Virus record (IMG/VR): IMGVR_UViG_2630968701_000002
Direction: 5' to 3' (one strand)
DNA length: 64,000 bases
Source of the DNA: a virus
Lineage: Duplodnaviria > Heunggongvirae > Uroviricota > Caudoviricetes
Numbering within the stretch: the first letter of the stretch is position 1; each line of letters opens with the position of its first letter. This document shows positions 1 to 64,000 of this stretch, one piece after another. Made by a program: the position numbers and the translations under genes. The notes beneath the pieces were generated by a model that saw only the letters and a list, made by a program, of their open reading frames with translations, had not been told where the DNA came from and made no database searches.

Positions 1-560
1 GAAATGAGCTTTTTAATCTTTCCATTTTCAATGTATACAAAATCTACGATATCTTCATCTTTTTCTTTTAAAGAAATCGGAATGTCTTCAAGTGTATCAT
101 CATTAAACCGGAAAAACATATTATAAACGGAATCTGTTACAGAGGTGGCATTGAATATAAAGTATGGATATTTTTTCTCATCTAATGCAGAAATATCTTT
201 TCGAATCTTATCATACCATTCAATTAGGTCCATATTATCTGGATGATAATATCTAACATCTTCCATAAAAAACTTTTGAATGCAATCAGCAATAAATGTT
301 TTATCTTTTGTAAAAAATATCTGTTGGTTTACAAGCAGCCACAAAACGCGATCTTCTGTTCTTTTAGATTTTGAAACATTGCGTTCTAATTTATCCAGAT
401 TCTTTGAAGTGAACAGTACTTTATATGTATCTTTTTCATTTAAATATTTTTCTCCAAGGATTTTGTAAATCTGTGGCAGAAACAACCAAGAATTTTTGTA
501 TTGTTTTAACTCCACTGCTGTAAAATCGGATTTAATGCCATATAGGTTGGTATAGCTCAT
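1..560 (-). CDS. hypothetical protein, 5' part only; the ORF continues beyond the window start
   Basis: Minus-strand open frame from ATG (reverse complement of cat at 558-560), with AGGAGA RBS about 8 nt upstream on the minus strand. No stop before position 1. The translation is protein-like (MSYTNLYGIKSDFTAVELKQYKNSW...). Confidence 0.45.
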   Translation of the reverse strand, partial: MSYTNLYGIKSDFTAVELKQYKNSWLFLPQIYKILGEKYLNEKDTYKVLFTSKNLDKLERNVSKSKRTEDRVLWLLVNQQIFFTKDKTFIADCIQKFFMEDVRYYHPDNMDLIEWYDKIRKDISALDEKKYPYFIFNATSVTDSVYNMFFRFNDDTLEDIPISLKEKDEDIVDFVYIENGKIKKLI

Positions 561-1116
561 TTCTTTTTCTCCTTTCTATCTTTTTCTTTTTGTTTTTCTT
601 CTTTGAATTTTGGTTTTTCTTTTTAGGTCTCTTTTTCGGTTTTTTCTTTTTGTTATGTTCTAGATTATCGTCAGAATTGGGATTATTCTTTCTTTTTTGT
701 AATTCTTCATGATATTCCAAATGGTCTTCATAAGAATCATGAAAAATACTGAAGTGGACAACGGCGATTAAAACAACTACTATTTCCAAATATCCAATGA
801 TTATGATGGAAGCTATCAAATCCATCGGATAAAAGCCTGCTTTCACTACACTTAACTGTAGTCCTATTACTTCACAGAGATAAAAAAAGAATTTAGTTTT
901 GTCCAAGCTTGCTTCCAAAATATAATGATCCTCTTGCAGTCGATTATAAACAGGATGATTCCATTTTTTACTTCCGCTAACACCAATCGAATTAAAGTAA
1001 CGGTCTATCTTTTTATCAGTCATGATATCATCTATTTTAATTATGATTTCACTAACGATAGAAAGAATGAATCCCACAATTCCCATGTACAAAAATATAA
1101 AATCCAAAGTATCCAT
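532..1116 (-). CDS. hypothetical membrane protein with Lys-rich C-terminal tail
   Basis: 194-aa ORF with hydrophobic N-terminal segments. The K-rich tail is encoded by a T-rich tract and could be over-extension. Confidence 0.4.
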   Translation of the reverse strand: MDTLDFIFLYMGIVGFILSIVSEIIIKIDDIMTDKKIDRYFNSIGVSGSKKWNHPVYNRLQEDHYILEASLDKTKFFFYLCEVIGLQLSVVKAGFYPMDLIASIIIIGYLEIVVVLIAVVHFSIFHDSYEDHLEYHEELQKRKNNPNSDDNLEHNKKKKPKKRPKKKNQNSKKKNKKKKIERRKRNELYQPIWH

Positions 1117-1145
1117 AGTTTATTTCCCCTTTCTCTTTCTTTTTT

Positions 1146-1514
1146 TCATTTTAAATATGAGAGTAAATCTTGTATTACATAACGCAGAGAACAGATATAA
1201 AATCCTATCATGAATGAAATTATTATAAATCTGCGATAAAATAAATTTGATTCATTAATATCGTTGATAACAAGCGGAGAGATAAATATAAAAAAACAAA
1301 TGCCGGATGAAATTCCATAAAATGATTTTAAATTCCATAAACAGTTTTTTAGTTTCTTATATCCCTCATTCATGCATTTTCTTACAATAGGATTTTTTGT
1401 TTTGGATAGATTATTTACCAGTATTTGACGTTCTCTATATTCTATAATTTCACATATGATCAAACAAATTGTAAAAGAAATCTGGATGAATTCAAAAATC
1501 AAGTATATTGACAT
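1146..1514 (-). CDS. hypothetical small membrane protein
   Basis: 122-aa ORF with hydrophobic stretches. Ends with TGA. A cassette motif (taaatatgaga) lies at 1151-1165. Confidence 0.45.
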   Translation of the reverse strand: MSIYLIFEFIQISFTICLIICEIIEYRERQILVNNLSKTKNPIVRKCMNEGYKKLKNCLWNLKSFYGISSGICFFIFISPLVINDINESNLFYRRFIIISFMIGFYICSLRYVIQDLLSYLK

Positions 1515-1637
1515 CTTTGTGTATTACTCCTTTTATTTTAAATATGAAAGAAAATCTAGAAAGAAAAAAATCACATATAAAAAAAAGAGGCCAGTTAAGG
1601 CCTCTTTCAAAAAAGTATGATATGTGTTTTGAATTAA

Positions 1638-1853
1638 CTAATATTCAAGATATTCAAGAAGTTCTTCTTCATCTGAAAACTCTTTACCTTCGATGTTAAA
1701 AACATCCCAGGTATTTGCACATCCCTTGCGACAATTACAGGTTAACCCATGATAATCTCCATTTGTTGTGTGTACGCTTACCATTGGGTAATTCCCGTTA
1801 TTGCAACCAGGATTTTCTAATTCTTCAATTATTACTGACTTTACTTTGATCAT
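1638..1853 (-). CDS. hypothetical small Cys-containing protein
   Basis: 71-aa ORF with RBS ggag upstream. Part of a tightly spaced operon from 3736 down to 1638. Confidence 0.4.
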   Translation of the reverse strand: MIKVKSVIIEELENPGCNNGNYPMVSVHTTNGDYHGLTCNCRKGCANTWDVFNIEGKEFSDEEELLEYLEY

Positions 1854-1870
1854 AGTTTTTCTCCTGTTTT

Positions 1871-2095
1871 TTAAATATAAACATCATCTTTTATTGGTGT
1901 TAATGAAATCTCCCATTCTTTTGGAAGGCTTTCAATGATCTCAAGAACGTACCATTCTTTTCCTGCTTCTTCAGCAGCAATCTTAAGATCATCGATCTTT
2001 TCTTGAATCATTTCCATTGTCACGTCATCATTTTTACAAATTAAAACTCCGCAACAATCCATTTCAGGTGTTACATTTAAGAAAAGTAGTCTCAT
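1871..2095 (-). CDS. hypothetical protein
   Basis: 74-aa acidic ORF with AGGAG RBS. Confidence 0.4.
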   Translation of the reverse strand: MRLLFLNVTPEMDCCGVLICKNDDVTMEMIQEKIDDLKIAAEEAGKEWYVLEIIESLPKEWEISLTPIKDDVYI

Positions 2096-2110
2096 AGTCT
2101 TTCTCCTTTT

Positions 2111-2425
2111 TTAAATTAAATCTATGTCTGTTACATCTTGGATCATATCTACTGTTTGCGCACTGTATTCTACACTATAAGTCTCGAAACAAGCATGAGC
2201 AGACAATTCTGTGATACTCTTAGATATATGATGTAAATTAACACTAATCTCATCAATATTTTCTGTAGATCTTGTACACATTTCATAAGACATTTCTTTT
2301 TCTTTTTCTATGCTGTTTAACAAATACCGTTTTGCTTCTTCTACCGTAGCTGTTAAGTGTAATAATGTGATACTATAGTCATATGTATTACTGATCGCAA
2401 CGATCCATTTATTTTTTTGATTCAT
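2111..2425 (-). CDS. hypothetical protein
   Basis: 104-aa ORF with RBS gggagaa. Confidence 0.4.
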   Translation of the reverse strand: MNQKNKWIVAISNTYDYSITLLHLTATVEEAKRYLLNSIEKEKEMSYEMCTRSTENIDEISVNLHHISKSITELSAHACFETYSVEYSAQTVDMIQDVTDIDLI

Positions 2426-2446
2426 ATGTTTTCTCCCTTTTAAAAT

Positions 2447-3004
2447 TTAATTCAAAAATTCTGTATAATCTTTATTATGAAATTTTGCGCTTTCATAATG
2501 AAAATTACAATCAGTAAGTAAATCTTCAATTTTCTTTCTGCATTTATTTGCTTTATGTAATTTTGCTAGTTCTGTCAGATCTCTTTTTGAAAATGACCAG
2601 TCTAGTGGTCCTGATAACTCAGATCCTCTTTTCACAGATTTTAATGCAGCTAAGAAATCATTTCTGATTTCAACATTTCTTTCCAATTTATCGAAATTCA
2701 GATAATCTTGCAGAATTTTATCTCCATATGGATTTGCTTTAATCGTAGAAATGATTTCATCTTTACTTTCAGGAAAACTTACCATAATTTCTGAAATGTC
2801 AGTCTGCAACCACATGGAAGCCTGGAATAATTCAGGCTCCGCATTTATTTCAAGCTCTGGAAAATATTTTTTGCAAAGATAAAGATCCAAATCTTTCATA
2901 TTCTGCAAAATTTCTTGCTTAACTTTACGCTCATGCTCTCTGCATTCAATTTCGCTTTCAAATGTTATCTCATCATCTGCGATATAAATCATCTTTGTTC
3001 TCAT
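2447..3004 (-). CDS. hypothetical protein, paralog of 17342-17968
   Basis: 185 aa. Shares the C-terminal motif LTELAKLHKANKCRKKIEDLLTDCNFHYESAKF with 17342-17968 (LCELAKLHKADCYRTQIEDLLTTDNYHELCARF). Confidence 0.5.
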   Translation of the reverse strand: MRTKMIYIADDEITFESEIECREHERKVKQEILQNMKDLDLYLCKKYFPELEINAEPELFQASMWLQTDISEIMVSFPESKDEIISTIKANPYGDKILQDYLNFDKLERNVEIRNDFLAALKSVKRGSELSGPLDWSFSKRDLTELAKLHKANKCRKKIEDLLTDCNFHYESAKFHNKDYTEFLN

Positions 3005-3019
3005 GATACAAAATCCTTT

Positions 3020-3511
3020 CTATTTTTCTTTCTTTTTCAGCCATTTCACCCATTTTAATTCCGTAAGATCAAACTGATACAATTCACTAGGTCGTTCTGT
3101 TTCATCGTCTATGTCAAGAAAATCAATGCACAGCAAGCAATCTGCAAAATTGCCTTGTTGTTTTGGCACGTCAAACGCAAATCTGATGCCATACAATTGA
3201 TCAACATATCCTGATTCATAGATCAAATCTTCTGCTTTTTTTAAAAAATACGGAAAATTCAAATCTGTGACTTTCTTAAATGGTTTCATTTGTGCATTGT
3301 TACATTTCAGATCTTCCTCTAATTTATAATTGAAAAGTCTCTCATTGTTTTTATCATAAATTGATAATGTACTAAGATGATACTTATTTACAAGGTGTCT
3401 TGCGAGACTCAGAATATCACTACTCATGACTGCTCCATCTTGAACAACCAGTCTCGTTTCGTTTTCAGTAATTTCTAATTTCCAACTGATCATAATTCTT
3501 CTCCTTCCCAA
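3020..3511 (-). CDS. hypothetical protein
   Basis: 163-aa ORF with RBS. Confidence 0.45.
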   Translation of the reverse strand: MGRRRIMISWKLEITENETRLVVQDGAVMSSDILSLARHLVNKYHLSTLSIYDKNNERLFNYKLEEDLKCNNAQMKPFKKVTDLNFPYFLKKAEDLIYESGYVDQLYGIRFAFDVPKQQGNFADCLLCIDFLDIDDETERPSELYQFDLTELKWVKWLKKKEK

Positions 3512-3736
3512 CTAAGCAGTTACAACCTGCCAGACATGCACATCTTCTCCATTGAGATATAGAATCGCATCTTCGTAATCACAATGTGATTGTTGCTGCC
3601 ATTCTGGATAAATCTCTTGAGAACACATTTTCTCGTATTCCAAATAAAGATTTCTACTAGCTTCTTCTACGCTGTCGTATTGTCCTACGACATCAATCGT
3701 GTATCCATCTGTATGGATTAATAATGCTTTCATCAT
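3512..3736 (-). CDS. hypothetical protein
   Basis: 74-aa ORF immediately upstream of 3020-3511, translationally coupled. Confidence 0.45.
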   Translation of the reverse strand: MMKALLIHTDGYTIDVVGQYDSVEEASRNLYLEYEKMCSQEIYPEWQQQSHCDYEDAILYLNGEDVHVWQVVTA

Positions 3737-3752
3737 ATTTTCTCCTTTTCTA

Positions 3753-4178
3753 CTATGGAAGTAATTCTTTGTTTGCTTTTTTGATTAGATCAATATATCG
3801 TATTGGATATCGATCTGTGAAATAACCTTTTACTTCAAGTAAATGTGCTACAATACGGTGCTCCATATCAACTTTAAATTCTTCAATCGTTACATCTGTA
3901 AACGAATCCTCAATATGTAATGAATGAGTACTACAGAAGTCATATGGATAATCTGGTTGATCTTTAAGACGATCACTATATCCATATCCTGTGTCAACGC
4001 CACCTACATATAGATCAAAATGAAGGAATGTATCAAAATCAATAATATCGAAGCATAATAAACCACATCAAACGTTTCCAATCCATCCCCCATCGTAATT
4101 ACTTTCTTTATAGGTCCGCTGTTTTTCTTTGAAGTTTTCAAATTCGTTCTCGTTTAAGTTCCATACAAAATCAAACAT
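3753..4178 (-). pseudogene. hypothetical protein gene interrupted by one in-frame TGA
   Basis: ATG at 4178 with AGGAGA RBS. The frame reads MFDFVWNLNENEF...GNV, then TGA (reverse complement of tca at 4068-4070), then continues in the same frame as ...FDIIDFDTFLHFDLYVGGVDTGYGYSDRLKDQPDYPYDF...KELLP to the stop at 3753-3755. Confidence 0.5.
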
Positions 4179-4201
4179 AATTTTTCTCCTTTATTTTTTG
4201 A

Positions 4202-4468
4202 CTAATTAAATTGTTTTAAATCAGAAATGGTTTCTCTGATCATTTCCTGAGCATAAGGATCCCTTTTTGCTCTTTCATCAAGATATTCAACTTCATATGT
4301 TGCAAGATCAATCTTAGCAATTACAGATCCTTCCTCATTAGGATTTTTTGTTTTCCAAGCATCAATGTAAACTTTATGATCTTCTTCATCAACAAAATTG
4401 TTTCTAATTTCTCTGTATTTTGATATCTGTTTCATATTTTTCTCCTTATTCATTTTTAACAAAATCAA
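4202..4468 (-). CDS. hypothetical protein
   Basis: 88-aa ORF. Confidence 0.45.
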   Translation of the reverse strand: MILLKMNKEKNMKQISKYREIRNNFVDEEDHKVYIDAWKTKNPNEEGSVIAKIDLATYEVEYLDERAKRDPYAQEMIRETISDLKQFN

Positions 4469-4709
4469 TATTTTCTTTTAAACACAAAGGGTTAGAATTC
4501 GCATAGTCTGTGATTCCCCAGCTATTAAGATATTCGCCATCTTTATCTATAAACAATGCGATATCTGAAAGAATGTCTTCTTCATCTGGAAGCTTCGTTT
4601 CATCATCGAGCATGGAAGATTCCTTTAACAGAATCTCCCGTGTTTCTTTACAATATTTGATAAAAGATATTACTTTCTCTTTTCCCTTTTTGGTTAATTG
4701 GTATTCCAT
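4446..4709 (-). CDS. hypothetical protein, member of paralog family (Y-x-LT-x-KG-E-K...EF...C..KR N-terminal motif)
   Basis: Begins MEYQLTKKGKEKVISFIKYCKETR, similar to the starts of 4721-5200, 5387-5902, 5890-6234 and 6231-6560. Confidence 0.5.
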   Translation of the reverse strand: MEYQLTKKGKEKVISFIKYCKETREILLKESSMLDDETKLPDEEDILSDIALFIDKDGEYLNSWGITDYANSNPLCLKENIDFVKNE

Positions 4710-4720
4710 AGTTAGTCTCC

Positions 4721-5200
4721 TTATAAAAGTTCACGTACTTGTGCGACCAAATCAAAATATTCCGTTCCATAAATCTTTGCATCATTTCCGTCATCATGAC
4801 GATGCCCCTCTTCCGTCGGATCATTGCATGGAATTTCGATATTTTTTTCATCTAAAAGATTTTCAAAAACATCAACGATATCTTCTGCAAGATGTTCTTT
4901 ATTGATCGCGTCATCGATAATTGACTGTTTCTCACATTTGATGAAATCAGCCTCATAGATCAAAGTAAGTTCTCCTCGGAAATGATCTGTAATAAGAACA
5001 GAATACGTGTGCTTCTTTAAATCTGAAGCATGAAAATAATTGATAGATAACAAAATATCCTTTGCACTGAGATTTCTTGCATTATCGATCAGATCATCGG
5101 TATCAATACCTTCCTCAACCATTCTCTTGCGTTTTTCAACGCAAGACTGAATGAAGTGTTCAACTTTTCTTTCTCCATTTTTTGTAAATACATAATTCAT
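4721..5200 (-). CDS. hypothetical protein, same paralog family
   Basis: Begins MNYVFTKNGERKVEHFIQSCVEKRKR. Confidence 0.5.
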   Translation of the reverse strand: MNYVFTKNGERKVEHFIQSCVEKRKRMVEEGIDTDDLIDNARNLSAKDILLSINYFHASDLKKHTYSVLITDHFRGELTLIYEADFIKCEKQSIIDDAINKEHLAEDIVDVFENLLDEKNIEIPCNDPTEEGHRHDDGNDAKIYGTEYFDLVAQVRELL

Positions 5201-5215
5201 AGTCTTTCTCCTTTA

Positions 5216-5371
5216 CTACCACTGAGATTCTTTGTCGAAAACCATAATGTCATCTTCTGTTAAACCTGTTTCTCCACAGATTTCGGACAATCTAACATTC
5301 ATTGCATCTTCGCCAATAATTTCTTCCCAGACTTGCTCCTTTTTAAAGGTATAACATAAAATAAATCTCAT
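5216..5371 (-). CDS. small hypothetical protein (51 aa)
   Basis: ATG with GGAGAA RBS. Translation MRFILCYTFKKEQVWEEIIGEDAMNVRLSEICGETGLTEDDIMVFDKESQW. Below the length cutoff of the ORF track. Confidence 0.3.
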   Translation of the reverse strand: MRFILCYTFKKEQVWEEIIGEDAMNVRLSEICGETGLTEDDIMVFDKESQW

Positions 5372-5386
5372 AATTTTTCTCCTTTA

Positions 5387-5902
5387 CTATTTCACAATAT
5401 TTCCATCATAATCTACTTTTGAATTTTCCATACCGGAATAGTTGTTCTCTACAATGTCCATCAGAACATAGTATAATGATGAGTTTTTTACTCCTTGAAT
5501 TTGCTCTTCCAGAGAATTCAACTCTTTTTTGTAAGAATCTGCAGAAGCATCAAAATCCATATCAAGCGACATATTGAAAAGAACATTTGCCATTCTTTTG
5601 CATTCAGGATCTTCACTAACAAACGGAATAGACTCAAAGTCTTCAATATCTTTTAATATGATCACGCCTGTATAATGATCGGTAATATGCCATTTACTGG
5701 AATAATATCTGTCGCCTATATTCCAAACGTTTGTTTCAAAATGGTTTCCAGAATTGATATCATATAAGATATCCTCTTCTCTTGGAAATATTGTCTTTTT
5801 TGCAGTATCCCTTCCAGTATTTAATAGAAATTCTCGTTTCCTTCGACACTCTTTAAGAAATTCACCAATTTTTTCTTTTCCTTTTTCTGTTAATTGATAC
5901 AT
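5387..5902 (-). CDS. hypothetical protein, same paralog family
   Basis: Begins MYQLTEKGKEKIGEFLKECRRKREFLL. Confidence 0.5.
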   Translation of the reverse strand: MYQLTEKGKEKIGEFLKECRRKREFLLNTGRDTAKKTIFPREEDILYDINSGNHFETNVWNIGDRYYSSKWHITDHYTGVIILKDIEDFESIPFVSEDPECKRMANVLFNMSLDMDFDASADSYKKELNSLEEQIQGVKNSSLYYVLMDIVENNYSGMENSKVDYDGNIVK

Positions 5903-6234
5903 GTTTTCTCCTTATCTTCTATGAAATCTGTTCCATATTTCAGTTCCAAAGAGACATATATACTATGCTTCTTAGAAAGGCACCAATCTCTCATGTAGTA
6001 CTTGTCTCCAACATACCAAACGTCTTCAAGAAATCTTTCTCCAGAATTGATTTCATCTAGAATTATTTCTCTTGTTGGTAATTCTACATGATCAACACAA
6101 TCAGTGTAATGCCCGCTTAATGCTCGATAGTATTCTGAAATCTTCTTATATCTTTTACGGCATTCCTCAACAAATTCAGAGACATTTTTTTCGCCTTCTT
6201 TTGTCAGTTGATACATATTTTCTCCTTTCATCAT
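5890..6234 (-). CDS. hypothetical protein, same paralog family
   Basis: Internal MYQLTKEGEKNVSEFVEECRKRY. Overlaps the downstream gene by 13 nt. Confidence 0.5.
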   Translation of the reverse strand: MMKGENMYQLTKEGEKNVSEFVEECRKRYKKISEYYRALSGHYTDCVDHVELPTREIILDEINSGERFLEDVWYVGDKYYMRDWCLSKKHSIYVSLELKYGTDFIEDKEKTCIN

Positions 6235-6560
6235 AAAAAACTATAAGCTTTCACAAAATGTTTTTTGTACAGTAATTTGATCTGCATACTGTGATCTTTT
6301 GTCACATTCCAATCGGAAACATATTCTGGATTTTCTCTGACGATGACCGTCTGATCGATATCTTTCAAAATAGCTTCTTTTGTTGGTAGTTTTACAGCAT
6401 CTGATTCAGCATTTAACAGTTCTTTCTGTTTGATCTGACATTTGTTTATAAATTCCTGTACAACTTTTTCTCCTTCTTCTGTAAATTCAAAATTATCATT
6501 GTATTCAGATTCAAAATCTACATCTTCAAAATCTTCAAAATTAATTTCTTCAAAATTCAT
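6231..6560 (-). CDS. hypothetical acidic protein, same family
   Basis: Contains FTEEGEKVVQEFINKCQIKQKELL. Start overlaps the upstream stop (ATGA). Confidence 0.5.
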   Translation of the reverse strand: MNFEEINFEDFEDVDFESEYNDNFEFTEEGEKVVQEFINKCQIKQKELLNAESDAVKLPTKEAILKDIDQTVIVRENPEYVSDWNVTKDHSMQIKLLYKKHFVKAYSFL

Positions 6561-6581
6561 ATTTAGTTCTCCTTTGCTCTA

Positions 6582-6662
6582 ATCGTCATTATTTGTTTAC
6601 GTATTAAGTATGAGAGATGAGAAAAAAGATAAAAAAAAGGAGAGCCAAACGGACTCTCTTAA
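6582..6662 (-). promoter_or_regulatory. conserved intergenic cassette (terminator hairpin + promoter boxes + AATGACGA leader), representative copy
   Basis: Plus-strand text tcgtcatt...taagtatgagagatgagaaaaaagataaaa...ggagagccaaacggactctc. The same module recurs throughout the window. Confidence 0.6.
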
Positions 6663-7513
6663 AGATTTTTTGCATGTTGTTTTACATCTCCTTTTCTTTC
6701 ATTATTTGTTTTCTGAAAATATTCAGATTCCACTTCAAACTCTATTTCTTTGGATAAATGATAATAATATTCACTTTGCAATTTATAAAATGCGACTTTT
6801 AGATCCTCGTCATAAAATTTACCATCCTGTCCATTTTGAATTTTCCGATAAGTAATATCTGGATGATGATACACGGTTGAGATATTTCCATCCATGCAAG
6901 AAAGTACCATATAAATTTCGCCACTTTTTTCTGCACGATATTTCACTGGATAACTATCGATATATCCATATGAATGCCAGTTGTAATCATCAGTAGTTTT
7001 CAATTTATCAACATCCCTTCGTGTATTTTCGTCTTTCTTACTATTAGCATACTGATTATGCGTAGATGTAATATTTTGATAAAGATCTTCTTCGGTACAA
7101 TTATCAGCTTCCACAATTACCAAAATTGCAGCTTTCATTGAACTTCGATAATCCAAAAGATCTTTATCTAAAGGGATATTAATCTGGTATCTATTTTCAA
7201 TATCACCATTGATTACAGTTTTCTGGAAAACAGCAACATCTAGTCTTTTTCTCTTAATACTTATCCATCCAGTGTTTTCTGCATACTCCATCAGATGATA
7301 TGGATTGATTTTATAAATATCATGACTTTTTGTTTTATAAATGTTATCAATAAGCATATCAATATCCTTCTTTGTATAATGATCAGAACGAAGCAGATTA
7401 TCCAATACTTGGATATCTGGAATACTAAGATTTGTGCAATCCGAGATAAACATTGGCGTCACAAGTCCATTTTTGAGCAATCGTTCTGCAATTTTTTCTA
7501 TATCTTGTATCAT
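6659..7513 (-). CDS. hypothetical protein
   Basis: 284-aa ORF. Confidence 0.5.
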   Translation of the reverse strand: MIQDIEKIAERLLKNGLVTPMFISDCTNLSIPDIQVLDNLLRSDHYTKKDIDMLIDNIYKTKSHDIYKINPYHLMEYAENTGWISIKRKRLDVAVFQKTVINGDIENRYQINIPLDKDLLDYRSSMKAAILVIVEADNCTEEDLYQNITSTHNQYANSKKDENTRRDVDKLKTTDDYNWHSYGYIDSYPVKYRAEKSGEIYMVLSCMDGNISTVYHHPDITYRKIQNGQDGKFYDEDLKVAFYKLQSEYYYHLSKEIEFEVESEYFQKTNNERKGDVKQHAKNL

Positions 7514-7544
7514 GGTTATATCCTGTGAAGCCTCACACGACTAA

Positions 7545-7800
7545 AGTCGCGTGCTTCCCCTTAAGTATGTATATACATACGTAGTCTCTTTAGGAGACGG
7601 GGACTTCATTTCTACAGATACAGCCAAAACTCAGAATTCTTATGACACGAAGGACATAAGCTCCGCATTCAGGCTAATTAACGTAGACCATGTGCAGGTG
7701 CTTCTCTTACTGCATGGAGGAACTTTTGCCTCCATGAGCAACCTCTCATTCTCAGGCAAGGATTTTAAGATCTCCCGGATAAAATACCGGGCTCCGATGT
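7545..7800 (-). ncRNA. candidate TnpB omega/right-end RNA overlapping the tnpB 3' end and the RE
   Basis: Established knowledge: the TnpB guide RNA derives from the 3' end of tnpB plus the RE. This stretch is GC-rich with hairpin-forming segments (cacgactaaagtcgcgtg). Confidence 0.4.
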
Positions 7801-8981
7801 TATAAGATGCGGAAAGATCGCAGTTGTAGACTTTTCCGTTCTGGAACTGGCAGACACTGTAAGATGAAAATCCTGCATGTTTTCCGCGCAGGACTCGTCC
7901 ACTTCCATCATAAGCCAGTCTGGAAGTGTTCCAGGCGCAGATCCGGGCAATATGCATTCCCAGACGATGCGCTTTATCCGTTACGACCCTCTGGACTTCC
8001 TGACTCTTCCACAGGTGCAGCCGCTGTTTTCTGGAACCGCGTTTCTTTCCTTTCTTTTCTAAATATTCAAAGACGATGGCGTCTGCGTTGTAAAGGACTG
8101 CGATATCCATGATAAACTTTGCAGTTTTGACAGAGATTTCATGATTGATCCCGTTCACTTTTGCCCATAACCTCGGCATCTTGCGGTTTCCATGCTGTTG
8201 TGCTTTCTTGATCCGGTTGATGCTGTGCGTCAGACAGTCTTGTTCCTTTGGAAGTTTTAAAAAATGCCTTCCAAGGATAGTGCCGTCACTACGCATCACA
8301 CTGATCGTTGCAGCAGCGTTGATTCCAAGATCGACCGCACAGATGATCCGGTCCGCAACGTCTGTATCACATAATTCGATATATTCTTTCATAGGAAAAT
8401 CCAGGAACCATTCATCTCCACGCTTCTGCAGGATCGGAGAACAATGTTTCCTTGCCTTGCATCTGCGTTCGATATAATCCATGTCAGATCTTCGGAGCTT
8501 GATCGTCAGCCAGTCCCAGGTGTTGCGGATATAGACTTTGATCCTTGCTTCATATTTTCCAATCTGCTGATACATATTTCCACGATACATACATGGATAA
8601 GAGTACCCAGCTTTTGGAAAGGAAGGCTTTCTTCCACGGATCTTTGGATCTTCTTCTTTCCAGTTTTTCAGATTACTTTTATAAGAAGAGACCTTGCCGA
8701 TCGCTTCATTGATCGCACTCCTTGCGAAGATAGCTTGGAAGTTTATAGAACTTCCGATCAAATGACTCATATGGCACTTCTGGGTTTTGCTTTGTCCTGT
8801 GACATAATCTCTCAACATAAATGACCGGGGAACATAAATAGTCTTCCTTGCGGATGTCTTCCCATTTCTGAAGACAAACCTGGATCATAAAATCGACAGC
8901 TTCCCGATACACAGATACTGTTTTTTTAAAGATATGATTGTAATTTTTAATTTTAGCACTGTATGTTGAAAATATCCGCAT
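7640..8981 (-). pseudogene. tnpB: tnpB (IS605 OrfB / RNA-guided nuclease), frameshifted copy
   Basis: Copy 2 is a single 446-aa ORF. Here the frame breaks near 8715, where ctccttgcgaag replaces copy 2's ctcctacgaag (a 1-nt indel), giving ORFs of 91 aa and 392 aa. RuvC-like motifs (AVDLG) and a C-terminal zinc finger (CQFQNGKVYNCDLSASYNIGARY) are present. Confidence 0.8.
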
Positions 8982-9147
8982 ATCGAACAGCTCCTTTCTT
9001 ATTTTTCCTCTTTCCTTAAATATGAGATTTATGAAAAAAAATATCTTTCATATATAAAAATCTTCTTCTTTGAAAGGAAACGTTACCTAACTCATGACTA
9101 AAGTCACGAGAGTGCGGTGACTGTTCTTCAAACTTATTTTTTTTTCA

Positions 9148-9222
9148 ATTTAAATATGAAGGATTTTAAAGAAACGGTTTTTCACATATAAAAAAAAGAG
9201 AGCCGAAGCTCTCCTTTTTTAT
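9148..9222 (-). promoter_or_regulatory. conserved intergenic cassette copy
   Basis: Plus-strand text ttaaatatgaaggattttaaagaaacggtttttcacatataaaaaaaagagagccgaagctctcc. Confidence 0.55.
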
Positions 9223-9695
9223 GAATCATATTCTTCCATCGCATCCAAAATATCATCAACATCATCAAATCCAGCGATCGGATAAGCAGTCTTTACATAA
9301 AACAGATTATTACGATCTCTGTGCAGCACTACAACAACGCTATGCACAGAAAAGATGTTTTTCCAATCTGTATGAAATGCAATTCCTTCTCCTGTGATAA
9401 GTTCAGAAGAAATGCTTAACTCAATATATGCTTCTACATCCTTTTTGATCCAGTTTTTGATTTCCTGATAATTTTCAGCAACCGTTCTTCTGATCCAATA
9501 TAATGCATTTTCTTTGGATAAGAATCTTGTTGCCATTTTAATATTACCAGGGGCAGGACGATGCATAGACAAGATTTTTGGAACTAATGCTTCTTTTGAA
9601 ATCGCATGTTCTTTAATTGCATGTCCTTTTGCTTCGTGGATATCGAAATATAATTCATTGTCATGGATCTGGTCGATCACTTCTTTCACAGTCAT
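9219..9695 (-). CDS. hypothetical protein
   Basis: 158-aa ORF. Confidence 0.45.
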   Translation of the reverse strand: MTVKEVIDQIHDNELYFDIHEAKGHAIKEHAISKEALVPKILSMHRPAPGNIKMATRFLSKENALYWIRRTVAENYQEIKNWIKKDVEAYIELSISSELITGEGIAFHTDWKNIFSVHSVVVVLHRDRNNLFYVKTAYPIAGFDDVDDILDAMEEYDS

Positions 9696-9779
9696 AAATA
9701 ACTCCTCTCTTCCTCATAAAAATAAGGATAAAAAAAAGAACCGGCCAGATATTCAAAGCCAGTTCAGTCCTAATATAAA

Positions 9780-10046
9780 TTACATGATGCAATAGCTTTT
9801 TTCTTTCCTTGTATGAAGAAATACAGCCATGTATGCATCATTTTCCGCCTCTTTTTGTGAAACATAAGTCATTCCTGTTTCTCGACTTTTCTTTTCACAT
9901 TCAGCACGGGAAACGTAGTCTTCAAACATTTCCTGTGTGATCGGCGATTCTAAAATATTTTCCTGAAATTTATAAGGAATCTTACAAAGAATCAGGACTT
10001 TTCTAAGATCATTTTTGATCTCTTTTCTGACTTCGAATGTATTCAT
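9780..10046 (-). CDS. hypothetical protein
   Basis: 88-aa ORF. Confidence 0.4.
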   Translation of the reverse strand: MNTFEVRKEIKNDLRKVLILCKIPYKFQENILESPITQEMFEDYVSRAECEKKSRETGMTYVSQKEAENDAYMAVFLHTRKEKSYCIM

Positions 10047-10143
10047 TTTGTTTTCTCCTTTCGTCAGATCATCTATATTTTAAATATGACTGTTTAGAAA
10101 TAGGATAACTGATGTTTTTGTTTCTAGCAAGTGGTTAGGCATA

Positions 10144-10872
10144 TTATCTCCCTGCCCAATCTACTTTAATATTGTATTCTTCGCAAAGCTCCTCAAATAC
10201 ATCTTCCATAACCAGAAATTTTCCCTGGCAAAAATCATTACTTGCCAGCCCAAGATTACTTTCGAATCCATTGACAAAAATATGTTCTAATGATCCATCG
10301 TAATCGATAATACATTTATTTCGAACATCTTCCAGAAATTCTTTTCCATCAAATAAATCTTCTTTTTCAATATCGCAGTTATTTGATTTTTGTACATCTT
10401 CTGGTTTTACATGATACAATTCTCCATTTTCTCCACAAGCAAAAAGAACTATTTTTTTTGTCTGATATATTATAGGAGTATCTAATTTCTCATTAACTGA
10501 ATTTTTCCAATGCGCTTTAATGTTATACTCTTCACAAAGTTCCGCAAAAAGATTTTCTGTAAGTAAAAAATTTCCCTGACTGAAATCGGAACTTATCAGT
10601 CCAAGATTGCTTTCATATCCATCTACAAAAATATGTGATAAAGTGCCATTATCATTTGTGATAAGCCTGTTTCGTACATTTTCCAAAAATTTTTTCCCAT
10701 CGATCAAATCTTTCTCATCTATGTCATGTGTATGAAACATTTCTTGAAAATCTTCTTTTTCGGAATTAGAGCTTAAATTTTTAGTTAGTGCTTTCATATC
10801 CCATTTCCTTGTATACAATTCTCCTTCTTTTCCATAGGCGAATAGGAGTAAGCCTTTTGATTTATATTTCAT
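10144..10872 (-). CDS. hypothetical protein with two internal ~120-aa repeats
   Basis: Repeat unit: LFA.G.EGELY...DLIDGK.FLE.VRN..I....G.L.HIFV.G.ESNLGL.S.DF.QG.FL..E..F.ELCEEYNIK. Confidence 0.5.
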   Translation of the reverse strand: MKYKSKGLLLFAYGKEGELYTRKWDMKALTKNLSSNSEKEDFQEMFHTHDIDEKDLIDGKKFLENVRNRLITNDNGTLSHIFVDGYESNLGLISSDFSQGNFLLTENLFAELCEEYNIKAHWKNSVNEKLDTPIIYQTKKIVLFACGENGELYHVKPEDVQKSNNCDIEKEDLFDGKEFLEDVRNKCIIDYDGSLEHIFVNGFESNLGLASNDFCQGKFLVMEDVFEELCEEYNIKVDWAGR

Positions 10873-11249
10873 ATGATTATCCTCTTACTTTTTGTCCAAT
10901 GAACTTTAATATCATGCTTTTTGCAAAGCTCTTCGAAACAATCTTCTGTAACCAAAAAATCACCCTGATAAAAATCATTATTAGCAATTCCAAGATTACT
11001 TTCAAAACCATCTACAAAGACATGTTCTAAGATTCCAGTACGATTTGTAATCCATTTTTTTCGAACATCATGCAAAAACTCTTTTCCATCAATTAGATCG
11101 TCTTCATTGATATCATAAGTATAAAGTTTTTGTATTTCCTCTGGTTTTCCACGAAATGTTATGGCCAGGTCTACAATATTCAATTGTTTTTGGTATAATT
11201 CTCCATTTTCGCCATGTGCGAACAAGAATATTCCTTCTGCTTTATACAT
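10869..11249 (-). CDS. hypothetical protein, a single copy of the same repeat domain
   Basis: MYKAEGIFLFAHGENGELY...FVDGFESNLGIANNDFYQGDFLV. Start overlaps the upstream stop (ATGA). Confidence 0.5.
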   Translation of the reverse strand: MYKAEGIFLFAHGENGELYQKQLNIVDLAITFRGKPEEIQKLYTYDINEDDLIDGKEFLHDVRKKWITNRTGILEHVFVDGFESNLGIANNDFYQGDFLVTEDCFEELCKKHDIKVHWTKSKRIII

Positions 11250-11269
11250 ATCGTTTCTCCTTACTTAAT

Positions 11270-11524
11270 TCATTCAGCTCGTTGCAATTCTAATAATTCT
11301 TCATCTGAAATTTCAATGATGTAATATCCTTTGTATTGCCTTCTTTGCTCGTAATCCATTTCGCATTTATTACAATAGTAATCCTCAGCTTCATCGATCA
11401 CAATGTATTTCCATTGAGTGTTTTCTCTTATATAGTATCGGAACCAATTTGGAATCCGAATACGAGATTCTTCATTATGTAAAATACACCATCGTTTGAA
11501 AGCACTTCTCATTGTATGTTTCAT
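11270..11524 (-). CDS. hypothetical protein
   Basis: 84-aa ORF. Confidence 0.4.
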   Translation of the reverse strand: MKHTMRSAFKRWCILHNEESRIRIPNWFRYYIRENTQWKYIVIDEAEDYYCNKCEMDYEQRRQYKGYYIIEISDEELLELQRAE

Positions 11525-11688
11525 TTCTTGTTTTCTTCTCCTTTTAATCTGCCATATACTTTATTTTCTCCTTTCTCATTATTTGTCATATTTTCAAAAT
11601 ATTTGATCCATTTCAGCAGTTTGTCATTTGCATTTTCTTTCTTAGGTCTTATGCTGCTTTTTCTGTTAGAACAGTTTCTAGGATTCAT
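11521..11688 (-). CDS. small hypothetical protein (55 aa)
   Basis: ATG at 11688 with AAGGAGG RBS. ATGA overlaps with both neighbours. Confidence 0.3.
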   Translation of the reverse strand: MNPRNCSNRKSSIRPKKENANDKLLKWIKYFENMTNNEKGENKVYGRLKGEENKK

Positions 11689-12284
11689 GAGATTTCGCCT
11701 CCTTTACAATATACCATCTGAATTTCAAAAGTTTTTGGGTCAATCTGACAGACATGAATTTTTCCATCCGCATATCTTAAGCAGCTTGCGGTTCCTCCCT
11801 TTTCTTTTTTATAATCTTTTGAAAACGGAAAAAATCCGATCACCATTTGGCTGTTATCTACCATCATCTCATTTCTGACCAACATGGCATCAATCTCTGC
11901 TTTTTCTTTTGTCATATCGAGATTTTGTGTTTCTGACACATTGATCACCTGATCAGCCAAAGCAAGCATTTTCTGATAGTCTTTCTGACCAAACATTCCG
12001 GTTTTCTTCCACAAACGTTCCTGTCCCTGAAAAGGAATGTATACAATATTTTGAATGTCGTATTCTTTTTTCAGACTGTTTACTGCCCAAAATGCCAACT
12101 GATCAAATCCCTGAGCTCCGCCTGTGATATAATTTTTAATCCCAAATTTTGCAAAACCACGAATTACTTCTTTTAGTTGATCTACGATCTTCTGATATTC
12201 CTCTTTCTTTGTGTATCCATATAATTTTGCAGGTCTTGGACCAGTAAAACAAATTGTATCAATATTTTCAAATATGTTATTCAT
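11685..12284 (-). CDS. YpsA/DUF1273-like SLOG-domain protein
   Basis: Motifs ICFTGPRP...ITGGAQGFDQLAFWAV...IPFQGQERLW. Start refined to MNNIFENI, with AGGAGA RBS. Confidence 0.5.
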   Translation of the reverse strand: MNNIFENIDTICFTGPRPAKLYGYTKKEEYQKIVDQLKEVIRGFAKFGIKNYITGGAQGFDQLAFWAVNSLKKEYDIQNIVYIPFQGQERLWKKTGMFGQKDYQKMLALADQVINVSETQNLDMTKEKAEIDAMLVRNEMMVDNSQMVIGFFPFSKDYKKEKGGTASCLRYADGKIHVCQIDPKTFEIQMVYCKGGEIS

Positions 12285-12399
12285 GCTGCATATCTCCTTT
12301 TCAAATTTTCTTTTAATATAAATATGAGAGAAATTTTCTTTTTCAAAAATCACATATAAGAAAATTGACAAAATCCTTTCAAAGCGATATTATATCTGT

Positions 12400-12470
12400 A
12401 TGAAAGCTCTTAAGAGCACTAAGTGATGGTGGCATTACTTTCGATAAAGAGATCTGATCATTTGTATCAG
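12400..12470 (+). ncRNA. candidate small plus-strand RNA (antisense orientation relative to all neighbours)
   Basis: Promoter TTGACA (12365-12370), 17-nt spacer, TATTAT (12388-12393). Hairpin agatctgat..atcaggtct followed by TTTTTTGG at 12439-12470. Contains only an 8-codon ORF. Confidence 0.3.
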
Positions 12471-12543
12471 GTCTTTTTTGGTTACAAAAAAAAGAGGCAG
12501 TTACGCCTCTTCTTTTGATATATAATTTTCTCATTATGAAATT

Positions 12544-13401
12544 TTATAATAAATCCTTTTTTGTTAAAACATAACACTCTTCTTTTGTGTCTTCCATTAT
12601 TCCATCTATTACAACATATCTTTCCTGTCTTGCAATCCTTTCTATATCTGTAGTATCAAGATCACAAAGATGAGCCTTTTTCTTTGAAAGACAGAATTGA
12701 TTCCCTTTGATAAAACGGATTCCTAATTCGTGTGCAATTTTTCTTAAATTACTAATTTCCATAGAATCAGTCAAGTCAATATGTGGAACACCAGAAGCAT
12801 TGCGATATAAACTAGTAAAAGCTGTTACATGATGTAATAGATTTCCGATGCTATAACCCACATGATATACCTCTTCGCAAGAATACTGATCAATTAATTT
12901 GACATCACTACATTTTGATGAGTATCGATCATACAACAGCTTAACCATATATCCCTCATTTAATAACCCCATCACCATATGATGGAATGGATAGTTTGAA
13001 GAAATTGAATTATGTTGTGTTTTTATCCAATTTTTGATTGCATCTTTTGGAGCGTCCGTTTCAAAAATGATAGATTCTTTCTCATCATTACCAGAATCTG
13101 AAAGATATACTTGAATAGCTCTTGGTTCTGCTTTCGCAATATTTTCTTCCATTACTTTTTTGCTCTCTAACAGATAATCTTCAAAATTTTTTTCTGTCAT
13201 AAAGAAAAATAATGATTTGAAATCATCCTTATTTTCTGCTTCTAAGTACAATCTTAAAAGTTCATCAGCGATTCCAGTTACTTGAAAATCACATTCTTCG
13301 ATAAGATCCGCTAAGATCGTATCTGCATCACGAAATCTTACGCCATCTGGTTGTTTTGTTGATAATTCCATTACTTCTTCTACTAATTTTGTTAGATCCA
13401 T
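12544..13401 (-). CDS. hypothetical protein (intact paralog of the split gene at 26363-27212)
   Basis: 285 aa, with motif DADTILADLIEECDFQVTGIADELLRLYLEAENKDDFKSLFF. Confidence 0.5.
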   Translation of the reverse strand: MDLTKLVEEVMELSTKQPDGVRFRDADTILADLIEECDFQVTGIADELLRLYLEAENKDDFKSLFFFMTEKNFEDYLLESKKVMEENIAKAEPRAIQVYLSDSGNDEKESIIFETDAPKDAIKNWIKTQHNSISSNYPFHHMVMGLLNEGYMVKLLYDRYSSKCSDVKLIDQYSCEEVYHVGYSIGNLLHHVTAFTSLYRNASGVPHIDLTDSMEISNLRKIAHELGIRFIKGNQFCLSKKKAHLCDLDTTDIERIARQERYVVIDGIMEDTKEECYVLTKKDLL

Positions 13402-13430
13402 AATTTTTCTCCTTTACTTTTTCTCTTAAT

Positions 13431-13516
13431 CGTCATTAAATTATATTTTAAATATGAGATATAAAGCAAAAGATAAATTTCATATATAAAAAAAGAGACC
13501 AAATGGTCTCTCTTTG
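13431..13516 (-). promoter_or_regulatory. conserved intergenic cassette copy
   Basis: Plus-strand text cgtcattaaattatattttaaatatgagatataaagcaaaagataaatttcatatataaaaaaagagaccaaatggtctc. Confidence 0.6.
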
Positions 13517-13539
13517 AATTAATATTTTTTTCTAAGAAT

Positions 13540-14475
13540 TCACTTATTTTTGCAAATTTTCTTATTTTTATATAAAAACTTATCATTCTCATACCAAGAT
13601 CCAGCAACAACGCCGCTACGATGTATGATGACAACATTAAGCCATGCTGGATATCTACCAGACACATGTTGGGCAAGATGATCTCCGACACATAATCTAA
13701 CAGGAATGTCTTTATACATCCCATTTATGTAATGATTTCTTCGGCGTATATCGGTATCTTCAGTAATATTAAGAGCTGTTTTTACCTTATTAAATACCTC
13801 TTCTGTCTCAGTATTACCCGGCAACAAACGATTAAGATACATTGGGGTTTTATATTTTACATACTCATCTATATCAAAATCTTTATCAACAGTCACTCGC
13901 AAACAAAGCTTATCCCCAGCAAAAAGTTTGAATTTTTCAATTGATATAATATCTGTATCAGTACAAAATAATTCTTTATTGATTTTATCATTTGCTGAAT
14001 TCCGATGTAGATTAATATACTTGATATGTGATACATCATATGAATTATCTATGTTTGCACCATTTGTATTCCATGTGATTTTTACATTTGGACAATACTT
14101 TTGTATAATATCTACCAGCTTATTGAATTTGTCAGATGGAAGGCTTCCACCTGTAATAGAGACTTCATTAAAATCATGCTTCTCTTTCAATACGTCTTTA
14201 CATGTTTCAAGAAAATCATCATAGTTTATAACATTCTTACGCAAATCTTTATCAATACAGTAAGGACAATTTGCAAAACACGATCCTGGAAGATTTATTA
14301 CGAGCGTTTTTGCAAAATCAAGGACAGGACGACCAAATAGATTACGAATGTGAGCTTCATATTCTGATTGATCAATGTCCAAAAGTGCTTGCTGATGGAT
14401 TTTATATTCAAGTTGTTCTAAATTAATTGTATCTGATTCCATAATGATTCTTTGTTGTGAATTCATTTTATTCAT
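13540..14475 (-). CDS. radical SAM domain protein
   Basis: CxxxCxxC cluster in PGSCFANCPYCIDKD, followed by a Gly-rich SITGGS motif. 311 aa with no obvious C-terminal SPASM Cys cluster. Confidence 0.55.
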   Translation of the reverse strand: MNKMNSQQRIIMESDTINLEQLEYKIHQQALLDIDQSEYEAHIRNLFGRPVLDFAKTLVINLPGSCFANCPYCIDKDLRKNVINYDDFLETCKDVLKEKHDFNEVSITGGSLPSDKFNKLVDIIQKYCPNVKITWNTNGANIDNSYDVSHIKYINLHRNSANDKINKELFCTDTDIISIEKFKLFAGDKLCLRVTVDKDFDIDEYVKYKTPMYLNRLLPGNTETEEVFNKVKTALNITEDTDIRRRNHYINGMYKDIPVRLCVGDHLAQHVSGRYPAWLNVVIIHRSGVVAGSWYENDKFLYKNKKICKNK

Positions 14476-14499
14476 AATTTTTCTCCTTATTTCTCAATT

Positions 14500-14586
14500 C
14501 GTCATTTTATTACATTGTAAGTATGAGATATAAAGAAAAAGATAAAATCCATATATAAGAAAAAGAGACCAAACGGTCTCCTTTTG
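14500..14586 (-). promoter_or_regulatory. conserved intergenic cassette copy
   Basis: Plus-strand text gtcattttattacattgtaagtatgagatataaagaaaaagataaaatccatatataagaaaaagagaccaaacggtctc. Confidence 0.6.
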
Positions 14587-14592
14587 AATTAA

Positions 14593-14824
14593 CAATTTTC
14601 TGTATTTTTAAAACCCACATTCTCGACAATTTAATTCCCTTTGCCATGATTCATTAATGAAATCATCATCAACTTCTGATTCATCTGGGTTATGATCATA
14701 TTCAAAATATAATCATCAATAGAATCGCCATTGTCATTGATTCTCTGAACTTTTGCATAATATGTAAGGAATTCTGCATCTTCTGTTTTTCAAATTACAT
14801 ATTTTACGATATACTGCGGGAATT
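14593..14824 (-). pseudogene. decayed gene remnant abutting the IscB-1 right end
   Basis: Protein-like segments in different frames (EDAEFLTYYAKVQRINDNGDSIDD / YFEYDHNPDESEVDDDFINESWQRELNCRECGF) with no start codon or RBS. Confidence 0.3.
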
Positions 14825-14872
14825 CTCGGCCATTCAATGACCGAGATGAAAGCAGGAGGCTCTTTTGAGCCA

Positions 14873-16285
14873 TCATCCCTTTCCAAGGGATCGTCTTGCT
14901 CCTATCGCCCAGTTCCCACAATGATGCAAAATCTTGAGTTTTGACAGACTGACCTGTTTGTATTTTGGAGATGTCCGGATATATTGGTCATTCTCATCTT
15001 TTACATAACAGGACTTATCAGTAAAGCCAGAGATCCATCCCTTCTTTCCATTCAACTCTACACGATCGAACAGACAGCCAGTGATCGATATCTTCTTCTT
15101 ATTCTTCCTTTTTGTAACAGTAACTGCTTTTGTGTTCTTATCATATCGTGAAGCTTTACGGTTTGGTTCCTTGCGTCCTTTTCTCGGAGTTTCCTCATGT
15201 AAAGAACGTTTCTTTCTTCGGACCTGCTGGATATAGATCACGGGTTCTTTATCCTTTACTGTCATGATCCCAGTCTTTACGATAGCGATCGCAGTCGCAT
15301 CATTTCCATGACTTTTTGGAAGTCTCAATCTCTCACGGTCTGCTTTTGTGATGTTTCCATAGGTAAACGTTGCTCCTGGGAATGCTTCTATCAGACGTTT
15401 CCGTAAGATGTTCATGAAGGTGGCATCTCTCAGTCCTCTGGTGAATTTCTTCTGCTTCTGCATCCACTGATAGAGAATGCCTCCCTGGTGATGGTTCTCT
15501 GTGTTATGGCAATCGCTGCACACCGTAGCCATATATTGTGGATCATCGGTCGCTCCATAACTCCGGTACAGGATATGGTGTACATGCAGTTTTCCGCCTT
15601 TCTTCCCACATACCTGACAAGTGTATCTGTCACGATTGAGAACATAAGCTCGGACATTTTCATAGTCATACTGTGGTCCTTTCTGGTACAGTTCTCCATG
15701 AATCTCAGGATCTTTTAATCTTGCCGGATCAAAACGGCCAAGCTCGATCGAAAGACGGTATCCCTCTGGAAGAAGATCCTGCAGCTTTTTGATCCACCGG
15801 ATATGATGATCTGTCTTTGACTGCAGCGATGGCGGAAGCCACCCTTTCGGCCGTTTGGATGTGAACGTGATCTCTTTTTTCTTCCAGTGCCTTCTCTTTC
15901 GGTCTGGAATCTCACAATAGACACGTTTGGCTTTTGGTCGCCATTTTGGATGACGGTATCTGGTCTTTCGATGACGTCTTCCTCTTCTTGAGGAAGCTCT
16001 TGACTGCATCAGTTTTCTTTTACTCATGGAATCTCTCAGACCGATCTCTTCTTTATGTAAGACTGCTCCATCTTCACGAACGACGGATACTCCGATATGC
16101 TGTGATCCAGTATCGATCCCTAGATAGCCGGATTGTGTCGTACTGCCTGTCTTATAATTCAGTTTTATGGTAAATGGGACCTTCCGATAAACAGAAGCTT
16201 TCCCATGTTTTAGCAATAAACGGGCTTTTCTCTCAGATGTAGGCATCAGCCGGCATCCGTTCAGCCCTACCACGAATACGCTCAT
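14873..16285 (-). CDS. iscB: IscB (OMEGA RNA-guided nuclease: PLMP + RuvC + HNH)
   Basis: Start MSVFVVGLNGCRLMPT (PLMP motif) with AGGAGG RBS. RuvC-I LGIDTGS. HNH CQVCGKKGGKLHVHHI...CSDCHNTENH. 471 aa. Confidence 0.8.
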   Translation of the reverse strand: MSVFVVGLNGCRLMPTSERKARLLLKHGKASVYRKVPFTIKLNYKTGSTTQSGYLGIDTGSQHIGVSVVREDGAVLHKEEIGLRDSMSKRKLMQSRASSRRGRRHRKTRYRHPKWRPKAKRVYCEIPDRKRRHWKKKEITFTSKRPKGWLPPSLQSKTDHHIRWIKKLQDLLPEGYRLSIELGRFDPARLKDPEIHGELYQKGPQYDYENVRAYVLNRDRYTCQVCGKKGGKLHVHHILYRSYGATDDPQYMATVCSDCHNTENHHQGGILYQWMQKQKKFTRGLRDATFMNILRKRLIEAFPGATFTYGNITKADRERLRLPKSHGNDATAIAIVKTGIMTVKDKEPVIYIQQVRRKKRSLHEETPRKGRKEPNRKASRYDKNTKAVTVTKRKNKKKISITGCLFDRVELNGKKGWISGFTDKSCYVKDENDQYIRTSPKYKQVSLSKLKILHHCGNWAIGARRSLGKG

Positions 16286-16590
16286 GGCTGGTCCTCCTTG
16301 TATTGTAATAGCAGGTACACAAAAGTCCTGCTCTCCCGGATGGGAGTGATCACCCTTCGACAATGTTCCAGATACTTCTTGCTTCAGGTCAGTGTTTTCT
16401 TCTCCTGAAAGACATCCGTTGCCTGAACCCTGTTCTCGGCTAGGGTACCACCGGGTCGGGTATTGATATCTGGGACGTAGCACTCAGTATCCAACAAAAA
16501 TGGATTCCCTTGCGCTGAGTCTAGTCAGCATGCCCTTTCGGGGACCATGAAATGACCTTGCACACTTCTTAGTATGTTCGGTTATTCAAT
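16286..16590 (-). ncRNA. candidate IscB omega RNA (5' of iscB)
   Basis: GC-rich, hairpin-rich 300-nt non-coding stretch between the element end and the iscB start, matching the known position of omega RNA. Confidence 0.45.
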
Positions 16591-17321
16591 GGCCGAGAAA
16601 CTGACCAATCTTTCCAATCAACTCCAATTTTCCTTAATTCTTCATGCGCAATCTTTTTCTCATCTTCTGTCAGATCATGATAATCTATTCCAATAGAAGA
16701 TAAAAGCATAATCGGACTCATGAATTTGATCATATCTTTCTTCTGAATTTTTTCTGAGATAATGCGTCGAAGAAGTTTATGATTGTTCTCCATATTTTTC
16801 AATGATTTTTCAAGATTTTCTTTGTACTTATTCGCCTGATCAACAATCTCTTGTGAATCTACATAGCAACGACAAACATCACATCGGTATGGAAACTGTA
16901 TTTTTAGCATCTGATACATTTCTTTAAATCTAGTTGATTCATACCATGTTGGAAGATAATGAAATTGTAAGATAAAATAATTCTCTAAGAAATATTTTTT
17001 TTGCACATATTCATCGCGAGTATATGACATTTCTTTCATTTCTTCGTCTGTAAAAAGCCCATCGTTTAATTCTTTGACATACAGAGTAAAAAGTTGATCA
17101 TCATCTGTAATATCATAATGTCCATATCGTTGATATTCATTTGCGTGATAAATATATCTTTTGTTTTTGAATACTAACATAGAATATCCTATATTTTGTC
17201 CAAGATTAATAAAAAAACATTCAAACCCTTTGATATTGATACTCTTTATTGCAGCTTCTTTGATTTGCTCATATGTTAACTGACAGGCATCCTTTGGATT
17301 CGTACATTCCAATATTTTCAT
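16569..17321 (-). CDS. hypothetical protein whose last ~10 codons run into the IscB-1 end hairpin
   Basis: 250-aa ORF. The C-terminal ...WSVSRPLNNRTY is encoded by ctcggccattgaataaccgaacatac, which is IS-end sequence. Confidence 0.45.
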   Translation of the reverse strand: MKILECTNPKDACQLTYEQIKEAAIKSINIKGFECFFINLGQNIGYSMLVFKNKRYIYHANEYQRYGHYDITDDDQLFTLYVKELNDGLFTDEEMKEMSYTRDEYVQKKYFLENYFILQFHYLPTWYESTRFKEMYQMLKIQFPYRCDVCRCYVDSQEIVDQANKYKENLEKSLKNMENNHKLLRRIISEKIQKKDMIKFMSPIMLLSSIGIDYHDLTEDEKKIAHEELRKIGVDWKDWSVSRPLNNRTY

Positions 17322-17341
17322 AACTTTTCTCCTTTTGAAAC

Positions 17342-17968
17342 TTAGTTTTGTTCTGCGTATATATAGTAATCTCCTTTTGCGAACCTAGCACATAGCTCAT
17401 GATAGTTATCTGTTGTCAATAAATCTTCAATTTGAGTGCGATAACAATCTGCTTTATGTAATTTTGCTAATTCGCATAAATCACTTGTCCAAAGTGTAAA
17501 TTCAAGTTTTTTAGCGATCTCATCACCCTCATATTTTGATAATACATCTGCAAAATTGTGACGTATTTCAGCTTTTCTTCTTGCTTTGTCAAAGTCAAAT
17601 TGACGCATAATCATATCTGAATGTTTCGATTTATGAATGATACCTTCCATTTCTGATTTTAGCCGATTTAATTTTCCAAAATTTTTTGAATAATTATCAT
17701 ACACTATCAATTCTACGTATTTCATGAAATCTAAGATTGAAAAATCGGATTCGTCCAAATCTTCATTGTAATATTTCTTGGCCAATTTTTTTGTTACATC
17801 AAAAAAAGCTATTTTTACATTTATAACTTTATTGTGGCTCAAATTCGACATACGCTCATGTAACAAGCAATCTGTTTGATTTCTAAATTCTGTACCATCG
17901 TCCGCACGATAAATGATTTCCATGAACTTTCTCCTTTTTTTAATTATAAATCCAATTGCATTTCCCAT
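17342..17968 (-). CDS. hypothetical protein (paralog of 2447-3004)
   Basis: 208-aa ORF. Confidence 0.5.
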   Translation of the reverse strand: MGNAIGFIIKKRRKFMEIIYRADDGTEFRNQTDCLLHERMSNLSHNKVINVKIAFFDVTKKLAKKYYNEDLDESDFSILDFMKYVELIVYDNYSKNFGKLNRLKSEMEGIIHKSKHSDMIMRQFDFDKARRKAEIRHNFADVLSKYEGDEIAKKLEFTLWTSDLCELAKLHKADCYRTQIEDLLTTDNYHELCARFAKGDYYIYAEQN

Positions 17969-18341
17969 TTTCTACAAGTCCATGGATACTGTAGCCATCT
18001 GAATAAATATCAATCTTAGATTGATCTTCCAAAAATGGGGTAAGTGTTTCAAACATCTCTTTCATAACTGTGTCCCATCCATAGCTAGCATCAAAATCAT
18101 TATGATATTTTTTCCAGCCAGAAACTTCTTCCATGCAATAAGGGCTTGATTTCCATCCAGCAAGGCAGTTTCTGATGAGATCATCCAGTTTTTCTGTCCC
18201 GACTCCAAAATCAGCAAACTCTTCAAAATTGTACTCTGTTTTGTCATCCTGCAGCATATGTAATCTTAATGCTTCTGCTGCCTTTTCTTCTGAATTATGT
18301 TTAACTTTAATTTTCAAACCAACACTATAACACTGTCCCAT
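17940..18341 (-). CDS. hypothetical protein
   Basis: 133-aa ORF. Confidence 0.45.
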   Translation of the reverse strand: MGQCYSVGLKIKVKHNSEEKAAEALRLHMLQDDKTEYNFEEFADFGVGTEKLDDLIRNCLAGWKSSPYCMEEVSGWKKYHNDFDASYGWDTVMKEMFETLTPFLEDQSKIDIYSDGYSIHGLVENGKCNWIYN

Positions 18342-18356
18342 AGTAATCTTTCTCCT

Positions 18357-19358
18357 TTATTTCTCAAATCGAATTTCCATATCTTTTGCTAATGCATATC
18401 CATACTCCTGATTTGCTCCTGGACTTGTCCTCCAATCTTTTAGCATATAAATGATGTCGCAGTCCTTTAATAATTGAAAAGATAATTCCATATAATCTTC
18501 ATAGGAAGCATCTTTTAATTTTGTTCCCTCATATGCAGGATTTACAACTTCATATCCCTGTTCTGAGAATTTTTTTTCTGCAGCTGCAAATCGTTCCAGA
18601 TAATCATCTGTCCCAGAAATTTTTCCAGAAATATAAATTTTTCGATTTTTTTTGCTGAAATCAACTGTATGTAAGATATCAAACAATTTTTTGATTTCTG
18701 GGCTACAGTCTGTAAACAAGTCCTTTGGAGACATTGCATACAGTCTTACATCTTTATCATACTTAGACTCATATTTTTCCAGATAGTTGACTCCATCTCG
18801 ATAAGTCAGGAAAAAGATCCCTGGATGTAGATACAATTCTTTGACAAAATATCTTAATTCTGCGTGATGGATTGTGTACCCCATAACCCATTCTACAATT
18901 GAAAGCATTCCATTTCTTTCGATTTTGTCTAATGATGCATCCCATACAATTTTTCCAAGATCATTTCTTCCATGGATCAGGACTCTATAATCATGGATCA
19001 GTTCAACCTGATATTTTTCTCCAAGATCATCACCTTTAATGATATTCTGAATTGCCTGATACAGCTGCTGTGGAGTTGCCATATGAACATCATCAATATA
19101 TAACTCCGCACCATCAGCAATCTGGTTTAAGATTTCTACCGTATCTGGATCATTTCTAAGATCCGTTTCAATATTATCAAGATATTTCTTGACTGGTTCT
19201 TGAATTACCCAAATACGAGGATCAGCCTGAGCCCATGTATGCTGCGTATTCATCTCCTTCTGCAGTTCCTGCAAAAAGTCTAATTCTTCATCTGTAATTC
19301 GATGTTTTTTGTAAGAATCAACATGATATGGATACTTTGTAAATTCTCTTTTTGACAT
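18357..19358 (-). CDS. hypothetical protein with C-terminal DUF4406 / nucleoside 2-deoxyribosyltransferase-like region
   Basis: C-terminal motif YISGKISGTDDY...MLKDWRTSPGANQEYGYA. Confidence 0.4.
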   Translation of the reverse strand: MSKREFTKYPYHVDSYKKHRITDEELDFLQELQKEMNTQHTWAQADPRIWVIQEPVKKYLDNIETDLRNDPDTVEILNQIADGAELYIDDVHMATPQQLYQAIQNIIKGDDLGEKYQVELIHDYRVLIHGRNDLGKIVWDASLDKIERNGMLSIVEWVMGYTIHHAELRYFVKELYLHPGIFFLTYRDGVNYLEKYESKYDKDVRLYAMSPKDLFTDCSPEIKKLFDILHTVDFSKKNRKIYISGKISGTDDYLERFAAAEKKFSEQGYEVVNPAYEGTKLKDASYEDYMELSFQLLKDCDIIYMLKDWRTSPGANQEYGYALAKDMEIRFEK

Positions 19359-19391
19359 AAAATTTTCTCCTTTTTTAAATAAAAACTTTGA

Positions 19392-19583
19392 TTACATAAC
19401 ATCAATGATCGCATGACCATATGCAAGTAGATATCCCGGAGTATTTTTCTGATAAAATTCAGAAGCTTCGGCCTCATATACATTTTGATATGATCTTAAG
19501 ATCTCTCCATTTCTAACATTACGAAAATGAATACCATTGATCTTTTCTTTTTTCAATTCGTGTAAAACAGCGCTTACACTCAT
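19392..19583 (-). CDS. hypothetical small protein
   Basis: 63-aa ORF with RBS. Confidence 0.35.
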   Translation of the reverse strand: MSVSAVLHELKKEKINGIHFRNVRNGEILRSYQNVYEAEASEFYQKNTPGYLLAYGHAIIDVM

Positions 19584-19620
19584 AATTTTTCTCCTTTCTT
19601 TTTCTTTCTTTTGCTCTATT

Positions 19621-19706
19621 CGTCATTGTATATTACGTTATAAATATGAAAGATGAAGTAAAAAATAAAAATCATATATAAAAAAGAGCTCCCGGAGGAA
19701 CTCTTT
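19621..19706 (-). promoter_or_regulatory. conserved intergenic cassette copy
   Basis: Plus-strand text cgtcattgtatattacgttataaatatgaaagatgaagtaaaaaataaaaatcatatataaaaaagagctcccggaggaactc. Confidence 0.6.
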
Positions 19707-19727
19707 GAAAGAAAACGAAATATTCAA

Positions 19728-20036
19728 TTATTCTTCGATTGTATCGATGTAGTAAAACTCTTTAATCTCAGGATATTCTTCCTGCTGCCATTCTTTTGAT
19801 GTATCATATGGTGTCACATGTTGATGGGAATCAATAATAGAACACTCATATCCTTCATCTTCTAAAACGCTGGGCCATATAGGAACATCTTCATAATCTC
19901 CATTTGTATAGATTTCACAGCTTTCTTTTTCAAGGGCTTTTAGACGTTTGGCAGGAGCATTTGTCTGTAAAATAATCAATTCTCCACCCATTCCAGATTC
20001 ATCAGATAATGCGATATAGCGTGTTTCTTGTTTCAT
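19728..20036 (-). CDS. hypothetical acidic protein
   Basis: 102-aa ORF. Confidence 0.45.
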   Translation of the reverse strand: MKQETRYIALSDESGMGGELIILQTNAPAKRLKALEKESCEIYTNGDYEDVPIWPSVLEDEGYECSIIDSHQHVTPYDTSKEWQQEEYPEIKEFYYIDTIEE

Positions 20037-20055
20037 AATTTTTCTCCTTTATATA

Positions 20056-21138
20056 TTATTTAACATTTTCACGTTCAATGATTTTCCAATTATAAGTATC
20101 TTCTTTTCCATTTTCATTACGACAATGCAGATTTGCATAATTATCCCCGATTTCAGATAATTCTTCATATCTTTTTTGTTCGTTTAAAGATAAATTAGAA
20201 TGATATTCCATTTCAAAATTATCATAATCTTCATGCATAGCCTCTCTTGCTTCTGAAATTGATTCAAAATGGGCTATACAAAGAATTCCAAATTCACAAG
20301 AAAAAATTAAGAGGTATTCTTTTTTCTTAGAATTTTCTGGGATTTCATTAGTACGTGAAATTTTCCATTGATAAGTTTTATTACGAGTATCTAATCTTGC
20401 GCTATAAGCGCCGCAGTAAGAATTTTCTCTTGATTTTCTTACAAACTGTTTTAGTCGTAAATTTTCGTATTCTTTTGTCATTGCAGCACGTGCATTTTCA
20501 TAGGTTTGAAATCTTTTTGTTGCAACATTAATCCCATCGGATCGTGTTACAAGATATTTTGAAGTACTAGCTTCGCCAGTTATTTTTTCAATAGAATGAT
20601 AGTCCATACATTCTGCTTCTCCATCACAAGCCCATAATTCATAATGGAACCCATACTCATCCTGCCATTCATTGAATAGATCTTCAATTTCTCGATTGCT
20701 AATATCTTTTCCAGCATAATATTCGTCCATAGATCTCATTAAATCCTGTAAAGAATATCCATGATCCATCATCCATTGCAGCTGATAGTTTTCATAAGAA
20801 ATGGTAGGATTTTCATTTGCTTCGTATAAAGGGATTTCTTTCTTCCCTTTTTCTTCATAGGCATCTTCATAATATACCATTTTCGGTTTATCAGAATCAG
20901 CATTTTCGATAAAAAAGCTTCCAAGATAATTTCCTGCTTCTTCTTTATTATCTGCCAGATAACAAATATCGAATCCTTCAAACTCTCGCATTGTGCATTC
21001 TGTAAGACGAATACTTCCTGCGCTCTTATGATCTGTGATCGTTACTGAATTTGACACAACATCTTTTACTTTATTCATAATATTTTCCATTTTTAATACA
21101 TCTTTGACTGTTAATTCCATAATTTTTCTCCTTCTCAT
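20056..21138 (-). CDS. hypothetical protein
   Basis: 360-aa ORF. Confidence 0.5.
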   Translation of the reverse strand: MRRRKIMELTVKDVLKMENIMNKVKDVVSNSVTITDHKSAGSIRLTECTMREFEGFDICYLADNKEEAGNYLGSFFIENADSDKPKMVYYEDAYEEKGKKEIPLYEANENPTISYENYQLQWMMDHGYSLQDLMRSMDEYYAGKDISNREIEDLFNEWQDEYGFHYELWACDGEAECMDYHSIEKITGEASTSKYLVTRSDGINVATKRFQTYENARAAMTKEYENLRLKQFVRKSRENSYCGAYSARLDTRNKTYQWKISRTNEIPENSKKKEYLLIFSCEFGILCIAHFESISEAREAMHEDYDNFEMEYHSNLSLNEQKRYEELSEIGDNYANLHCRNENGKEDTYNWKIIERENVK

Positions 21139-21335
21139 AAATTGATGATTTCTTCTCCAATTCTGATCTGATCCAAAAACAGATTGGATACAACAACCCT
21201 TAATTTTGTTGCTCCATACCCTCTTTTTTCAAGAGCTTCTTTTGCAGCATTTGCTTTTTCTTCTGAAGTGCACACTGCAAATACAGTTGGACACCAAGTC
21301 ACTTTATCAATTCCGTCTACAAAAAATAGTTTCAT
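21135..21335 (-). CDS. hypothetical small protein
   Basis: 66-aa ORF overlapping the next gene by 4 nt. Confidence 0.4.
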   Translation of the reverse strand: MKLFFVDGIDKVTWCPTVFAVCTSEEKANAAKEALEKRGYGATKLRVVVSNLFLDQIRIGEEIINL

Positions 21336-21434
21336 TTCCTTTCTCCTTTTCTCTCATCGTCATTTCATTACACCTTAAATATGAAAGATAAAAAAAAACG
21401 ATAAAAAAAGAAGCCGTAATCGGCTTCCTGAAAA

Positions 21435-22106
21435 TTATGATACTTGCTCAAGTGCATATACAAAAGATAATATTTCAGCATAAGATGTCTGTAATTTCTT
21501 GCATCGGTCTGTTCGAAATTCAATATAAGAGCAAAGACTCTCAACCGTACCATCTTCATAATCTGGATCGATCTCATAAGTCCCATTGTCAACTTCATGA
21601 AAGTTTTGATCATAAACAGAATAATCAATTTCCCTTTTTATATTCTCTGTTTTTTTACAAACAAGGATTTCCTGATACTGATTGACATAAATCTGAAAAT
21701 AAGGGTCAATGTCACGAAAAACTTTTGCATAAATATCAGTATTGACTGATTTTGTAAAGAAACTCCAAAATGCAGCATACTCTCTCATCATCGACCCAAT
21801 TACTTCAAAATCTAACAACTTATGATTATCGTAATCCTGTGTTGTCGCAATTTGATGTAAAAAAGAAAAATCTTCTTTGGATGTTACATGATAAACAGTC
21901 ATCCATGGATTTTCCTGATTCATGATTGTACAGCCTTCCCCTGCAATATTAAGATCAACGCGGAACATGTCTCCATTTTTCTTTTCATAAAAAAGGCTTG
22001 CAATGATCACTGGATAACCTGATTGCTGTTCTTTACTGTAAGAGATCAATTGATTATATGTTTCCTGAGTTTTAATCACTTTTGATGAATTCCATTGTAA
22101 TTCCAT
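21435..22106 (-). CDS. hypothetical protein
   Basis: 223-aa ORF. Confidence 0.5.
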   Translation of the reverse strand: MELQWNSSKVIKTQETYNQLISYSKEQQSGYPVIIASLFYEKKNGDMFRVDLNIAGEGCTIMNQENPWMTVYHVTSKEDFSFLHQIATTQDYDNHKLLDFEVIGSMMREYAAFWSFFTKSVNTDIYAKVFRDIDPYFQIYVNQYQEILVCKKTENIKREIDYSVYDQNFHEVDNGTYEIDPDYEDGTVESLCSYIEFRTDRCKKLQTSYAEILSFVYALEQVS

Positions 22107-22206
22107 AATTTTTCTTCCTTTCTCTTCATCGTCATTTTTTTATATATTCAAATATGACAGATGAGAAAAAAGATAAAAAAAGAGCCCGAAGGCTCCTTCT
22201 TTTGAA

Positions 22207-23253
22207 TTAGAATTTAACTTTTAATATAGGATCTTCGTTATGATCACCCCAAATATAAAAATTCTTTTCTCCGTTTGGCTTTTGTTCTGCAAGTATTCTT
22301 GCAGTTGGGAATCCGGATGATTCATCGTTTGCATAATATTCAATTTCCATTCCTGGGTATTCAGTATCAGGTGATTTTTGTGCCACCAATATTCCATCTG
22401 ACAAAGACACTTTCAATCTTTTTTCTTTCGGCTGATTTCTCTTTGGTGGATTATTTAATGTTGTGACATTCCATTCGATGAATGCTTGTTCTCCATTTTT
22501 GTATTGTTCAATACGAGCAAATGTTCCGTCTTCTGAGATCTTTGGAAACAGCCCATATTCATCATCTGCATCATCATATCCCATACCTAATTCTTCCCGT
22601 TCAACTTTTAACTCGTGCTTATATTCATTTTTTACAAATTCAATTGCTTCTGCTTCTGTGTCAAAAACATACAACGGATTTTCCGGATCAAAGCTGTAGT
22701 AAACAGAAACGAAATACTGAACGATGGGATCCTGAGATTTATCTTTGGCTTTAGGGGCAGCAGGTTCCTGTGTTTCATCTAAGAATGCTGCTGATGGTCC
22801 AAAAAATTTTTTTAATGCAGTTTCAACATCTACCTCATTGGATCTAACAAACCATCCGTTTTCAGTGATATCAAAATCTCCCTGATCATCCAAACATTTT
22901 TCTGGAATTTCGTCTTCAGAAATGAACACTCCGAATCGATTAACTCCAAAAGTTGTTAATGGATTTTGCTTTCGAATATGTGTCATAATCCTTGGATCAT
23001 CACAATGTTTCGCTGTATAAATATGAAATCCATGCTCTGGTGCTTTTGCTAACCATGTGATAATGCTATATGTGTTAAGATTTTTAAGATTTATCCCTTC
23101 AAAGAATGCACGATAGTTCCTTCGTGTAATATCAGCATGCAACTCTCCCATTAAAATTACCATTCCGCGTGGCAATCCTGCTTTTCTTCCTTTTGCAGTT
23201 ACTGCAAGAAAGTCACAACCACCATTTCCAGATTCTACATAACGATAACTCAT
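22207..23253 (-). CDS. hypothetical protein
   Basis: 348-aa ORF. Confidence 0.5.
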   Translation of the reverse strand: MSYRYVESGNGGCDFLAVTAKGRKAGLPRGMVILMGELHADITRRNYRAFFEGINLKNLNTYSIITWLAKAPEHGFHIYTAKHCDDPRIMTHIRKQNPLTTFGVNRFGVFISEDEIPEKCLDDQGDFDITENGWFVRSNEVDVETALKKFFGPSAAFLDETQEPAAPKAKDKSQDPIVQYFVSVYYSFDPENPLYVFDTEAEAIEFVKNEYKHELKVEREELGMGYDDADDEYGLFPKISEDGTFARIEQYKNGEQAFIEWNVTTLNNPPKRNQPKEKRLKVSLSDGILVAQKSPDTEYPGMEIEYYANDESSGFPTARILAEQKPNGEKNFYIWGDHNEDPILKVKF

Positions 23254-23371
23254 AATTTTTCTCCTTTTCTTTCTCTAAATCGTCAATTAGTTGTTACATG
23301 ATAAATATGAGAGATGAAAAAAAATATAAAATTCATATATAAAAAAGAGACCCGTAGGTCTCTCTTGAAAA

Positions 23372-23980
23372 TTATCTTAAATATTCTCCAAATATATTAT
23401 AAAATTTCTTAATCTCTTCTTCGTTCCCTGAAAGTTCAAGATATTCACCACTTGCAAATTCCGAAAACTCGAATAAGTTTTTTATTAAAATATCTTTGTT
23501 ATCTGAAGTGATTTGTAAAGTCTTGTTATACAACCGATCAGAAAATAAATCAACATAATATGATCCAGTTGCATCGATTGCCATTAATCCACTATCAATC
23601 TCGCTTAATTCGTCATCTGTAATCGTATACTTGATTTTCCCATTTTCAGATGATTTGCAAAGTAGATATTCATTATTTGAATTTTTGAATATACGATATT
23701 GTGACCCGTTCACATCATCAAAAACCTTTTCATCCAGATAAACATCCTTCGTTTTTGCAAAGATAATCTTTCTTAGATTAAGATATTCATTGATATCCGC
23801 AGATAGATGATCACATTGTTTTAGGATATTTGCCGTACCATATTCTTGACAACAATCATCAAATACCTTATCACGAGCCAATTTTAATTCATCAGCAACT
23901 TTCTCCAAGATCAGTAACATTTCGTCTGTAACGTCATCTTCATATTTTCTAATTTCTATAATATCCATAAATCCAATCAT
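23372..23980 (-). CDS. hypothetical protein
   Basis: 202-aa ORF. Confidence 0.5.
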   Translation of the reverse strand: MIGFMDIIEIRKYEDDVTDEMLLILEKVADELKLARDKVFDDCCQEYGTANILKQCDHLSADINEYLNLRKIIFAKTKDVYLDEKVFDDVNGSQYRIFKNSNNEYLLCKSSENGKIKYTITDDELSEIDSGLMAIDATGSYYVDLFSDRLYNKTLQITSDNKDILIKNLFEFSEFASGEYLELSGNEEEIKKFYNIFGEYLR

Positions 23981-24084
23981 TTAATTTTTCTCCTTTTCTC
24001 TCAATCGTCATTAAAATGTTTCAGTTTAAATATGAAAGATAGAAAAAAAATAAAAAAAGAGACCCGAAGGTCTCTCAAAAAAAA

Positions 24085-24720
24085 TTAGTAATTATCTGTT
24101 CTACGTTGTTTCAACAACTTTTTCTGTACATCTATTTTCGTTTTATAACGATATCGTTTTTCTACTTGTTCAGAAACATTTTGCACAGCTTCTGCCATTA
24201 ATTCATTGGTATCAGCATTTAGCATCTCTTCAAAGTAAAGGACAATCTCCTCAAAATTATCATCTGTCATCTTACCGAAAGTGTCTGTTGATGAAAAAAT
24301 TTCCATCATATACTTTCCTTCTTCAATTCGTTCCTGACGATGCAATTCATTAATTACTTCACTTGATAAGATAATTGATTGCCCATTTACAATTAACTTT
24401 CTTGACTCCATATTTTTTTGAATATCTTTCGCATTCTTTTCTTCAACTTGATTGCAACGCTCTTCTACTTTTTGAGTAATTTTCTGCACCGCAGCTTCCA
24501 TCATTTCAGAAATGTTGTCACTTGTTGTATTCAATGCATATATAAAATCATCAGCAATCATCGCAAAGTCATCATCTGTCATCTTATTATAAACATCATT
24601 TAAACCTAATGTCTTTACGATCAGTTTTCCTTTCTCTATGTATTCCTGATGACGTAATTTATTCAGTACTTCATCTGATAAAACAACAGTTTCTCCATTT
24701 ACAACTAATTTTCTAACCAT
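24085..24720 (-). CDS. hypothetical protein with internal tandem duplication (~95 aa x2)
   Basis: Start refined to MVRKLVV (AGGAGA RBS). Repeats LVVNGETVVLSDEVLNKLRHQEYIEKGK and LIVNGQSIILSSEVINELHRQERIEEGK. Confidence 0.5.
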   Translation of the reverse strand: MVRKLVVNGETVVLSDEVLNKLRHQEYIEKGKLIVKTLGLNDVYNKMTDDDFAMIADDFIYALNTTSDNISEMMEAAVQKITQKVEERCNQVEEKNAKDIQKNMESRKLIVNGQSIILSSEVINELHRQERIEEGKYMMEIFSSTDTFGKMTDDNFEEIVLYFEEMLNADTNELMAEAVQNVSEQVEKRYRYKTKIDVQKKLLKQRRTDNY

Positions 24721-24737
24721 ATCTTTTCTCCTATTCT

Positions 24738-24974
24738 TCAAACAACATAAAAATAACTTTTTTTGATTTCTGGAGCATGGCGATACTGTGCAACGCAATC
24801 AACTCCCATGAAATGTTTGTTCTTTTTCATTTCCTGTTTTTCTTCTTCTGTTAAAATTCGATCCATCATTACGCGAATAGCATTCTTTCTATTTTTTAGC
24901 AACACATCATTGAAATCAATCACATCGGCTTTAACTGAATCTGGCAATAAATCGATTAAAATTGTAATATTCAT
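24738..24974 (-). CDS. hypothetical small protein
   Basis: 78-aa ORF with AAGGAG RBS. Confidence 0.4.
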   Translation of the reverse strand: MNITILIDLLPDSVKADVIDFNDVLLKNRKNAIRVMMDRILTEEEKQEMKKNKHFMGVDCVAQYRHAPEIKKSYFYVV

Positions 24975-25048
24975 ATTTTTTCTCCTTTTTTAATAGAGCA
25001 ACCAACACCTCGTTAGAAGTGTCGATTGCTCTGATGAATAGTAGCTAT

Positions 25049-25549
25049 TTATTCCCCAATTGGAAAATCTTCTGGTAATCCTTCTGGAATATTCATTCCT
25101 GTTGGAATCTCCGGAATTGGATCTACCACAGGCATAGACATGGAATCCGTCATAGGATTTGGACTATAATCCGGAACATCAAATGAATTTGCAGGCTGAT
25201 ATGCATTTTGATTATTACGGACTTCTTCTGGGATCTTATCATCCGCAAAGTAATGTTCGTTCATTACAACATCTAATGCATAAACTTTTGTGCCGTCATC
25301 TTTTGTATAACTGTTTAGTTCCAGTTTTCCACATGCAACAATTTTCCTACCTTTTCTCAGGTATTTTTCTACAAATTTTCCACTTGAGCCAAAAGCAATG
25401 CAGTCAATAAAATCTGTCACCTGTTCTCCATTTTTTCCTGGTCTGCGATCAATAGCTAATGTATATCGAGCGATCGCTGTTCCGCCCTGTGAATATTTCA
25501 CCATTGGATCTTTTGTTAATCTTCCCATTAAAGTAACTTTGTTTAGCAT
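25049..25549 (-). CDS. ssb: single-stranded DNA-binding protein
   Basis: N-terminus MLNKVTLMGRLTKDPMVKYSQGGTAIARYTLAIDRR...DFIDCIAFG is a typical bacterial SSB OB-fold. The C-terminal tail is acidic and Gly/Pro-rich. Confidence 0.8.
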   Translation of the reverse strand: MLNKVTLMGRLTKDPMVKYSQGGTAIARYTLAIDRRPGKNGEQVTDFIDCIAFGSSGKFVEKYLRKGRKIVACGKLELNSYTKDDGTKVYALDVVMNEHYFADDKIPEEVRNNQNAYQPANSFDVPDYSPNPMTDSMSMPVVDPIPEIPTGMNIPEGLPEDFPIGE

Positions 25550-25597
25550 AATTTTTTCTCCTTTTCTTAGAAATAGTTTGCTTGTAAAATATATGAT

Positions 25598-26113
25598 TTA
25601 ATGATCATGGTCCACTGGCAATTGCCACCAGTCAATTCCAAAATGATCGATCATAATCTTTTCATCAAATCCAGCTCCATGAATATAATGCATGACAGCC
25701 ATTAGATAGCATAAAATACGATATCTTGTATGCTGATTCTTTTTGTCATAGTAATGCATGAAAATTTCACAAAACTCGTCATCTTCATATGCATACCAGA
25801 AAAAGAATTCTTTTTCTTTTTCTAAAAACGTATGACACACTGCATTTGCAATTCCATATTTCACATCAAATCTTCGAGTTTTCTTAAGAATTGCAGCAAG
25901 CATTTTAAAAATAAAAACACTGCTCATATGATCTTCTTTGTAAATTCTGATCGCTTTATCTGATGGACGGAATTGATGTACATTTGAAATATAGTTCACT
26001 AGCTTTTTTACTGCAGTTTCATCTACAACCTCGATTTCATAAAAATCTTCGGTGTAAAATCCACCGTTTTTCCCACATAGATCATCTACTAATTTTTTTT
26101 CTTTTGGATTCAT
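25598..26113 (-). CDS. hypothetical protein (same operon as ssb)
   Basis: 171-aa ORF with a 48-nt spacer to ssb and no cassette between them. Confidence 0.45.
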   Translation of the reverse strand: MNPKEKKLVDDLCGKNGGFYTEDFYEIEVVDETAVKKLVNYISNVHQFRPSDKAIRIYKEDHMSSVFIFKMLAAILKKTRRFDVKYGIANAVCHTFLEKEKEFFFWYAYEDDEFCEIFMHYYDKKNQHTRYRILCYLMAVMHYIHGAGFDEKIMIDHFGIDWWQLPVDHDH

Positions 26114-26195
26114 AAATTTTCTCCTTTACTTTTCTCTCTTCGTCATTTCTTGTTACGTATTAAATATGATAGATAAGAAAAAAAATAAAATCGAT

Positions 26196-26283
26196 ATATA
26201 AGATTCTTACATTTCAAAGGAAGCTCGCATTCATCCCAGCCAAACTTTCTTTATGGATGGGGTGTTCTGCTTAAGTCAATAAA
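26196..26283 (-). repeat. solo copy of the TnpB-B element left-end hairpin region (PATE-like fragment), nested between two cassettes
   Basis: About 88% identical to 62516-62600 (gattcttacatttcaaaggaagctcgcat.catccc.gcc.aactttc.tt.tgga.ggggt.ttctgctta..tcaataaa). Confidence 0.5.
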
Positions 26284-26362
26284 TATGAGAGATTTTTTTA
26301 ATTTTCGAAAATCATATAAAAAAAAGAGACTGGTTTTAGCCTCTTTTTCTGGAAATTATTTT

Positions 26363-27212
26363 TTAGTTTTTGCGAGAAAAGCCAAGTTTATTATCAAAAA
26401 TAAAGACTCTATAATTAAATCTGTATGCAATTTTCATTGCTTTCTTTACATCTGTAGAATCTTTTTTCGCCATATGAAATTCATTTAATGATACTTTAAA
26501 AATTCCTAATTTCTCCAAAATATTGATTGTGGAATTATGTGAAACTTCCTTAAATTCAACGATTTCTGATTTAGATAAATCACCATGAATATTCTCACAA
26601 AACAACTCTTTCAAAATTCCCTTGTGCTTGAATGCATTTTCCATGTCATAATTTTGTAATTGATAAACTTCTGTACATGGATATGAAATAGCTCTTTCTT
26701 TCGCTTGCTGATCAAAATGCTGATTATTTGACAAATATAAAACCTGTACAGTATGTCCCTCTAGTAAGAAATTTTGAAAGAACATTCCAATACTCCGTTC
26801 AGTTATCTTACAAAATCTTTCTAAATATTTTTTGATTTCTTCCTCTGGTGCGTCCGTTTTAAAAAATAGAAAATTTTCCATCATTCAAAATAACTTTAAC
26901 AACACGAGGAGTGCCATAATTAATATTTTTCTGCATAACATCTCTGCTTTTTGTCAGATATTCCTCAAATGTTTCATCTGCGATCAAGAAAAACAAAGAT
27001 TCAAAATCATCTTTATTCTCAACATCCAAATACATTTTTAAAAGCTCATCTGAAATTCTTGTTACTTGAAAATCAGATTTTCCCATGATATCAGCCAAGA
27101 CTGTATCAGCATCCTGAATGGCTCCCATTGGCTGGTTTTCTGATAATTTCAATACTTTTTTTGCCAATCTTACACAATTACTCATTTTTTTCTCCTTTTC
27201 TCTGTTCGTCAT
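26363..27212 (-). pseudogene. paralog of 12544-13401, split by a frameshift in a homopolymer
   Basis: 26859-27212 matches the N-terminal half and 26363-26884 the C-terminal half of the 285-aa paralog. The frames join if one base is removed from the run at 26861-26866. Confidence 0.5.
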
Positions 27213-27292
27213 TTCTTGTTATATATTAAATATGAGAGATGAGAGAAAAGATAAAATCCATATATAAGAAAAAGAGATCCGTAGATCTCTCC
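27205..27292 (-). promoter_or_regulatory. conserved intergenic cassette copy
   Basis: Plus-strand text ctgttcgtcatttcttgttatatattaaatatgagagatgagagaaaagataaaatccatatataagaaaaagagatccgtagatctc. Confidence 0.6.
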
Positions 27293-27300
27293 TCTTCTGG

Positions 27301-27582
27301 TCATTCAATGTATGATCCCAATTCGATATTTGCAGCTTGATTTAATTCCAATTCCAAAATTTCAATACTCATCTCTACTTCAATTAATGACGTTTTTGAA
27401 ATTTCTTTCTCATACAGTTGTTTTGCAGCTGATTTTCTAGCAATCTCAGCTTCTTTTTTCGTGCCATAAATTCCAAAAACATTTTCTCGACATCCGTAGC
27501 CCTCAAACCATGTGTCTCCATGTACCAAATATACTTTCATTATTCTTCTCCTTTTCTCTGTTCGTCTTTTGAAATGCTTCAA
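27301..27582 (-). CDS. hypothetical protein
   Basis: 93-aa ORF. Confidence 0.4.
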   Translation of the reverse strand: MKHFKRRTEKRRRIMKVYLVHGDTWFEGYGCRENVFGIYGTKKEAEIARKSAAKQLYEKEISKTSLIEVEMSIEILELELNQAANIELGSYIE

Positions 27583-27615
27583 TTTGAATATGAGAGATAG
27601 AAAATGATATAAAAA

Positions 27616-28764
27616 TCATTCATACATTTCAAATTCTCCACTGATATACATTTTTTCAAGATTGTGTTCTTCTTTTAATTCTCTTTGTGTTGAATTACAA
27701 AATGATGTTAATATCCCTTTACCAGATAAGATAAACAAGCAATCTGGCCTCATGAATTTGTTTGATAACAAATGTGTATTATGAGACGTTAAGATAATCT
27801 GACATTTTGGATATGTTTCTTTCAAGACAAGTAGCATTTTCTCTGTTGTTTCATAATGAAAAAAGGAATCAATTCCATCTAAGTAAAGAAAAGAAACATT
27901 TTCATCATTTGAAAGGATCCTGTAATATAATTCAGTCAGCATTAAGATTCCACTAGATGCGTTCTCAAGAAATGGGATCATCCGGTCATACACAAAATAT
28001 AAATTCCTTTGCCTGCTTAGCATCCTTTTTAATTTTAGTTTACATTCGATTCCCATTACATTTAAGAAATCCTCAAAATGCTGCAAATTGTGATTCTTTT
28101 CTAATAGCTGATAAAAATTTTGTTCTTCCACTGTATTAGACAATAAAGAAAATTCTCTGTAATCTGCAGTTATTCGACTCATTCCATTTACATAATCTGT
28201 CAGCTTTAATAAAACAGAATTCTCATCTAGTGCCATATGATCAAGCGTCCATTTTAAAAATGCAAATCTAGAACCAGGGATATCATCACAGCTTTTCACA
28301 TACTCCAAATAATATTCTGTATTTGCTGTTTCTGCATGAATATCATTCAAATGATCAAAATCATATTTCCCTTTTTCAAAATCACACTCAAAAATACTAA
28401 TTCCGTTGATTTCTAATTTTTCGTAATTTAATCCTCGATATTCTTTCAAATATTCATAGCACAGCTCTGTATCACCAAATTGAAACCGGTATTCAAAGAA
28501 CGCTGTCTTTTCATCCGAATCAGTATTCAAAAGAAATGGATCATATGGACATTCAAATGTCCCACATAATACATCTTTAATATCTAACAATGCTTTTCCA
28601 AGATGTGTTTTACCTGTTGCATTCCGCCCGCAGATCAGCATTTTACGAATGATTCCATCTGAAATGCAATTTGTCTGGAATGAGTAATCTCTGATATTTT
28701 CAAAATCTATGGTGATTTCATCTTTAAAGTTTTTATAATTTCTTAATGTAAATGCTTTTAACAT
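27616..28764 (-). CDS. ABC/AAA_21-type ATPase (SMC-like, OLD/AbiEii-type fold)
   Basis: Walker A ICGRNATGKTHLGKAL. Walker B/D-loop LYLDGIDSFF. ILTSHN near the C-terminus. Start refined to MLKAFTLRNYKNFKD (AAGGAG RBS). Confidence 0.6.
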   Translation of the reverse strand: MLKAFTLRNYKNFKDEITIDFENIRDYSFQTNCISDGIIRKMLICGRNATGKTHLGKALLDIKDVLCGTFECPYDPFLLNTDSDEKTAFFEYRFQFGDTELCYEYLKEYRGLNYEKLEINGISIFECDFEKGKYDFDHLNDIHAETANTEYYLEYVKSCDDIPGSRFAFLKWTLDHMALDENSVLLKLTDYVNGMSRITADYREFSLLSNTVEEQNFYQLLEKNHNLQHFEDFLNVMGIECKLKLKRMLSRQRNLYFVYDRMIPFLENASSGILMLTELYYRILSNDENVSFLYLDGIDSFFHYETTEKMLLVLKETYPKCQIILTSHNTHLLSNKFMRPDCLFILSGKGILTSFCNSTQRELKEEHNLEKMYISGEFEMYE

Positions 28765-28783
28765 ATGATTTGCTCCTTTTAAA

Positions 28784-29755
28784 TTAGTTCCAACGTGCAT
28801 CCGTGATGATCATTTGATTGTTGTTTGTCATCAAATATGAGATAGAAAAGTCTGGATACTGTTTATTCAAAACGCCTTCTCCAAATGTTCCATCTAATAC
28901 ATAATCCACATCAGCTTTTCCTATCCGGATTTCCTCATTGATCTCTGATTCCTGAATCACAAAATCTGGAAGATCTTCTTTTGTAACCTGTAAATTCTCA
29001 AGGATCCAATATTCAATATTGGAAATTCTGTTAAATCTCATTCCTACAATCTTGCGAAATACTTCATCGACATTTTCTTTTTTCAAAGTAGATTCCAAAG
29101 GATAGAATTGAAGAAATGCCTTACACATTGCAATCTCAAGATTAGCTTCCCAGTCTGGATCTTCAAAATCGATTTCATCATAAATGCAATGTTTATTAGG
29201 AATTGCTTTATTTTCTTTCACTTTATAAATCGTGCCATACCTTTTTTCAGCTTTTTTTGAAAGTATGTATTCTACTCCAATATCTCCAACCCGTAAACGT
29301 GCAGTATGAGAATCCATTCCTTCTCTTAAAGCCATTTCTTTTGTAAAAGCACACACAAAGTAATATTCTGGTCTGGTCATTAGATCAATGATTCCTTTTT
29401 CTTTTAATGGATACTTTTTCATGATCTCTAAATGAATGACTTCTCTTCTGTCAATTCTTTCTTCGCTATGCATTTCCTTGTCATATTCTGGGGTTAAATC
29501 ATAGAATATTTGAACATTCATAGATTGAAAAATGCCAAAGTCAAAGTTTCTGATAGATACTTCTAATGTTTCATCGTATCTATCCTTATCCCAAATAAAT
29601 GCGATTTTTTCATATTTCTTATTGTTAGATTCCAAATATCGTATGATTCTTTCGTGCTGATCAACAACATATGTAATCAATGATTCTAGATCATTATTAA
29701 ATGGAAGCATAATAGAACCATCTTTTTCGCTGCTGTAAATTCTTAAATAATACAT
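28784..29755 (-). CDS. hypothetical protein co-transcribed with the ATPase
   Basis: 323 aa. Its stop lies 19 nt upstream of the ATPase start. C-terminal motif PDFVIQESEINEEIRIGKADVDYVLDGTFG. Confidence 0.5.
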   Translation of the reverse strand: MYYLRIYSSEKDGSIMLPFNNDLESLITYVVDQHERIIRYLESNNKKYEKIAFIWDKDRYDETLEVSIRNFDFGIFQSMNVQIFYDLTPEYDKEMHSEERIDRREVIHLEIMKKYPLKEKGIIDLMTRPEYYFVCAFTKEMALREGMDSHTARLRVGDIGVEYILSKKAEKRYGTIYKVKENKAIPNKHCIYDEIDFEDPDWEANLEIAMCKAFLQFYPLESTLKKENVDEVFRKIVGMRFNRISNIEYWILENLQVTKEDLPDFVIQESEINEEIRIGKADVDYVLDGTFGEGVLNKQYPDFSISYLMTNNNQMIITDARWN

Positions 29756-29870
29756 AAATTTTTCTCCTTTTCTCTGTTCGTCATTTTTATTTACAGCTTA
29801 AATATGAGAGATGAGAAAAAAGATAAAAGAAAAAAGGACTTTACAGCCCTCTTCTCTCCTTTTGTATCAA

Positions 29871-30815
29871 TTAATCACAAAGCACAGACGTAACGATCAT
29901 TTGATCATTATTATCCAGTAGATACACGATAGAATAGTCATTGTATCCAGGAGTAACAATGTCTTTTCCTAATGTCATATTAAGAACGTAATCGACATTT
30001 GCTTTTCCTTCTCGGATTTCATCGTTAATGCTAGATTCTCCAATAGCAAAATCAGGAAGCTGATATTCTTTCAGATTTAATTCTTTAAAAATCCATTCTT
30101 TCATTTCTTCAATGGATGAAAATCTCATGCCAACGATCTTACTGGACATTCTCCAAATATCTTTTTCTTTTAAATGAAGATCTAAACGATGTAGACCAAT
30201 TAAAGCTTTACACATTGCAATCTCAAGATTGGTTTTCCATTCAGGATCGGTAGGATCAATTTCATAATGACAAAATTCATCATGATCTGTTTCAAAATCG
30301 TCACCTGCTTTATTCATATCCATCCGGTAAATTGCACTGTAGTTTTCACCGTTTTCAATAATGCAGAATTCAAATTCTACACCAATATCATTAAACCATA
30401 TATACGCAGCTCCTGGAAGAGTTACTTCTCCAGAAAGCATTTCCTCTGAAATATTACATTCAAATTCATATTCTGGGTCAGTCATAAGGTTTACAACATC
30501 GCTATTTCCTCTTTCATGGGACATATACCAACTGATCTCCCGATTCGCAACAAGCTTTTGATCTTTTTTTAAACCATAATTGATCACAATTTTATCGGTT
30601 GTCACACGCTCCTTAAAATTATGTTTTTGAAGATAATCCAGTAGAGAAGCATATGTCCATTTTGAAAAAACATTGCAAATTTCGTCTTTTTTCTCTGAGA
30701 AAAGTTTCAATCTGATCTCAAACTGATCGGCAACAAAATCAATGGCATCTTTTTTCTTTTCAAATGAAAAAGTGTGTTTGTTATACTGGCTACTTTGAAC
30801 GATTACATAATACAT
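29871..30815 (-). CDS. hypothetical protein, paralog of 28784-29755
   Basis: 314 aa. PDFAIGESSINDEIREGKANVDYVLNMTLG matches the paralog's C-terminus. Has its own cassette. Confidence 0.5.
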   Translation of the reverse strand: MYYVIVQSSQYNKHTFSFEKKKDAIDFVADQFEIRLKLFSEKKDEICNVFSKWTYASLLDYLQKHNFKERVTTDKIVINYGLKKDQKLVANREISWYMSHERGNSDVVNLMTDPEYEFECNISEEMLSGEVTLPGAAYIWFNDIGVEFEFCIIENGENYSAIYRMDMNKAGDDFETDHDEFCHYEIDPTDPEWKTNLEIAMCKALIGLHRLDLHLKEKDIWRMSSKIVGMRFSSIEEMKEWIFKELNLKEYQLPDFAIGESSINDEIREGKANVDYVLNMTLGKDIVTPGYNDYSIVYLLDNNDQMIVTSVLCD

Positions 30816-30922
30816 ATTGGTTCTCCTTTTCTCTATGTCGTCATTTCTATTTACATATTAGATATGAGAGATGGAAAGAAAAATAAAAAAAAGGAGACCA
30901 TTACGATCCCCTTGAAATTTAA

Positions 30923-31330
30923 CTATACAATTAATTCTAATTTTTCTCCAAATACGCCCCCATGAGGAAATTTGCCAAGTTCTTCATTCTGACTGATCCG
31001 GTACCAGTCTATTCGATCTTTGAAACACCTTGTTAGAAATTCTGAGAAATTCCCATGAAAATCATCCTCAAAATCGGATAAATCAGGTTCTGCAACTGTT
31101 CCAGAAATATATGTTGCTCCATGTCCATCTACAAATTTTTGAATATTTGTCAGATAAACAACATCGTCTCCATTGATTGTTTTTACAAGTTTCGCATAAA
31201 TTTCCAGCAGCTCTGCTTTCTTCGCATGAACAGGAAATTCGAAATGTAACAGATTTAACTCGACATCATCGCATGTATAATTATGCAATACAGTTTCAAA
31301 AATTTTTTCATACGTATTCACTAGATCCAT
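30923..31330 (-). CDS. hypothetical protein
   Basis: 135-aa ORF. Confidence 0.45.
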   Translation of the reverse strand: MDLVNTYEKIFETVLHNYTCDDVELNLLHFEFPVHAKKAELLEIYAKLVKTINGDDVVYLTNIQKFVDGHGATYISGTVAEPDLSDFEDDFHGNFSEFLTRCFKDRIDWYRISQNEELGKFPHGGVFGEKLELIV

Positions 31331-31920
31331 TATTTTTCTCCTCCTGCATACTCATATTCCATGAATTCTTTGACTTCTTCTTCCGTCATAAGTGTGGCAA
31401 TGTCCGATAATTCTTCAATATGCTCTTCTGTAATGCCGATCATCCTTTTTGAAATATATTTGTCTGGAATCATCCATTCTTTGTCGATATCCCATACCAT
31501 ATATTCTGAAGGATTACATAAAACATTATCGCTTGTTAACAATGCATATTTGATCATTCCGTTACGTTTCACGTCAATAAACGCTTTCCCGTCATTATTG
31601 TCCTGTCCATTGAACATGAAATCATTTAAAGGCATATGCCAGTCAAATTCTTCATATTCTTTTAAAATGTTAGATGCAATAGTGATATCATACATATCGA
31701 AATTTGTATCTAAAATACGAACAAGTTTTTTTCGATTCTGGGATAAATATTGTCCAGGATCGGAATTTGTTAATTCTAAATGAGCTTTGATCCAAGCGAT
31801 CGTATGATACACTCTGCTGATCATTCTTTCTCCATAATTCCAATTGAAATATCTTGCGACAATCTCTTTTTCTCCAAGTTCCTTTTCAAATCTTACGAAA
31901 ATCTGTGATCTCTGTCCCAT
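31330..31920 (-). CDS. hypothetical protein
   Basis: Start refined to MGQRSQIFVRF (GGAGAA RBS). Confidence 0.45.
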   Translation of the reverse strand: MGQRSQIFVRFEKELGEKEIVARYFNWNYGERMISRVYHTIAWIKAHLELTNSDPGQYLSQNRKKLVRILDTNFDMYDITIASNILKEYEEFDWHMPLNDFMFNGQDNNDGKAFIDVKRNGMIKYALLTSDNVLCNPSEYMVWDIDKEWMIPDKYISKRMIGITEEHIEELSDIATLMTEEEVKEFMEYEYAGGEK

Positions 31921-31936
31921 AATTTTTCTCCTTTTC

Positions 31937-32200
31937 TTAAATTTCAACAACTTCCCATGTCCAGCAGCAATCTGCTGCATGATCTGTCACAATTCCTTTC
32001 GTTTCATCGATATCAAAGTCTATGTCATCCATAGAATTCCCACTATTAGCGATTTCTTCATCATATGTGTTTTTTACATCCATTTCCATACATGCAAAAG
32101 CCTCATCCTGTGAATGAAATTGATAGACTCCAGCTAATTTTTTCTCATGAACCGCATAACAAATTACTAAAAACATATTTCTTTCTCCCTTACAATTCAA
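31937..32200 (-). CDS. hypothetical small protein
   Basis: 87-aa ORF. Confidence 0.4.
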   Translation of the reverse strand: MNCKGERNMFLVICYAVHEKKLAGVYQFHSQDEAFACMEMDVKNTYDEEIANSGNSMDDIDFDIDETKGIVTDHAADCCWTWEVVEI

Positions 32201-32459
32201 AACTTACAGCATTACACTCAGCAGCCTCTGCTTCTGTTAAAAATTCCCATACTTCTTCAGGAACCATTACTTTTGTGGCTGATGAAAGATCATCATGAAT
32301 ATAGATCTCTACTTCTTTATGGGTCCCCAAGCAGATCTGAATACATGGGATATTGGATTCCTGATTTAATACCTGACGATACAGCCAGGTTAATGCTTCT
32401 GCAGACATATCTGCTTCTTTTTCCGTGTCAACATGGTAAACTACTGATCTTGAAATCAT
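32190..32459 (-). CDS. hypothetical small protein
   Basis: 89-aa ORF. Confidence 0.4.
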   Translation of the reverse strand: MISRSVVYHVDTEKEADMSAEALTWLYRQVLNQESNIPCIQICLGTHKEVEIYIHDDLSSATKVMVPEEVWEFLTEAEAAECNAVSFEL

Positions 32460-32601
32460 AATTGTTCTCCTTTCTTTCTCTTTTCGTCATAATCTTTTAC
32501 ATAACAAATATGAGATTTTGGAAGAAAAATAAAAATAGCTAACCATTTTTATTGATGTGTTTGCATGTTGATTTTCAATTATAATATGATATAATGTAAG
32601 T

Positions 32602-32805
32602 GTATTGAAAAATACATGTCGGTTTCGTGATTAAAAGGAACTGTTGAGTTAAAAGAATAGAATAAAGTTTATCAAAAGAATTATTATTTGATAAATCGGT
32701 CAATCTGAAAAGATTTGTTGAGTTTATGTTCTTTGCTGCAAAGAATTAAAATATGGGCAGAATGAAAGAGAGGGTATATCATTTATTGATATACCCTCAG
32801 TTTTT
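32602..32805 (+). ncRNA. candidate ~200-nt plus-strand small RNA
   Basis: Near-consensus promoter TTGATT (32568-32573), 16-nt spacer, TATAAT (32590-32595). Perfect 12-bp hairpin gagggtatatca/tgatataccctc followed by AGTTTTTT (32769-32805). No ORF longer than 12 codons. Confidence 0.4.
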
Positions 32806-33121
32806 TGTTATAAGGTTCCGTCCTTAACAAATATTCATACTCATCACAAATATACCATTTTTGAATTTCTGGAATGCTTTTGAAGATCTTTGTTCGGATT
32901 TCCCTTTTCTTATCCTTTTGTACAGCAACTCGTCCTTTGTAGTATATAACTGCCATCTCTTTTCGATTTCGATTAGTTTCGATTGTGCTTTTATGCAATA
33001 GCAGACATTCAACATGAAAATATCTGATTCTTCCAGCCCAATCGACCAATTCCATCCAAATATTATCTTCTTTAATCCCAGAAATTTTTACTTCTTTTCT
33101 TACTTCTTGCATATCGCTCAT
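32783..33121 (-). CDS. hypothetical protein
   Basis: 112-aa ORF. Confidence 0.4.
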   Translation of the reverse strand: MSDMQEVRKEVKISGIKEDNIWMELVDWAGRIRYFHVECLLLHKSTIETNRNRKEMAVIYYKGRVAVQKDKKREIRTKIFKSIPEIQKWYICDEYEYLLRTEPYNKKLRVYQ

Positions 33122-33213
33122 TTATTTCACCTCAGATTTATTTTATCATGAACATATGTTCGCTGTAAAGAAAAAAACAGGAAGAAAACTTCCTGCTTTT
33201 GCAATTCAAAGAT

Positions 33214-33723
33214 TTATTTTTCTTTTTGGTACCATTTTTTCCCATAGATACTCATCATTTGCAGATCGCCCTCAAAATTCTTTGAAATATAATGCAAAAA
33301 ACTGTATAAGAAATACAAGATTTCTTCTTGCATGATTGATGTGTTTTTCATATATTCATGAAGAAAACAACTTCCAATACTGTCAACATCAACTTCATCA
33401 TTACAGTATTTCAAAAAGAAATTCGCATCCGATAGTCGAATCCATTTTGATTTTTCAACAGTGTGTGTTATTCGATCCTGTTTATATAAATCTAAACATG
33501 AGTCATATCGAATTGTATAAGCTGCAATATTACACAAGGAATCCATAACAATATCGTTTTTCTCTGCATATGATACGAAATCCATCGATGGTTTATAAAT
33601 TCCATGTTTCAGCATTTGGACAAAGAATATATGCAACATTTGTGCTCGCTCTATAATTGGCGTAGTATCTGCTTTCAAAATATTATATAAATCTTCTTCT
33701 AATTGTGTCATGATCGAAATCAC
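33214..33723 (-). CDS. hypothetical protein
   Basis: 169-aa ORF. Confidence 0.45.
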   Translation of the reverse strand: MISIMTQLEEDLYNILKADTTPIIERAQMLHIFFVQMLKHGIYKPSMDFVSYAEKNDIVMDSLCNIAAYTIRYDSCLDLYKQDRITHTVEKSKWIRLSDANFFLKYCNDEVDVDSIGSCFLHEYMKNTSIMQEEILYFLYSFLHYISKNFEGDLQMMSIYGKKWYQKEK

Positions 33724-33821
33724 CCTTTCTCAAATTCGTCATCTAGTTACGGATTAAATATGACAGATGAGAAAAAAGATAAAGATTACATATGAGAAAA
33801 AGAGACCTGCTTGTGCAAGTC

Positions 33822-34505
33822 TCATTCTTCTGTTGCGTAAACATAAGTACGATTTCCGTTTCTTTCATAGCTGCATGTTACGAAAGTATATAAATGCTTT
33901 TTGATCTTTCTGCTTGGAATCGTGCTTTTTGCAAGAATTCTTTGATAAAATCGTTGCTGGTCCTTTTGATTGCCAAAGTCAATAGGAACACTTGTTGCTG
34001 GTCCAGCATAAGCAGACACGACTTTTAATTTCCTTGTTTCGCCTGGCAGATATAAGATGATTCTACGATGCTTTTTTACAAAAGAATCCTCTCTGAATTT
34101 TACCAATTGAGCAAACATTGTCCCATTTCGCATATGATGCCCATAAATCACGCTATTATCTGAAGAAAAATCCTGATGACAATGACTATCTAAGAAGATG
34201 CATCCAGCGAAATTATAATTTTTCCGAAAGGTATGATGCATATATTCTTCATTATCTTTTCCTTGTACAACTGGATAATCGATATTCGTTCCAGGAACTT
34301 CAATCCATGCAACGATATCTGGATTGATCTTATGCAATCTTTCAAAATCAATACTTCTTTCTTTTTTCTTCTTCATTTTTTTGATCTTTTGGTATTCATG
34401 ATCGGCTTTCTGATATTCTACATGTAAATTCCAAGCTTTATAACCGAAAAATATGGCAACTATAAAGCATGCGATCATCCCGATCGTAGGGACTGTCTTT
34501 TTCAT
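33822..34505 (-). CDS. srtB: class B sortase
   Basis: N-terminal TM segment. INPDIVAWIEVPGTNIDYPVVQ. Catalytic His region. C-terminal TFVTCS (TLxTC-like) motif. Confidence 0.65.
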   Translation of the reverse strand: MKKTVPTIGMIACFIVAIFFGYKAWNLHVEYQKADHEYQKIKKMKKKKERSIDFERLHKINPDIVAWIEVPGTNIDYPVVQGKDNEEYMHHTFRKNYNFAGCIFLDSHCHQDFSSDNSVIYGHHMRNGTMFAQLVKFREDSFVKKHRRIILYLPGETRKLKVVSAYAGPATSVPIDFGNQKDQQRFYQRILAKSTIPSRKIKKHLYTFVTCSYERNGNRTYVYATEE

Positions 34506-34814
34506 TCAAAAGTACCTCCTCATATCAAATATGAGAGATATTATTTGAAAAATCGTTCTTTCATTTTTGCTTTCCAAAAGATCCACCTCATCTTTATCCG
34601 AAATTTTAAACTCGGCTCCCATTCTGCTTTGATCTCATTTTGTTCGATCTTTTTTATTTCATCTTCTATCCAAAGTTTTGCAGCTTTTTTCATTTCGTCA
34701 TTCATAATTTGTCTCCTTTTTTTTGTATATATTTTCCGTTACATTATACAAAGCATTCAAATTACAAAAAGGGGAAGAAAAAAATAAAATTTTTTCGAAA
34801 ATACGTTCTGATTG

Positions 34815-34844
34815 TTGACTTATAAAACCAAGATATAGTAATAT
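34815..34844 (+). promoter_or_regulatory. sigma-A-like promoter for the plus-strand gene 34979-35275
   Basis: TTGACT, 18-nt spacer, TAATAT. Confidence 0.4.
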
Positions 34845-34978
34845 AGTCATGTAGAGGTTTTATACTTCTTATAATATTACCATGTATCTTAATTTTTTGA
34901 AGCAGCTATGATCTCCCCATTTTGTAGCTGCTTTCAGTTTTATAGATACAATTTTTCAGAAAGGCATGGAGAAAATTT

Positions 34979-35275
34979 ATGAAGATCAAAATTGAAGGAG
35001 AAAAATTACTTTTTATTGACTTTCCATTTAAAACAAAAGAAGTAGGAATATCGTTTATCAATTCTGGTGTTGCTATTTATGATGAACCAATCAAAAATTT
35101 AGAAAATTGGCAGATGAATGTAAAAGTGGAAGATGGAGTTTGTGTAGATCAAAAGGCAGCAGATATGATGTTAGGATATTTTAATGGCATTACAGAAATG
35201 ACATTTACTCAGACACCAACTGGTTCTTATATTTGTCGCACGAAATCTACAACTCAAATAGATCAACTAAATTAG
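34979..35275 (+). CDS. hypothetical protein (one of very few plus-strand genes)
   Basis: 98-aa ORF with GGAGAA RBS, convergent with lexA. An imperfect hairpin/T-tract lies between them. Confidence 0.45.
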   Translation: MKIKIEGEKLLFIDFPFKTKEVGISFINSGVAIYDEPIKNLENWQMNVKVEDGVCVDQKAADMMLGYFNGITEMTFTQTPTGSYICRTKSTTQIDQLN

Positions 35276-35331
35276 TTTTTATAATTACACGAAAAAAGAG
35301 ATCCGCATCATTTTTGCGAGTCTCTTTTTCT

Positions 35332-35970
35332 TTAAAATGATCGATACGATCCAATAACTTTTCCTATTATTGATACTTCTGAAACAATGATTGGATCCAT
35401 AGTATCATTTTCTGGTTGTAAACGATAATATCCATTCTCTTTATAAAATCGTTTTACTGTTGCAGAATCTCCTAACAAAGCAACAACAATATCTCCATTT
35501 TCAGCAGTTGTTGTCTGTTCAACCAATACCATATCTCCATCAAAAATACCAGCCTTGATCATACTTTCTCCATGCACTCGAAGCATAAAATGAGGAACAT
35601 CATGACATCGAATTGCTGGGACTGGAAAATAATCTTCAACATTTTGCACTGCAAGAATCGGCTCTCCTGCTGTGACTGTTCCGATAATTGGAACAAAATC
35701 AACTTTATGCTCTAAATCTTTAATAACTTTTGCTTCATTTTCAATGTCATCAATTATTTCAATTGTTCTCGGTTTTGTTGGATCTTTCTTGATATATCCT
35801 TTTCTTTCCAAATTTTCAATATGAGCATGAACAGAAGATGGAGAGCTTAAACCAATTGCTTTCCCTATTTCTCTTACAGAAGGCGGATATCCTTGTTCTG
35901 CTACTTTTTCCCGGATAAAATCATATGCTCGTTGTTGCTGTTCTGTTAATTTTTCTCTTTGTTCTGGCAT
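35332..35970 (-). CDS. lexA: LexA repressor (S24 peptidase)
   Basis: HTH GYPPSVREIGKAIGLSSPSSVHAHIENLERKGYI. Catalytic Ser in VHGESM. Lys in TVKRF. Start refined to MPEQREKLT (GGAGG RBS). Confidence 0.9.
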   Translation of the reverse strand: MPEQREKLTEQQQRAYDFIREKVAEQGYPPSVREIGKAIGLSSPSSVHAHIENLERKGYIKKDPTKPRTIEIIDDIENEAKVIKDLEHKVDFVPIIGTVTAGEPILAVQNVEDYFPVPAIRCHDVPHFMLRVHGESMIKAGIFDGDMVLVEQTTTAENGDIVVALLGDSATVKRFYKENGYYRLQPENDTMDPIIVSEVSIIGKVIGSYRSF

Positions 35971-36020
35971 CTTCGATACCTCCGTAATTCTAATATTTTC
36001 TCCAAACTTCAAAAGACTCT

Positions 36021-36257
36021 CTACCCAACTTTGATCATATCATCAATTTCTACATCTGCCTGTGTTATGATATCTCCTGTCTCTTCATTATGAAACAAGA
36101 AAAATGCATGTCCACCATCTTCAGATACATTCAAGATCTGATATTTTGTAGGAAATGAAGCATCAAAAAGTGTTACCTGCACCTGATCTCCTTCTTTAAA
36201 AATGCCACACTCTGTATTATATTCTTTCTTTTCTCGATCAATATCATATACTCTCAT
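36021..36257 (-). CDS. hypothetical small protein in the lexA operon
   Basis: 78-aa ORF. Confidence 0.4.
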   Translation of the reverse strand: MRVYDIDREKKEYNTECGIFKEGDQVQVTLFDASFPTKYQILNVSEDGGHAFFLFHNEETGDIITQADVEIDDMIKVG

Positions 36258-36275
36258 TATTGTCCTCCTAATCTG

Positions 36276-36722
36276 TCATATAAGTTTTGAGCGGGAAAAC
36301 TCACAGGCTTGCCTGTGGGCATTAATAAGTGATATCTCATACAAATTTTTTATCATAATTCGTTTATTATCCATAAAGATGATTTCTTTTTTCTTTTGAT
36401 CGATCCATTTGACCTTTCCATTGTATACTTCATATATTCCTCCGGCTTTACGAAGATCTGAAACGAAATATGTGACATCTATCGTAGGATGATTTGATAT
36501 ATTTGCAAAGATCCATTGCAGATGCTGATCAATCTGCTCTTTTTGTGCTTCAGTCAGAATTCTTTTCGGTTCTACAATTCTCTGCACTTCTTCATATCTT
36601 TCCTTTTGTCCTTTCAATGCTGCAAATGGAGCAAACTGTGCTGCTCTACTTTGCATGGACATTTGCGGATGTCTTTTTGATACATGATGAGGCAGATCTA
36701 TGATATCGTCATATTTGCCCAT
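36276..36722 (-). CDS. hypothetical protein, first gene of the lexA operon (possibly YolD-like)
   Basis: Start refined to MGKYDD (GGAGGG RBS). Contains MSMQSRAAQFAPFAAL. Confidence 0.4.
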   Translation of the reverse strand: MGKYDDIIDLPHHVSKRHPQMSMQSRAAQFAPFAALKGQKERYEEVQRIVEPKRILTEAQKEQIDQHLQWIFANISNHPTIDVTYFVSDLRKAGGIYEVYNGKVKWIDQKKKEIIFMDNKRIMIKNLYEISLINAHRQACEFSRSKLI

Positions 36723-36736
36723 AAACTTCTCCCTCC

Positions 36737-36785
36737 CGAACATATATTCTATTTTGATTATAACATCTTCCCTCTTTAATTGCAA
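36737..36785 (-). promoter_or_regulatory. SOS-regulated promoter: TTGCAA-17-TATAAT with a Cheo-type LexA box over the transcription start
   Basis: Minus-strand reading: TTGCAA (36780-36785), 17-nt spacer, TATAAT (36757-36762), then AGAATATATGTTCG (36737-36750), compared with the Firmicutes consensus CGAACATATGTTCG. Confidence 0.55.
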
Positions 36786-37002
36786 ACGAAAAACTCTGGC
36801 AGTTTCTTCCACCAGAGTCTATTCTTTATAATTCAACATCTGAAATATCGATATCTTCAATTTCTACGTATCTTCATCTGTGCGATTTTCTTCGTTATCT
36901 GATCCGCTCCAGTAATTCACTGTCATTCCAACAATCTTGATATTTATTTGCAACATGATTGACTAGTTCTATAGGATAACATTTTTTCATAATATTTTTC
37001 TC

Positions 37003-37917
37003 CTAATGCACACATTTCCTACATGCTGTATATCCACGTTTGATTGCTTCAGATTTTGTGAACTTGCTTGGATTCCTCATATTACTACATGATTTTTTAT
37101 AATGATATTTTTTTCCAGTACGTGGAATCCAGACATACTTTACATTTTTATTTACCTTTGGAGCTTTTGTTGTTTTATACTTTTTCTTAGTTGATTTTGT
37201 TGTCTTTGTTACTTTCTGTCCACTGAGATGACTAGATCCATCCTTGTAGTTAATTACAATGCCATTCTGTACATTGAAAACAAATACGTTGAATTTAATA
37301 CCTTTTCCTTTGTCTTCAATGGATTGAGCTTCCATTTTAACGCCTCTGGCAAGCTTTTCCTTACCTTTGAATACAGGTGTTACTCGATACAACACATGAT
37401 TTCCTGTTTCTTTTACATAATCAGCAACCATATTTTCAAATGGCAACATCCCGTCCACATTTAATGCCCTTGTTCCTGTGATCAGGTTCTTCTTATTCGC
37501 ATTTTCTCCAGTTAACTGGTACCCAATTAGATGACAACGATTATAAAGATATTTTCCATTGACACAATCATATTTAACTGTATGCCATCCTGTTGGCTTG
37601 ATCATTCCAATTGCTCCTCTTTCCGTTGTTGGCATTAGATTCCTGCCAACATTGGCAATGGCTGTTGTACATCTTCCATACTTATCGAGCTTCCCATATT
37701 TTTCATAGGATTTTCTGTTCTTAAGTTGTGTTTTTGAAAACTTAGGTCTGTTTTTGTTCTGTGCTACATAAATCTTTCCTGTATATTTTGGAATTGTTGC
37801 AGCTTCGACTGTTACTGTTGTCTTAGAGTTGCTGATGATCGGACTGATATTCACACTAGTGATCATTGTGATTGATAATACAAATGTAAGCATTATCTTT
37901 TGAATTCGTTTTTTCAT
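37003..37917 (-). CDS. secreted DNA/RNA non-specific endonuclease (EndA/NucA-like)
   Basis: Signal peptide/TM at the N-terminus. Motif NRCHLIGYQLTGENANKKNLITGTRALN...MLPFENMV. Basic Cys-containing C-terminal tail. Confidence 0.55.
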   Translation of the reverse strand: MKKRIQKIMLTFVLSITMITSVNISPIISNSKTTVTVEAATIPKYTGKIYVAQNKNRPKFSKTQLKNRKSYEKYGKLDKYGRCTTAIANVGRNLMPTTERGAIGMIKPTGWHTVKYDCVNGKYLYNRCHLIGYQLTGENANKKNLITGTRALNVDGMLPFENMVADYVKETGNHVLYRVTPVFKGKEKLARGVKMEAQSIEDKGKGIKFNVFVFNVQNGIVINYKDGSSHLSGQKVTKTTKSTKKKYKTTKAPKVNKNVKYVWIPRTGKKYHYKKSCSNMRNPSKFTKSEAIKRGYTACRKCVH

Positions 37918-37981
37918 AGTTTTACACTTCCTTTCTTATGTACCATTATATATTATTTTTATATGTGAAGCCTCACACGAC

Positions 37982-38240
37982 TAAAGTCGCGTGCTTCCCC
38001 TTAAGTATGTATATATATACATAGTCTCTTTAGGAGACGGGGACTTCATTTCTACAGATACAGCCAAAACTCAGAATTCTTATGACACGAAGGACATAAG
38101 CTCCGCATTCAGGCTAATTAACGTAGACCATGTGCAGGTGCTTCTCTTACTGCATGGAGGAACTTTTGCCTCCATGAGCAACCTCTCATTCTCAGGCAAG
38201 GATTTTAAGATCTCCCGGATAAAATACCGGGCTCCGATGT
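37982..38240 (-). ncRNA. candidate TnpB omega/right-end RNA
   Basis: Same reasoning as for copy 1. Confidence 0.4.
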
Positions 38241-39420
38241 TATAAGATGCGGAAAGATCGCAGTTGTAGACTTTTCCGTTCTGGAACTGGCAGACACTGT
38301 AAGATGAAAATTCTGCCTGTTTTCCGCGCAGGACTCGTCCACTCCCATCATAAGCCAGTCTGGAAGTGTTCCAGGCACAGATCCGGGCGATATGCATTCC
38401 CAGACGATGTGCTTTATCCGTTACGATCCTCTGGACTTCCTGACTCTTCCACAGGTGCAGCCGCTGTTTTCTGGAACCGCGTTTCTTTCCTTTCTTTTCT
38501 AAATATTCAAAGACGATGGCGTCTGCGTTGTAAAGGGTTGCGACATCCATGATAAACTCTGCAGTTTTGACAGAGATTTCATGATTGATCCCGTTCACTT
38601 TTGCCCATAACCTCGGCATCTTGCGGTTTCCATGCTGCTGTGCTTTCTTGATCCGGTTGATGCTGTGCGTCAGACAGTCTTGTTCCTTTGGAAGTTTCAA
38701 GAAATGTCTTCCAAGGATAGTGCCGTCACTACGCATCACACTGACCGTTGCAGCAGAGTTGATCCCAAGATCGACCGCACAGATGATCCGGTCCGCAACG
38801 TCTGTATCACATAATTCGATATATTCTTTCATAGGAAAATCCAGGAACCATTCATCTCCACGCTTCTGCAGGATCGGAGAACAATGTTTCCTTGCCTTGC
38901 ATCTGCGTTCGATATAATCCATGTCAGATCTTCGGAGCTTGATCGTCAGCCAGTCCCAGGTGTTGCGGATATAGACTTTGATCCTTGCTTCATATTTTCC
39001 AGTCTGCTGATACATATTTCCACGATACATACATGGATAAGAGTACCCAGCTTTTGGAAAGGAAGGCTTTCTTCCACGGATCTTTGGATCTTCTTCTTTC
39101 CAGTTTTTCAGATTACTTTTATAAGAAGAAACCTTCCCGATCGCATCACTGATCGCACTCCTACGAAGATAGCTTGGAAGTTTATAGAACTTCCGATCAA
39201 ATGACTCATATGACACTTCTGGGTTTCGCTTTGTCCTGTGACATAATCTCTCAACATAAATGACCGGAGAACATAAATAGTCTTCCTTGCGGATGTCTTC
39301 CCATTTCTGAAGACAAACCTGGATCATAAAATCGACAGCTTCCCGATACACAGATACTGTTTTTTTAAAGATATGATTGTAATTTTTAATTTTAGCACTG
39401 TATGTTGAAAATATCCGCAT
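38080..39420 (-). CDS. tnpB: TnpB RNA-guided nuclease (IS605 OrfB)
   Basis: 446 aa with RuvC motifs and a zinc finger. Single ORF, unlike copy 1. Confidence 0.85.
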   Translation of the reverse strand: MRIFSTYSAKIKNYNHIFKKTVSVYREAVDFMIQVCLQKWEDIRKEDYLCSPVIYVERLCHRTKRNPEVSYESFDRKFYKLPSYLRRSAISDAIGKVSSYKSNLKNWKEEDPKIRGRKPSFPKAGYSYPCMYRGNMYQQTGKYEARIKVYIRNTWDWLTIKLRRSDMDYIERRCKARKHCSPILQKRGDEWFLDFPMKEYIELCDTDVADRIICAVDLGINSAATVSVMRSDGTILGRHFLKLPKEQDCLTHSINRIKKAQQHGNRKMPRLWAKVNGINHEISVKTAEFIMDVATLYNADAIVFEYLEKKGKKRGSRKQRLHLWKSQEVQRIVTDKAHRLGMHIARICAWNTSRLAYDGSGRVLRGKQAEFSSYSVCQFQNGKVYNCDLSASYNIGARYFIREILKSLPENERLLMEAKVPPCSKRSTCTWSTLISLNAELMSFVS

Positions 39421-39675
39421 ATCGAACAGCTCCTTTCTTATTTTTCCTCTTTCCTTAAATATGAGATTTATGAAAAAAGATATCTTTCATATATAAAAAT
39501 CTTCTTTAAAAGGAAGCGTTACCTAACTCATGACTAAAGTCACGAGAGTGCGGTAAATGCTCTTCAAAAAAGTATTTCTTGCATTTTCGAAAAATAGTGA
39601 TATACTTAATTCATGGATTAACATCCTGGAAGACATCCTTATTACATAATATACAAGTCTTCCTATATACTCCCC

Positions 39676-40254
39676 TTAAGGTCTGTGTTTTATCACGGAT
39701 CTTTTTATTTTTCTGATTTTTTGTTTTACTTGATGCCTTAAGATCTCTTTCATTTTTCTATAAAAATCACGTTCTAGCAGGTCTTGTTTCATGAGATTGC
39801 ATTCTTTACAACAACACTGTAGATTTTTTTCATAATTCGTTCCGCCTTTTGACAATGGGACAATATGATCAATTGTCATCTCATCGAATGGGATGAATCT
39901 TCCACAATACACACAACGTCCTTCTGATTGATTGTATACGCTCATCCGAGTTTCTTGAGGAAATACAATCCGCTTGCTCATGTCTTCACTTTGTATTTCT
40001 TTTGTTTGTTGAGATGGAATTGGAATAGGATCAGAAATTACTTCAGACTTTGACTCTGGTTTTGCCAATTCTTCTGCGATAAATCCACTCGTTTTCTTAG
40101 GAGCATGTGATTTTATTTTTTTAATTTTCGTTTTTGAACTAAAGATTGTTGCTTGACTCTTATCCGTTGTTTTGCTGATGCCACCTGATGGACTTTCAAC
40201 AATATAACTGGTTGTTCCTGATGCTGTCTTTTTTAATACATATCCTACAAACAT
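39676..40254 (-). CDS. HNH endonuclease
   Basis: CVYCGRFIPFDEMTIDHIVPLSKGGTNYEKNLQCCCKECNLMKQ. Confidence 0.75.
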   Translation of the reverse strand: MFVGYVLKKTASGTTSYIVESPSGGISKTTDKSQATIFSSKTKIKKIKSHAPKKTSGFIAEELAKPESKSEVISDPIPIPSQQTKEIQSEDMSKRIVFPQETRMSVYNQSEGRCVYCGRFIPFDEMTIDHIVPLSKGGTNYEKNLQCCCKECNLMKQDLLERDFYRKMKEILRHQVKQKIRKIKRSVIKHRP

Positions 40255-40381
40255 AATTTTTTCTCCTTTCTATAAAATTCTTCTTTATTATAAATATGAA
40301 AGATTTTCAGATTCTCAAAATTCATATATAAAAAAAGAAGCCTCGCACGGCTCCTTAAAAACTTTAAATTTTGTAATGTAA

Positions 40382-41212
40382 TTATTTAATCTTATCCAAT
40401 GTTTGTTGATCATCAATACCAACAAATTCAAAAATAAAATCATAACAATCAAATTTTATTACAACACTATCCCCAAGGATTGTATCAAATCCACAAGATT
40501 CATTTTCTAACTCTTTAAAATTATAATCTGCAATACTTTCTTTTAGATGATCTTCTAAATACTTTTTTATTAATTTCTTCATTTCATTGTATACATATTG
40601 TGAAATTCTGTTATTTAATTCATCTCCATAAGTACAAAGAATATATTCAGATTCTCCGAATTCAAATGTTGAAATATTATCTTCTTTATATTCTTTCTCC
40701 AAAAAAATGTGTATTGTTTGATTTAATGATATTTTTTCAGTGTTCACAAATTGCATTAGCATACTATGTATCATTTTCAAAATATCTTGCTTCATTTTCT
40801 TTTTATCTTTTGAAAAACATTCATTCACATAATTTACAATGTCTTTTGCATGAGCATCAATGTATTCATTATATTTTTGAACTCTTTCCATATTTTCTTT
40901 TATCCATTCTGCTTCCCAATCCCAAATCACAAAATCATCCATATATTTCTGAATGAATTGCTGATACTGCTGTTCCAGGAGTTTATCTTCTTCTTTGTTT
41001 TCACTGAATTTACATCGTTTCATTTGTCCGCGATATGGATCTCTCAAGTGGTAATAAATAGCAAGTCCATTTTTTGAAAAAAGAGCTCCTTCTACTGGAA
41101 TCTGATACCATCCATCTTCAATTAGCTTTTTTGAATATTTAAATGCAGTTTTCTTAGCTTTTCTCCGCTGATGATCTTGTTTTGCTTTTTTTACCTCTTT
41201 TAATATTAACAT
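40382..41212 (-). CDS. hypothetical protein
   Basis: 276-aa ORF. Confidence 0.45.
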   Translation of the reverse strand: MLILKEVKKAKQDHQRRKAKKTAFKYSKKLIEDGWYQIPVEGALFSKNGLAIYYHLRDPYRGQMKRCKFSENKEEDKLLEQQYQQFIQKYMDDFVIWDWEAEWIKENMERVQKYNEYIDAHAKDIVNYVNECFSKDKKKMKQDILKMIHSMLMQFVNTEKISLNQTIHIFLEKEYKEDNISTFEFGESEYILCTYGDELNNRISQYVYNEMKKLIKKYLEDHLKESIADYNFKELENESCGFDTILGDSVVIKFDCYDFIFEFVGIDDQQTLDKIK

Positions 41213-41214
41213 CC

Positions 41215-41430
41215 TTAATCTCCCTTTCTCTTAATATCATATCCCATATGAGTGTTTTTCTCAACATCAGCAATATATTTTTCTAATGCTTCATATTTTG
41301 AAATGATTTCTTCCAATTCATCAGTAGTTAACAATCGTGTTGCTTTTGTTTCTTCATCACGGAAAGTTAGTCGATTATGAGATTCCACCCAAACAGAAAT
41401 TCCAAATATGATGTCCCTGTATTTGTTCAT
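41215..41430 (-). CDS. hypothetical small protein
   Basis: 71-aa ORF. Confidence 0.35.
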   Translation of the reverse strand: MNKYRDIIFGISVWVESHNRLTFRDEETKATRLLTTDELEEIISKYEALEKYIADVEKNTHMGYDIKRKGD

Positions 41431-41541
41431 ATATTTTTCTATCTTAATTAATTTTTATAACTATATTGATTTTTTAATAGGTTTTATTACAATATTTCTC
41501 GATTATTTATAACATAATTACTTTAACAGATGTATTTTTAC

Positions 41542-42033
41542 TTAGTTTATTTTAAAAACAAACCCATGATCCTTATACCACTTTTTTACCTTTTCTCTTG
41601 TATTTTTGTCTGGCTTACAATCAATATTGATACTGAAAAGATTATCATAATGATCACTTAACAAGGTATATTCAATCTTTCCCATGTCAATTTCAGCAAG
41701 CCAAATTATATCATCACGTATATCTAATGCAAGATCAATATTTTCTCTAAACAAGATAGCAGTTTCGTTTTCTATATATTCGCTTAAAAATTGTATATGA
41801 TCCTTTTTGACAACATACATTTCCAGCTTTTGAAATAATGTGATGCTTCCTTTTCGGAAATCTATGTTTTCATCTTTAAAAATTACATTTAAACATTCGG
41901 CAGTTGTTCGTCGTGCTTGTTGTCTGGTAATTTCATGATATTTTCTATTTTCTTTAAAGCACAATTCATCACTTATTTCAAAAATTTTAACTGCTAATTC
42001 AAAATTCTTTTCAGATTTTAATTCTGTCAACAA
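41542..42033 (-). CDS. hypothetical protein
   Basis: 163-aa ORF. Confidence 0.45.
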   Translation of the reverse strand: MLTELKSEKNFELAVKIFEISDELCFKENRKYHEITRQQARRTTAECLNVIFKDENIDFRKGSITLFQKLEMYVVKKDHIQFLSEYIENETAILFRENIDLALDIRDDIIWLAEIDMGKIEYTLLSDHYDNLFSINIDCKPDKNTREKVKKWYKDHGFVFKIN

Positions 42034-42236
42034 ATCACTTCTTATTTTGTTAGCTCTTTTTTTCTAGTATATTTAACATCTTGCAGATTTTTTCATTTTT
42101 CATGTTTCTCATCCTTTCTTTTTAATAGATTATCAGTTACATTCCAATATGTTTCTATTAAAAAAATAAGCTGCAAGCTTCATATATTACACTCTATATT
42201 ACAGGAAAATTTATAATTCAACAAGCAATGATTATT

Positions 42237-42791
42237 TCAAATTACAGATTGAATGATCCCCAATTTTTCTCCACGAAGACAAGCAGCAGTTAAATTTACA
42301 TGGAAATATTCTGCGATCTTACGTGTTTTAATCTGATTTCCTTCTGAATACTGATTAGCAATTTTTCTGTATTCATCTTCTGGCATCATGAGCGCTAATG
42401 CGAAATCATATGCCATCCACTCTTTCTTTACATCTTCTGTACGAAAAGCATAATTTCTTTTGTATACTGTATCGTCTGTCCATTCGTTCCATAGTTTTCT
42501 ATTCGTCTGATAACCCATGGAAAGAAACAAATATCCAAGTTCTCTTGCAATCAACATTGTCCTATTAGGTGAGTTTTTCACACGATCATCCACCAAAATA
42601 ACAAATGCATCTTTATGCTTCTTAATATAGCAATTCTCCATTTTATGTTGTAATTCAGATGTATTAACAACTTTTCCACCAAGCTTTTCAACAACAGCGT
42701 CTATATCTGTGATAGGGATTTTGATGTCATACAGTTTAATGATATCCTCTGTCAGATGATTGATTAAGTCTTTCGTATTCATATTCAACAC
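42237..42791 (-). CDS. hypothetical protein, weakly ImmA/IrrE-like (degenerate)
   Basis: ARELGYLFL and ALALMMPEDEY resemble the DUF955 family, but the HExxH motif is not intact. Confidence 0.3.
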   Translation of the reverse strand: MLNMNTKDLINHLTEDIIKLYDIKIPITDIDAVVEKLGGKVVNTSELQHKMENCYIKKHKDAFVILVDDRVKNSPNRTMLIARELGYLFLSMGYQTNRKLWNEWTDDTVYKRNYAFRTEDVKKEWMAYDFALALMMPEDEYRKIANQYSEGNQIKTRKIAEYFHVNLTAACLRGEKLGIIQSVI

Positions 42792-42876
42792 TCCTTTTAT
42801 TTTAAATATGAGAGAATTTTAGGATGTTATTTTTCACATATCTCAGTATGTATCCCCTGTTACAAAAATCATTCTC

Positions 42877-43332
42877 TTACTCCCTTCCATGCACTTCTGC
42901 AAATTCAACATCTAAAATTTTATCTTTCTTTAGATAAACGGTACATAATATCTTACTTCCCTTACCGATTGCCTCATACTGTTCGGATGTGATTTGCACT
43001 ACTTCTAGCTTTTTGTAATCTCCGACTTTTACTTTTGCATAATAATTTGTAATTTTTCCGCTTGTTTGTATATACTTGTCTTCAACAGTTGTATACGTTT
43101 GTGTTTCAGATGTTCCAATTTTATCTTTTGCAGCTGGAATCTGAGCGATTAAAGTAATCGCAGCTGTGATGATGAAACCAACTATAATTAAAATAGTTAT
43201 TGCTTTATTCCAACACATCACACAAAACATAATCAGTAAGATAATTATTGGAACAATTATTTCAAGAATTAATTTTGTGTCCTCTGTCATTTCCTCACTC
43301 CTTCCTATGCGTTGTTGCCAATTCAACATCAA
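42877..43332 (-). CDS. membrane-anchored hypothetical protein (paralog trio)
   Basis: N-terminal TM segments. C-terminal motif YEAIGKGSKILCTVYLKKDKILDVEFA. Confidence 0.45.
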   Translation of the reverse strand: MMLNWQQRIGRSEEMTEDTKLILEIIVPIIILLIMFCVMCWNKAITILIIVGFIITAAITLIAQIPAAKDKIGTSETQTYTTVEDKYIQTSGKITNYYAKVKVGDYKKLEVVQITSEQYEAIGKGSKILCTVYLKKDKILDVEFAEVHGRE

Positions 43333-43768
43333 CGATTTTATCTTTCTTATAATAAATTGTACAAAGCACTTTGCTCCCTTTGCTGATCACCTGATATTGT
43401 TCATATGTAATCTGTATTTTCTCTGGCTTCTTCTGATCACCAATTTTCACTTCAATATAGTAATTTGTTACCAATACGCCTCCAGCCATATGTGTATCTG
43501 TATATTTATCTTCAACAATTGCATATGTTTGAGTTTCAGAGCTTTGTTTTTTATCAATAACCAATCCTATTTTTTCGCCTGAAACAATTAATAACATAAC
43601 TATGGTTGAAATCAAAATAAATCTTATATATTTGAATGCGAAATCTTCAAATCCACTCATAAGCTTTTCTCCTTTATTTCTTTGAATCATCATTTTTGAT
43701 ATGTATTTCAATGACTGTATGTTGGTTTCCCTTATGCAACAATCCATTGTTGTATAATAGAGAAGCAC
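43295..43768 (-). CDS. membrane-anchored hypothetical protein (paralog)
   Basis: C-terminal motif YQVISKGSKVLCTIYYKKDKIVDVELA. Confidence 0.45.
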   Translation of the reverse strand: MLLYYTTMDCCIRETNIQSLKYISKMMIQRNKGEKLMSGFEDFAFKYIRFILISTIVMLLIVSGEKIGLVIDKKQSSETQTYAIVEDKYTDTHMAGGVLVTNYYIEVKIGDQKKPEKIQITYEQYQVISKGSKVLCTIYYKKDKIVDVELATTHRKE

Positions 43769-43937
43769 TTATACATATCACTAATGTTGCACAGAAAGTC
43801 CAAAAAATACTGTTAAAATACCAACCATTTAAGTCATCTTTAAATATTATCGAAATGACAACCAAACCAATGATTATAATAATTGTACCAATTATTACAT
43901 ATGTCGTAGGTGTTATATTATGTAAAAAATTCATCAT
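43674..43937 (-). CDS. small membrane protein
   Basis: 87 aa with two hydrophobic segments. Confidence 0.35.
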   Translation of the reverse strand: MMNFLHNITPTTYVIIGTIIIIIGLVVISIIFKDDLNGWYFNSIFWTFCATLVICISASLLYNNGLLHKGNQHTVIEIHIKNDDSKK

Positions 43938-43975
43938 AAATCAATACCCTCCAATCCTTTGTTGATTGTGAACTA

Positions 43976-43998
43976 CTCGGTCATTGAATGGCCGAGGA
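43976..43998. repeat. solo palindromic hairpin identical to the IscB-1 end hairpin (inverted)
   Basis: ctcggtcattgaatggccgagg is the reverse complement of 14825-14845. Confidence 0.5.
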
Positions 43999-44013
43999 TT
44001 CCCGCTTTTTATC

Positions 44014-44139
44014 CTAAAATGGACGCATAAGAATATAAGCAGCAATTATAATTATTAGATTTGCACCAACAAAAGCTCCCACAAAAAAAGCAATACCAAC
44101 AACAATATAAAATATGGTTTCAAACACATCTTTAAACAT
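44014..44139 (-). CDS. small hydrophobic protein (41 aa)
   Basis: MFKDVFETIFYIVVGIAFFVGAFVGANLIIIIAAYILMRPF. Weak RBS. Confidence 0.25.
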   Translation of the reverse strand: MFKDVFETIFYIVVGIAFFVGAFVGANLIIIIAAYILMRPF

Positions 44140-44156
44140 TAGAATCAACTTCTTTC

Positions 44157-44591
44157 TTAATCTTCATCAATTTCAATATCATCAACTTTACCATTTCGAT
44201 ACGTAACAATACATTTTACTTTGCTTCCTTTTCCAATAGAATGATATTGTCTTTTTGACACTTCAACATCGTGCAAATCTGTATCATTTTTCCTGGAAAC
44301 TGTAAGGTAGTATTCCGTATCTGCAAATTGGATCAAAACCATTTCTGATGTGTCCAGTTCTGAAAATTTATCCTGAACAGTTACAGTTTCTCTTTTTTCA
44401 GTAATTGTATCTGTATGAGGTTTATCAGCGAAGCATAAACATGCGATTAATGCGATAATTGCAAGAAACATGAAAGCGTCATACATTTTTTCTCCTAATT
44501 CTTCCTTTTCTATTTTCATAATTGGTGTCTCCTTTTGTACTTTATTTTCTTTAATATAAATATGAGAGAAAATTTGTTTTTGGAAAATCAC
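44157..44591 (-). CDS. membrane-anchored hypothetical protein (third paralog)
   Basis: C-terminal motif YHSIGKGSKVKCIVTYRNGKVDDIEI. Confidence 0.45.
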   Translation of the reverse strand: MIFQKQIFSHIYIKENKVQKETPIMKIEKEELGEKMYDAFMFLAIIALIACLCFADKPHTDTITEKRETVTVQDKFSELDTSEMVLIQFADTEYYLTVSRKNDTDLHDVEVSKRQYHSIGKGSKVKCIVTYRNGKVDDIEIDED

Positions 44592-44684
44592 ATATAAAAA
44601 AGCACAAAAAAGAGGCCGATAAGACCTCTTTCATAAAACATTTGAATGTAAAAAAATATTAGGATGTTGGAGGGTGTTTCTCTT

Positions 44685-45566
44685 TTACAAGAAATCTGCA
44701 ATACATCGAAATACCGTTTCTTTACATGAATCATGCAAAATATCATGACGAAATCTAGGAATGATATTTTTTTTGATGTTTGCATTGGATTTTTTGTACT
44801 TTTCAATTACTTTATTTAATCCATTGGCTACCGGATCTTCTTCTCCTGCAAGAAAAAGAACATCTTTTTTATAACAAATATTTTGCTCCTCTTCCTGAAC
44901 ACTCATCATTCCATTCAAAAACTCAAGGAAAAATCTTGGAGTCATATCTGTGATGATCTTTTGATCTTTCAGATAATCTTCCTGAGCTTTTCCATCTTTT
45001 AACAACCAATCGATTCCACTTTTGGAATGTTTAAATTTGCGGTTGTAATTATCAAAAGCAAGTTTTTTTACAAGTTCTGATGGTTTATTATCCTTTTTGC
45101 AAAGTACACTGATCAGCCAATGGGCAAATTTTAACTCATTTCTTTTTGGCTGTCCTGTCCCAACATAGATTAATTTGTCTGCAGCCTCAGGATAAATACA
45201 TTGATGCGATCTCAGGATAAAAGATCCTAATGAGAATCCTAACATCACATATGGAATTTCTGGATATTGATGATGCATTTCACTTCGGAACAATTCAACA
45301 TCTTCAATCAGATTATTCCAATGATCGATATACAATCCATGAATTTCCTGATGAGCAGCTCTTCCATGACTTTCTAAATCGAATCCGCATACAAGATATC
45401 CTAAGTTTGTAAAATATGTTGCAAACTCATCATATCGATCAATGTATTCTGTCATCCCATGAATGAGTTGTAAAACTGCTACTGGTTTACCTTCTGGCAC
45501 CCAAACAGAACCATAGATTGTTCTACTCTCTTGATCATTTTTTAAAATTATTTTTTCTTTTTTCAT
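44685..45566 (-). CDS. alpha/beta hydrolase (lysophospholipase-like)
   Basis: LIHGMTEY...GFSLGSF nucleophile elbow (GxSxG). Confidence 0.7.
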   Translation of the reverse strand: MKKEKIILKNDQESRTIYGSVWVPEGKPVAVLQLIHGMTEYIDRYDEFATYFTNLGYLVCGFDLESHGRAAHQEIHGLYIDHWNNLIEDVELFRSEMHHQYPEIPYVMLGFSLGSFILRSHQCIYPEAADKLIYVGTGQPKRNELKFAHWLISVLCKKDNKPSELVKKLAFDNYNRKFKHSKSGIDWLLKDGKAQEDYLKDQKIITDMTPRFFLEFLNGMMSVQEEEQNICYKKDVLFLAGEEDPVANGLNKVIEKYKKSNANIKKNIIPRFRHDILHDSCKETVFRCIADFL

Positions 45567-45662
45567 TTGTTTTTCCTTTCTCTATTCGTCATTATTTACA
45601 TGACAAATATGAAAGATAGTAAAAATGATAATATTTACAAAAAAAAGACCCCGAAGGATCTT

Positions 45663-46760
45663 TTATTGCCTGGTTTCTTCTTCTACCCACTCAACAAACT
45701 GTTTTCCAAGATTTGTTAAACTTAGCCAGTATTCATATTGAGGAGTAAAATTTTTTGGAGCATGATCGTATAAAGCTGGGTGTTTATTATATTCATTGAG
45801 ATCTTCTTCATGTTTTTTCTTCTCTTTCAGATATGATTCATCTGTGAATTCACGTTTCTCAATCTGAAAGCACCTTTCATAAATGCTGCATTTTCTGAAA
45901 ATATCGCATAGTTCTGGCTCACATGTTTCACAGTACTGATGTCGTTTTAACTGATAATCGCAATTTGAAGTATTTTTTTCAAGAACAACAAAGTCTTTCA
46001 CGAGTCCATATTTTCGATCAGGTTGTGAACTAGTACCGATTTTAAGAGGATCCTTTACTTTTCTGCAATCCTCATACAGCCAACTGATATCTTCTGATTT
46101 CTTTTTTGATCTATCATAAAGAAGCTGGTGGAGTGTTAATACTATGTAATGTCTAGATTCTGAACAATAGGAATATGGTTGATTAGGATAAAGAATTCCA
46201 AAATCATATATGTCTTTCATAATACTTGGAAGGGTTCCTCCTCTAACATCTTTAACATCTCTGTTATCCATCCCTTTAAACATGAATTCAATTTTCTCCA
46301 TTATTTTCATTGTTGTGAAATATCCGCCATGACTCTCATAAAAATCGCTACTATATGGAATTTTTTGTGATTTATATTTGTTATGATACCAATATCCAAA
46401 GACATCCATTTCCTCAGCAGATAAAGTCATATTTTTTGCCGCTTCAATGATCTGTGGGTTCTCTTCAAATAGAAAATCCGGGAAATTATAGTTATTTAGC
46501 GGTTCAGTAACATTTTCTTCATTCTCTTCATCTATACATAGCACATTTCTATGAATCTGCAATACAATATCTTTTCTCTCTTTTTGTGTTGCATGATAAA
46601 AGTCTAAGAGTTTACACAGTTGTTCTTCTTTTATTTGAGAAGGAGTACGCTCCCAATTTTGAATGGTATTAGTTGCCACATCCATGTATTCTGCTACCTG
46701 TTCCTGTGTCTTACCTACATTTTTTCTTAATGCCTGTAGTATACTTTTGTTTTCACTCAT
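45663..46760 (-). CDS. XRE-family HTH domain protein
   Basis: N-terminus LRKNVGKTQEQVAEYMDVATNTIQNWER. Start refined to MSENKS (AGGAGA RBS). Confidence 0.55.
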   Translation of the reverse strand: MSENKSILQALRKNVGKTQEQVAEYMDVATNTIQNWERTPSQIKEEQLCKLLDFYHATQKERKDIVLQIHRNVLCIDEENEENVTEPLNNYNFPDFLFEENPQIIEAAKNMTLSAEEMDVFGYWYHNKYKSQKIPYSSDFYESHGGYFTTMKIMEKIEFMFKGMDNRDVKDVRGGTLPSIMKDIYDFGILYPNQPYSYCSESRHYIVLTLHQLLYDRSKKKSEDISWLYEDCRKVKDPLKIGTSSQPDRKYGLVKDFVVLEKNTSNCDYQLKRHQYCETCEPELCDIFRKCSIYERCFQIEKREFTDESYLKEKKKHEEDLNEYNKHPALYDHAPKNFTPQYEYWLSLTNLGKQFVEWVEEETRQ

Positions 46761-46774
46761 TTTTATTTCTCCTT

Positions 46775-47707
46775 TTACACAAAATCCCAAATGCTGTTAT
46801 CCGCAGTACTTTTAATTATTTGTGAAGCTCTATCTACTGTTCTTGGAGTTTCAATCGCTTTTGATTCATGTCTTTCCTTTTTTGGACTTTCCTTTTTTTG
46901 ATATTCTGTCCAGCCACTTACATGATCGCAATCTTTCATGTTCATTAATTGAAAGCAAAGTAACTCTGTAAGAATGTCATAACTGTCATTGAACGTAGGA
47001 ATTTTAACGAATAAAACAGTTGTCTGGTCTTTCATCTGATCTAATTCTAGATCATCAGTACTCGTTAATTGTTCAATCATAGGAAGATCAAAAATGGATA
47101 ATTTTGCAGCAAGAGATGCTAAGATACGTCTTTGGTCTTTCCAATGATTGACTTGAAATACTTTCCATTGCTTTACAGCAATATGATCCATACTCTTCTT
47201 TTCCAGATTAAAAAAAAGATCATCTAAATAATGGTAGGTATTCATATCTATATCATTCATCTGAGCATGCAGCATCTTCATAATAGAAGCAAAATTTTGT
47301 TCTTTCTTTGGGCGCTCCATTTTTATATAACAGAGTAAGGCTGTTAACAGCGCAATTTCTGCTCTAGTCATAAATGTTTCTTCATTATTATTTCCCAATT
47401 TATTGATCAGATATCTCGCATAAGACATTGCTTCTGCTTCATTCCTACAATAATACAGAGGATTGTAATGATTCTCTTCTTTCATCTGCACAAGATCAAG
47501 AACTTTTACTTTATATTCTTCTTTTTTAAAACCTGCAGCAGTATGTCTCATGATTTTCCCATTTGGATCATAAATAACAAAACTTTTGCCAATCTGCAAT
47601 ACCCTGTTTTTTTCTTTTATCATTTGTTCCATTGCATCTTCTGCAGAAACAGCTTCATTTGTTATTCCTGCAGCTAATATTTTTTTCATAAATTTTTCTT
47701 GATTCAT
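46775..47707 (-). CDS. hypothetical protein
   Basis: About 310-aa ORF. Confidence 0.45.
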   Translation of the reverse strand: MNQEKFMKKILAAGITNEAVSAEDAMEQMIKEKNRVLQIGKSFVIYDPNGKIMRHTAAGFKKEEYKVKVLDLVQMKEENHYNPLYYCRNEAEAMSYARYLINKLGNNNEETFMTRAEIALLTALLCYIKMERPKKEQNFASIMKMLHAQMNDIDMNTYHYLDDLFFNLEKKSMDHIAVKQWKVFQVNHWKDQRRILASLAAKLSIFDLPMIEQLTSTDDLELDQMKDQTTVLFVKIPTFNDSYDILTELLCFQLMNMKDCDHVSGWTEYQKKESPKKERHESKAIETPRTVDRASQIIKSTADNSIWDFV

Positions 47708-48015
47708 TTTTATCAATTCCTTTCTGTTTTTGTTTTTCTACTCAAATGATATCGAAACCCAGGCGAATTAACCACCATATATTAACATTTTTTCAAATTT
47801 ATTTTTAAACTGATTTTTGATGTTACACATAATTATTTTGTGTGTAATACCAATTTTTCTTTTTATTTATACATTCAGTTCAATTCATCCATTATATAAA
47901 GACATAAAAATATTTGGTATTGCCATTATTTTTTTTATGTTTCACTTTAAATATGAGAGATTTGAAAGAAAAAATATCCATACAAAAAAAAGGACCATCT
48001 CTGGTCCCTTAAAAA

Positions 48016-48879
48016 TTATTTCATCAGCTGCGAAATATCGATCATTGTATTTCCATCGCCTGAAACAGTTGGAAGCTTTCCATCCCATTTCTTCAGATAT
48101 TGCTGCACAAGAAGCTTATTGGTTAATCTCTTTTCCAAAATCTTATTAGACTCTGCTTCTGCTTTTGCATTAATGATCTTTGTTTCTGCATCTTTCTGAG
48201 CTTTTAGGCGATTCTGTTCTGCTGTTTCTACTCTTTTCTTTGCAACAGCTTCATCTGCAATTGCCTTTTCAATCTCACTGCCTGCGTTCATATCTTTGAT
48301 AGTTAATTGCACAAGCTCAACACCTTCAGACTTCAACATTTTAGACAATGTTTTGGTAGATAAGTCATAGATCTCATTCTTCTTTGACCCTAAGACATCG
48401 ATTACATTATACTGGGTTGCAACTGTTCCAATTGCTTTTTGAGCATAATTGCTAATGATATTCTTCTTTAAAGTATCAAGAGTCGTATAACGCTTATATA
48501 CTTTGAATGCATCTTTCTGGTTTACGCGAAATTTCACATTGACTTGTGCTGTCACAAACTGGGCATCCTTTGTTTGGATATTGACCTTTTTGATCGTTCG
48601 TTCTTCAACCGTTGTTGGGATACAGTAGATCTGATCCAATGGTGTTTTGAATGCGATTCCTTCATTTAATGTTTTTTCACTGGTTCCACTAAGGATACTC
48701 CAGCGAATTCCTACATTATTTGAAGGAACTTTTACAATACAAAATGACAACAAGAATGCAATAAAAGGAACAAGAATCCAAACCGCTTTTTTCGAGAGAT
48801 AAATACTTCTTTCCTCCCGGTCATATAATGTGATCCATGCGACCAATACTGTTAATGCAATCGTGATAATTTGAAACAT
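48016..48879 (-). CDS. SPFH/band-7 (prohibitin/flotillin-like) membrane protein
   Basis: N-terminal TM, then a band-7 core (...FVTAQVNVKFRV...) and a coiled-coil Ala/Glu-rich C-terminus. Confidence 0.7.
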   Translation of the reverse strand: MFQIITIALTVLVAWITLYDREERSIYLSKKAVWILVPFIAFLLSFCIVKVPSNNVGIRWSILSGTSEKTLNEGIAFKTPLDQIYCIPTTVEERTIKKVNIQTKDAQFVTAQVNVKFRVNQKDAFKVYKRYTTLDTLKKNIISNYAQKAIGTVATQYNVIDVLGSKKNEIYDLSTKTLSKMLKSEGVELVQLTIKDMNAGSEIEKAIADEAVAKKRVETAEQNRLKAQKDAETKIINAKAEAESNKILEKRLTNKLLVQQYLKKWDGKLPTVSGDGNTMIDISQLMK

Positions 48880-48983
48880 TCATTTTCTCCTTTCTTCATT
48901 TATTACAAATATGAGAGAAAATTTAAAAATAATTTTTCACATATAAAAAAGAGACCATTTCTGGTCCCTTAAAAATATTTTAT

Positions 48984-49150
48984 TTACTTATTTTCAATTT
49001 GTTTTATCCAACGATCACCAATTTCCGTTAGTAAGGTAATATACATTCTTTGTTCATGTATAGTTAATTTACCATTTTTCATTTTTTTTTCAAATTGTTT
49101 GTATTCCTCAACCAAGTCACTATCTGTTCTTCTTTTATAAATACTTTCCA
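48984..49150 (-). CDS. small hypothetical protein (55 aa)
   Basis: GGAGAT RBS. MESIYKRRTDSDLVEEYKQFEKKMKNGKLTIHEQRMYITLLTEIGDRWIKQIENK. Confidence 0.3.
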
Positions 49151-49259
49151 TTCTTATTATCTCCTCGTATAATATCTTTTAGATACATAAATACATGTAT
49201 CTAGTTACCAAATAAATATTGTTCAATAGGCTTAGCAAAGCCCATGATATAATTGTCCT

Positions 49260-49500
49260 AGTGTCAATCAGGTAATAGTTCTTTTTCTCCCTGTTGAACC
49301 AGTAATGGTTGCTTCATAAATAGTCTGTTCCCCTGACATGGAAGTTAGCTTCAAACCGGCTGGCTGTTTGCTTAAGTACATGGACTACCATCTAGCAGTG
49401 TGGTTTCGCATCTGTCCATCTTAAGCTGGATTCTTATATGCGAGGGTGTCGATGCTCCATGATCATGGGTTTTACCAAGCCGATTGAACACTTTAATCTA
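49260..49500 (+). ncRNA. candidate IS110 bridge RNA in the 5' non-coding leader
   Basis: About 250-nt structured, GC-rich, ORF-free segment immediately upstream of the transposase. Bridge RNAs of IS110-group elements are known to sit in this position. Confidence 0.35.
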
Positions 49501-49521
49501 CAACGAAAGAAGGTGATTACA

Positions 49522-50748
49522 ATGAACACACTTTACGTCGGTATTGATGTAAGCAGCAAATCCAATGTCATTTACTTAATGCTTCCAAATGGTGATAAGC
49601 ACAGTAATTTTTCTGTTGCAAACTCACACGAAGGTTCCACCCAGTTGGTAAAAAGAATTCTTTCTGCTTTAACTTCACATTCCCTTGACACGGTTCTAAT
49701 CGGTCTTGAAGCAACCTCTGTTTATGGAGACAATCTCGTGTACTTCTTAAGAGAAGATGCCACTCTGGCGCCGTTTAACAGAAAGATTCATGTCCTCAAT
49801 CCTAAGCAGGTCAAAAAGTTTCATGACGCTTATAATGACCTTCCAAAGAATGATTATGTGGACTCTTTTGTTATTGCCGACTGCCTGCGTTTCGGTAGAA
49901 TCAACAAAGAGGTATATATGGGAGACTATCGTTACAAAGCTCTCCAGAACCTCACTCGGGCACGTTTCTTCGCTGTTCAAAATCTGGTAAAAGAAAAGCA
50001 GCGATTTATGAATGTGCTGTTCAAGAAGTATTCTACGATGACGCAGGAGAAGGTCTTCAGCGATACCTTCAGCACTACCGCCCTTGCTGTCTACGATGAA
50101 TTTGAATCCGCAGAAGCACTGGCAAATATGGACTTACATGAGCTTACTGACTTTATCATTGAAAAAGGAAAGAATCGTTTTCCTGATCCTGATGCAGTAG
50201 CCAAAGCCATACAGAAAGCTGCCCGCAGTTCTTACCGTTTACCAAAAACGGTAAATGATTCTGTCAATCAGGTGCTTTCCATATCCATAACCTCCATGAA
50301 GGCATTGGAATCTCAAATAAAAGAGTTCGATAAAGCTATTAAAGCCCAAATGGAACTCTTGCCAAACGTATTGATATCCATTCCGGGTATCGGACCTGTT
50401 TATTCAGCCGGAATCATGGCTGAAATCGGCGATATCAATCGTTTTAACAGTCAGGCTGCTCTTGCTAAATATGCAGGACTTGCCTGGAAGCAACACCAGT
50501 CCGGTGGCTTCGAGTCCGAAGTTACACGGCTCATTCCATCCGGCAACCGATTTTTAAAGTACTATCTGTGTGAAGCTGCATTTTCTCTTGTAAGATGCGA
50601 CAAGGAATACAGCGACTTCTACCGCCTCAAATATAAAGAGGTAAACAGATGCCAACACAAACGTGCACTCGCATTAACTGCCCGTAAATTTGTGCGCTTA
50701 GTCTTTCGACTGCTGAAAGACAATCGCCTATACTGTCCAGCAAAGTAG
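49522..50748 (+). CDS. IS110-family transposase (DEDD)
   Basis: MNTLYVGIDVSSKS at the N-terminus. C-terminal IPGIGPVYSAGIMAEIGDINRFNSQAALAKYAGL. AAGGTG RBS. Confidence 0.85.
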   Translation: MNTLYVGIDVSSKSNVIYLMLPNGDKHSNFSVANSHEGSTQLVKRILSALTSHSLDTVLIGLEATSVYGDNLVYFLREDATLAPFNRKIHVLNPKQVKKFHDAYNDLPKNDYVDSFVIADCLRFGRINKEVYMGDYRYKALQNLTRARFFAVQNLVKEKQRFMNVLFKKYSTMTQEKVFSDTFSTTALAVYDEFESAEALANMDLHELTDFIIEKGKNRFPDPDAVAKAIQKAARSSYRLPKTVNDSVNQVLSISITSMKALESQIKEFDKAIKAQMELLPNVLISIPGIGPVYSAGIMAEIGDINRFNSQAALAKYAGLAWKQHQSGGFESEVTRLIPSGNRFLKYYLCEAAFSLVRCDKEYSDFYRLKYKEVNRCQHKRALALTARKFVRLVFRLLKDNRLYCPAK

Positions 50749-50912
50749 ATTCCATCTACTTGCTGATGAGCTACGCCCTGTTCATTTTTAAAAATTTGAA
50801 CGACAGGGCTTAGGTGGATGTTTTTTGTCTTCATGAGATATATACAAAAATATATGTTTTTTGTGTTATTTATCTCTTGACATCACACCGCTGGACTATT
50901 TCTGCAAAAATT

Positions 50913-51701
50913 TTAAAACTCATCCCATTCTTCATCAATGATCAATCCAAAAGCAGGATGATATTCTGCTTCGCATATGACGTGTTTTTCATAAATCCTA
51001 TATCCTTTTTGCAAAACATATTTTACTGGAAATGGGCATTCAAACATATCTAAATCGCCGTCTTCAATTGCTTCATTTAATTTACATTCCGGGATTGCCA
51101 TAATAGAGTGTCCACAGTCTGGAAAATAATAATTAAATTCTCTTAATTCTTCTGGCAAACCTTTGTAATTATCTTTTCGAACTCCTGAAAGCCCTTCAAC
51201 ACTTCTACGAATTGTGTTTGATTCAGCTTTTTCTTCTGACGCTTCATTGACTGAGTCATCATCAAAGATTGACCAAGCTAGTGTTCTACAGAAATCTCCG
51301 GACCAATCTGTAATTACAAAACAAAATGGAGTTGGGATATCCATTATGAATGGAAGCTTTGGATGACACTCTCCTAATTCTTTTCCAGTCAACTCTTTTT
51401 GAGCGTCATTAATCGCTTTCATAGCAAATGATAATCCAGTTTCGTCCTTACAACCTACTGTTGTCAACAACACAATATCTTCACCTTTAGCTTCTATCAT
51501 GACTGTTGCAGAATAAAAGGATCCATCGGCCACAATGTGCAATTTTGTTTCGTCCATGAATGGAACTGTGTAATTACATGAAATACCTCTTTCGAATTTA
51601 ATAAGCTCTCTTACTCGAATTCTTATTTCTTTTTCGACTTCATTCGAATATGATTTCCGCATATGCCCTGTCATCAGTGTATAATGATGTATATATTCCA
51701 T
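50913..51701 (-). CDS. hypothetical protein
   Basis: 262-aa ORF. Confidence 0.45.
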   Translation of the reverse strand: MEYIHHYTLMTGHMRKSYSNEVEKEIRIRVRELIKFERGISCNYTVPFMDETKLHIVADGSFYSATVMIEAKGEDIVLLTTVGCKDETGLSFAMKAINDAQKELTGKELGECHPKLPFIMDIPTPFCFVITDWSGDFCRTLAWSIFDDDSVNEASEEKAESNTIRRSVEGLSGVRKDNYKGLPEELREFNYYFPDCGHSIMAIPECKLNEAIEDGDLDMFECPFPVKYVLQKGYRIYEKHVICEAEYHPAFGLIIDEEWDEF

Positions 51702-52249
51702 TATTTATCTACCTTAACCCTTCTCATTTCTCGCTGTTCTTTTTTATATTGTTCAATAGCTTCAAGTGCATCTTCAGTATAGCAGAAGTCAAATTTTTTG
51801 GCAAAATTATTTACTGATCGATAATGAGCAACAGGTATTTCTACGCATCCCTTTTCACGATTATATCGGCTATTTATAATTTTTCTGGATGCATTGTAAA
51901 TTTCGTTGTTTCTTCCACTCCAGTGTAATGCCAGAACTTTATTTTTGGAATCATATTCAATCCATCTTGTTCTTTCTTTTTCATAATCACCTGTAATTGC
52001 TTTTTCTGTAATTTCAGCATCGTGAATACAAATTGCATATCCATTTCTTAATAATTCATGGCCAATTTCAGCTGCTCGATCAGGATATTTTCCAGTTTCT
52101 TCATTCAAACGACGATACCAGCAGCAATCATCTTCATTCCATCTATAGCCTTTTGTCTTAGCCAAATCGATGAAATCCTGATTCTTCAGATAAAACAGAC
52201 ATATTTTATCAAGTTTCTTAACGATTTCTACAACGCCTTTATACTGCAA
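51701..52249 (-). CDS. hypothetical protein
   Basis: 182-aa ORF. Confidence 0.45.
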   Translation of the reverse strand: MQYKGVVEIVKKLDKICLFYLKNQDFIDLAKTKGYRWNEDDCCWYRRLNEETGKYPDRAAEIGHELLRNGYAICIHDAEITEKAITGDYEKERTRWIEYDSKNKVLALHWSGRNNEIYNASRKIINSRYNREKGCVEIPVAHYRSVNNFAKKFDFCYTEDALEAIEQYKKEQREMRRVKVDK

Positions 52250-52710
52250 ATCTTCTGGGGCAACAGCATCAATATCAATAATTCTTTCTCTGCGTTCCTT
52301 TTCTTTTTAGTTCGTTCATATTTAGTTAAAAACTCTCTTTTGCTGTTGAATCGATCTAAATCTAACCAGAAAGAAGCTACTGTTTCGTTTTCAATCATTT
52401 CCTGTGCCGTCCTATTATTTTCAAATTCATTATAAAAATCCAATCGAATTGTATTTGCCCATGCCACTTGCTTTTCTGATCCTGTTAGTTCTGGGAATCC
52501 ATATTCTTTTGACAGCACCTCAGAGTTTTTATTTTCTTCTACAATCTGTTGTTCTCTTTCTTTTTTCGCACATTGTGGACATAGATGAGAAAAAGCATAA
52601 TCTATTTTTCGTTGCCTATCACGCATTTTTCCAATCACATTTACTACGCCATCGTGTCCACAAGCATAGGTTCCTTCATATTTTGCCATATTCAGATTCT
52701 TCCTTTCCAA
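52228..52710 (-). CDS. hypothetical protein with zinc-ribbon-like Cys pairs
   Basis: YACGHDG...HLCPQCAKKE. Confidence 0.4.
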   Translation of the reverse strand: MERKNLNMAKYEGTYACGHDGVVNVIGKMRDRQRKIDYAFSHLCPQCAKKEREQQIVEENKNSEVLSKEYGFPELTGSEKQVAWANTIRLDFYNEFENNRTAQEMIENETVASFWLDLDRFNSKREFLTKYERTKKKRNAEKELLILMLLPQKICSIKAL

Positions 52711-52930
52711 AATGTCTTTCAGCGATTTCTACAAAAAACTGTTTTTCAACAATATCCATAATCATAATGAAATCTAAGTATCCGTCCGGATAAAGTTCGC
52801 TTTTATACATTCTAGCATATTTTACGAAACTTTCGCATCTTTTCCCAGTTTTCTTTGATTCGGTATAATCCTGCCATATGAGGTTTAAGTCATCCTCACT
52901 CACTTTGTCAAAAAGCCTATATATGTTCAT
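52676..52930 (-). CDS. hypothetical small protein
   Basis: 84-aa ORF. Confidence 0.4.
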   Translation of the reverse strand: MNIYRLFDKVSEDDLNLIWQDYTESKKTGKRCESFVKYARMYKSELYPDGYLDFIMIMDIVEKQFFVEIAERHFGKEESEYGKI

Positions 52931-53053
52931 GACTATATCACACCTTTCTTAGTAATATCTTCTTACTACAAATATGAAAGAAATCCAAGAAACAAAAAAT
53001 CACATATAAAAAAAGAAGCTCATTCATGAGCTCCCAATATATTATTCCATTCT

Positions 53054-53545
53054 TTACAATAACCTTTTTTCTTTTAAAGTATACAACGCTTCTTTACATC
53101 CATATTTCTGAACCCATGTTTTTAAAACAAGATTAGAAAGATCGATCTGCGCAACATAAATATCGTTCTTTAGAATCATAAGGTCGTGCACAAAATAATC
53201 TCCAACCCATCCATTTAACAAGGATTCATCCACATCCAAAATACAAGGAGTGATTTCATAATCAAATCCCGTGATATATAGTTTGCGGTCATCTTTTAAA
53301 AGTGACTTTAATGATTTCATAACATTTTTTACTAAATGATTCTTTTCTTTATCTTCTGAAAGTATTGTATTTGAAGAGGAATTTAATCTGCGATCTTTGA
53401 TTTTTTCTAATCTTCTCGCAATTTCAATTTCCTGCTGTAATTCTTCTAAGCGACTTGCTGCTTCTCCACAAATACAAGCCTGTTCTCCTAATTTCGATGA
53501 CTTTTCCAAAATTCTTAATTCTTTGATCAGTTCTTTTGTTTCCAT
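53054..53545 (-). CDS. hypothetical protein
   Basis: 163-aa ORF. Confidence 0.45.
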   Translation of the reverse strand: METKELIKELRILEKSSKLGEQACICGEAASRLEELQQEIEIARRLEKIKDRRLNSSSNTILSEDKEKNHLVKNVMKSLKSLLKDDRKLYITGFDYEITPCILDVDESLLNGWVGDYFVHDLMILKNDIYVAQIDLSNLVLKTWVQKYGCKEALYTLKEKRLL

Positions 53546-53546
53546 C

Positions 53547-53945
53547 TTACTCTACCTCCTCAATTTTGATCTTGTCATTATATAATTGTTTTCCTGTAGC
53601 GGATAACACAAATCTGTTTTTCTTGATATTAGCCAGAATCCTGTCATATTCTCTCAACACATTTTTTAGATAGTTCCCGAATTCTTTCTTTGCTTTATTA
53701 ATGTCATCTTCTGTACTATAAAAATACAGCACGTCCCCATCCAAAAACAAAGAATTATCTCGTTCCCACTCTTTCTGTTTGTTTAGTACTTTTTCCATTT
53801 CATTTTTCGCAAGATTATTAGAATCATTGTATTCAAAACAATTACTAGAAGAAGCATTTAATTTATAAGAAGTCCTGCCATCCGTTACTTCATATTTTTT
53901 CACTTTAATCTTGCCAACAACAAGCTTATATTCATATAAATTCAT
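53547..53945 (-). CDS. hypothetical protein
   Basis: 132-aa ORF. Confidence 0.45.
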   Translation of the reverse strand: MNLYEYKLVVGKIKVKKYEVTDGRTSYKLNASSSNCFEYNDSNNLAKNEMEKVLNKQKEWERDNSLFLDGDVLYFYSTEDDINKAKKEFGNYLKNVLREYDRILANIKKNRFVLSATGKQLYNDKIKIEEVE

Positions 53946-53954
53946 AAAAACACC

Positions 53955-54692
53955 TCACTCTTTTTGATCTTTTCGAAAAATCAAACCATAAATTTTAATT
54001 TCATCCATGAAATTTGAATAACCAAGATCCTCACAACACATAGATACTTCACAATACCCACAAGTATTTTCATGAATTTGATCATACAGTTCTTCTTTTT
54101 CTTCTTCAGAAGCATTTCCAGATCTTACTTTTTCGTATTCTGTTTGATCAATCCAACATGTATCTCCAGAAGCACAAGCTGATATTTTCAACATGCATTT
54201 TCCAACCTTATGTTCTACAAGCATATCAATAATCTGTTTCCATTGATCATCAGTTAATTCCATTGTTTTGTATTCTGTATTGTCATATTCAGCAACTTCT
54301 TGTGAGGTATTGTTGAATTCCGTCTCTGCTAAATCTTTGTATAAAGCATTTAAGTTCCGCATTCGAGCAACAAATCCATCAAATTCATAAATTTGTTCTT
54401 TTGTCAAGAACGTCAATTCGTTTAAAAATGGATAATGTATTGCAGCTCCATTTTCTTTGATTAAGCCTCTTCGGATTTCTATGTATAAAGCTTCTCTTAT
54501 TTTCATGTCATCGATAGAAAGCAAAAACGTTTCTCTCAGTAATATCTTATCTTCTAATGACATTTCCTTGATTTGATCAATAGTTAATGTATCCAAATTC
54601 TCATGAATTCTTTTTCGATGCTGTTCTTCCATCTGATACAACTTATCAAGTTTTTCTTTTTCTTCTAATAACGTATTTAATAGGTTATTCAT
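53955..54692 (-). CDS. hypothetical protein with Cys-rich C-terminus
   Basis: CMLKISACASGDTCW...CGYCEVSMCCEDLGY. Confidence 0.45.
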   Translation of the reverse strand: MNNLLNTLLEEKEKLDKLYQMEEQHRKRIHENLDTLTIDQIKEMSLEDKILLRETFLLSIDDMKIREALYIEIRRGLIKENGAAIHYPFLNELTFLTKEQIYEFDGFVARMRNLNALYKDLAETEFNNTSQEVAEYDNTEYKTMELTDDQWKQIIDMLVEHKVGKCMLKISACASGDTCWIDQTEYEKVRSGNASEEEKEELYDQIHENTCGYCEVSMCCEDLGYSNFMDEIKIYGLIFRKDQKE

Positions 54693-54768
54693 AGGTTTTC
54701 TCCTTTATTTATTAATACTGCGTTCGGAGACTCGTGACTTTAGTCGTGAGAGGAGAACGCAGAGATTT

Positions 54769-56292
54769 TTATGACACAAAGACCAGACCCTGATTGTGAA
54801 CAACGATCTTGCATTTCTTTGCAGGGAAATCCTTGTCTCTCATTCCAACCGCCTGAAGATATTGTCCATTGCTATGCTGTCCACGCATGACATATCGAAC
54901 GCCTTGATAATAAAAGACAGCTCCTGGCATGAGACGATCCAGACGATTGTAACGCCGGATACTTTTCTTGACTTTTAACTGACTGATCATTTTTCTGGTC
55001 TGTTCTTCTCCATATCTCTCAACCTGTCGTTTTCTCCATCCCTGAAGAGAATCGTCCTTTTGTCCTTCCGCTTTTTTGCGGTTCTTGGCAATTTTCTTTC
55101 CTTCATGATAGTATGCACGAGAGGTCTGAGCTTTGATCCGGCTGCGATCCTGTCTGCGGAATTGCAGGATCTCATGCACATGATCGAACTCTGGGGCTTT
55201 CTCTGGGACATGCTGTAAAGCAAGAACTGCGATACACCAGGCATCGACCTCATGCAGCTGCTCTTCTTTTGTCTTATGATATCCAAGGGATCTTCGGACC
55301 ATGGAGGTATCTCGTCCAGAACAGTAATGAACATGTTCCTTCCCGAATTCCTGTTCCAGTCGTTTGCAGATAAATGGAATCGCCTGATTTAAGACACTGA
55401 CCGCTGCATAACGTTTGTTCAGCCCAGCTTTCTTTTTCTTCAGACGGTCCTCAAATCTTGCATCTTTATGGACTCTCTCATGACATTTGCAGCATAATCC
55501 TGCGATGTTTCCGATCGTGTTGGACCCTTGCATACTCCGTGGTACGATATGATGCCGGTGCTCGATCGGACTGTTACACATTAAACAGTGCCCATCCTGC
55601 AGATCTTCAATGGCTACGTTCAAGTCATCATAACCCTTTAACGGTCCATTCTGGAAATCGACACCACTGATGCTCGGATCTTCCAGAGATAGAAAAGCGA
55701 ACCGGTTGATCTCGATCGCGACATCGGTGATCGGCAGGAATTTCTGCATTTTATGGATCAGATTGATGTGTGTCCGCACCAGATGTTCCGCACTTGGTGT
55801 CAGCCATCCATCTTCTCGTTTTCGATTGCAAAACTTGGCTTCTGTGTTCTTGATCACATTGCATCGTACTCGTTTATCTTTTCCATACATCGGAAGTTTT
55901 CGCATCAGGAATCCAGTCTTGATCATCGTATGACATTTCTTGGCTAGTCGCTGTCTTGCCTTTCGTTCTCCATTTCTGGAAGCTCTGCGATGCTGCTTTC
56001 GTTTTTCCATCAGTTTAACGATCTCTTTATTTCTCGTTTGCACAACCGCTGCGGATAATAGTTCTCCACTCAGAGATACCACGGCCATTCCAATATTAGA
56101 ACGTCCAGGATCTTCTGCGATCGTGACTGGCTGCAAGACTGGTTTGTTTTCATAAGTTAACTGTATCGTAAAAGGGATCTGCCGGAAGACGCGTGCTCTT
56201 CCTGCCTGTAACAGTTTTTCGACATGTCTCTTTCGTTTTGTAGGCATCTGTGGATCTCCATCCATGCCTAAGACATAAATATATTCTGACAT
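54769..56292 (-). CDS. iscB: IscB (OMEGA RNA-guided nuclease)
   Basis: Start MSEYIYVLGMDGDPQMPT (PLMP-type) with GGAGG RBS. RuvC-I EDPGRSNIGMAVV. HNH CLMCNSPIEHRHHIVP...CCKCHERVH. 507 aa. Confidence 0.8.
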   Translation of the reverse strand: MSEYIYVLGMDGDPQMPTKRKRHVEKLLQAGRARVFRQIPFTIQLTYENKPVLQPVTIAEDPGRSNIGMAVVSLSGELLSAAVVQTRNKEIVKLMEKRKQHRRASRNGERKARQRLAKKCHTMIKTGFLMRKLPMYGKDKRVRCNVIKNTEAKFCNRKREDGWLTPSAEHLVRTHINLIHKMQKFLPITDVAIEINRFAFLSLEDPSISGVDFQNGPLKGYDDLNVAIEDLQDGHCLMCNSPIEHRHHIVPRSMQGSNTIGNIAGLCCKCHERVHKDARFEDRLKKKKAGLNKRYAAVSVLNQAIPFICKRLEQEFGKEHVHYCSGRDTSMVRRSLGYHKTKEEQLHEVDAWCIAVLALQHVPEKAPEFDHVHEILQFRRQDRSRIKAQTSRAYYHEGKKIAKNRKKAEGQKDDSLQGWRKRQVERYGEEQTRKMISQLKVKKSIRRYNRLDRLMPGAVFYYQGVRYVMRGQHSNGQYLQAVGMRDKDFPAKKCKIVVHNQGLVFVS

Positions 56293-56520
56293 CCTTGATG
56301 CCTCCTTTCTTTTTTTTGGTGTCATGTAGTCTCTCAGGGATCAACGGGATCCCCGCCTCGGTGGTAAGCCTGTACATGACGAATTTTTGGTCTTCTTAAA
56401 CTTGGTGTCAGCTTGACAAGGTCTGGAACTAGAGAATCCCAGAGTGTCCACTTTCCAAAGAAGATCGCTGACATCTTGTTTCTGCTCATTAACGCACTAA
56501 CTAATTCACAAAACTTCTGC
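56293..56520 (-). ncRNA. candidate IscB-2 omega RNA
   Basis: GC-rich, structured 230-nt non-coding region between the element end and the iscB start. Confidence 0.4.
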
Positions 56521-56543
56521 AAGCTCGTGACTTTAGTCATGAG

Positions 56544-56969
56544 TTAATTGACTTCATCCATGTCATGCAGCAATTGGTCATACTGTTCTTTTATGTAACA
56601 AAACTCTCTTTTGTAATAATCAAGTTCTTTTTTCATTTTTTTTACTTTATCGGGCGTTAATTTTGTCTGTCTATACAGTAATAGCTCATTTAATGCCATT
56701 ATTGTTACTTTATTCAAATAAGTATTATCAGCAGCTCTGTATCTATCTAGTGCATTTTTGATAGCATCATCATTAAGATTCACGTCTAATAGTTCTGCAT
56801 CCTTATTTGAGATATCGTACTGAGTAACGCCCAGCATTCTTGCAATTCCTGTTACGGTTTCTTTATATGCTAATAATTCTTGTAAACATTTTTCTGTCTG
56901 TAGACTGTCTTCATATTCTTTGTAATATTCAATCAGCTCTTCAATTTTTTCTTTCGGTGTTTCTGTCAT
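56544..56969 (-). CDS. hypothetical protein
   Basis: 141-aa ORF. The IS end follows its stop directly. Confidence 0.45.
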   Translation of the reverse strand: MTETPKEKIEELIEYYKEYEDSLQTEKCLQELLAYKETVTGIARMLGVTQYDISNKDAELLDVNLNDDAIKNALDRYRAADNTYLNKVTIMALNELLLYRQTKLTPDKVKKMKKELDYYKREFCYIKEQYDQLLHDMDEVN

Positions 56970-57144
56970 TTCTCCATTCTCCTTCTATCCCAAGATGAAA
57001 CATTTACATTTTCTTCTTTATTTAAATATGCGAGATTTTTCAAAAGATATTTTTCATATATAAGATTTTAAATGATAGAACTGGCTGATATTAACAAAAA
57101 AAAACAGACTAGCGATTGAACAACTAATCTGTTTTTGGTATTTT

Positions 57145-57822
57145 TCAATCATTGTCTTTTAAGATTGCCAAGAGATCAACAAAAAGATTGATCAGATCCA
57201 AATAGATATCTGCACCAAAAATAATCGCATTTGCTACCGTATGAGATACACGCTGCGCAGCTACAAAATCATGTCCGATATATAAAGAAAATACGATCGC
57301 TGAAATCCATGTTACAATTCCAGAATTTAAGTCTGCAAAAAAGCATACAATATACGCAATGATAATGCCTAACAATGCAACAAAAAGCATTCTTCCAATT
57401 CCCAGAAAAAATTTAGGAAAAATAGAGCTAAGAACGACCATGCAAACAGTAATAATCGTTGTAATGATCAATGTTTCTAATACAATATCAGATTTTCCAA
57501 CATAATCATTTAAGGTTGTAGATAATGTTGCACCACACGGAATTATCAACATATTGTAGCCTATGAATTTCAAAATTATCGACTTACAAAATGTCAATAC
57601 AGCAATCCCTATAATTGCGATAATCAGATATCCAATTAACAATACTTTTACTGGAGTCTTTGCTACATAATCTCCGAAAAACGCACATGTAATAAGATTT
57701 ATCAACAAGCCATATAGTACAATGGCTCCGATCAGCAAATTATATGTTCCCTCATTTAGATATATATTTTCTAATTTTGAACTAAATTTTATATCCATTT
57801 TTCTACCGCTTTTTATTTTCAT
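57145..57822 (-). CDS. multi-pass membrane protein
   Basis: 225 aa with about 5-6 hydrophobic helices. Confidence 0.45.
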   Translation of the reverse strand: MKIKSGRKMDIKFSSKLENIYLNEGTYNLLIGAIVLYGLLINLITCAFFGDYVAKTPVKVLLIGYLIIAIIGIAVLTFCKSIILKFIGYNMLIIPCGATLSTTLNDYVGKSDIVLETLIITTIITVCMVVLSSIFPKFFLGIGRMLFVALLGIIIAYIVCFFADLNSGIVTWISAIVFSLYIGHDFVAAQRVSHTVANAIIFGADIYLDLINLFVDLLAILKDND

Positions 57823-58273
57823 TCCTGATATCTCCTATATTATCTTTCTCACGTTCTCCTGCAATTTTCATGGCCAATGCATTTTGCAGCACTTTTGAAC
57901 AGCTAATTCCATATTTTTTAACCTCATCGTCCATCCAAGCAGGAATTGTACAGTCTTTTCTAACAGACTTATTTTTCAACCGGATTAGATAAGATTCCGT
58001 ATTAATATCAACATAGATCATGATTCCCTTTAAATCACCATCACCATATTCTTTAAAAACCTCGATGAACCCTTCTTCATAAGTCATTGGAATAGGAATT
58101 TCTTTTTTATCCAATTCCAGATCTGCCACTTTTAAAGAAATTGCATCTCTTGCCATTTGAATCGCATCATATAGATCAGTTCCTTCTGTATGGATTTCAA
58201 GTCCTGGGACATACACCAAGAATCCATTTCCTTTTGTATCTTCTGTTAGAAAAACAGGGTATGCTTCTTTCAT
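57803..58273 (-). CDS. hicB: HicB-like antitoxin-fold protein
   Basis: MKEAYPVFLTEDTKGNGFLVYVPGLEIHTEGTDLYDAIQMARDAISLKV is a UPF0150/HicB-like N-terminus. RHH-like C-terminus (SKVLQNALAMKI). Confidence 0.45.
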   Translation of the reverse strand: MKEAYPVFLTEDTKGNGFLVYVPGLEIHTEGTDLYDAIQMARDAISLKVADLELDKKEIPIPMTYEEGFIEVFKEYGDGDLKGIMIYVDINTESYLIRLKNKSVRKDCTIPAWMDDEVKKYGISCSKVLQNALAMKIAGEREKDNIGDIRNENKKR

Positions 58274-58326
58274 TTTTTCTTTCCTTTCGCGTTCGTTTAA
58301 TATAAATATGATGGATTTTACAATTT

Positions 58327-58749
58327 TTATTTCTCACATATAAAATTCTTCTTCTGCTCATCTGACAATACTTCATTCACAAACATGAAATCACTCAAAA
58401 AATCCCGAATTTTTATTTTTACTTTCATGGACGTATTCGAATCTTTTTCTTTGTCGAATACTCTATCAAGAAAATCATTATGTATGTTTGGATGTGCAAA
58501 GTATTGCTCATCGCAATGAAGAAGATTACAAATTAATGCCATATCAAATTTATCAATCTTCTCATATGGGATTTTATTATTGATGATATTTCTGATCAGG
58601 CATTCATCCATAAAAGTCATCTCTGCCAAAGTAGCAGCATTGATTTCTAACATATCCATTCTTCTCTTCAATGTATTTCCAATATATCTCATATGAATAA
58701 CCTCCTTGTTGTTACAAATATGATAGATTTTATGAGAAAGAAAAATCAC
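58327..58749 (-). CDS. hypothetical protein
   Basis: 140-aa ORF. Confidence 0.4.
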   Translation of the reverse strand: MIFLSHKIYHICNNKEVIHMRYIGNTLKRRMDMLEINAATLAEMTFMDECLIRNIINNKIPYEKIDKFDMALICNLLHCDEQYFAHPNIHNDFLDRVFDKEKDSNTSMKVKIKIRDFLSDFMFVNEVLSDEQKKNFICEK

Positions 58750-58898
58750 ATATAAAAAAGAGAGAAGGTATTACTCTCCTCTCAGTTCCTGTTCCTTTTT
58801 TCTTCTGAAATTACGTATTTTTCGTACAAATGTTTATTTGCATAAAACAAATCTAACATTTGATAAATCTGTTCTAAGGATGTTATTTTCTGAGGCAT

Positions 58899-59795
58899 TT
58901 AGATCACTTCCTTGCTTACCTTTTGAATCAACTTTTCCACAAGAAAATCCATTGTCTCAGATTGTGTATGATTACCCTTTGTATATTCGATTAGCTCCTG
59001 ATCCATTTCCATAAGATCAATGCTTTCTACAAATTTTTCAATCATTTTAAGCTCTTCATTCTCATTGAATTTTGTAAATTCCACTTTGTTACGAAATCTT
59101 CGTTTTAATGCTTTATCAAGAATGTCTTCTCTGTTTGTTGCAGCAATTACAATCTGTCCATGTACAAGATTATCCAGACATTGCATCAGAGATATGACAA
59201 TTCGTCCCATTTCTGCATCTGGGCCGGAATTATGTTGCCTAGCTTGTCCTATACAATCAATCTCATCCAACATCAATACACATTTCATTCCTTTGCAATA
59301 ATCGAAAATTCTTGATAAATTTTGTGCCGTTTTTCCCATATATGAATCAATCAGATTAGAAAAGTTCAAATATGCATATGGAAGCCCCAATTTATATGCA
59401 ACATATCTTGCAAATTCAGTTTTTCCTGTTCCAGGAACCCCATATAGAAGCGTACTATTATGATAGGAAATGCCATATTCCATTAGTCTATCTGATACTT
59501 TTGTTCCTACAAGAATCTGATCATACAGTTTCTGTTGTTTTTCTCCAACATAATATCGATCTTCACGAAATCCGGAAACATCTTCTAATGACATATAGGC
59601 TTGAAGATTTGGAGGAAGTTCCATAAATGTTGAGTTTCCATTTTCTAAAAGTTTTTGATAGTAATTAAGATTCGCTGCGTTCTTTTTTGTTGTATCATTT
59701 TTGCAGCATACGATCGCTGCATTTTTCGCATCCTGTATTTTATTTTTCGCCAAACATTCAATAACTGAAAGCATGTTATTATCTAATCCTGCCAT
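58899..59795 (-). CDS. AAA+ ATPase
   Basis: Walker A LLYGVPGTGKTEFA. Walker B VLMLDEIDCIG. Sensor IAATNRED. Confidence 0.7.
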   Translation of the reverse strand: MAGLDNNMLSVIECLAKNKIQDAKNAAIVCCKNDTTKKNAANLNYYQKLLENGNSTFMELPPNLQAYMSLEDVSGFREDRYYVGEKQQKLYDQILVGTKVSDRLMEYGISYHNSTLLYGVPGTGKTEFARYVAYKLGLPYAYLNFSNLIDSYMGKTAQNLSRIFDYCKGMKCVLMLDEIDCIGQARQHNSGPDAEMGRIVISLMQCLDNLVHGQIVIAATNREDILDKALKRRFRNKVEFTKFNENEELKMIEKFVESIDLMEMDQELIEYTKGNHTQSETMDFLVEKLIQKVSKEVI

Positions 59796-59879
59796 ATATT
59801 TTCCTTTCTTCGAATATAGTTTTCATCTTCAATATAAATATGAAAGAATTCAAACAAAATTATTTTCACATATAAGATT

Positions 59880-60353
59880 TCATGGCAGATAGCAGAATGA
59901 TTGTGGGGCTCTTTTAATCCCAAAATCGCTTAATTCTTTTGGAATATCGAATTTGATCACATTTTTCAATTGGTAAGCAACTGCAGTATCTCGCTTTCGA
60001 AAATACTGATCATAAAACTTTTTGTTTATTCCAGGATATTCTTTGGTCTTTTCCCAGATCACTTCTGGTGTATCCACAAGAACTTTTTCAACTTCTGCTT
60101 CTCCCACAATTTTCATGATTGGAGCTGTCTCATATATCAGTATTTTGCTAATTGGAATTCTGTTTGGCTGTTTTCGATATTCGAACTTTTTGGTTCCATT
60201 GAAAATCTTTTCTACATATTCCGGACGAATTGAAAACAATGCTGTTTTTGCATTGACTGATTCTCTTGCTGGTTCAACAATTGATTTGACTTCTTCGTTG
60301 GATAATTCTTTATTCAGCAAACTGGTATTTTTAATTTTTTCTTGCAAAATCAT
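59880..60353 (-). CDS. ASCH (PUA-like) domain protein
   Basis: FSIRPEYVEKIFNGTKKFEYRK...ILIYETAP pattern, typical of the ASCH beta-barrel. Confidence 0.4.
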   Translation of the reverse strand: MILQEKIKNTSLLNKELSNEEVKSIVEPARESVNAKTALFSIRPEYVEKIFNGTKKFEYRKQPNRIPISKILIYETAPIMKIVGEAEVEKVLVDTPEVIWEKTKEYPGINKKFYDQYFRKRDTAVAYQLKNVIKFDIPKELSDFGIKRAPQSFCYLP

Positions 60354-60658
60354 TTTATACTCTTCCCTTTCATTAGATTTTGTAATTCTTCTTTAGAACA
60401 TATATTATGAATATGATCACACTCAATTTTAATGATATTACCATCAGAATCTATTATTGAAAAAGAATTTTCTTCTTCGTTGATCTCAATTATGATACCA
60501 GATATCCAATGAGTTGGCTCCTCTCTATCTAATACAACTTTACAGTAATCTCCGATACGAAGATTGTATTCAAAATCAGAATCTGAATAATAGTCAATCA
60601 CTTTTTCAGGATTAAGGTCACCTGGGTTTGTCAGATATACATTAACTTCGCCAATCAT
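60350..60658 (-). CDS. hypothetical protein co-transcribed with the ASCH protein
   Basis: 102 aa. 4-nt overlap with the downstream start. Confidence 0.4.
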   Translation of the reverse strand: MIGEVNVYLTNPGDLNPEKVIDYYSDSDFEYNLRIGDYCKVVLDREEPTHWISGIIIEINEEENSFSIIDSDGNIIKIECDHIHNICSKEELQNLMKGKSIK

Positions 60659-60974
60659 CGCTTTCTCTTCCTTCCTTTCTCTTCCTTCAAATCTTTTATA
60701 TTTACATTTTTTAGATTTATTAAGGCATTGATCAATGATGCATTAACAATCTGGCATCCTTCTCTTTTCCGCTAACATGCATTTCGATAGTCTTTATCAC
60801 GTTATATGCAACATACAGAAAAAATATTATTCCGCAGATTGCACAAAATGTTGAGATTATGGGATGATACTGTATGACCTGCAGAAAACTTGCTTGGGGT
60901 GGTATTGGATGGAAAGGATGTGTTTCTTCATATCCTATTGGTTCATGAACTACCACTCCCATGCGGTACATAAT

Positions 60975-61100
60975 CCCTATGGAAGGGGTTTCCAGTAGTC
61001 GTGACAGTTACCCATCTCTGACGAAATATTTCGAAAAAAAAACACCTCGCTGTCCGTACCAACTGAGGCTGGCTCACGCAACCCCTATCTCTTTTACGAG
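60975..61100 (-). ncRNA. candidate TnpB-B omega/right-end RNA
   Basis: GC-rich structured segment directly downstream of the tnpB stop. Confidence 0.35.
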
Positions 61101-62443
61101 AATACTTGTATAACTTTGATATTCTGCAAGAAAGAAAAGTCCGTGATCTTTGAGAAAGTCTCTGGAAATTTCTTTCTTAAGATATTTCCTGCGCCGATCA
61201 GATCTGCATTGAATAGGTTCCCTTCCTTATTCTGATAGAGTCCACGTTTGACTCTTGTTCCGGAAAACTTTGCCTTTTCATCATCCACTCCATACGTTGG
61301 AATATGATCTCCTGCAGTCAGATCCGCTTTTGACGTATAGCTTTCTTCCTGACTGATCACTTCGATCCCGACACGCTCTGCCTTGTACTCGATCATCTTT
61401 CGCAGCTGATAGAATGGCATCTGGACAAAGGACTGTGTATTTTTTCCAAGCTCAATACTCTGTTTCCATTGCTCATTGACTCCGATCACGATCGTAGTGA
61501 TCCCGTGAGACATACATTCCTGAACGATCCTGGAACTGATCTTGTGCATCGCATCGTGGAAGAACAGATCTCTCTTCTGATGCAATCTTCGCATCTGTTT
61601 TGTGTTCAACAATCCCATTTTTGCTGCTTCTTTCGGGTCATGTCCTTTCATTGCGATCGACCGAAGCCTTGCAAGCTGTTTGTTGTACCACTGGTTCTTT
61701 TCTTTGAGCACACCGCCTTTGTACAGCCAGCAATCTCCCTTGCTGCTCACGATGGCTGCGATGTTCTCAACACCAAGATCAATGGCACAGACCCCGGATC
61801 CCTTCACTTTTTCTTCCGGATCTGGGCATTCAAACGTGCAGGCCAATAACAGATCTCCGTAATATGGTTTTACTTTGACTTCCTTTAATCGTCCTTCCGG
61901 TCGATACGGCAGATGGATCGTTTCGTTTGTAAGAGCGAACCGCAGGATATCTCCTTCTTTGATCTTGCAGCCCTGATTGGAAAAAGTGATCGTGGAGATC
62001 GAACGCTTCTTCTTATAGTGTGGCATTTTCGGTTTTCCCAGATACTTTTCCGGATGCTTCTTATATTTTCTCAAAGAAGCTAACCAGCTGCGAAAATCAT
62101 GGACCGCTGCTTTCTGACATTCTTCTGCCGTCTGGGATGGAAGCCCTGCAAAGAAATCAGGATTATCCATCACACGCATCATCCGTTCCAGAAACTTATA
62201 ACTCAGAACAGATTTCGGACGTTTCAGGTGTGGACACAGTTCTAATGTTTCTTCGATCTCACGCTGTACTTCCAGCTCATTCTCTGTCGGATGCTCTTTC
62301 TTCCGAGAAGTAAAGTTCTGTCGGATCCGGAACAATGTCGCATTATAGAGATTGTTTGATAAGTGCATATGATGATCCAGATATTCATATAATCCGGGAT
62401 CTTTCTTCTGTTTTAATACAGTTCTTAACACTCGATATATCAT
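61094..62443 (-). CDS. tnpB: TnpB-like RNA-guided nuclease lacking the zinc-finger cysteines
   Basis: RuvC-I CAIDLGVENIA. RuvC-III NADLIGAGNI. The position normally CxxC...CxxC reads SYTSKADLTAGDHIPTYG. 449 aa. Confidence 0.7.
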   Translation of the reverse strand: MIYRVLRTVLKQKKDPGLYEYLDHHMHLSNNLYNATLFRIRQNFTSRKKEHPTENELEVQREIEETLELCPHLKRPKSVLSYKFLERMMRVMDNPDFFAGLPSQTAEECQKAAVHDFRSWLASLRKYKKHPEKYLGKPKMPHYKKKRSISTITFSNQGCKIKEGDILRFALTNETIHLPYRPEGRLKEVKVKPYYGDLLLACTFECPDPEEKVKGSGVCAIDLGVENIAAIVSSKGDCWLYKGGVLKEKNQWYNKQLARLRSIAMKGHDPKEAAKMGLLNTKQMRRLHQKRDLFFHDAMHKISSRIVQECMSHGITTIVIGVNEQWKQSIELGKNTQSFVQMPFYQLRKMIEYKAERVGIEVISQEESYTSKADLTAGDHIPTYGVDDEKAKFSGTRVKRGLYQNKEGNLFNADLIGAGNILRKKFPETFSKITDFSFLQNIKVIQVFS

Positions 62444-62604
62444 TCCCCGTCATTCCTCCTTTCTTAAGTCTTACATCTTAAATATGATAGATTTTCTGAA
62501 AGATATTTTTCATATATAAGATTCTTACATTTCAAAGGAAGCTCGCATCCATCCCCGCCCAACTTTCATTGTGGACGGGGTATTCTGCTTAGATCAATAA
62601 AAAC

Positions 62605-63600
62605 TCAAATATTTTTCTTTTCTTCATCTTGTAAATCGCCCTCTTTTCTTATGCTTCTCAATTCCTTTCCTATGAAAAACAACAGAATCAAAATAAGAAT
62701 AATCGCCATTACAATTCCGCTTTTGTCCCATTGACCAATCCAAAGCCCTGTTACAACATATTGTAATATAATAATCAAAACGTTCTCATCTTCAGCTCCT
62801 GCAAACAATACTAATAGTGTAGAAAATAAAAATGAGACCATATAAACCAGAAAATATCCATTAGGATAACAGGGCTGTAATTTTGCAGAGAACAATAAGA
62901 ACCTGTCTTTTGTATTTGTAAGTTTTTCTTTTGGTGTTTGATAGAAAGCAAAATCTTTATATAAGCGATCATATTTTGTAGATTTTATGAGACTTTTTCC
63001 ACAAACTGATCCATTCCCAAGCTCATTGGAAAACTTAAAATCAGTAATTGATTTTTTATTTTTCAAACCATAAATTGCAAGATTGTTATATTTTTTTGCA
63101 ACATCATCTAAGGAGTATGTTAAAAATACTTTCTTATGACTCTTTTGAACCACAAGACTTTTCACTGTTTTTAATTCTTGATCCGAAAATTTTTTTGGCA
63201 TCAAAAAGATTTTGTTTCCAGTAAACATAGCTGTTAATTTTCCATGATTGGAACGATAACTGATTTGACATTTTGGTTTGTATACAAAAAAAATATCTGC
63301 ACCTTTAATGTATTTATTATAGCTCTTTTCATTCGTTTCAAATTTCATATGATTTTTATCATTATAATAGTATTTCAACTGTCCTATATCTTTTTTTATG
63401 ACAAAATATTTTATATTACACTCATATTTTTGATATGAATTTTGAACGACTTTTAATTGACCCTCTGTAATTTCTTTGCCATAAAAATTACGGTCCGTTT
63501 CTATCTTATTTTGTCTCAGATTGATACAGAACATCGTAATGATTGGAATCAAAGAAATGATAACTCCAGTATATACAATTATTTTCATTATCTTTTTCAT
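62605..63600 (-). CDS. membrane protein (N- and C-terminal TM helices)
   Basis: 331-aa ORF. Confidence 0.45.
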   Translation of the reverse strand: MKKIMKIIVYTGVIISLIPIITMFCINLRQNKIETDRNFYGKEITEGQLKVVQNSYQKYECNIKYFVIKKDIGQLKYYYNDKNHMKFETNEKSYNKYIKGADIFFVYKPKCQISYRSNHGKLTAMFTGNKIFLMPKKFSDQELKTVKSLVVQKSHKKVFLTYSLDDVAKKYNNLAIYGLKNKKSITDFKFSNELGNGSVCGKSLIKSTKYDRLYKDFAFYQTPKEKLTNTKDRFLLFSAKLQPCYPNGYFLVYMVSFLFSTLLVLFAGAEDENVLIIILQYVVTGLWIGQWDKSGIVMAIILILILLFFIGKELRSIRKEGDLQDEEKKNI

Positions 63601-63628
63601 AATTAGACTCCTTTTTTTACGTATACTC

Positions 63629-64000
63629 CTACATTGTAAGTATAAGGATGACTATAAAAAATATAATTTCAAAACTGCATAATGTAATTAAGTATCCATC
63701 TGAATGATATGTTTTGACAATGTAATTCAAAAATTTAAGTTTTAAATCCATTTTCGCATCAGTGTCTTTCACATAATCCTCGGCGTCTGGGTACAAAGAG
63801 TCGTATTTTCCAGCTTTTACAAAAGTTTTTCCATATACATAGGCATTGATATTTAAATTTTTATCAGAATAAGTATAACCCGAACATACTCTCTGCCCTT
63901 TGAAATCTTTTAATTCACATTCCTGATCATCATATTCAGGATCATATTTCAAGTTATCCTGATTTTCGTCATTGATAAAAACTTTATCTTGTGTTTCTTT
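63629..64000 (-). CDS. hypothetical protein, 3' part only (frame open to the window end; the listed start is TTG, not ATG)
   Basis: The frame stays open from 63952 to 64000 with no stop. AGGATAA lies only 4 nt before the TTG. Confidence 0.35.
   Translation of the reverse strand, partial: KETQDKVFINDENQDNLKYDPEYDDQECELKDFKGQRVCSGYTYSDKNLNINAYVYGKTFVKAGKYDSLYPDAEDYVKDTDAKMDLKLKFLNYIVKTYHSDGYLITLCSFEIIFFIVILILTM

What the first reader, a model, noticed from the sequence alone, without database searches (positions are those of the whole stretch)
1..64000. Strand-biased array of ~90 small, mostly acidic ORFan genes organised in tandem paralog families
All but two protein genes are on the minus strand. 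Most are 60-300 aa with no recognisable domains, and many form local families: 4446-6560 (five members), 10144-11249, 12544-13401 with 26363-27212, 2447-3004 with 17342-17968, 28784-29755 with 29871-30815, and 42877-44591 (three). This architecture resembles arrays of immunity, anti-defence or host-takeover genes found in early regions of large phages or leading regions of conjugative elements. Consistent markers are ssb, lexA and the one-directional gene orientation. No structural phage genes, integrase or conjugation genes are present in these 64 kb, so the actual context is unresolved.
Basis: partly seen in the sequence, partly recalled or inferred. Interest (0 to 1): 0.6.

Follow-up and report, generated by a model that had tools for sequence, protein, structure and literature searches.

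The report
Giant phage-like element's one-way cassette array
The window is a real, one-directional array of about 90 small, mostly unknown genes. It is a slice of a one-way arm of at least 138 kb, part of a very large phage-like mobile element of the gut bacterium Anaerostipes hadrus, and its genes sit behind about 35 copies of a promoter-like motif found only in this element.

Summary
I count 92 non-transposon ORFs on the minus strand (median 158 aa, 58% with pI<6, about 70% without a Pfam domain). Only two credible genes lie on the plus strand, and all six claimed paralog families are confirmed.

The host is Anaerostipes hadrus. The region is strain-variable, has 32% GC against 37-38% for the host, and is absent from GTDB representative genomes, PLSDB and GenBank phages. 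It is nevertheless present in thousands of human-gut assemblies.

Contigs that overlap at 99.4-100% identity extend the array to at least 138 kb, all on one strand. Beyond the window lie PARG, PARP, Fic, RadC, Dam, a RlaP-like enzyme, YopX, RtcB, and SecY/SecA. The RlaP-like gene links the element to IMG/VR viral contigs of 150-220 kb; one of these carries terminase- and portal-like genes. It also links to large Clostridioides difficile and Clostridium botulinum plasmid-prophages.

No virion, relaxase or type IV secretion genes were seen in this element itself, so its phage status is inferred. Remnants of a conjugative element are present: a sortase and a truncated coupling protein.

New finding: a promoter-like motif specific to the element (39 hits against 9.7 expected, 37 of them on the coding strand), together with an excess of terminator-like sites (measured over 24-44 kb), divides the array into separate cassettes.

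Gene functions remain unproven. The one confident structure model had no known fold.

The parts
1..64000 (-). One-directional array of about 92 small cargo ORFs. It is a slice of an arm of at least 138 kb that continues beyond both window ends.
4446..6560 (-). Tandem paralog family A, five members sharing a domain of about 90 aa. AF2 model pLDDT 77.8. No solved-fold match. 305 clusters among 1.84 billion representative proteins.
10144..11249 (-). Paralog family B: three copies of a domain of about 120 aa in two genes.
   Evidence: model too poor to use
2447..3004 (-). Family D member; its paralog is at 17342-17968.
   Evidence: one distant hit on Butyrivibrio plasmid pCY360
12544..13401 (-). 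Family C member. Its paralog at 26363-27212 is split by a frameshift in this window; other strains carry it as an intact 273-aa gene.
27616..30815 (-). Family E paralogs (29871-30815 and 28784-29755) lie directly upstream of a defence-type ATPase (27616-28800) and overlap it. The ATPase matches PDC-M12A, AbiLi and AriA models.
42877..44591 (-). Family F: three paralogs with hydrophobic, membrane-anchor-like N-termini.
25049..25549 (-). Single-strand DNA-binding protein.
   Evidence: identical to WP_044920812.1 of A. hadrus
35332..36012 (-). Full-length LexA-type repressor (LexA_DNA_bind plus Peptidase_S24).
36276..36812 (-). YolD-like protein (weak Pfam match) just upstream of lexA.
33822..34505 (-). 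Sortase, 51% identical to the sortase of a classical ICE in the same host. The ORF at 32783-33121 is homologous to the gene that follows the relaxase in that ICE. No relaxase is present here.
46775..47716 (-). Truncated coupling-protein-like ORF. It matches only positions 66-284 of the 468-position profile, and no P-loop is evident in its sequence.
58899..59795 (-). IetA-like AAA ATPase with no IetS partner beside it.
11685..12371 (-). YpsA-SLOG protein, 38% identical to SPbeta YoqJ.
18357..19358 (-). Protein with a DUF4406 (nucleoside deoxyribosyltransferase-like) domain.
9219..9695 (-). Protein with a CdiA-CT RNase A-like toxin domain.
37003..37917 (-). Endonuclease_NS_2 DNA/RNA nuclease with a hydrophobic, signal-peptide-like N-terminus.
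7524..9151 (-). IS200/605-type TnpB element, copy 1 (ORF 7640-8818).
37964..39587 (-). IS200/605-type TnpB element, copy 2 (ORF 38080-39420), 97-99% identical to copy 1.
61094..62443 (-). A third, different TnpB.
14873..16483 (-). IscB-like protein (RRXRR plus HNH).
54769..56325 (-). Second IscB-like protein, 30% identical to the first.
49142..50901 (+). IS110 insertion on the opposite strand. Identical copies lie in the host chromosome and elsewhere in the element.
26129..26203 (-). Reference copy of the element-specific promoter-like motif. On the coding strand it reads: terminator T-run, ATATATGA, about 22 nt, ATCTCTCATATTTAA, (GTAA..ATGACGA), AGAGAAAAGGAG, ATG. About 35 copies occur across the window, for example ending at 1162, 6615, 9027, 12329, 13459, 23312, 27237, 29809, 34536, 39466, 42813, 44567, 48916 and 62489.

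Best explanation
The window is an internal 64-kb slice of a one-directional accessory ('early' or 'moron') arm of at least 138 kb. The arm belongs to a very large, temperate-phage-like mobile element of Anaerostipes hadrus.

Shown:
- The element is strain-variable, AT-richer than its host, and extremely common in human-gut assemblies.
- The same-strand array continues through PARG, RadC, Fic, PARP, Dam, RlaP, YopX, SecY/SecA and RtcB.
- A promoter-like motif of about 45 nt is confined to the element and to the coding strand. It occurs upstream of roughly 35 genes or gene groups in the window. In the 20 kb scanned, terminator-like hairpins are enriched, and the motif often follows one directly.
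- Paralog families lie in tandem.
- IS200/605 (TnpB, IscB-like) and IS110 elements have inserted, and strains differ by whole cassettes.

Inferred:
- The element is, or derives from, a large tailed phage of the kind represented by 150-220 kb IMG/VR contigs and by the big plasmidial Clostridia phages.
- The motif is read by a factor encoded or modified by the element, so the cassettes are switched on together.
- Each small product acts on its own on the host or on competing elements: counter-defence, nucleic-acid or nucleotide modification, exclusion, toxin/immunity, or envelope remodelling.
- Families grow by local duplication and diverge under conflict-driven selection.
For: Host and mobility. 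Window proteins are annotated in NCBI as A. hadrus. The window's IS110 has identical copies next to EF-Tu and rpoC of A. hadrus. GC is 32% against 37-38% for the host. The tested window protein (532-1116) is absent from GTDB representative genomes. Strains are mosaic.

Continuity. The tiling path window-L011-L048-L183-L194-L195-L196-L258 holds at 99.4-100% identity. All of it is on one strand.

Phage link. The RlaP-like gene has 105 relatives in IMG/VR, mostly on 150-220 kb contigs, and one contig fragment is 100% identical. It is 49% identical to Clostridioides phage AR1086-1 and 48-52% to C. botulinum and C. difficile plasmid-prophages. AR1086-1 has the same layout: a structural module followed by a 67-kb one-way arm of small genes (PMC5786514). 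One relative, UViG_3300045988_154529, carries RlaP and, 8 kb further on the same strand, homologues of the AR1086-1 terminase and portal. RtcB, NrnB, NrdDG and DnaE are shared between the AR1086-1 arm and these contigs. There are also homologues of SPbeta YoqJ, YopX and YolD.

Cassette structure. The motif gives 39 hits against 9.7±3.2 expected, 37 on the coding strand. Its density is 2-4 per 10 kb in the window, its flanks and its own viral contig, against about 0 in 170 kb of host chromosome, in the co-resident ICE and in relatives. Terminator-like sites number 22 against 5.8±2.4 expected, mostly on the coding strand in intergenic gaps.
Against: No terminase, portal, capsid or tail gene was found in about 138 kb of this element; its own viral contig ends at an IS110 copy.

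Window proteins have essentially no homologues in AR1086-1 or in GenBank phages, apart from YoqJ-like and one family-A hit. A window protein (62605-63600) is absent from IMG/VR.

Some content is unusual for a phage: a sortase and a downstream gene (32783-33121) related to those of an ICE, a coupling-protein fragment, a SecY/SecA pair, a P-type ATPase, and large LPXTG-type surface proteins upstream in one strain.

The IMG/VR label is a computational call. The motif's role as a promoter is inferred from position and consensus only. No gene function was tested.
Confidence: 0.55

Rival explanations
1. Cargo or leading region of a giant conjugative or integrative element (ICE or megaplasmid) of Lachnospiraceae. 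Its small genes would be expressed on entry into a recipient to blunt defences. The phage-like genes would be shared conflict genes, and the IMG/VR calls would be false positives.
For: The sortase is 51% identical to that of a classical ICE in the same host, and 32783-33121 matches the gene that follows that ICE's relaxase. There is a coupling-protein-like ORF. ssb is present and orientation is uniform. Domains typical of polyvalent conflict proteins occur: LPD1, RadC, DUF4314, PARP, Fic, and YodL in one strain. Adhesin-type surface proteins and SecY/SecA are present.
Against: No relaxase, VirB4, or replication or partition module occurs in about 138 kb. The coupling protein lacks its N-terminal part. 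PLSDB has no relative of the ORFans. One relative of the RlaP block carries terminase and portal homologues. Cassettes have their own terminators, rather than forming the long operons typical of Gram-positive transfer regions.
Confidence: 0.22
2. A decayed, no longer mobile chromosomal island. It would have been built by successive accretion of phage, ICE and IS fragments at one site in A. hadrus.
For: The element lies inside contigs of 1.0-1.85 Mb. There is a truncated coupling protein, a frameshifted gene (26363-27212), and six IS-type genes in 64 kb. No mobility module has been seen.
Against: Identity is 98-100% across many unrelated human samples, with intact ORFs packed at 90% coding density. 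A single promoter-like motif is conserved over the whole 138 kb and is absent from the host, which argues for one functioning unit. The tested protein (532-1116) is absent from GTDB representative genomes, including that of the species, as expected for a mobile accessory element.
Confidence: 0.15
3. Integron-like or other site-specific cassette array, in which the repeated motif is a recombination site rather than a promoter.
For: The array is one-directional, made of small ORFan cassettes that vary among strains, with a repeated intergenic element.
Against: No integron integrase is present. The motif lies upstream of each gene at a fixed distance from the ribosome-binding site, directly after a terminator. 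It does not resemble an attC hairpin. Strain breakpoints are not significantly enriched at the motif: 7 of 41 against 3.5 expected, p about 0.07.
Confidence: 0.04
4. Ordinary chromosomal region with housekeeping functions.
For: It lies within contigs of a megabase or more.
Against: There are no housekeeping genes. GC is 5 points below the host. Presence varies among strains, and the tested protein is absent from representative genomes.
Confidence: 0.01

Closest known systems
Big plasmidial siphophages of Clostridioides difficile (phiCD211 / phiCDIF1296T, phiCD5763, AR1086-1; about 130 kb)
   Same: A long one-directional arm of mostly small hypothetical genes, interspersed with replication and RNA-repair genes (DnaE, RtcB, RlaP-like) and a TnpB insertion. 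RlaP is 49% identical (PMC5786514).
   Different: The arm here is at least twice as long. None of the window's ORFans has a homologue there. No virion genes have yet been seen here. This element sits inside megabase contigs rather than being a plasmid. SecY/SecA, the sortase and the specific promoter-like motif are not shared.
Bacillus phage SPbeta (134 kb temperate phage)
   Same: A large temperate element rich in small genes of unknown function. It shares YoqJ-like (38%), YopX, YolD-like and DnaE-like genes and nuclease-type cargo.
   Different: Only scattered accessory genes are shared. No structural or recombinase homology was shown.
Host-takeover module of Bacillus phage SPO1, and phage 'moron' cassettes (from my own knowledge)
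   Same: Many small genes, each with its own strong promoter and terminator, packed in one direction.
   Different: SPO1's module is about 12 kb and uses host sigma-A promoters. Here the array is more than 10 times longer, and the motif is not the host consensus and is absent from the host chromosome. Timing of expression is unknown.
Anti-defence leading regions of conjugative plasmids (from my own knowledge of the 2024 description)
   Same: ssb, uniform orientation, small acidic ORFans, orphan methyltransferase nearby.
   Different: No oriT, relaxase or type IV secretion system. Far larger. Cassettes carry double-strand-type promoter and terminator signals.
Clostridium botulinum group III plasmid-prophages (about 100-200 kb)
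   Same: RlaP is 50-52% identical. They are large, IS-rich, phage-like replicons of Clostridia.
   Different: Only this one gene was compared.

Membership tests
Tailed phage (Caudoviricetes) genome | Terminase large subunit, portal and major capsid genes on the same replicon | tested here: inconclusive
   None found in about 138 kb of this element. They are present in one IMG/VR relative that shares the RlaP block. The rest of the element could not be reached.
Tailed phage (Caudoviricetes) genome | Membership in a curated viral sequence collection, or gene sharing with isolated phages | tested here: met
   A 45.9-kb IMG/VR contig is 99.9-100% identical to the downstream part of the element. 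RlaP, RtcB, YopX and YoqJ-like genes are shared with isolated phages.
Leading region of a conjugative element | Adjacent oriT and relaxase, and a type IV secretion system on the element | tested here: not met
   No relaxase or VirB4-type gene appears in Pfam tables for the window and most of the flanks; part of the downstream viral contig was compared only by BLAST. The coupling-protein ORF is truncated.
Leading region of a conjugative element | ssb and anti-restriction genes in one orientation | tested here: inconclusive
   ssb and uniform orientation are met. No ArdA, PsiB or KlcA family was detected.
Integron cassette array | Integron integrase and attC sites at the 3' end of each cassette | tested here: not met
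   No such integrase is present. The repeat lies 5' of genes next to the ribosome-binding site. Breakpoints are not enriched at it.
Polymorphic-toxin immunity arrays (Imm / SUKH) | Imm or SUKH family domains, with a toxin gene upstream | tested here: not met
Known anti-phage defence systems (PADLOC) | Complete set of system genes | tested here: inconclusive
   Single components only: PDC-M12A / AbiLi-like ATPase, IetA-like ATPase without IetS, and an M78 peptidase.
IS200/605 OMEGA elements (TnpB / IscB) | RuvC-type nuclease ORF with Pfam OrfB_IS605 or RRXRR+HNH; guide RNA | tested here: inconclusive
   The protein domains are met. No Rfam RNA family was detected. Transposon ends were not mapped.

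The most novel reading that the evidence does not exclude
The element is not a conventional phage or ICE but a new class of giant mobile element, possibly exceeding 150 kb, in gut Lachnospiraceae. It would have its own transcription signal, used more than 100 times, and its own SecA/SecY export pair with a sortase. It would carry a one-way arm of at least 138 kb holding hundreds of fast-evolving ORFan cassettes: in effect a portable, separately regulated accessory genome carried by one of the commonest human gut butyrate producers.
Probability: 0.15. Interest if true: 0.8.

Novelty: new variant of a known kind. Interest (0 to 1): 0.55.

Why it matters
Anaerostipes hadrus is a prevalent human-gut butyrate producer. 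Proteins of this element appear in thousands of public gut assemblies: 2,793 collection blocks for one protein and 2,065 for the SSB. Despite that, the element is missing from reference phage, plasmid and species-representative collections. One old co-abundance bin carrying its genes is named 'Veillonella sp. CAG:933', which is probably a misattribution.

The element packs about 1.5 genes per kb, roughly 70% of them of unknown function, behind a promoter-like signal of its own. This gives a defined and testable regulon in which to look for new counter-defence, exclusion or host-manipulation proteins. The motif is a practical handle: it marks which genes belong to the programme, and it can be used to fish for the factor that reads it.

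Tried and rejected
- Near-identity DNA searches of 1-25000 and 39001-64000 against GenBank phages, and of 1-25000 against PLSDB, found nothing except a 71% TnpB hit. The downstream contig also found nothing.
- tblastn of 11 concatenated ORFans against PLSDB, and of 21 against phages, returned only DUF4406, YoqJ-like, one family-D hit and one family-A hit.
- A scan of GTDB representative genomes with 532-1116 found nothing. A scan with TnpB found only 67-75% relatives, in Lachnospiraceae, a Solobacterium MAG and one unnamed MAG.
- An IMG/VR scan with 62605-63600 found nothing.
- Walking was limited by tool rules. Several short-read contigs break just after the PARP gene. The element's own viral contig ends at IS110.
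- Literature searches for A. hadrus mobile elements found nothing relevant.
- The family B structure model was unusable (pLDDT 41). The afdb50 fold library was unavailable.
- Proteins fused to the family A domain were uninformative: one thymidylate kinase among ten tested.
- The idea that the motif mediates cassette exchange was tested and is inconclusive (p about 0.07).
- LexA (Cheo) boxes are not enriched: 1 found against 0.6 expected.
- Rfam found no RNA family.
- Sigma-70 consensus promoters are not enriched: 89 found against 101 expected.
Full report

Yes. Six-frame ORF listing and a greedy non-overlapping set give 107 ORFs of at least 45 aa covering 90% of the window, 97 of them on the minus strand. 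Only two plus-strand ORFs are credible. One is an IS110 transposase at 49438-50748. The other is a 98-aa ORF at 34979-35275 that gene callers also place on the opposite strand in every related contig.

GC is about 32% and GC skew is negative in every 2-kb bin. There are no tRNAs and no Rfam families.

Excluding five IS-type genes, there are 92 minus-strand ORFs. Median length is 158 aa and 73 lie between 60 and 300 aa. 58% have pI<6 and 34% have pI<5. Roughly 29 of 99 ORFs have any Pfam domain.

2. What is recognisable in the window?

Mobile DNA:
- Two 97-99% identical TnpB elements (7524-9151 and 37964-39587).
- A third TnpB (61094-62443).
- Two IscB-like RRXRR+HNH proteins (14873-16483 and 54769-56325).
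- An IS110 (49142-50901, plus strand).

Cargo with a name:
- SSB (25049-25549), LexA (35332-36012) and a weak YolD-like protein (36276-36812).
- Sortase (33822-34505).
- Endonuclease_NS_2 (37003-37917), HNH (39676-40254) and an RNase A-like CdiA-CT domain (9219-9695).
- YpsA-SLOG (11685-12371), DUF4406 (18357-19358) and ASCH.
- HicB-like, M78 peptidase (42237-42791), Band_7, Bax1-I, and an alpha/beta hydrolase.
- A weak radical-SAM match.
- Two defence-type ATPases: 27616-28800 (PDC-M12A 1.5e-78, AbiLi, AriA) and 58899-59795 (IetA 4e-56).
- A 313-aa ORF (46775-47716) that matches only positions 66-284 of the 468-position coupling-protein profile; no P-loop is evident in its sequence.

PHROGs gave no structural phage hit among the 25 families listed.

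3. Whose DNA is it?

Exact-sequence look-ups place the window's proteins on very many human-gut assemblies: 2,793 collection blocks for 532-1116 and 2,065 for the SSB. These include long-read contigs of 1.0-1.85 Mb. NCBI names them Anaerostipes hadrus.

The IS110 transposase has identical copies beside EF-Tu, rpoC and ribosomal protein genes on 2.3-3.6 Mb contigs. The EF-Tu on those contigs is that of A. hadrus. Host chromosome loci have 37-38% GC against 32-34% for the element.

Protein 532-1116 has no relative in the 185,579 GTDB representative genomes. Nothing close exists in PLSDB or GenBank phages.

Contigs from different people are 98-100% identical where they align, but they differ by whole cassettes and by IS presence. 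The window is closest to contig_812 of ERZ28761475. This rules out an ordinary chromosomal region.

4. How far does the array go, and what does it run into?

Upstream of the window end, another 10 kb of same-strand genes varies among strains. It holds type I restriction-modification genes, AAA_21 and SMC-like ATPases, SocA/Panacea, PemK, HD, and further TnpB and IscB copies. In one strain there are very large LPXTG-type surface proteins.

Downstream of the window start, the array continues in this order:
- HD, PARG, DUF4314, HTH, RadC, Fic, an acetyltransferase and PARP.
- A Dam methylase, a phage ProQ-C-like protein, a RlaP-like nucleotidyltransferase and YopX.
- Three short integrase-like genes and LPD1.
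- SecY plus SecA, RNase H, a P-type ATPase (identified from its DKTGTLT motif) and RtcB.
- The contig ends at another IS110 copy.

The tiling path window-L011-L048-L183-L194-L195-L196-L258 overlaps at 99.4-100% identity. That gives at least 138 kb in which essentially every gene is on one strand.

5. Phage or conjugative element?

The RlaP-like gene is a conserved marker.
- It has 105 relatives in IMG/VR, mostly on 150-220 kb contigs, and one fragment is identical to this element.
- It is 49% identical to Clostridioides phage AR1086-1.
- It is 48-52% identical to C. botulinum group III and C. difficile 130-200 kb plasmid-prophages.

In the IMG/VR relatives, 96.5% of coding sequence within ±10 kb lies on the RlaP strand.

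AR1086-1 shows the same plan: about 60 kb of large, probably structural genes (the record annotates them only as hypothetical) on one strand, then a 67-kb one-way arm of about 115 small genes with DnaE, primase, NrdDG, RtcB, RlaP and a TnpB. [quoted passage not shown]

One IMG/VR relative (UViG_3300045988_154529, 158 kb) carries RlaP and, 8 kb downstream on the same strand, weak but co-linear homologues of AR1086-1 gene 8, terminase and portal. That module recurs in about 44 other contigs.

Against this:
- I found no virion gene in the 138 kb of the A. hadrus element that I could reach.
- The window ORFans have no homologues in AR1086-1.
- ICE-derived pieces are present. The sortase is 51% identical to that of a classical ICE in the same host, and 32783-33121 matches the gene that follows that ICE's relaxase. 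The relaxase and NikA-like genes themselves are missing.
- No relaxase or type IV secretion gene appears anywhere.

I therefore rate a large temperate-phage-like element as most likely (0.55), a giant conjugative or integrative element as second (0.22), and a decayed composite island as third (0.15).

6. How is the array organised?

This is the main new result. Repeat analysis revealed an intergenic element present in dozens of copies. On the coding strand it reads: terminator stem and T-run, ATATATGA, about 22 nt of AT-rich spacer, ATCTCTCATATTTAA, often GTAA..ATGACGA, then AGAGAAAAGGAGAAAAATT-ATG.

The core TCTCATATTTR, allowing one mismatch, occurs 39 times against 9.7±3.2 expected. 37 of the 39 are on the coding strand.

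The motif density is 2-4 per 10 kb in the window, in both flanks and in the element's own viral contig. It occurs once in 170 kb of host chromosome and not at all in the co-resident ICE. It is near background in the relatives and in AR1086-1.

Terminator-like hairpins are four-fold enriched (22 against 5.8±2.4), mostly on the coding strand in the gaps. Sigma-70 consensus promoters are not enriched.

The array is therefore not one giant operon. It is about 35 cassettes, each consisting of a terminator, a promoter-like motif, a strong ribosome-binding site and one or more genes, all sharing a signal private to the element. I infer that a factor encoded or modified by the element reads this signal and switches the cassettes on together. 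This is inference from position and conservation; no expression data were available.

The hypothesis that the motif also mediates cassette exchange was tested and is not significant: 7 of 41 strain breakpoints lie within 80 nt of it against 3.5 expected, p about 0.07.

7. What do the ORFan families do?

This remains unknown. Family A (4446-6560) shares a domain of about 90 aa. The AlphaFold2 model from the five paralogs has pLDDT 77.8.
- Its one good match is an uncharacterised protein of an uncultured siphovirus (TM 0.71).
- A profile finds 305 clusters among 1.84 billion representative proteins. The domain is often fused to other unknown regions.

The family B model was unusable (pLDDT 41).

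The named cargo fits a conflict role: nucleases, ADP-ribosylation and its reversal, Fic, an orphan Dam methylase, RNA repair, defence-type ATPases, a toxin domain, a HicB-like antitoxin protein, and membrane proteins. Assigning anti-defence, exclusion or takeover roles to individual ORFans would still be speculation.

8. Verdict.

The architecture is a scaled-up variant of known phage accessory arms. Its distinctive features are a private promoter-like motif, extreme length, and a very high prevalence in the human gut that has gone unrecorded.

Noticed in passing
window 7524-9151 and 37964-39587; locus L032: Two 99% identical 1.63-kb TnpB elements lie 30.44 kb apart in direct orientation. One short-read contig (L032) joins the RNase A-like gene (9219-9695), TnpB and the Endonuclease_NS gene (37003-37917). 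That junction is expected from a tandem duplication or an excised circle of the 30-kb interval, or it may be an assembly chimera.
   Followed up: partly
window 14873-16483 and 54769-56325: Two diverged IscB-like (RRXRR+HNH) genes, plus three TnpB genes, in 64 kb. More copies lie in the flanks. No Rfam guide-RNA family was detected. The GC bumps in the composition profile coincide with these elements.
   Followed up: partly
window 49142-50901; loci L019-L028, L258: The IS110 is inserted against the direction of the array. It has identical copies at many sites in the A. hadrus chromosome, in a classical ICE, and at another site in this element. It sits at different places in different strains, so it is probably active.
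   Followed up: yes
window 26363-27212: Two overlapping ORFs (173 and 117 aa) correspond to one intact 273-aa gene in ten other strains. This window therefore carries a frameshifted copy.
   Followed up: partly
window 46775-47716: The coupling-protein-like ORF lacks the N-terminal membrane part, and no P-loop is evident in its sequence. It is nevertheless kept as a 310-313 aa ORF in several strains, followed by a 365-375 aa HTH protein. It may be a remnant or may have a new role.
   Followed up: partly
L194 10001-14936; L195 10814-13393; L196 11824-13029; L201-L204: About 37-57 kb downstream of the window start, the same element encodes a SecY/SecA pair, a P-type cation ATPase (by sequence motif), RNase H and RtcB. 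A SecY/SecA pair recurs in a related element from other samples. An export system of its own, together with the sortase and the large surface proteins (L026), is unusual for a phage.
   Followed up: partly
window 26153-26283 and 62471-62601; L194 14989-15117: A 130-nt extended version of the promoter/leader repeat (82-88% identity) occurs at three distant places in the element.
   Followed up: no
window 532-1116 (protein CCX57412.1): The identical protein is deposited under 'Veillonella sp. CAG:933', a co-abundance gene group. That bin probably represents this mobile element rather than a Veillonella.
   Followed up: no
window 33150-33161: There is a single perfect LexA (Cheo) box, GAACATATGTTC, just upstream of 32783-33121 and close to the element's own lexA and sortase. 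One site is no more than chance would give.
   Followed up: partly
L106 1-3992: In a 96%-related variant, a 1,363-aa DnaE-type polymerase sits directly upstream of the Dam-RlaP block, where this element has PARP and the window array. The window array may therefore be an expanded insertion within a replication or early arm.
   Followed up: no
L039, L040, L041, L045, L047, L050-L052: Many independent short-read contigs end 130-300 bp after the PARP gene. This suggests a repeat or a strain-variable junction at that point.
   Followed up: no

What the first reader, a model, noticed from the sequence alone, without database searches (positions are those of the whole stretch)
1100..62600. A single ~90-bp terminator-promoter-leader cassette is reused in front of at least 40 genes
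Almost every intergenic gap carries the same module. On the coding (minus) strand it reads: a variable GC hairpin (e.g. gagacc-N4-ggtctc, with compensatory changes between copies), then a T-tract merging into TTTTTATATATGA, about 21 variable nucleotides, TCTCATATTTAA, 12-17 variable nucleotides often containing TGTAAATA- or TATAAT-like hexamers, then AATGACGA, N4-8, GAGAAAAGGAGAAAA, and ATG. This degree of uniformity across dozens of unrelated ORFan genes is not normal for a bacterial chromosome. It implies a dedicated transcription regime, such as a phage- or element-encoded sigma factor or RNA polymerase, or a very recently amplified modular gene-cassette system. The repeated module could also promote cassette shuffling by homologous recombination. 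The TnpB-A and TnpB-B insertion sequences carry the same module as their internal promoter, so the module is active in whatever genome hosts this region.
Basis: seen in the sequence. Interest (0 to 1): 0.85.

Follow-up and report, generated by a model that had tools for sequence, protein, structure and literature searches.

The report
Element-specific promoter cassette, likely own sigma
A low-GC mobile island in the gut bacterium Anaerostipes hadrus puts the same non-standard promoter, usually right after a terminator, in front of dozens of unrelated genes; the host chromosome lacks this promoter, and related DNA encodes a private sigma factor that probably reads it.

Summary
The repeat is real. 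There are 36 credible copies in the window, all on the minus strand, not 40 or more. 33 sit 23-66 nt upstream of a start codon.

Refined anatomy: intrinsic terminator (about 60% of copies), then box 1 TTATAT[A/G]TGA (about half), then a rigid 20-nt T-rich gap, then the core ATCTCTCATATTTA, then a conserved T-purine 4 nt further on. Reading T-purine as -1/+1 puts CATATT at -12..-7, which is sigma-70-family geometry without a canonical -35. Half the copies add a GACGA leader and an optimised ribosome-binding site.

The module is not the host's general promoter. 149 kb of A. hadrus chromosome gave 1 hit, against 37 in the 64-kb window. Canonical sigma-A/LexA promoters occur elsewhere in the window.

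The same module occurs about 600 times in related gut-metagenome loci (about 30-39% GC, most 32-35%). A subset of 310 copies sits before more than 100 unrelated protein families.

A conserved core locus (secretion ATPase, PBP, DnaE, SSB, RecJ) carries a divergent FliA-like sigma gene behind its own module.

Best reading: an element-specific promoter class, probably read by the element's own sigma. This is not proven. No transcript ends were mapped, and sigma and window were not shown to lie on one contig. Recent amplification is not supported.

The parts
62471..62522 (-). Module, class A, with box 1. Sits between the IS left end (62520-62603) and tnpB-B (61094-62443).
   Evidence: Core 20.3 bits; box 1 has 0 mismatches; ATG 44 nt downstream.
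59827..59878 (-). Module, class B, with box 1. Precedes the AAA ATPase gene 58899-59795.
   Evidence: 18.7 bits; box 1 has 0 mismatches; Pfam AAA.
58707..58758 (-). Module, class B, with box 1 and a terminator. Precedes the Xre-like HTH gene 58327-58692.
   Evidence: 19.6 bits; hairpin GAGAGGAGAG..CTTCTCTC.
58295..58346 (-). Module, class B, with box 1. Precedes gene 57803-58273.
   Evidence: 16.6 bits.
57015..57066 (-). Module, class B, with box 1. Precedes gene 56544-56969.
   Evidence: 19.7 bits.
52961..53012 (-). Module, class B, with box 1 and a terminator. Precedes gene 52676-52930.
   Evidence: 18.7 bits.
48898..48949 (-). Module, class B, with box 1 and a terminator. Precedes the SPFH/Band-7 gene 48016-48879.
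   Evidence: 21.4 bits; Pfam.
47940..47991 (-). Orphan module with a terminator and a degenerate box 1. The next gene (46775-47707) starts about 250 nt downstream.
   Evidence: 23.8 bits; no SD/ATG within 130 nt.
45596..45647 (-). Module, class A, with a terminator. Precedes the hydrolase gene 44685-45566.
   Evidence: 18.9 bits.
44549..44600 (-). Module, class B, with box 1 and a terminator. Precedes gene 44157-44519.
   Evidence: 21.2 bits.
42795..42846 (-). Module, class B, box 1 with 2 mismatches. Precedes the M78-peptidase-like gene 42237-42782. The SD starts about 15 nt after the T of TCATATTT.
   Evidence: 22.7 bits.
40283..40334 (-). Module, class B, with box 1 and a terminator. Precedes the HNH gene 39676-40254.
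   Evidence: 21.7 bits.
39448..39499 (-). Module, class B, with box 1. Lies inside the TnpB-A insertion sequence, between its left-end hairpin and tnpB (38080-39420).
   Evidence: 17.2 bits; its sequence matches the second IS copy at 9025 apart from a single spacer base.
34518..34569 (-). Module, class B, no box 1. Precedes the sortase gene 33822-34505. The SD starts at +13.
   Evidence: 22.5 bits.
33747..33798 (-). Module, class A, with a terminator. Precedes gene 33214-33711.
   Evidence: 19.4 bits.
32497..32548 (-). Module, class A, no box 1. Precedes gene 32190-32459.
   Evidence: 15.4 bits.
30851..30902 (-). Module, class A, no box 1; the terminator abuts the T-rich spacer. Precedes gene 29871-30815.
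   Evidence: 19.9 bits; terminator.
29791..29842 (-). Module, class A, no box 1, with a terminator. Precedes gene 28784-29755.
   Evidence: 22.3 bits.
27577..27628 (-). Module, class A. Precedes gene 27301-27540.
   Evidence: 20.1 bits.
27219..27270 (-). Module, class A, with box 1 and a terminator. Precedes gene 26859-27185.
   Evidence: 23.5 bits.
26272..26323 (-). Orphan module with a terminator. It is followed by a roughly 90-nt IS left-end remnant (26196-26283) and then the next module.
   Evidence: 21.8 bits; the remnant matches 62520-62603.
26153..26204 (-). Module, class A. Precedes gene 25598-26113.
   Evidence: 20.4 bits.
24019..24070 (-). Module, class A, no box 1, with a terminator. 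Precedes gene 23372-23980.
   Evidence: 21.3 bits.
23294..23345 (-). Module, class A, with box 1 and a terminator. Precedes gene 22207-23253.
   Evidence: 22.0 bits.
22141..22192 (-). Module, class A, no box 1, with a terminator. Precedes gene 21435-22106.
   Evidence: 20.1 bits.
21368..21419 (-). Module, class A, no box 1, with a terminator. Precedes gene 21135-21335.
   Evidence: 21.2 bits.
19633..19684 (-). Module, class A, with box 1 and a terminator. Precedes gene 19392-19583.
   Evidence: 22.1 bits.
14510..14561 (-). Module, class A, with box 1 and a terminator. Precedes the radical-SAM-like gene 13540-14475.
   Evidence: 15.6 bits.
13441..13492 (-). Module, class A, with box 1 and a terminator. 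Precedes gene 12544-13401.
   Evidence: 21.4 bits.
12311..12362 (-). Module, class B, with box 1. Precedes the YpsA-like gene 11685-12284.
   Evidence: 21.2 bits.
10073..10124 (-). Module, class A, weak, no box 1. Precedes gene 9780-10046.
   Evidence: 14.9 bits.
9143..9194 (-). Orphan module with box 1 and a terminator. The second TnpB-A IS copy is inserted just downstream.
   Evidence: 18.4 bits; the IS left-end hairpin follows.
9009..9060 (-). Module inside the second TnpB-A IS copy. It precedes the split tnpB (8706-8981 plus 7640-8818).
   Evidence: 17.2 bits.
6597..6648 (-). Module, class A, no box 1, with a terminator. Precedes gene 6231-6560.
   Evidence: 20.7 bits.
1531..1583 (-). Module, class B, box 1 at N21, with a terminator. 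Precedes gene 1146-1514. The SD starts at about +15.
   Evidence: 21.0 bits.
1144..1195 (-). Module core, class B, no box 1. It overlaps the 3' end of gene 1146-1514 and precedes gene 532-1116.
   Evidence: 20.6 bits.

Best explanation
The repeated cassette is a transcription-unit boundary specific to one family of low-GC mobile DNA in Anaerostipes hadrus. That DNA is a large island, integrated in the chromosome in several assemblies.

Each cassette ends the upstream unit with an intrinsic terminator and restarts transcription from a non-canonical promoter. The parts of the promoter are:
- the determinant ATCTCTCATATTTA, in which CATATT acts as the -10 hexamer;
- a predicted start at the conserved T-purine 6 nt downstream of CATATT;
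- no -35 TTGACA;
- in half the copies, an upstream box TTATAT[A/G]TGA at a rigid distance, with a 17-bp gap between the two conserved blocks.

The transcript has a short purine-rich leader. This is either almost nothing or the ..GACGA.. leader, followed by a near-perfect SD.

The holoenzyme that reads the module is most likely host core RNA polymerase carrying an element-encoded, divergent FliA-like sigma factor (280 aa). That gene sits behind its own module in the element's conserved core, which would give positive feedback and expression orthogonal to host sigma-A.

Shown: the motif, its geometry, its positions relative to genes, its restriction to the element, and the existence and context of the sigma gene.

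Inferred: that the module is a promoter, where transcription starts, and that this sigma reads it.
For: 1. Position and orientation. 33 of 36 window copies lie 23-66 nt upstream of an SD plus ATG on the coding strand. In the metagenome loci, 203 of 310 copies have such an ORF, falling into 109 unrelated protein clusters.
2. Divergent gene pairs use back-to-back modules, for example L203 3600-3700. This requires a promoter on each side.
3. Geometry, from 266 non-redundant copies:
   - C, A, T, A, T, T are 95-100% conserved.
   - T-purine at +12/+13 occurs in 85% of copies.
   - SD-like sequences almost never begin before +13 (4 of 198, probably spurious).
   - Box 1 sits at one fixed offset in 125 of 135 exact matches.
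4. Not sigma-A. The consensus scan does not pick up the modules, and sigma-70-like sites are at or below the shuffle level: 86 against 89.6 and 41 against 57.4. Canonical TTGCAA-17-TATAAT and TTTACA-18-TAAAAT promoters with LexA boxes occur at 36.8 and 33.2 kb.
5. Element-specific. 149 kb of host chromosome (rpoC, tuf, fusA, rplKAJL and other contexts) has 1 core hit at 14 bits or more and none at 18 or more, against 37 in the window. A conventional relaxase/T4SS element in the same host (L199) has none with the full-module matrix at 12 bits or more; the core matrix was not run on it. The scan of species-representative genomes gave only single, chance-level hits.
6. Sigma. It has Sigma70 regions 2, 3 and 4 and is closest to FliA. 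There is no close homologue in PLSDB or in phages. A class-A module lies directly upstream of the small ORF plus sigma pair.
7. Conserved core. The locus T2SSE | trigger-like | PBP1A | sigma | DnaE | SSB | RecJ keeps the module in nearly every intergenic gap even at 65% and 48% sigma identity.
8. Hint of co-variation. A 38%-identical sigma in a different element is accompanied by CATACT-type motifs 37-55 nt upstream of 8 of 15 genes.
9. Same species and assembly. Window proteins and sigma-locus proteins are both named A. hadrus and share one accession block, MCG4627339-58 and MCG4627383.
Against: - No transcript 5' or 3' ends were available, so the promoter function and the start site are inferred from conservation only.
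- The sigma gene was never seen on the same contig as the window region, and overlap-chaining of the held loci found no path between them.
- No sigma variant or sigma-locus protein variant that was read lay on a contig longer than about 600 kb (422 kb for sigma itself), while window genes lie on contigs of 1-3 Mb. Only 40 of 430 cluster members were read.
- The core motif hardly changes between sigma variants that are 48-100% identical, so co-variation is thin.
- Thirteen window copies lack box 1, so the role of box 1 is unclear.
- With CATATT as the -10, the TGA of box 1 lies about 4 bp further upstream than a sigma-70 -35 element would.
- Several element-encoded HTH proteins could instead be the specific factor.
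Confidence: 0.58

Rival explanations
1. The module is read by host sigma-A, using CATATT as a -10 element with no -35. It depends on an element-encoded DNA-binding protein that recognises box 1 and box 2, which are inverted copies of each other. That protein would be either a class-II-type activator centred near -40.5, or a repressor giving transient 'zygotic' expression after transfer. The repressor case resembles Reg576 acting on the EGeRS2 promoters of plasmid p576.
For: - CATATT keeps the A at -11 and the T at -7 that sigma-A needs.
- Box 1 (TTATATATGA) and the reverse complement of box 2 (TTAAATATGA) match at 8-9 of 10 positions at a rigid spacing.
- The element encodes several HTH proteins behind modules: 58327-58692, 45663-46760, and an HTH_19 protein in L209.
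- Gene content resembles establishment or anti-defence regions: SSB, orphan methylases, LPD domains, RadC, DUF4314.
- Repeated regulatory sequences upstream of establishment operons are documented in the literature (PMC6294495, PMC8708921).
Against: - 13 of 36 window copies, and about half of all copies, lack box 1 yet sit behind terminators and in front of genes. An activator bound at box 1 therefore cannot be universal.
- A sigma-A promoter with neither a -35 nor a TGn extension would be very weak.
- Conservation covers 14 contiguous bases plus the start site, not a dyad. No internal palindrome exists in the core.
- DnaE, SSB, RecJ and the sigma gene itself carry the module. This looks like a whole-element programme rather than a leading-region regulon.
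Confidence: 0.25
2. The similarity reflects recent amplification of a mobile or recombinogenic repeat, such as a MITE-like element or an attC-like cassette site, rather than selection on a regulatory signal.
For: - A few sub-families of near-identical copies exist: 22157/6613/33763/29807, 27235/26169, and the IS copies 39464/9025.
- An IS left-end remnant is fused to a module at 26.2 kb.
- Synteny breakpoints are mildly enriched near modules: 8 of 53 against 3.7 expected.
Against: - Outside the conserved blocks, pairwise identity equals the compositional expectation: 0.465 against 0.479, 0.360 against 0.378, and 0.273 against 0.294.
- The motif is conserved in elements whose genes share no nucleotide similarity with the window and across sigma loci only 48% identical.
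- There are no terminal inverted repeats or target duplications, and no integron-type R'/R'' sites.
- The position is locked to start codons, not to gene 3' ends.
Confidence: 0.05
3. The module acts as a folded single strand. It would be either a single-stranded-DNA promoter of the Frpo type used on the incoming strand during conjugation, or an RNA element such as a processing or antitermination site.
For: - All genes are co-oriented, as in plasmid leading regions.
- Box 1 and box 2 are complementary.
- Single-stranded promoters are known in leading regions (PMC11541004).
Against: - Box 1/box 2 pairing is weak as single-stranded DNA: -0.9 to -5.1 kcal/mol, z-scores from -1.6 to +0.8.
- Half the copies lack box 1.
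- Variation between the boxes is not compensatory.
- The element lies downstream of each terminator, so it cannot act on that terminator.
- There are no Rfam hits.
Confidence: 0.03
4. The module is simply the ordinary promoter type of the host taxon.
For: Single good copies occur in an Anaerostipes amylophilus contig (L030) and in a 209-kb IMG/VR contig (L059).
Against: - 149 kb of host chromosome with ribosomal, EF-Tu and rpoC contexts gave 1 hit.
- 185,579 species-representative genomes gave only isolated single matches spread over unrelated phyla.
- Canonical sigma-A promoters are present in the same window.
Confidence: 0.02

Closest known systems
Phage- and plasmid-encoded sigma factors with private promoter sets (B. 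subtilis phage SPO1 gp28 and gp33/34; T4 gp55 late promoters TATAAATA with no -35; plasmid pBS32 SigN; clostridial TcdR/UviA). Recalled from general knowledge, not tested here.
   Same: A mobile element carries a sigma-70-family gene, and its genes share a uniform promoter that does not resemble sigma-A promoters. As with T4 late promoters, the dominant determinant is an extended AT-rich -10 block without a canonical -35.
   Different: - The sigma is a divergent FliA-like protein of about 280 aa, about 25% identical to known FliA.
- The promoter sequence is different.
- The host element is an integrated island that carries DnaE, a secretion ATPase and adhesin genes.
- Nothing has been tested experimentally.
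Establishment-gene regulatory sequences EGeRS1/EGeRS2 of the pLS20/p576 plasmid family (PMC8708921, PMC6294495), and the CUP-repeat regulon of IncN plasmid pKM101 (the latter from memory).
   Same: A conserved sequence repeated upstream of many otherwise unrelated, co-oriented operons of a transmissible element. The repeat itself defines the regulon. Gene content is rich in SSB, anti-restriction-like genes and ORFans.
   Different: - EGeRS2 is a strong sigma-A promoter with dual TTATCCC operators for the repressor Reg576.
- EGeRS1 is a GC-rich structured region of 420-750 bp with no promoter.
- Those systems have 4-6 copies, not dozens.
- Here the module lacks sigma-A hexamers and also precedes replication genes and the sigma gene.
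FliA/sigma-28 (group 3 sigma factors).
   Same: Best sequence matches are to FliA: PDB 1rp3 at E 1.4e-10, and TIGR02479 at 66 bits. The protein has regions 2, 3 and 4. Its recognition would involve a long -10-region determinant.
   Different: - The score is far below the family cut-off (66 bits against 189.6).
- The promoter does not resemble TAAA-N15-GCCGATAA.
- There is no flagellar context.
'Hodor' conjugative megaplasmids of human-gut Bacillota (PMC12934698).
   Same: Very large gut Bacillota elements that are overlooked or mis-filed as viral. They carry sortases, a trigger-factor-like gene, giant surface proteins and TnpB insertion sequences.
   Different: - Hodors have 44.6-47.1% GC and carry Rep_3, ParABM and a T4SS.
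- That paper makes no mention of a sigma factor or of shared promoters.
- The element here has about 33% GC and is integrated in 1-3 Mb contigs.
- Membership was not tested.

Membership tests
Sigma-70-family (two-block) bacterial promoter | A -10 element with A at -11 and T at -7, located 5-8 nt upstream of a purine start site. | tested here: met
   CATATT is 95-100% conserved. T-purine lies 6 nt downstream in 85% of 266 non-redundant copies, and the SD almost never begins before that point (4 of 198 exceptions, probably spurious). The start site itself is inferred, not mapped.
Sigma-70-family (two-block) bacterial promoter | A second upstream block at a fixed distance. | tested here: inconclusive
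   Box 1 sits at one offset in 125 of 135 exact matches. However, it is absent from about half the copies, and its TGA lies about 4 bp upstream of the sigma-70 -35 register.
Housekeeping sigma-A promoter (TTGACA-17-TATAAT) | At least 9 of 12 matches to the two hexamers with a 16-18 nt spacer. | tested here: not met
   The modules are not among the sites found by the consensus scan. Total sites equal the shuffle expectation.
Intrinsic (Rho-independent) terminator | A GC-rich stem-loop followed by a T-run at the 3' end of the upstream gene. | tested here: met
   25 sites against 5.7 expected in 19-37 kb. 22 of 36 modules have one immediately upstream.
Element-encoded sigma regulon | A sigma-70-family gene on the same element as the promoters. 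| tested here: inconclusive
   The sigma gene lies in module-rich loci of the same species and in the same assembly accession block. No contig joins it to the window.
Element-encoded sigma regulon | The sigma is necessary and sufficient for transcription from the motif. | not testable with these tools
   This needs in vitro transcription or genetics.
FliA/WhiG sigma subfamily | A score above the TIGR02479 cut-off, and a TAAA-N15-GCCGATAA promoter. | tested here: not met
   66.1 bits against a cut-off of 189.6. The motif differs.
EGeRS2 / Reg576-type establishment promoters | A sigma-A promoter plus dual heptamer operators for an RHH repressor. | tested here: not met
   There are no sigma-A hexamers and no TTATCCC repeats. 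No Reg576-like gene was identified, although a homology search for one was not done.
Integron attC cassette array | Imperfect inverted repeats R''/L''...L'/R' at the 3' end of promoterless cassettes, together with an integrase. | tested here: not met
   The repeat is locked to the 5' SD/ATG. It forms no stable single-strand fold. No intI-type integrase was found in the window.
Frpo-type single-stranded-DNA promoter | A long, stable intrastrand hairpin that rebuilds the -35 and -10 elements. | tested here: not met
   Folding energy is -0.9 to -5.1 kcal/mol, with z-scores from -1.6 to +0.8.
Known RNA families (Rfam) | A covariance-model hit at the gathering score. | tested here: not met
   0 hits in the window.

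The most novel reading that the evidence does not exclude
The module and the FliA-like sigma together form a self-contained transcription system, orthogonal to the host's, for a previously undescribed family of very large integrative elements. These elements are widespread in Anaerostipes hadrus, a prevalent butyrate producer of the human gut, and have diverged relatives elsewhere. They bring their own DnaE-type polymerase, SSB, RecJ, secretion ATPase, cell-wall synthase and adhesins.

Every accessory gene would be packaged as an insulated terminator-promoter-leader unit. Cargo could then be swapped freely, while the whole element is switched on or off through one sigma factor.
Probability: 0.4. 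Interest if true: 0.75.

Novelty: new variant of a known kind. Interest (0 to 1): 0.6.

Why it matters
If the module is read by the element's own sigma factor, one regulator would control hundreds of kilobases of mobile DNA in one of the commonest human gut Firmicutes. That DNA includes defence and anti-defence genes, adhesins, TnpB/IscB elements and replication genes.

Practical consequences:
- The core motif with its conserved start context (about 22 nt, ATCTCTCATATTTA-N3-TRNAA) is a ready sequence tag. It can be used to find and delimit this element family in metagenomes, where the DNA is currently split between 'viral' bins and chromosomal contigs.
- The sigma/promoter pair would be a compact orthogonal expression system for Lachnospiraceae, which have few genetic tools.
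- The architecture of one insulated unit per gene is an unusually clean natural example of modular expression design.

If the module is instead a sigma-A promoter with a repressor, it would be by far the largest 'establishment regulon' described.

Tried and rejected
- Known phage or plasmid: megablast of 20 kb of the window found no phage and only a TnpB hit at 70% identity on a Ruminococcus albus plasmid.
- tRNA and Rfam scans found nothing.
- General host promoter: rejected using IS110-anchored chromosomal loci and the species-representative genome scan.
- Sporulation-type sigmas (E, K, G; -10 elements starting CATA), ECF sigmas (AAC...CGT) and sigma-54: compared with consensus sequences recalled from memory. 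Spacing and flanks do not fit. No tool test was run.
- LexA regulation of the modules: Cheo boxes are not enriched (10 against 10.6 expected). They occur only at two or three canonical promoters.
- Single-strand hairpin: rejected.
- Recent amplification: rejected.
- Phage-type RNA polymerase: a DFDGD motif search over all held element loci hit only one unrelated viral contig.
- Sigma in IMG/VR, PLSDB or phage genomes: none close.
- Physical linkage of sigma and window: overlap chaining failed once IS-only links were excluded. Walking 20 kb either side of sigma on a 422-kb contig found DnaE, SSB and RecJ but no window genes.
- Literature: no paper in the library contains the motif strings in a relevant context, and nothing was found on A. 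hadrus elements.

Full report
**1. What the window is**

The window has 31-37% GC, with a steadily negative GC skew. About 98 genes were called, and all but one lie on the minus strand. Nearly all have a strong AAGGAG-type ribosome-binding site. Pfam found the following:
- SSB and a LexA-like repressor
- a sortase
- a truncated VirD4-like protein
- an SPFH protein and AAA ATPases
- an AbiEii-like ATPase
- HNH and NS endonucleases
- two IscB-like RRXRR+HNH genes
- three tnpB genes and one IS110 transposase

Most genes have no family assignment. No phage or plasmid in the reference collections resembles the window.

Exact-sequence look-ups show that the window's proteins are annotated as Anaerostipes hadrus in NCBI. 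They occur on thousands of gut-metagenome contigs, including contigs of 1.0-3.0 Mb. In those assemblies the region is therefore an island integrated in the chromosome.

**2. The observation**

A position matrix built from the copies separates them cleanly from background. The 18-nt core alone gives 37 minus-strand hits at 14 bits or more, against 2 on the plus strand.

After curation, 36 modules remain:
- 33 have an SD plus ATG 23-66 nt downstream.
- 3 are orphans, where an IS or an IS remnant separates module and gene.
- 22 have a GC hairpin plus T-tract just upstream.
- About 23 have box 1.
- 18 have the GACGA leader (class A). The other 18 run from the core almost straight into the SD (class B).

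Terminator-like sites are four-fold over-represented.

**3. Refined anatomy**

I pooled every copy from the window and from related loci: 601 copies, 392 unique, 266 non-redundant. This gives the following picture. Positions are relative to the T of TCATATTT.
- Box 1, TTTTATAT[A/G]TGA, spans -35 to -23. Exact TAT[A/G]TGA occurs in 135 of the 266 copies, and 125 of those sit at one single offset.
- A T-rich 17-bp gap follows.
- The core A-T-C-T-c-T-C-A-T-A-T-T-T-A spans -5 to +8. The six bases CATATT are 95-100% conserved.
- Outside the region used for selecting copies, T is conserved at +12 (85%), a purine at +13 (96%), and A-A at +15/+16.
- SD-like sequences start at +13 or later, with a sharp lower edge (only 4 of 198 start earlier, probably spurious matches).

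Reading T12/R13 as the pyrimidine(-1)/purine(+1) start-site pair places CATATT exactly at -12..-7. It then has A at -11 and T at -7, which is the geometry of a sigma-70-family -10 element. Box 1 is centred near -40.5.

The start site is an inference. A register 3 nt upstream (TCTCAT as the -10, start near +10) cannot be excluded.

Box 1 and the reverse complement of box 2 are similar (8-9 of 10 positions). The pairing is weak as single-stranded DNA, however, and half the copies lack box 1.

**4. It behaves like a promoter, not like a sigma-A promoter**

- Copies are locked in orientation and distance to start codons in front of unrelated genes: 109 protein clusters in the metagenome loci.
- Divergent gene pairs have back-to-back modules.
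- The consensus sigma-70 scan does not find the modules. Overall it returns no more sites than shuffled sequence.
- Good canonical promoters exist in the 32.7-37 kb sub-island, two of them with LexA boxes.

**5. It is element-specific**

The IS110 copy in the window also occurs at many chromosomal sites. This gave 149 kb of host DNA (37-38% GC) around rpoC, tuf/fusA/rpsLG, rplKAJL-nusG-secE and metabolic genes. That DNA has one core hit at 14 bits or more and none at 18 or more. A conventional relaxase/T4SS element of the same host has none with the full-module matrix. By contrast, an island stretch from the same kind of contig has nine modules in 21 kb (L200).

An exact-pattern scan of 185,579 species-representative genomes gave 41 isolated single matches across unrelated phyla. 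The IMG/VR and metagenome scans returned many multi-copy loci from human gut samples. Most of these share no gene-level nucleotide similarity with the window.

**6. Not a recent amplification**

Outside the conserved blocks, pairwise identity between window copies equals what column composition predicts. Only a few small sub-families of near-identical copies exist.

Synteny breakpoints between the window and its variants are only mildly enriched near modules: 8 of 53 against 3.7 +/- 1.9 expected. The roughly 90-nt IS left end precedes a module both at tnpB-B and at an ordinary gene (26.2 kb). This is consistent with an exchange through the module. Module-mediated shuffling is therefore possible but weakly supported.

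**7. A candidate dedicated sigma factor**

This found one 280-aa ORF in three loci.

- It has Sigma70 regions 2, 3 and 4.
- Its best matches are FliA/WhiG and SigB/F/G models, far below their cut-offs, and FliA structures.
- PLSDB holds nothing closer than 25% identity, and the phage collection nothing at all.
- None of its homologues carries a name in any database.

The gene lies in a conserved, module-rich core in this order: T2SSE-type ATPase (divergent), trigger-factor-C-like protein, class A PBP, two paralogous proteins of 557 and 338 aa, a 66-77-aa ORF, sigma, a protein of about 270 aa, adhesins with SpaA/TQ/Big_6 domains, an AAA ATPase, a DnaE-type Pol III alpha of 1363 aa, SSB, RecJ, and an S24/S26 peptidase.

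A class-A module lies immediately upstream of the small ORF plus sigma pair. Relatives whose sigma is only 65% and 48% identical keep both the gene order and the module in nearly every intergenic gap, including upstream of DnaE, SSB and RecJ. A 38%-identical sigma lies in a different element, with the same small-ORF/sigma/280-aa arrangement. It is accompanied by CATACT-type motifs 37-55 nt upstream of 8 of 15 genes, where about 1.7 would be expected. This is a hint of co-variation.

**8. Link between sigma and the window**

Evidence for a link:
- Both are A. hadrus. One NCBI assembly holds window proteins MCG4627339, -40, -55, -56 and -58, and the sigma-neighbour protein MCG4627383.
- The same TnpB-A IS family sits in both regions.
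- In three samples, contigs of the two kinds have near-equal coverage (contig names).

Evidence missing:
- No held contig joins them.
- The sigma variants that were read lie on contigs of at most 422 kb.

The link is therefore plausible but unproven.

**9. Mechanism proposed**

Each cassette insulates one short operon. The terminator stops the upstream unit. The module restarts transcription about 13 nt after the T of TCATATTT. The transcript begins with a purine-rich, unstructured leader and a near-consensus SD.

Reading by host core polymerase with the element's FliA-like sigma would explain four things: the uniformity of the modules, the lack of sigma-A features, the absence from the host chromosome, and the module in front of the sigma gene itself (positive feedback).

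The main rival is sigma-A plus an element-encoded activator or repressor acting at box 1 and box 2, as in the p576 establishment regulon (PMC6294495). It remains viable at roughly one chance in four. What counts against it is the many copies without box 1 and the absence of any dyad in the core.

**10. Comparison and novelty**

In kind, this matches two things that are already known: phage or plasmid sigma regulons, and repeated 'establishment' regulatory sequences (PMC8708921). What I found no description of in the held literature is the following combination:
- the motif itself
- the sigma lineage
- the scale: dozens of copies per 64 kb, about 600 copies in the loci sampled, and (among 310 of them) more than 100 gene families served
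- the host element

The recently described 'Hodor' gut megaplasmids share some themes, but they differ in GC content and in their described gene sets. That paper mentions no sigma factor or promoters.

I rate this a new variant of a known kind, with interest of about 0.6.

Noticed in passing
window 32700-37000: A sub-island that does not use the module. Canonical sigma-A promoters lie at 36786-36757 (TTGCAA-17-TATAAT) and 33169-33140 (TTTACA-18-TAAAAT). LexA/Cheo boxes lie at 36737-36750 and 33149-33162. They flank an element-encoded LexA-like repressor (35332-35970), so part of the island appears to be wired to the SOS response.
   Followed up: partly
window 37950-39560 and 7510-9120; locus L217: There are two copies of a TnpB insertion sequence (Pfam Aq_aa04, 446 aa). 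In the second copy, tnpB is split (8706-8981 plus 7640-8818). A metagenome variant (L217) has lost the roughly 30 kb between the two copies. The exact TnpB protein was found only in island contexts (15 contigs). The same IS family also interrupts the sigma locus (L225, L233).
   Followed up: partly
window 26196-26283 and 62520-62603: A hairpin-containing IS left end of 75-90 nt (AAGCAGAAyACCCC...GAATC) abuts box 1 at two places: in front of tnpB-B, and in front of an ordinary gene (25598-26113). This looks like a past exchange through the shared module.
   Followed up: partly
window 14873-16483 and 54769-56325: Two IscB-like genes (RRXRR plus HNH). Long structured-looking upstream regions (gaps of 283 and 251 nt) are likely omega-RNA regions. 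Neither gene carries the module.
   Followed up: no
loci L203, L204, L209, L211, L212, L213 and L224-L233: A conserved core of the element family, in this order: divergent T2SSE-type ATPase, trigger-factor-C-like protein, class A penicillin-binding protein, paralogues of 557 and 338 aa, small ORF, sigma, adhesins (SpaA/TQ/Big_6), AAA ATPase, DnaE-type Pol III alpha, SSB, RecJ, S24/S26 peptidase. An integrated element with its own replicative polymerase and sigma factor is unusual.
   Followed up: partly
class-A leaders in the window (e.g. 29770-29795, 27195-27215); also L212, L234, L235: The short GACGA box 0-8 nt upstream of the SD (for example AATGACGAACAGAGAAAAGGAG or AAGACGAAAGGAG) is conserved even in the element whose sigma is only 38% identical. 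Its function is unknown. It may be a translation-enhancing or protein-binding leader.
   Followed up: no
window 46775-47707: A 310-aa protein matches only the central part (positions 66-284 of 468) of the VirD4/TraG coupling-protein model. This exact short form is conserved on about 790 contigs, so it is a stable truncated derivative, not an assembly artefact.
   Followed up: no
window 49151-50901 (plus strand): This IS110-family element is the only plus-strand gene. The same exact transposase is listed in 7,532 blocks of the collection and at several chromosomal sites in single A. hadrus genomes. It is 99.5% identical in an IMG/VR 'viral' contig.
   Followed up: yes
IMGVR_UViG_3300039324_000189 (L045-L048); L042: Module-bearing A. 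hadrus island fragments are filed as viral genomes in IMG/VR. They carry TerD, RtcB, orphan EcoRI-type and Dam methylases, LPD1, DUF3849 and tyrosine recombinases, but no phage structural genes in the parts examined.
   Followed up: partly
window 28829-28846: A weaker core match (13.5 bits) lies inside the 3' end of gene 28784-29755, 76 nt upstream of the AbiEii-like ATPase gene 27616-28764. It may be an internal promoter.
   Followed up: no

What the first reader, a model, noticed from the sequence alone, without database searches (positions are those of the whole stretch)
14825..16610. IscB-1 OMEGA element with a ~300-nt candidate omega RNA, inserted into a gene
A 471-aa IscB (PLMP, split RuvC, HNH) sits inside a GC-rich block bounded by related palindromic hairpins. 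The 300 nt upstream of iscB are non-coding and highly structured, which is the expected omega RNA position. The upstream neighbour 16569-17321 ends with codons encoded by the IS end hairpin. A frame-decayed remnant lies just outside the other end (14593-14824). This suggests the element landed inside a gene. The guide portion of the omega RNA should correspond to the flank just outside 16610.
Basis: partly seen in the sequence, partly recalled or inferred. Interest (0 to 1): 0.6.

Follow-up and report, generated by a model that had tools for sequence, protein, structure and literature searches.

The report
IscB guide-RNA transposon in gut bacterium
This is an ordinary but intact IscB "OMEGA" mobile element (an RNA-guided nuclease gene plus its guide RNA) inserted at the stop codon of a gene in an Anaerostipes hadrus mobile island; it did not split that gene in two, and it carries 215 bases of foreign flanking DNA.

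Summary
The core observation is right. Window 14873-16285 (-) encodes a 470-aa IscB with all RuvC and HNH catalytic residues. The 320 nt upstream (16286-16605, -) are its omega RNA: a full-length HEARO match (E 1e-8, below Rfam's cut-off) and 37 of 56 base pairs with compensatory changes. Eighteen independent insertions of the same family fix the element at 14808-16605 (1798 nt). It starts at GTCAG and ends at ...TATC. The left flank differs at each site and is the guide. The motif after the other end is TTAA in 17 of 18 sites; this copy alone has GTAA.

The "landed inside a gene" reading is wrong. Three empty sites in related genomes read TTGATTGGAAAGATTG|TTAAAT. That is the present 16-nt guide plus the TTAA motif, at the last codon and stop of a 238-239-aa gene. 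The insertion changed Cys to Trp and appended 11 codons. The "remnant" (14593-14807) is absent from all empty sites and has no homologue anywhere, so it is extra DNA that came in with the element, not the other half of the neighbour.

There is no TnpA in the window, so the element is non-autonomous. It is a new member of a known kind, of modest interest.

The parts
16606..16621 (-). Guide part of the omega RNA (5'-UUGAUUGGAAAGAUUG-3'). It is flanking host DNA: the last codons of the neighbouring gene.
   Evidence: It lies immediately 5' of the conserved GUCAG start of the scaffold. This flank differs at each of 18 insertion sites. Empty site L148 carries a perfect match followed by TTAAAT. It occurs only once in the window.
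16286..16605 (-). Omega RNA scaffold. The HEARO-type match covers 16346-16605. The scaffold continues through a terminal hairpin and the iscB ribosome-binding site (AAGGAGG, 16293-16299).
   Evidence: HEARO RF02033, full model, 50.9 bits, E 1.1e-8. In a 22-sequence alignment, 37 of 56 pairs have compensatory changes. 95.7% of cells are paired against 29-40% when partners are slid, and 0 of 500 shuffles reach the observed value.
16577..16597 (.). Subterminal hairpin of the omega-side end. This is the transposon right end (RE) in the nomenclature of Meers et al. It doubles as the first stem-loop of the omega RNA.
   Evidence: The window copy has one weakened stem pair (CCGAA instead of CCGAG).
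14873..16285 (-). iscB, 470 aa, intact.
   Evidence: Pfam RRXRR plus HNH. PDB IscB hits. D58, E181, H236/H237 and H326/D329 are invariant in a 15-sequence alignment. dN/dS is 0.05-0.12 against copies at other sites. The 536-aa ORF starting at GTG 16483 is a gene-calling artefact that runs through the omega RNA.
14808..14872 (.). Far end of the element (transposon left end, LE, read on the + strand). It holds the hairpin 14825-14845 and the terminal GATATACTGCGGGAATT.
   Evidence: Conserved up to ...TATC in 18 independent copies. DNA fold -7.9 kcal/mol, z -2.5.
14802..14807 (.). Motif next to the LE: TTTTAC on the + strand, GTAAAA on the iscB strand. This is the position of the transposon-adjacent motif (TAM), and it is degenerate here.
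   Evidence: 17 of 18 sites have TTAA[A/C/G] at this position; the window alone has GTAA.
14593..14801 (-). AT-rich stretch with ORF-like pieces in two frames. It is absent from all empty sites and of unknown origin, so it is extra DNA that entered together with the element.
   Evidence: Junction comparison. It is present in all 22 filled loci. No homologue was found in 5.8e9 proteins, 1.84e9 representatives or IMG/VR.
14589..14592 (.). TTAA of the original target site. It contains the original TAA stop codon of the neighbouring gene.
   Evidence: Empty sites read GATTG|TTAAATTC. The window reads ...GAAAATTG|TTAATTC.
14560..14585 (-). Intrinsic terminator of the host operon, now downstream of iscB.
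   Evidence: It is the same hairpin that follows the stop codon directly in the empty sites. No terminator lies between the 250-aa ORF and iscB.
16569..17321 (-). Host gene, 250 aa. Its last codon is changed from Cys to Trp and 11 IS-encoded codons are appended (SVSRPLNNRTY).
   Evidence: P0002, P0003, P0005 and P0006 end ...DWKDC; P0004 also ends ...DWKDC.
43976..44020 (+). Solo remnant of the LE of a related element, in opposite orientation. On the gene strand it sits directly after the TAG stop of a small ORF.
   Evidence: 89% match to 14801-14845. It is fixed in 10 other contigs.

Best explanation
What it is. A non-autonomous IS200/IS605-type OMEGA element, 14808-16605 (1798 nt), that encodes an IscB RNA-guided nuclease and its omega RNA. 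It sits in an AT-rich island of Anaerostipes hadrus that is probably conjugative.

Shown here:
- The nuclease is intact.
- The omega RNA structure is conserved.
- The element boundaries are exact.
- The guide differs at each insertion site.
- A TTAA motif abuts the far end.
- The pre-insertion sequence of this site is known.

Inferred from the known biology of the family (Meers et al. 2023):
- A Y1 TnpA supplied in trans excises and inserts the element as single-stranded DNA next to the TTAA motif.
- The omega RNA is transcribed by read-through from the upstream host operon, because the element sits between the ORF's stop codon and the operon terminator.
- Its 5' 16 nt pair with the flank. IscB cuts any allele where that flank is followed by TTAA, meaning the empty or excised site. 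Recombination with a filled copy then restores or spreads the element.

The insertion here entered at ...GATTG|TTAAAT, the last codon and stop of a 238-239-aa gene.

The 215 nt between the target TTAA and the element end are most simply explained as former flanking DNA that moved with the element. The junction on the omega side is canonical. The canonical cleavage motif next to the other end is mutated (GTAA), and an upstream TTAA now bounds the insert.
For: - IscB domains and catalytic residues.
- Purifying selection on iscB.
- HEARO match. Matches also lie upstream of distant relatives.
- Covariation in the omega RNA.
- Eighteen independent insertion sites with identical termini, different left flanks and a TTAA right flank. 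Near-identical copies (98% IscB identity; L061 97.9% nt over iscB) lie at four different sites (L060, L061, L064, L112), which indicates recent mobility.
- Empty sites L022, L036 and L148. L148 equals the perfect guide plus TTAAAT.
- Element end defined by an empty/filled pair in the 311-aa gene (L022 versus L036).
- Reading frame is continuous across the L029 and L066 junctions only if TTAA is kept as flank.
- A terminator is found only downstream of the insert.
- No TnpA in the window.
- Literature (doi 10.1101/2023.03.14.532601): the HEARO side is the RE; the TAM abuts the LE; iscB elements are rarely linked to tnpA (~1.5%); they are oriented like the upstream gene.
Against: - No expression or cleavage data exist.
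- HEARO scores below Rfam's gathering threshold.
- The LE-adjacent motif of this copy is GTAA, so this copy may not be excisable or self-homing as a 1798-nt unit.
- The copy is identical at one site in more than 20 contigs from many cohorts. That fits inheritance as well as activity.
- Truncated alleles exist in the population (P0021, 347 aa; L015, 459 aa).
- No cognate TnpA was identified. The only TnpA seen in a related strain (L012) belongs to an IS605 element with different hairpins.
- The origin of the 215 nt is inferred, not shown.
Confidence: 0.85

Rival explanations
1. The element landed in the middle of one gene, whose 5' part is 16569-17321 and whose decayed 3' part is 14593-14824.
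For: The upstream ORF runs into the element end, and ORF-like sequence lies beyond the other end.
Against: Homologues of the upstream gene at 82-92% identity end ...DWKDC* at 222-238 aa, exactly at the junction. In these, the terminator and the 311-aa gene follow directly. No homologue extends into anything like the remnant.
Confidence: 0.02
2. The 215 nt are the 3' end of a resident gene that once lay between the 238-aa gene and the terminator. The element inserted into that gene. A one-ended TnpA event then joined the omega-side end to the nearby TTAA at the stop codon of the 238-aa gene, deleting the gene's 5' part.
For: ATTGTTAA occurs at the right junction, and ATTG occurs at the left junction. 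This 8-nt identity with the native gene end is not part of the repeated terminator module. The chemistry equals a normal integration half-reaction.
Against: All three empty-site lineages lack such a gene, including L148, whose upstream gene is identical in its first ~195 aa to the window's. No intact copy of the supposed gene exists in any database searched.
Confidence: 0.2
3. This copy is immobilised and being retained or decaying. It is a fixed passenger, or a domesticated nuclease, of the island rather than an active transposon.
For: The LE-adjacent motif is GTAA, against TTAA in 17 of 18 other sites; in GstIscB single-base TAM changes abolish cleavage. One stem pair of the omega-side hairpin is weakened. 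There is no TnpA in the window. The sequence is 99.5-100% identical at the same site in 21 of 22 contigs. The 250-aa fusion protein is listed in 1729 collection blocks. Truncated iscB alleles occur.
Against: The ORF and all catalytic residues are intact. The 2013-nt composite is still bounded by a TTAA on the + strand and a canonical omega-side end. Excision of the composite would therefore recreate guide plus TTAA. Empty alleles with a perfect target exist. Very close copies have moved recently.
Confidence: 0.3

Closest known systems
ISGst-type IscB elements of Geobacillus stearothermophilus (Meers et al. 2023, doi 10.1101/2023.03.14.532601)
   Same: A non-autonomous IS200/IS605-type element. 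The omega RNA (HEARO) lies upstream of iscB and is bounded by the transposon RE. The guide is the flank. An AT-rich TAM abuts the other end. The element has the same orientation as the upstream gene.
   Different: The TAM here is TTAA(A/G/C), read 3' of the protospacer, against TTCAT for GstIscB (written 5' of the LE). The host is a gut Lachnospiraceae island. This copy has a mutated LE-adjacent motif and 215 nt of extra DNA. No activity was tested.
OgeuIscB / omega RNA (PDB 7UTN, 7XHT, 8CSZ)
   Same: Same domain order (PLMP/RRXRR, RuvC-I, bridge helix, RuvC-II, HNH, RuvC-III) and the same catalytic residues. Alignment E 1e-33 over residues 3-360.
   Different: A distant relative. The C-terminal 110 aa (TAM-interacting region) does not align by sequence.
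Rfam HEARO RNA (RF02033)
   Same: Full-length match to model positions 1-211, with the GUCA...UGAC closing stem, the first hairpin and the central multi-stem region.
   Different: It scores 50.9 bits, below the curated 83. This clade has longer insertions in two loops and an extra 3' hairpin not in the model. Relatives score 46-102 bits.
IS608 / ISDra2 (IS200/IS605 prototype transposition; from established knowledge)
   Same: Subterminal imperfect hairpins. No inverted terminal repeats. No target duplication at canonical copies. Insertion 3' of a short AT-rich motif, with a spacer of 17 nt between the motif and the LE hairpin.
   Different: No tnpA in the element. An extra 215 nt sits between the used target motif and the LE in this copy.

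Membership tests
IscB nuclease (OMEGA, Cas9 ancestor) | N-terminal PLMP/RRXRR domain with the RuvC-I aspartate | tested here: met
   Pfam RRXRR 7e-43 over residues 3-203. The motif is RLMPT. D58 is invariant and aligns with the GIDPG motif of OgeuIscB.
IscB nuclease (OMEGA, Cas9 ancestor) | HNH domain inserted between RuvC-II and RuvC-III, with all catalytic residues present | tested here: met
   Pfam HNH 1e-7 over residues 223-265. E181, H236/H237 and H326/D329 are invariant in 15 homologues.
IscB nuclease (OMEGA, Cas9 ancestor) | Small size without a REC lobe (about 400-500 aa) | tested here: met
   470 aa. It aligns to the 495-496-aa solved IscBs.
IscB nuclease (OMEGA, Cas9 ancestor) | RNA-guided double-strand DNA cleavage next to a TAM | not testable with these tools
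   Only inferred. The guide and TAM were deduced from 18 sites and 3 empty sites.
Omega RNA / HEARO (RF02033) | Match to the covariance model at the curated gathering score | tested here: inconclusive
   50.9 bits against a threshold of 83, but E 1.1e-8 with the full model covered. Relatives score 46-102 bits.
Omega RNA / HEARO (RF02033) | Conserved secondary structure directly upstream of iscB on the same strand, with a variable 5' guide | tested here: met
   37 of 56 pairs are compensatory. 95.7% of cells are paired against at most 40% in slid controls. The flanks 5' of GUCAG are unrelated among sites.
IS200/IS605-type transposon (non-autonomous) | Subterminal hairpins at both ends, and no terminal inverted repeats | tested here: met
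   Hairpins at 14825-14845 and 16577-16597. The ends GTCAG... and ...TATC are not inverted repeats.
IS200/IS605-type transposon (non-autonomous) | Copies at many sites, each next to a conserved short motif, with no target duplication | tested here: met
   18 sites, TTAA in 17. The empty/filled pair L022/L036 shows no duplication.
IS200/IS605-type transposon (non-autonomous) | This copy's own junctions are both canonical | tested here: not met
   The omega-side junction is canonical (ATTG|GTCAG). On the other side, 215 nt of extra DNA and a GTAA motif lie between the element end and the target TTAA.
IS200/IS605-type transposon (non-autonomous) | Y1 (HUH) TnpA available in trans | tested here: inconclusive
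   None in the window. A TnpA exists in the same island of another strain (L012), but in an element with different hairpins.

The most novel reading that the evidence does not exclude
The 2013-nt insert records flank transduction by an OMEGA element. After the TTAA next to its left end mutated to GTAA, the transposase used an upstream TTAA. The IscB element then moved together with 215 nt of its former host DNA to a new canonical target. There the composite is again bounded by TTAA and still matches its own guide. If this is general, IS200/IS605-OMEGA elements could shuffle short host segments. The filled allele could also act as an RNA-guided drive against empty alleles of competing island variants; L148 is a perfect target.
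Probability: 0.3. Interest if true: 0.45.

Novelty: new member of a known kind. Interest (0 to 1): 0.3.

Why it matters
It adds a well-delimited IscB/omega RNA family from a common human-gut butyrate producer. The boundaries are exact, and the TAM (TTAA) and the natural target are deduced. These could be useful as a compact editor candidate and as a natural case for studying homing between island variants. The extra 215 nt and the mutated motif are a small, testable hint about how such elements can pick up flanking DNA or become fixed. Nothing here challenges current understanding of OMEGA systems.

Tried and rejected
- No DNA match in the phage collection, in near or distant mode, or in the plasmid collection.
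- No relative in one-genome-per-species GTDB contigs, by protein patterns or by a conserved omega RNA 32-mer.
- In IMG/VR the close copies of this family found (6 contigs, 28-222 kb) all sit at a single other site, L029-type, next to ardA.
- An empty site for the L029 insertion was not found in IMG/VR.
- The origin of the 215-nt stretch was sought in four ways, all negative. tblastn and blastn against all fetched loci found it only together with this element. IMG/VR gave nothing. The 5.8e9-protein search returned only P0129, a gene call from the same locus. A full HMMER scan of 1.84e9 representatives with the 32-aa frame gave nothing.
- Hairpins as an unrelated host repeat: rejected, with only 3 copies, all element ends. 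The abundant host repeats are different promoter and terminator modules.
- The 536-aa ORF from GTG 16483: rejected as an artefact. Homologues start at MSVFVVG behind a conserved AAGGAGG.
- IscB-2 (54769-56325) as a source of the solo end: rejected, at 30% identity with different ends.
- The clustered private substitutions in omega RNA positions 29-76, which look like decay, match another family member (L066). They are more likely mosaicism.

Full report
**Observation.**
The ORF at 14873..16285 (-) is 470 aa. It matches Pfam RRXRR (7e-43) and HNH (1e-7). It also matches solved IscB structures: TbaIscB 2e-40 and OgeuIscB 1e-33 over residues 3-360. In an alignment with 14 homologues of 55-86% identity, D58 (RuvC-I), E181 (RuvC-II), H236/H237 (HNH) and H326/D329 (RuvC-III) are invariant. 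Against copies at other genomic sites, dN/dS is 0.05-0.12. The block from about 14800 to 16600 has 41-50% GC, in a background of roughly 23-38%, mostly near 30%.

The longer 536-aa ORF from GTG 16483 is a gene-calling artefact. All homologues start at MSVFVVG, 7 nt after a conserved AAGGAGG.

**Omega RNA.**
- Rfam HEARO matches 16346..16605 (-) over the whole model (1-211) at 50.9 bits, E 1.1e-8. This is below the curated 83 bits.
- Scores of 46-102 bits are found upstream of iscB in relatives of about 55% protein identity.
- I aligned 22 upstream regions: 13 close copies and 9 distant ones. RNAalifold predicts 56 pairs, of which 37 show changes on both sides that keep the pair.
- 95.7% of cells are paired, against 29-40% when partners are slid by 1-3 columns. 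None of 500 shuffles reaches the observed values.
- The scaffold therefore runs from GUCAG (16605) to the iscB start (16286).

**Boundaries.**
Metagenome and IMG/VR searches gave 94 copies at 18 or more independent sites. Every copy begins GTCAG(C/T)TTCTCG and ends ...CCGCAGnnTATC, with a length of 1792-1810 nt.

- The 5' flanks are unrelated between sites, as expected for a flank-derived guide.
- The 3' flank begins TTAA[A/C/G] in 17 of 18 sites.
- TTAA is flank rather than element. First, an empty/filled pair in the 311-aa gene reads ATTAATTTAG|AACAGC in L022 and ATTAATTTAG|GATGAAAAGCGGG... in L036. Second, the reading frames at the L029 and L066 sites are continuous only when TTAA is kept.
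- In window coordinates the element is 14808-16605 (1798 nt).
- In the nomenclature of Meers et al. 2023, the HEARO side is the right end and the TAM abuts the left end. The transposon top strand is therefore the window + strand, which reads TTTTAC|GATATACTGCGGGAATT-hairpin.
- The end hairpin motif occurs only three times in the window: the two ends and a solo relic at 43976-43996. Zero are expected by chance. It is not an unrelated host repeat.

**Where it landed.**
The window matches the Anaerostipes hadrus PEL 85 contig JYFK01000001. The same insertion is 99.5-100% identical in 21 of 22 contigs from many human-gut cohorts; one variant (L015) is 97.4%.

Homologues of the upstream gene at 82-92% identity are 222-238 aa and end ...DWKDC*. 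Their loci are empty sites:
- L022: GCTGATTGGAAAGATTG|TTAAATTCAAAAGGAGACC...
- L036: ...GATTGTTGAAATTC...
- L148: GTTGATTGGAAAGATTG|TTAAATTC...

In each, the operon terminator and then the 311-aa gene follow.

The window reads ...GGAAAGATTG|GTCAG... at 16606/16605 and ...GAAAATTG|TTAATTCAAAAGGAGACC at 14593/14592. The entry point was therefore the last codon and stop of the gene (GAT TG|T TAA). The Cys codon became Trp, and 11 IS-encoded codons were added (SVSRPLNNRTY).

The pre-insertion sequence equals the present 16-nt guide (16606-16621) followed by TTAAAT. This is exactly the target that the family's own guide and TAM logic predicts.

**The 'remnant'.**
The DNA missing from the empty sites is 14593-16605 (2013 nt), with a 4-nt ATTG ambiguity. 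That is 215 nt more than the element. The extra stretch (14593-14807) is AT-rich and has ORF-like pieces in two frames. It ends with GTAAAA where every other copy has TTAA.

- It is present in all filled loci and absent from all three empty lineages.
- It has no homologue in 5.8e9 proteins (the single hit, P0129, is a call from this same locus), in 1.84e9 representatives or in IMG/VR.
- It is therefore not the tail of the neighbouring gene.

The omega-side junction is canonical, and the insert is bounded on the + strand by the target TTAA. I therefore favour co-mobilisation of former flanking DNA: the transposase cleaved at an upstream TTAA because the proper motif was mutated. This is inference.

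A resident gene followed by a one-ended deletion is the main rival. The ATTGTTAA identity at the right junction fits that rival slightly better. The three empty sites and the lack of any intact copy fit it worse.

**How it most likely works.**
There is no terminator between the 250-aa ORF and iscB. The operon terminator (14585..14560, -) now follows the insert. The omega RNA and iscB are therefore probably transcribed by read-through from the upstream host operon, as Meers et al. infer from orientation bias. No convincing internal promoter was found.

No Y1 transposase is encoded in the window, so mobility needs TnpA in trans. The only TnpA seen in this island (L012) belongs to an IS605 element with different hairpins.

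IscB with this guide should cut empty alleles such as L148, and the donor joint left by excision of the 2013-nt composite (guide plus TTAAT). It should not cut the joint left by excision of the 1798-nt core (guide plus GTAAAA), if single-base TAM changes are as harmful as in GstIscB.

**Comparison and verdict.**
This is a textbook IscB/omega RNA IS200/IS605-type element and a new family member, with an inferred TTAA TAM. The particular features are:
- insertion exactly at a stop codon, between the ORF and its terminator;
- a short C-terminal extension of the host protein;
- a degenerate LE-adjacent motif;
- 215 nt of hitch-hiking DNA.

These are of local interest only. The 'landed inside a gene' reconstruction is wrong.

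Noticed in passing
window 54769-56325 (-), with upstream 56326-~56660: A second IscB (518 aa; RRXRR 1e-40, HNH 5e-7), only 30% identical to IscB-1. Its end hairpins are different (CTCATGACTAAAGTCACGAG / CTCACGACTAAAGTCACGAG). No HEARO match at E <= 0.01 lies upstream of it.
   Followed up: partly
window 61094-62443 (-): A TnpB (449 aa; OrfB_IS605 8e-19, Cas12f1-like TNB 8e-10). The same 449-aa protein is inserted at a different place of the island in other strains (L006, L011).
   Followed up: no
window 7524-9132 and 37964-39568: A 1.6-kb direct duplication at 97.6% identity, 30.4 kb apart. It carries a TnpB-like gene (446 aa at 38080-39420; shorter 392-aa ORF (a frame break, not a deletion, since the duplicates are nearly the same length) at 7640-8818; weak OrfB_IS605; PF27142 in the precomputed annotation).
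   Followed up: partly
window 49438-50748 (+): An IS110-family transposase (436 aa), one of the few long ORFs on the + strand and the only one with an annotated function, so a fourth type of mobile element in the window.
   Followed up: no
window, 12-20 copies, e.g. 13417-13491, 14486-14560, 19609-19683, 26129-26203: Nearly every gene or operon is preceded, on the - strand, by a conserved module of about 75 nt (TTATATATGnATTTTATC...CTCATATTTAA...AATGACGA) placed just after a GAGACC-loop-GGTCTC terminator. It looks like an island-specific promoter and terminator cassette.
   Followed up: no
window 43976-44020 (+): A solo 45-nt left-end relic of an IscB-1-like element. It lies antisense to the host genes and, on the gene strand, directly after the TAG stop of a small membrane ORF. 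It is identical in 10 other contigs.
   Followed up: yes
L036 4870-4902 (end of contig): In another strain, a related element end (GATGAAAAGCGGGAATCCTCGGCCA) interrupts the 311-aa gene after codon ~18, next to TTTAG. The family is therefore active within this island.
   Followed up: partly
L003 / L019 (L003 915-2288): A third IscB type (457 aa) sits next to the SSB gene in one strain. It replaces about 1.1 kb holding two small genes and truncates both neighbours.
   Followed up: no
L012 16000-18250: An autonomous IS605-type element (133-aa Y1 TnpA plus a 504-aa TnpB-like ORF) in the same island of another strain. Its hairpins differ (CCCACGG...CCGTGGG). However, it shares GCGGGAA before the left hairpin and sits next to TTTAG, similar to the IscB-1 family motif.
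   Followed up: partly
sites listed (window, L100, L061, L096, solo relic): The TTAA/TTTAG target often overlaps a host stop codon (TAA/TAG). Several copies therefore sit exactly at ORF ends, in the sense orientation.
   Followed up: partly
L069 and L074: Contigs that combine the left flank of one insertion site (L029-type) with the right flank or end of another. These are either recombination between copies or assembly chimeras.
   Followed up: no
window ~46775-47716 (-) and neighbours: A T4SS coupling-protein homologue (PF02534) lies near the solo relic in precomputed annotations of identical contigs. ArdA lies next to the L029-type copy. The host islands therefore look conjugative rather than phage, even though IMG/VR lists the 143-222 kb contigs that carry the L029-type copy as viral.
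   Followed up: no
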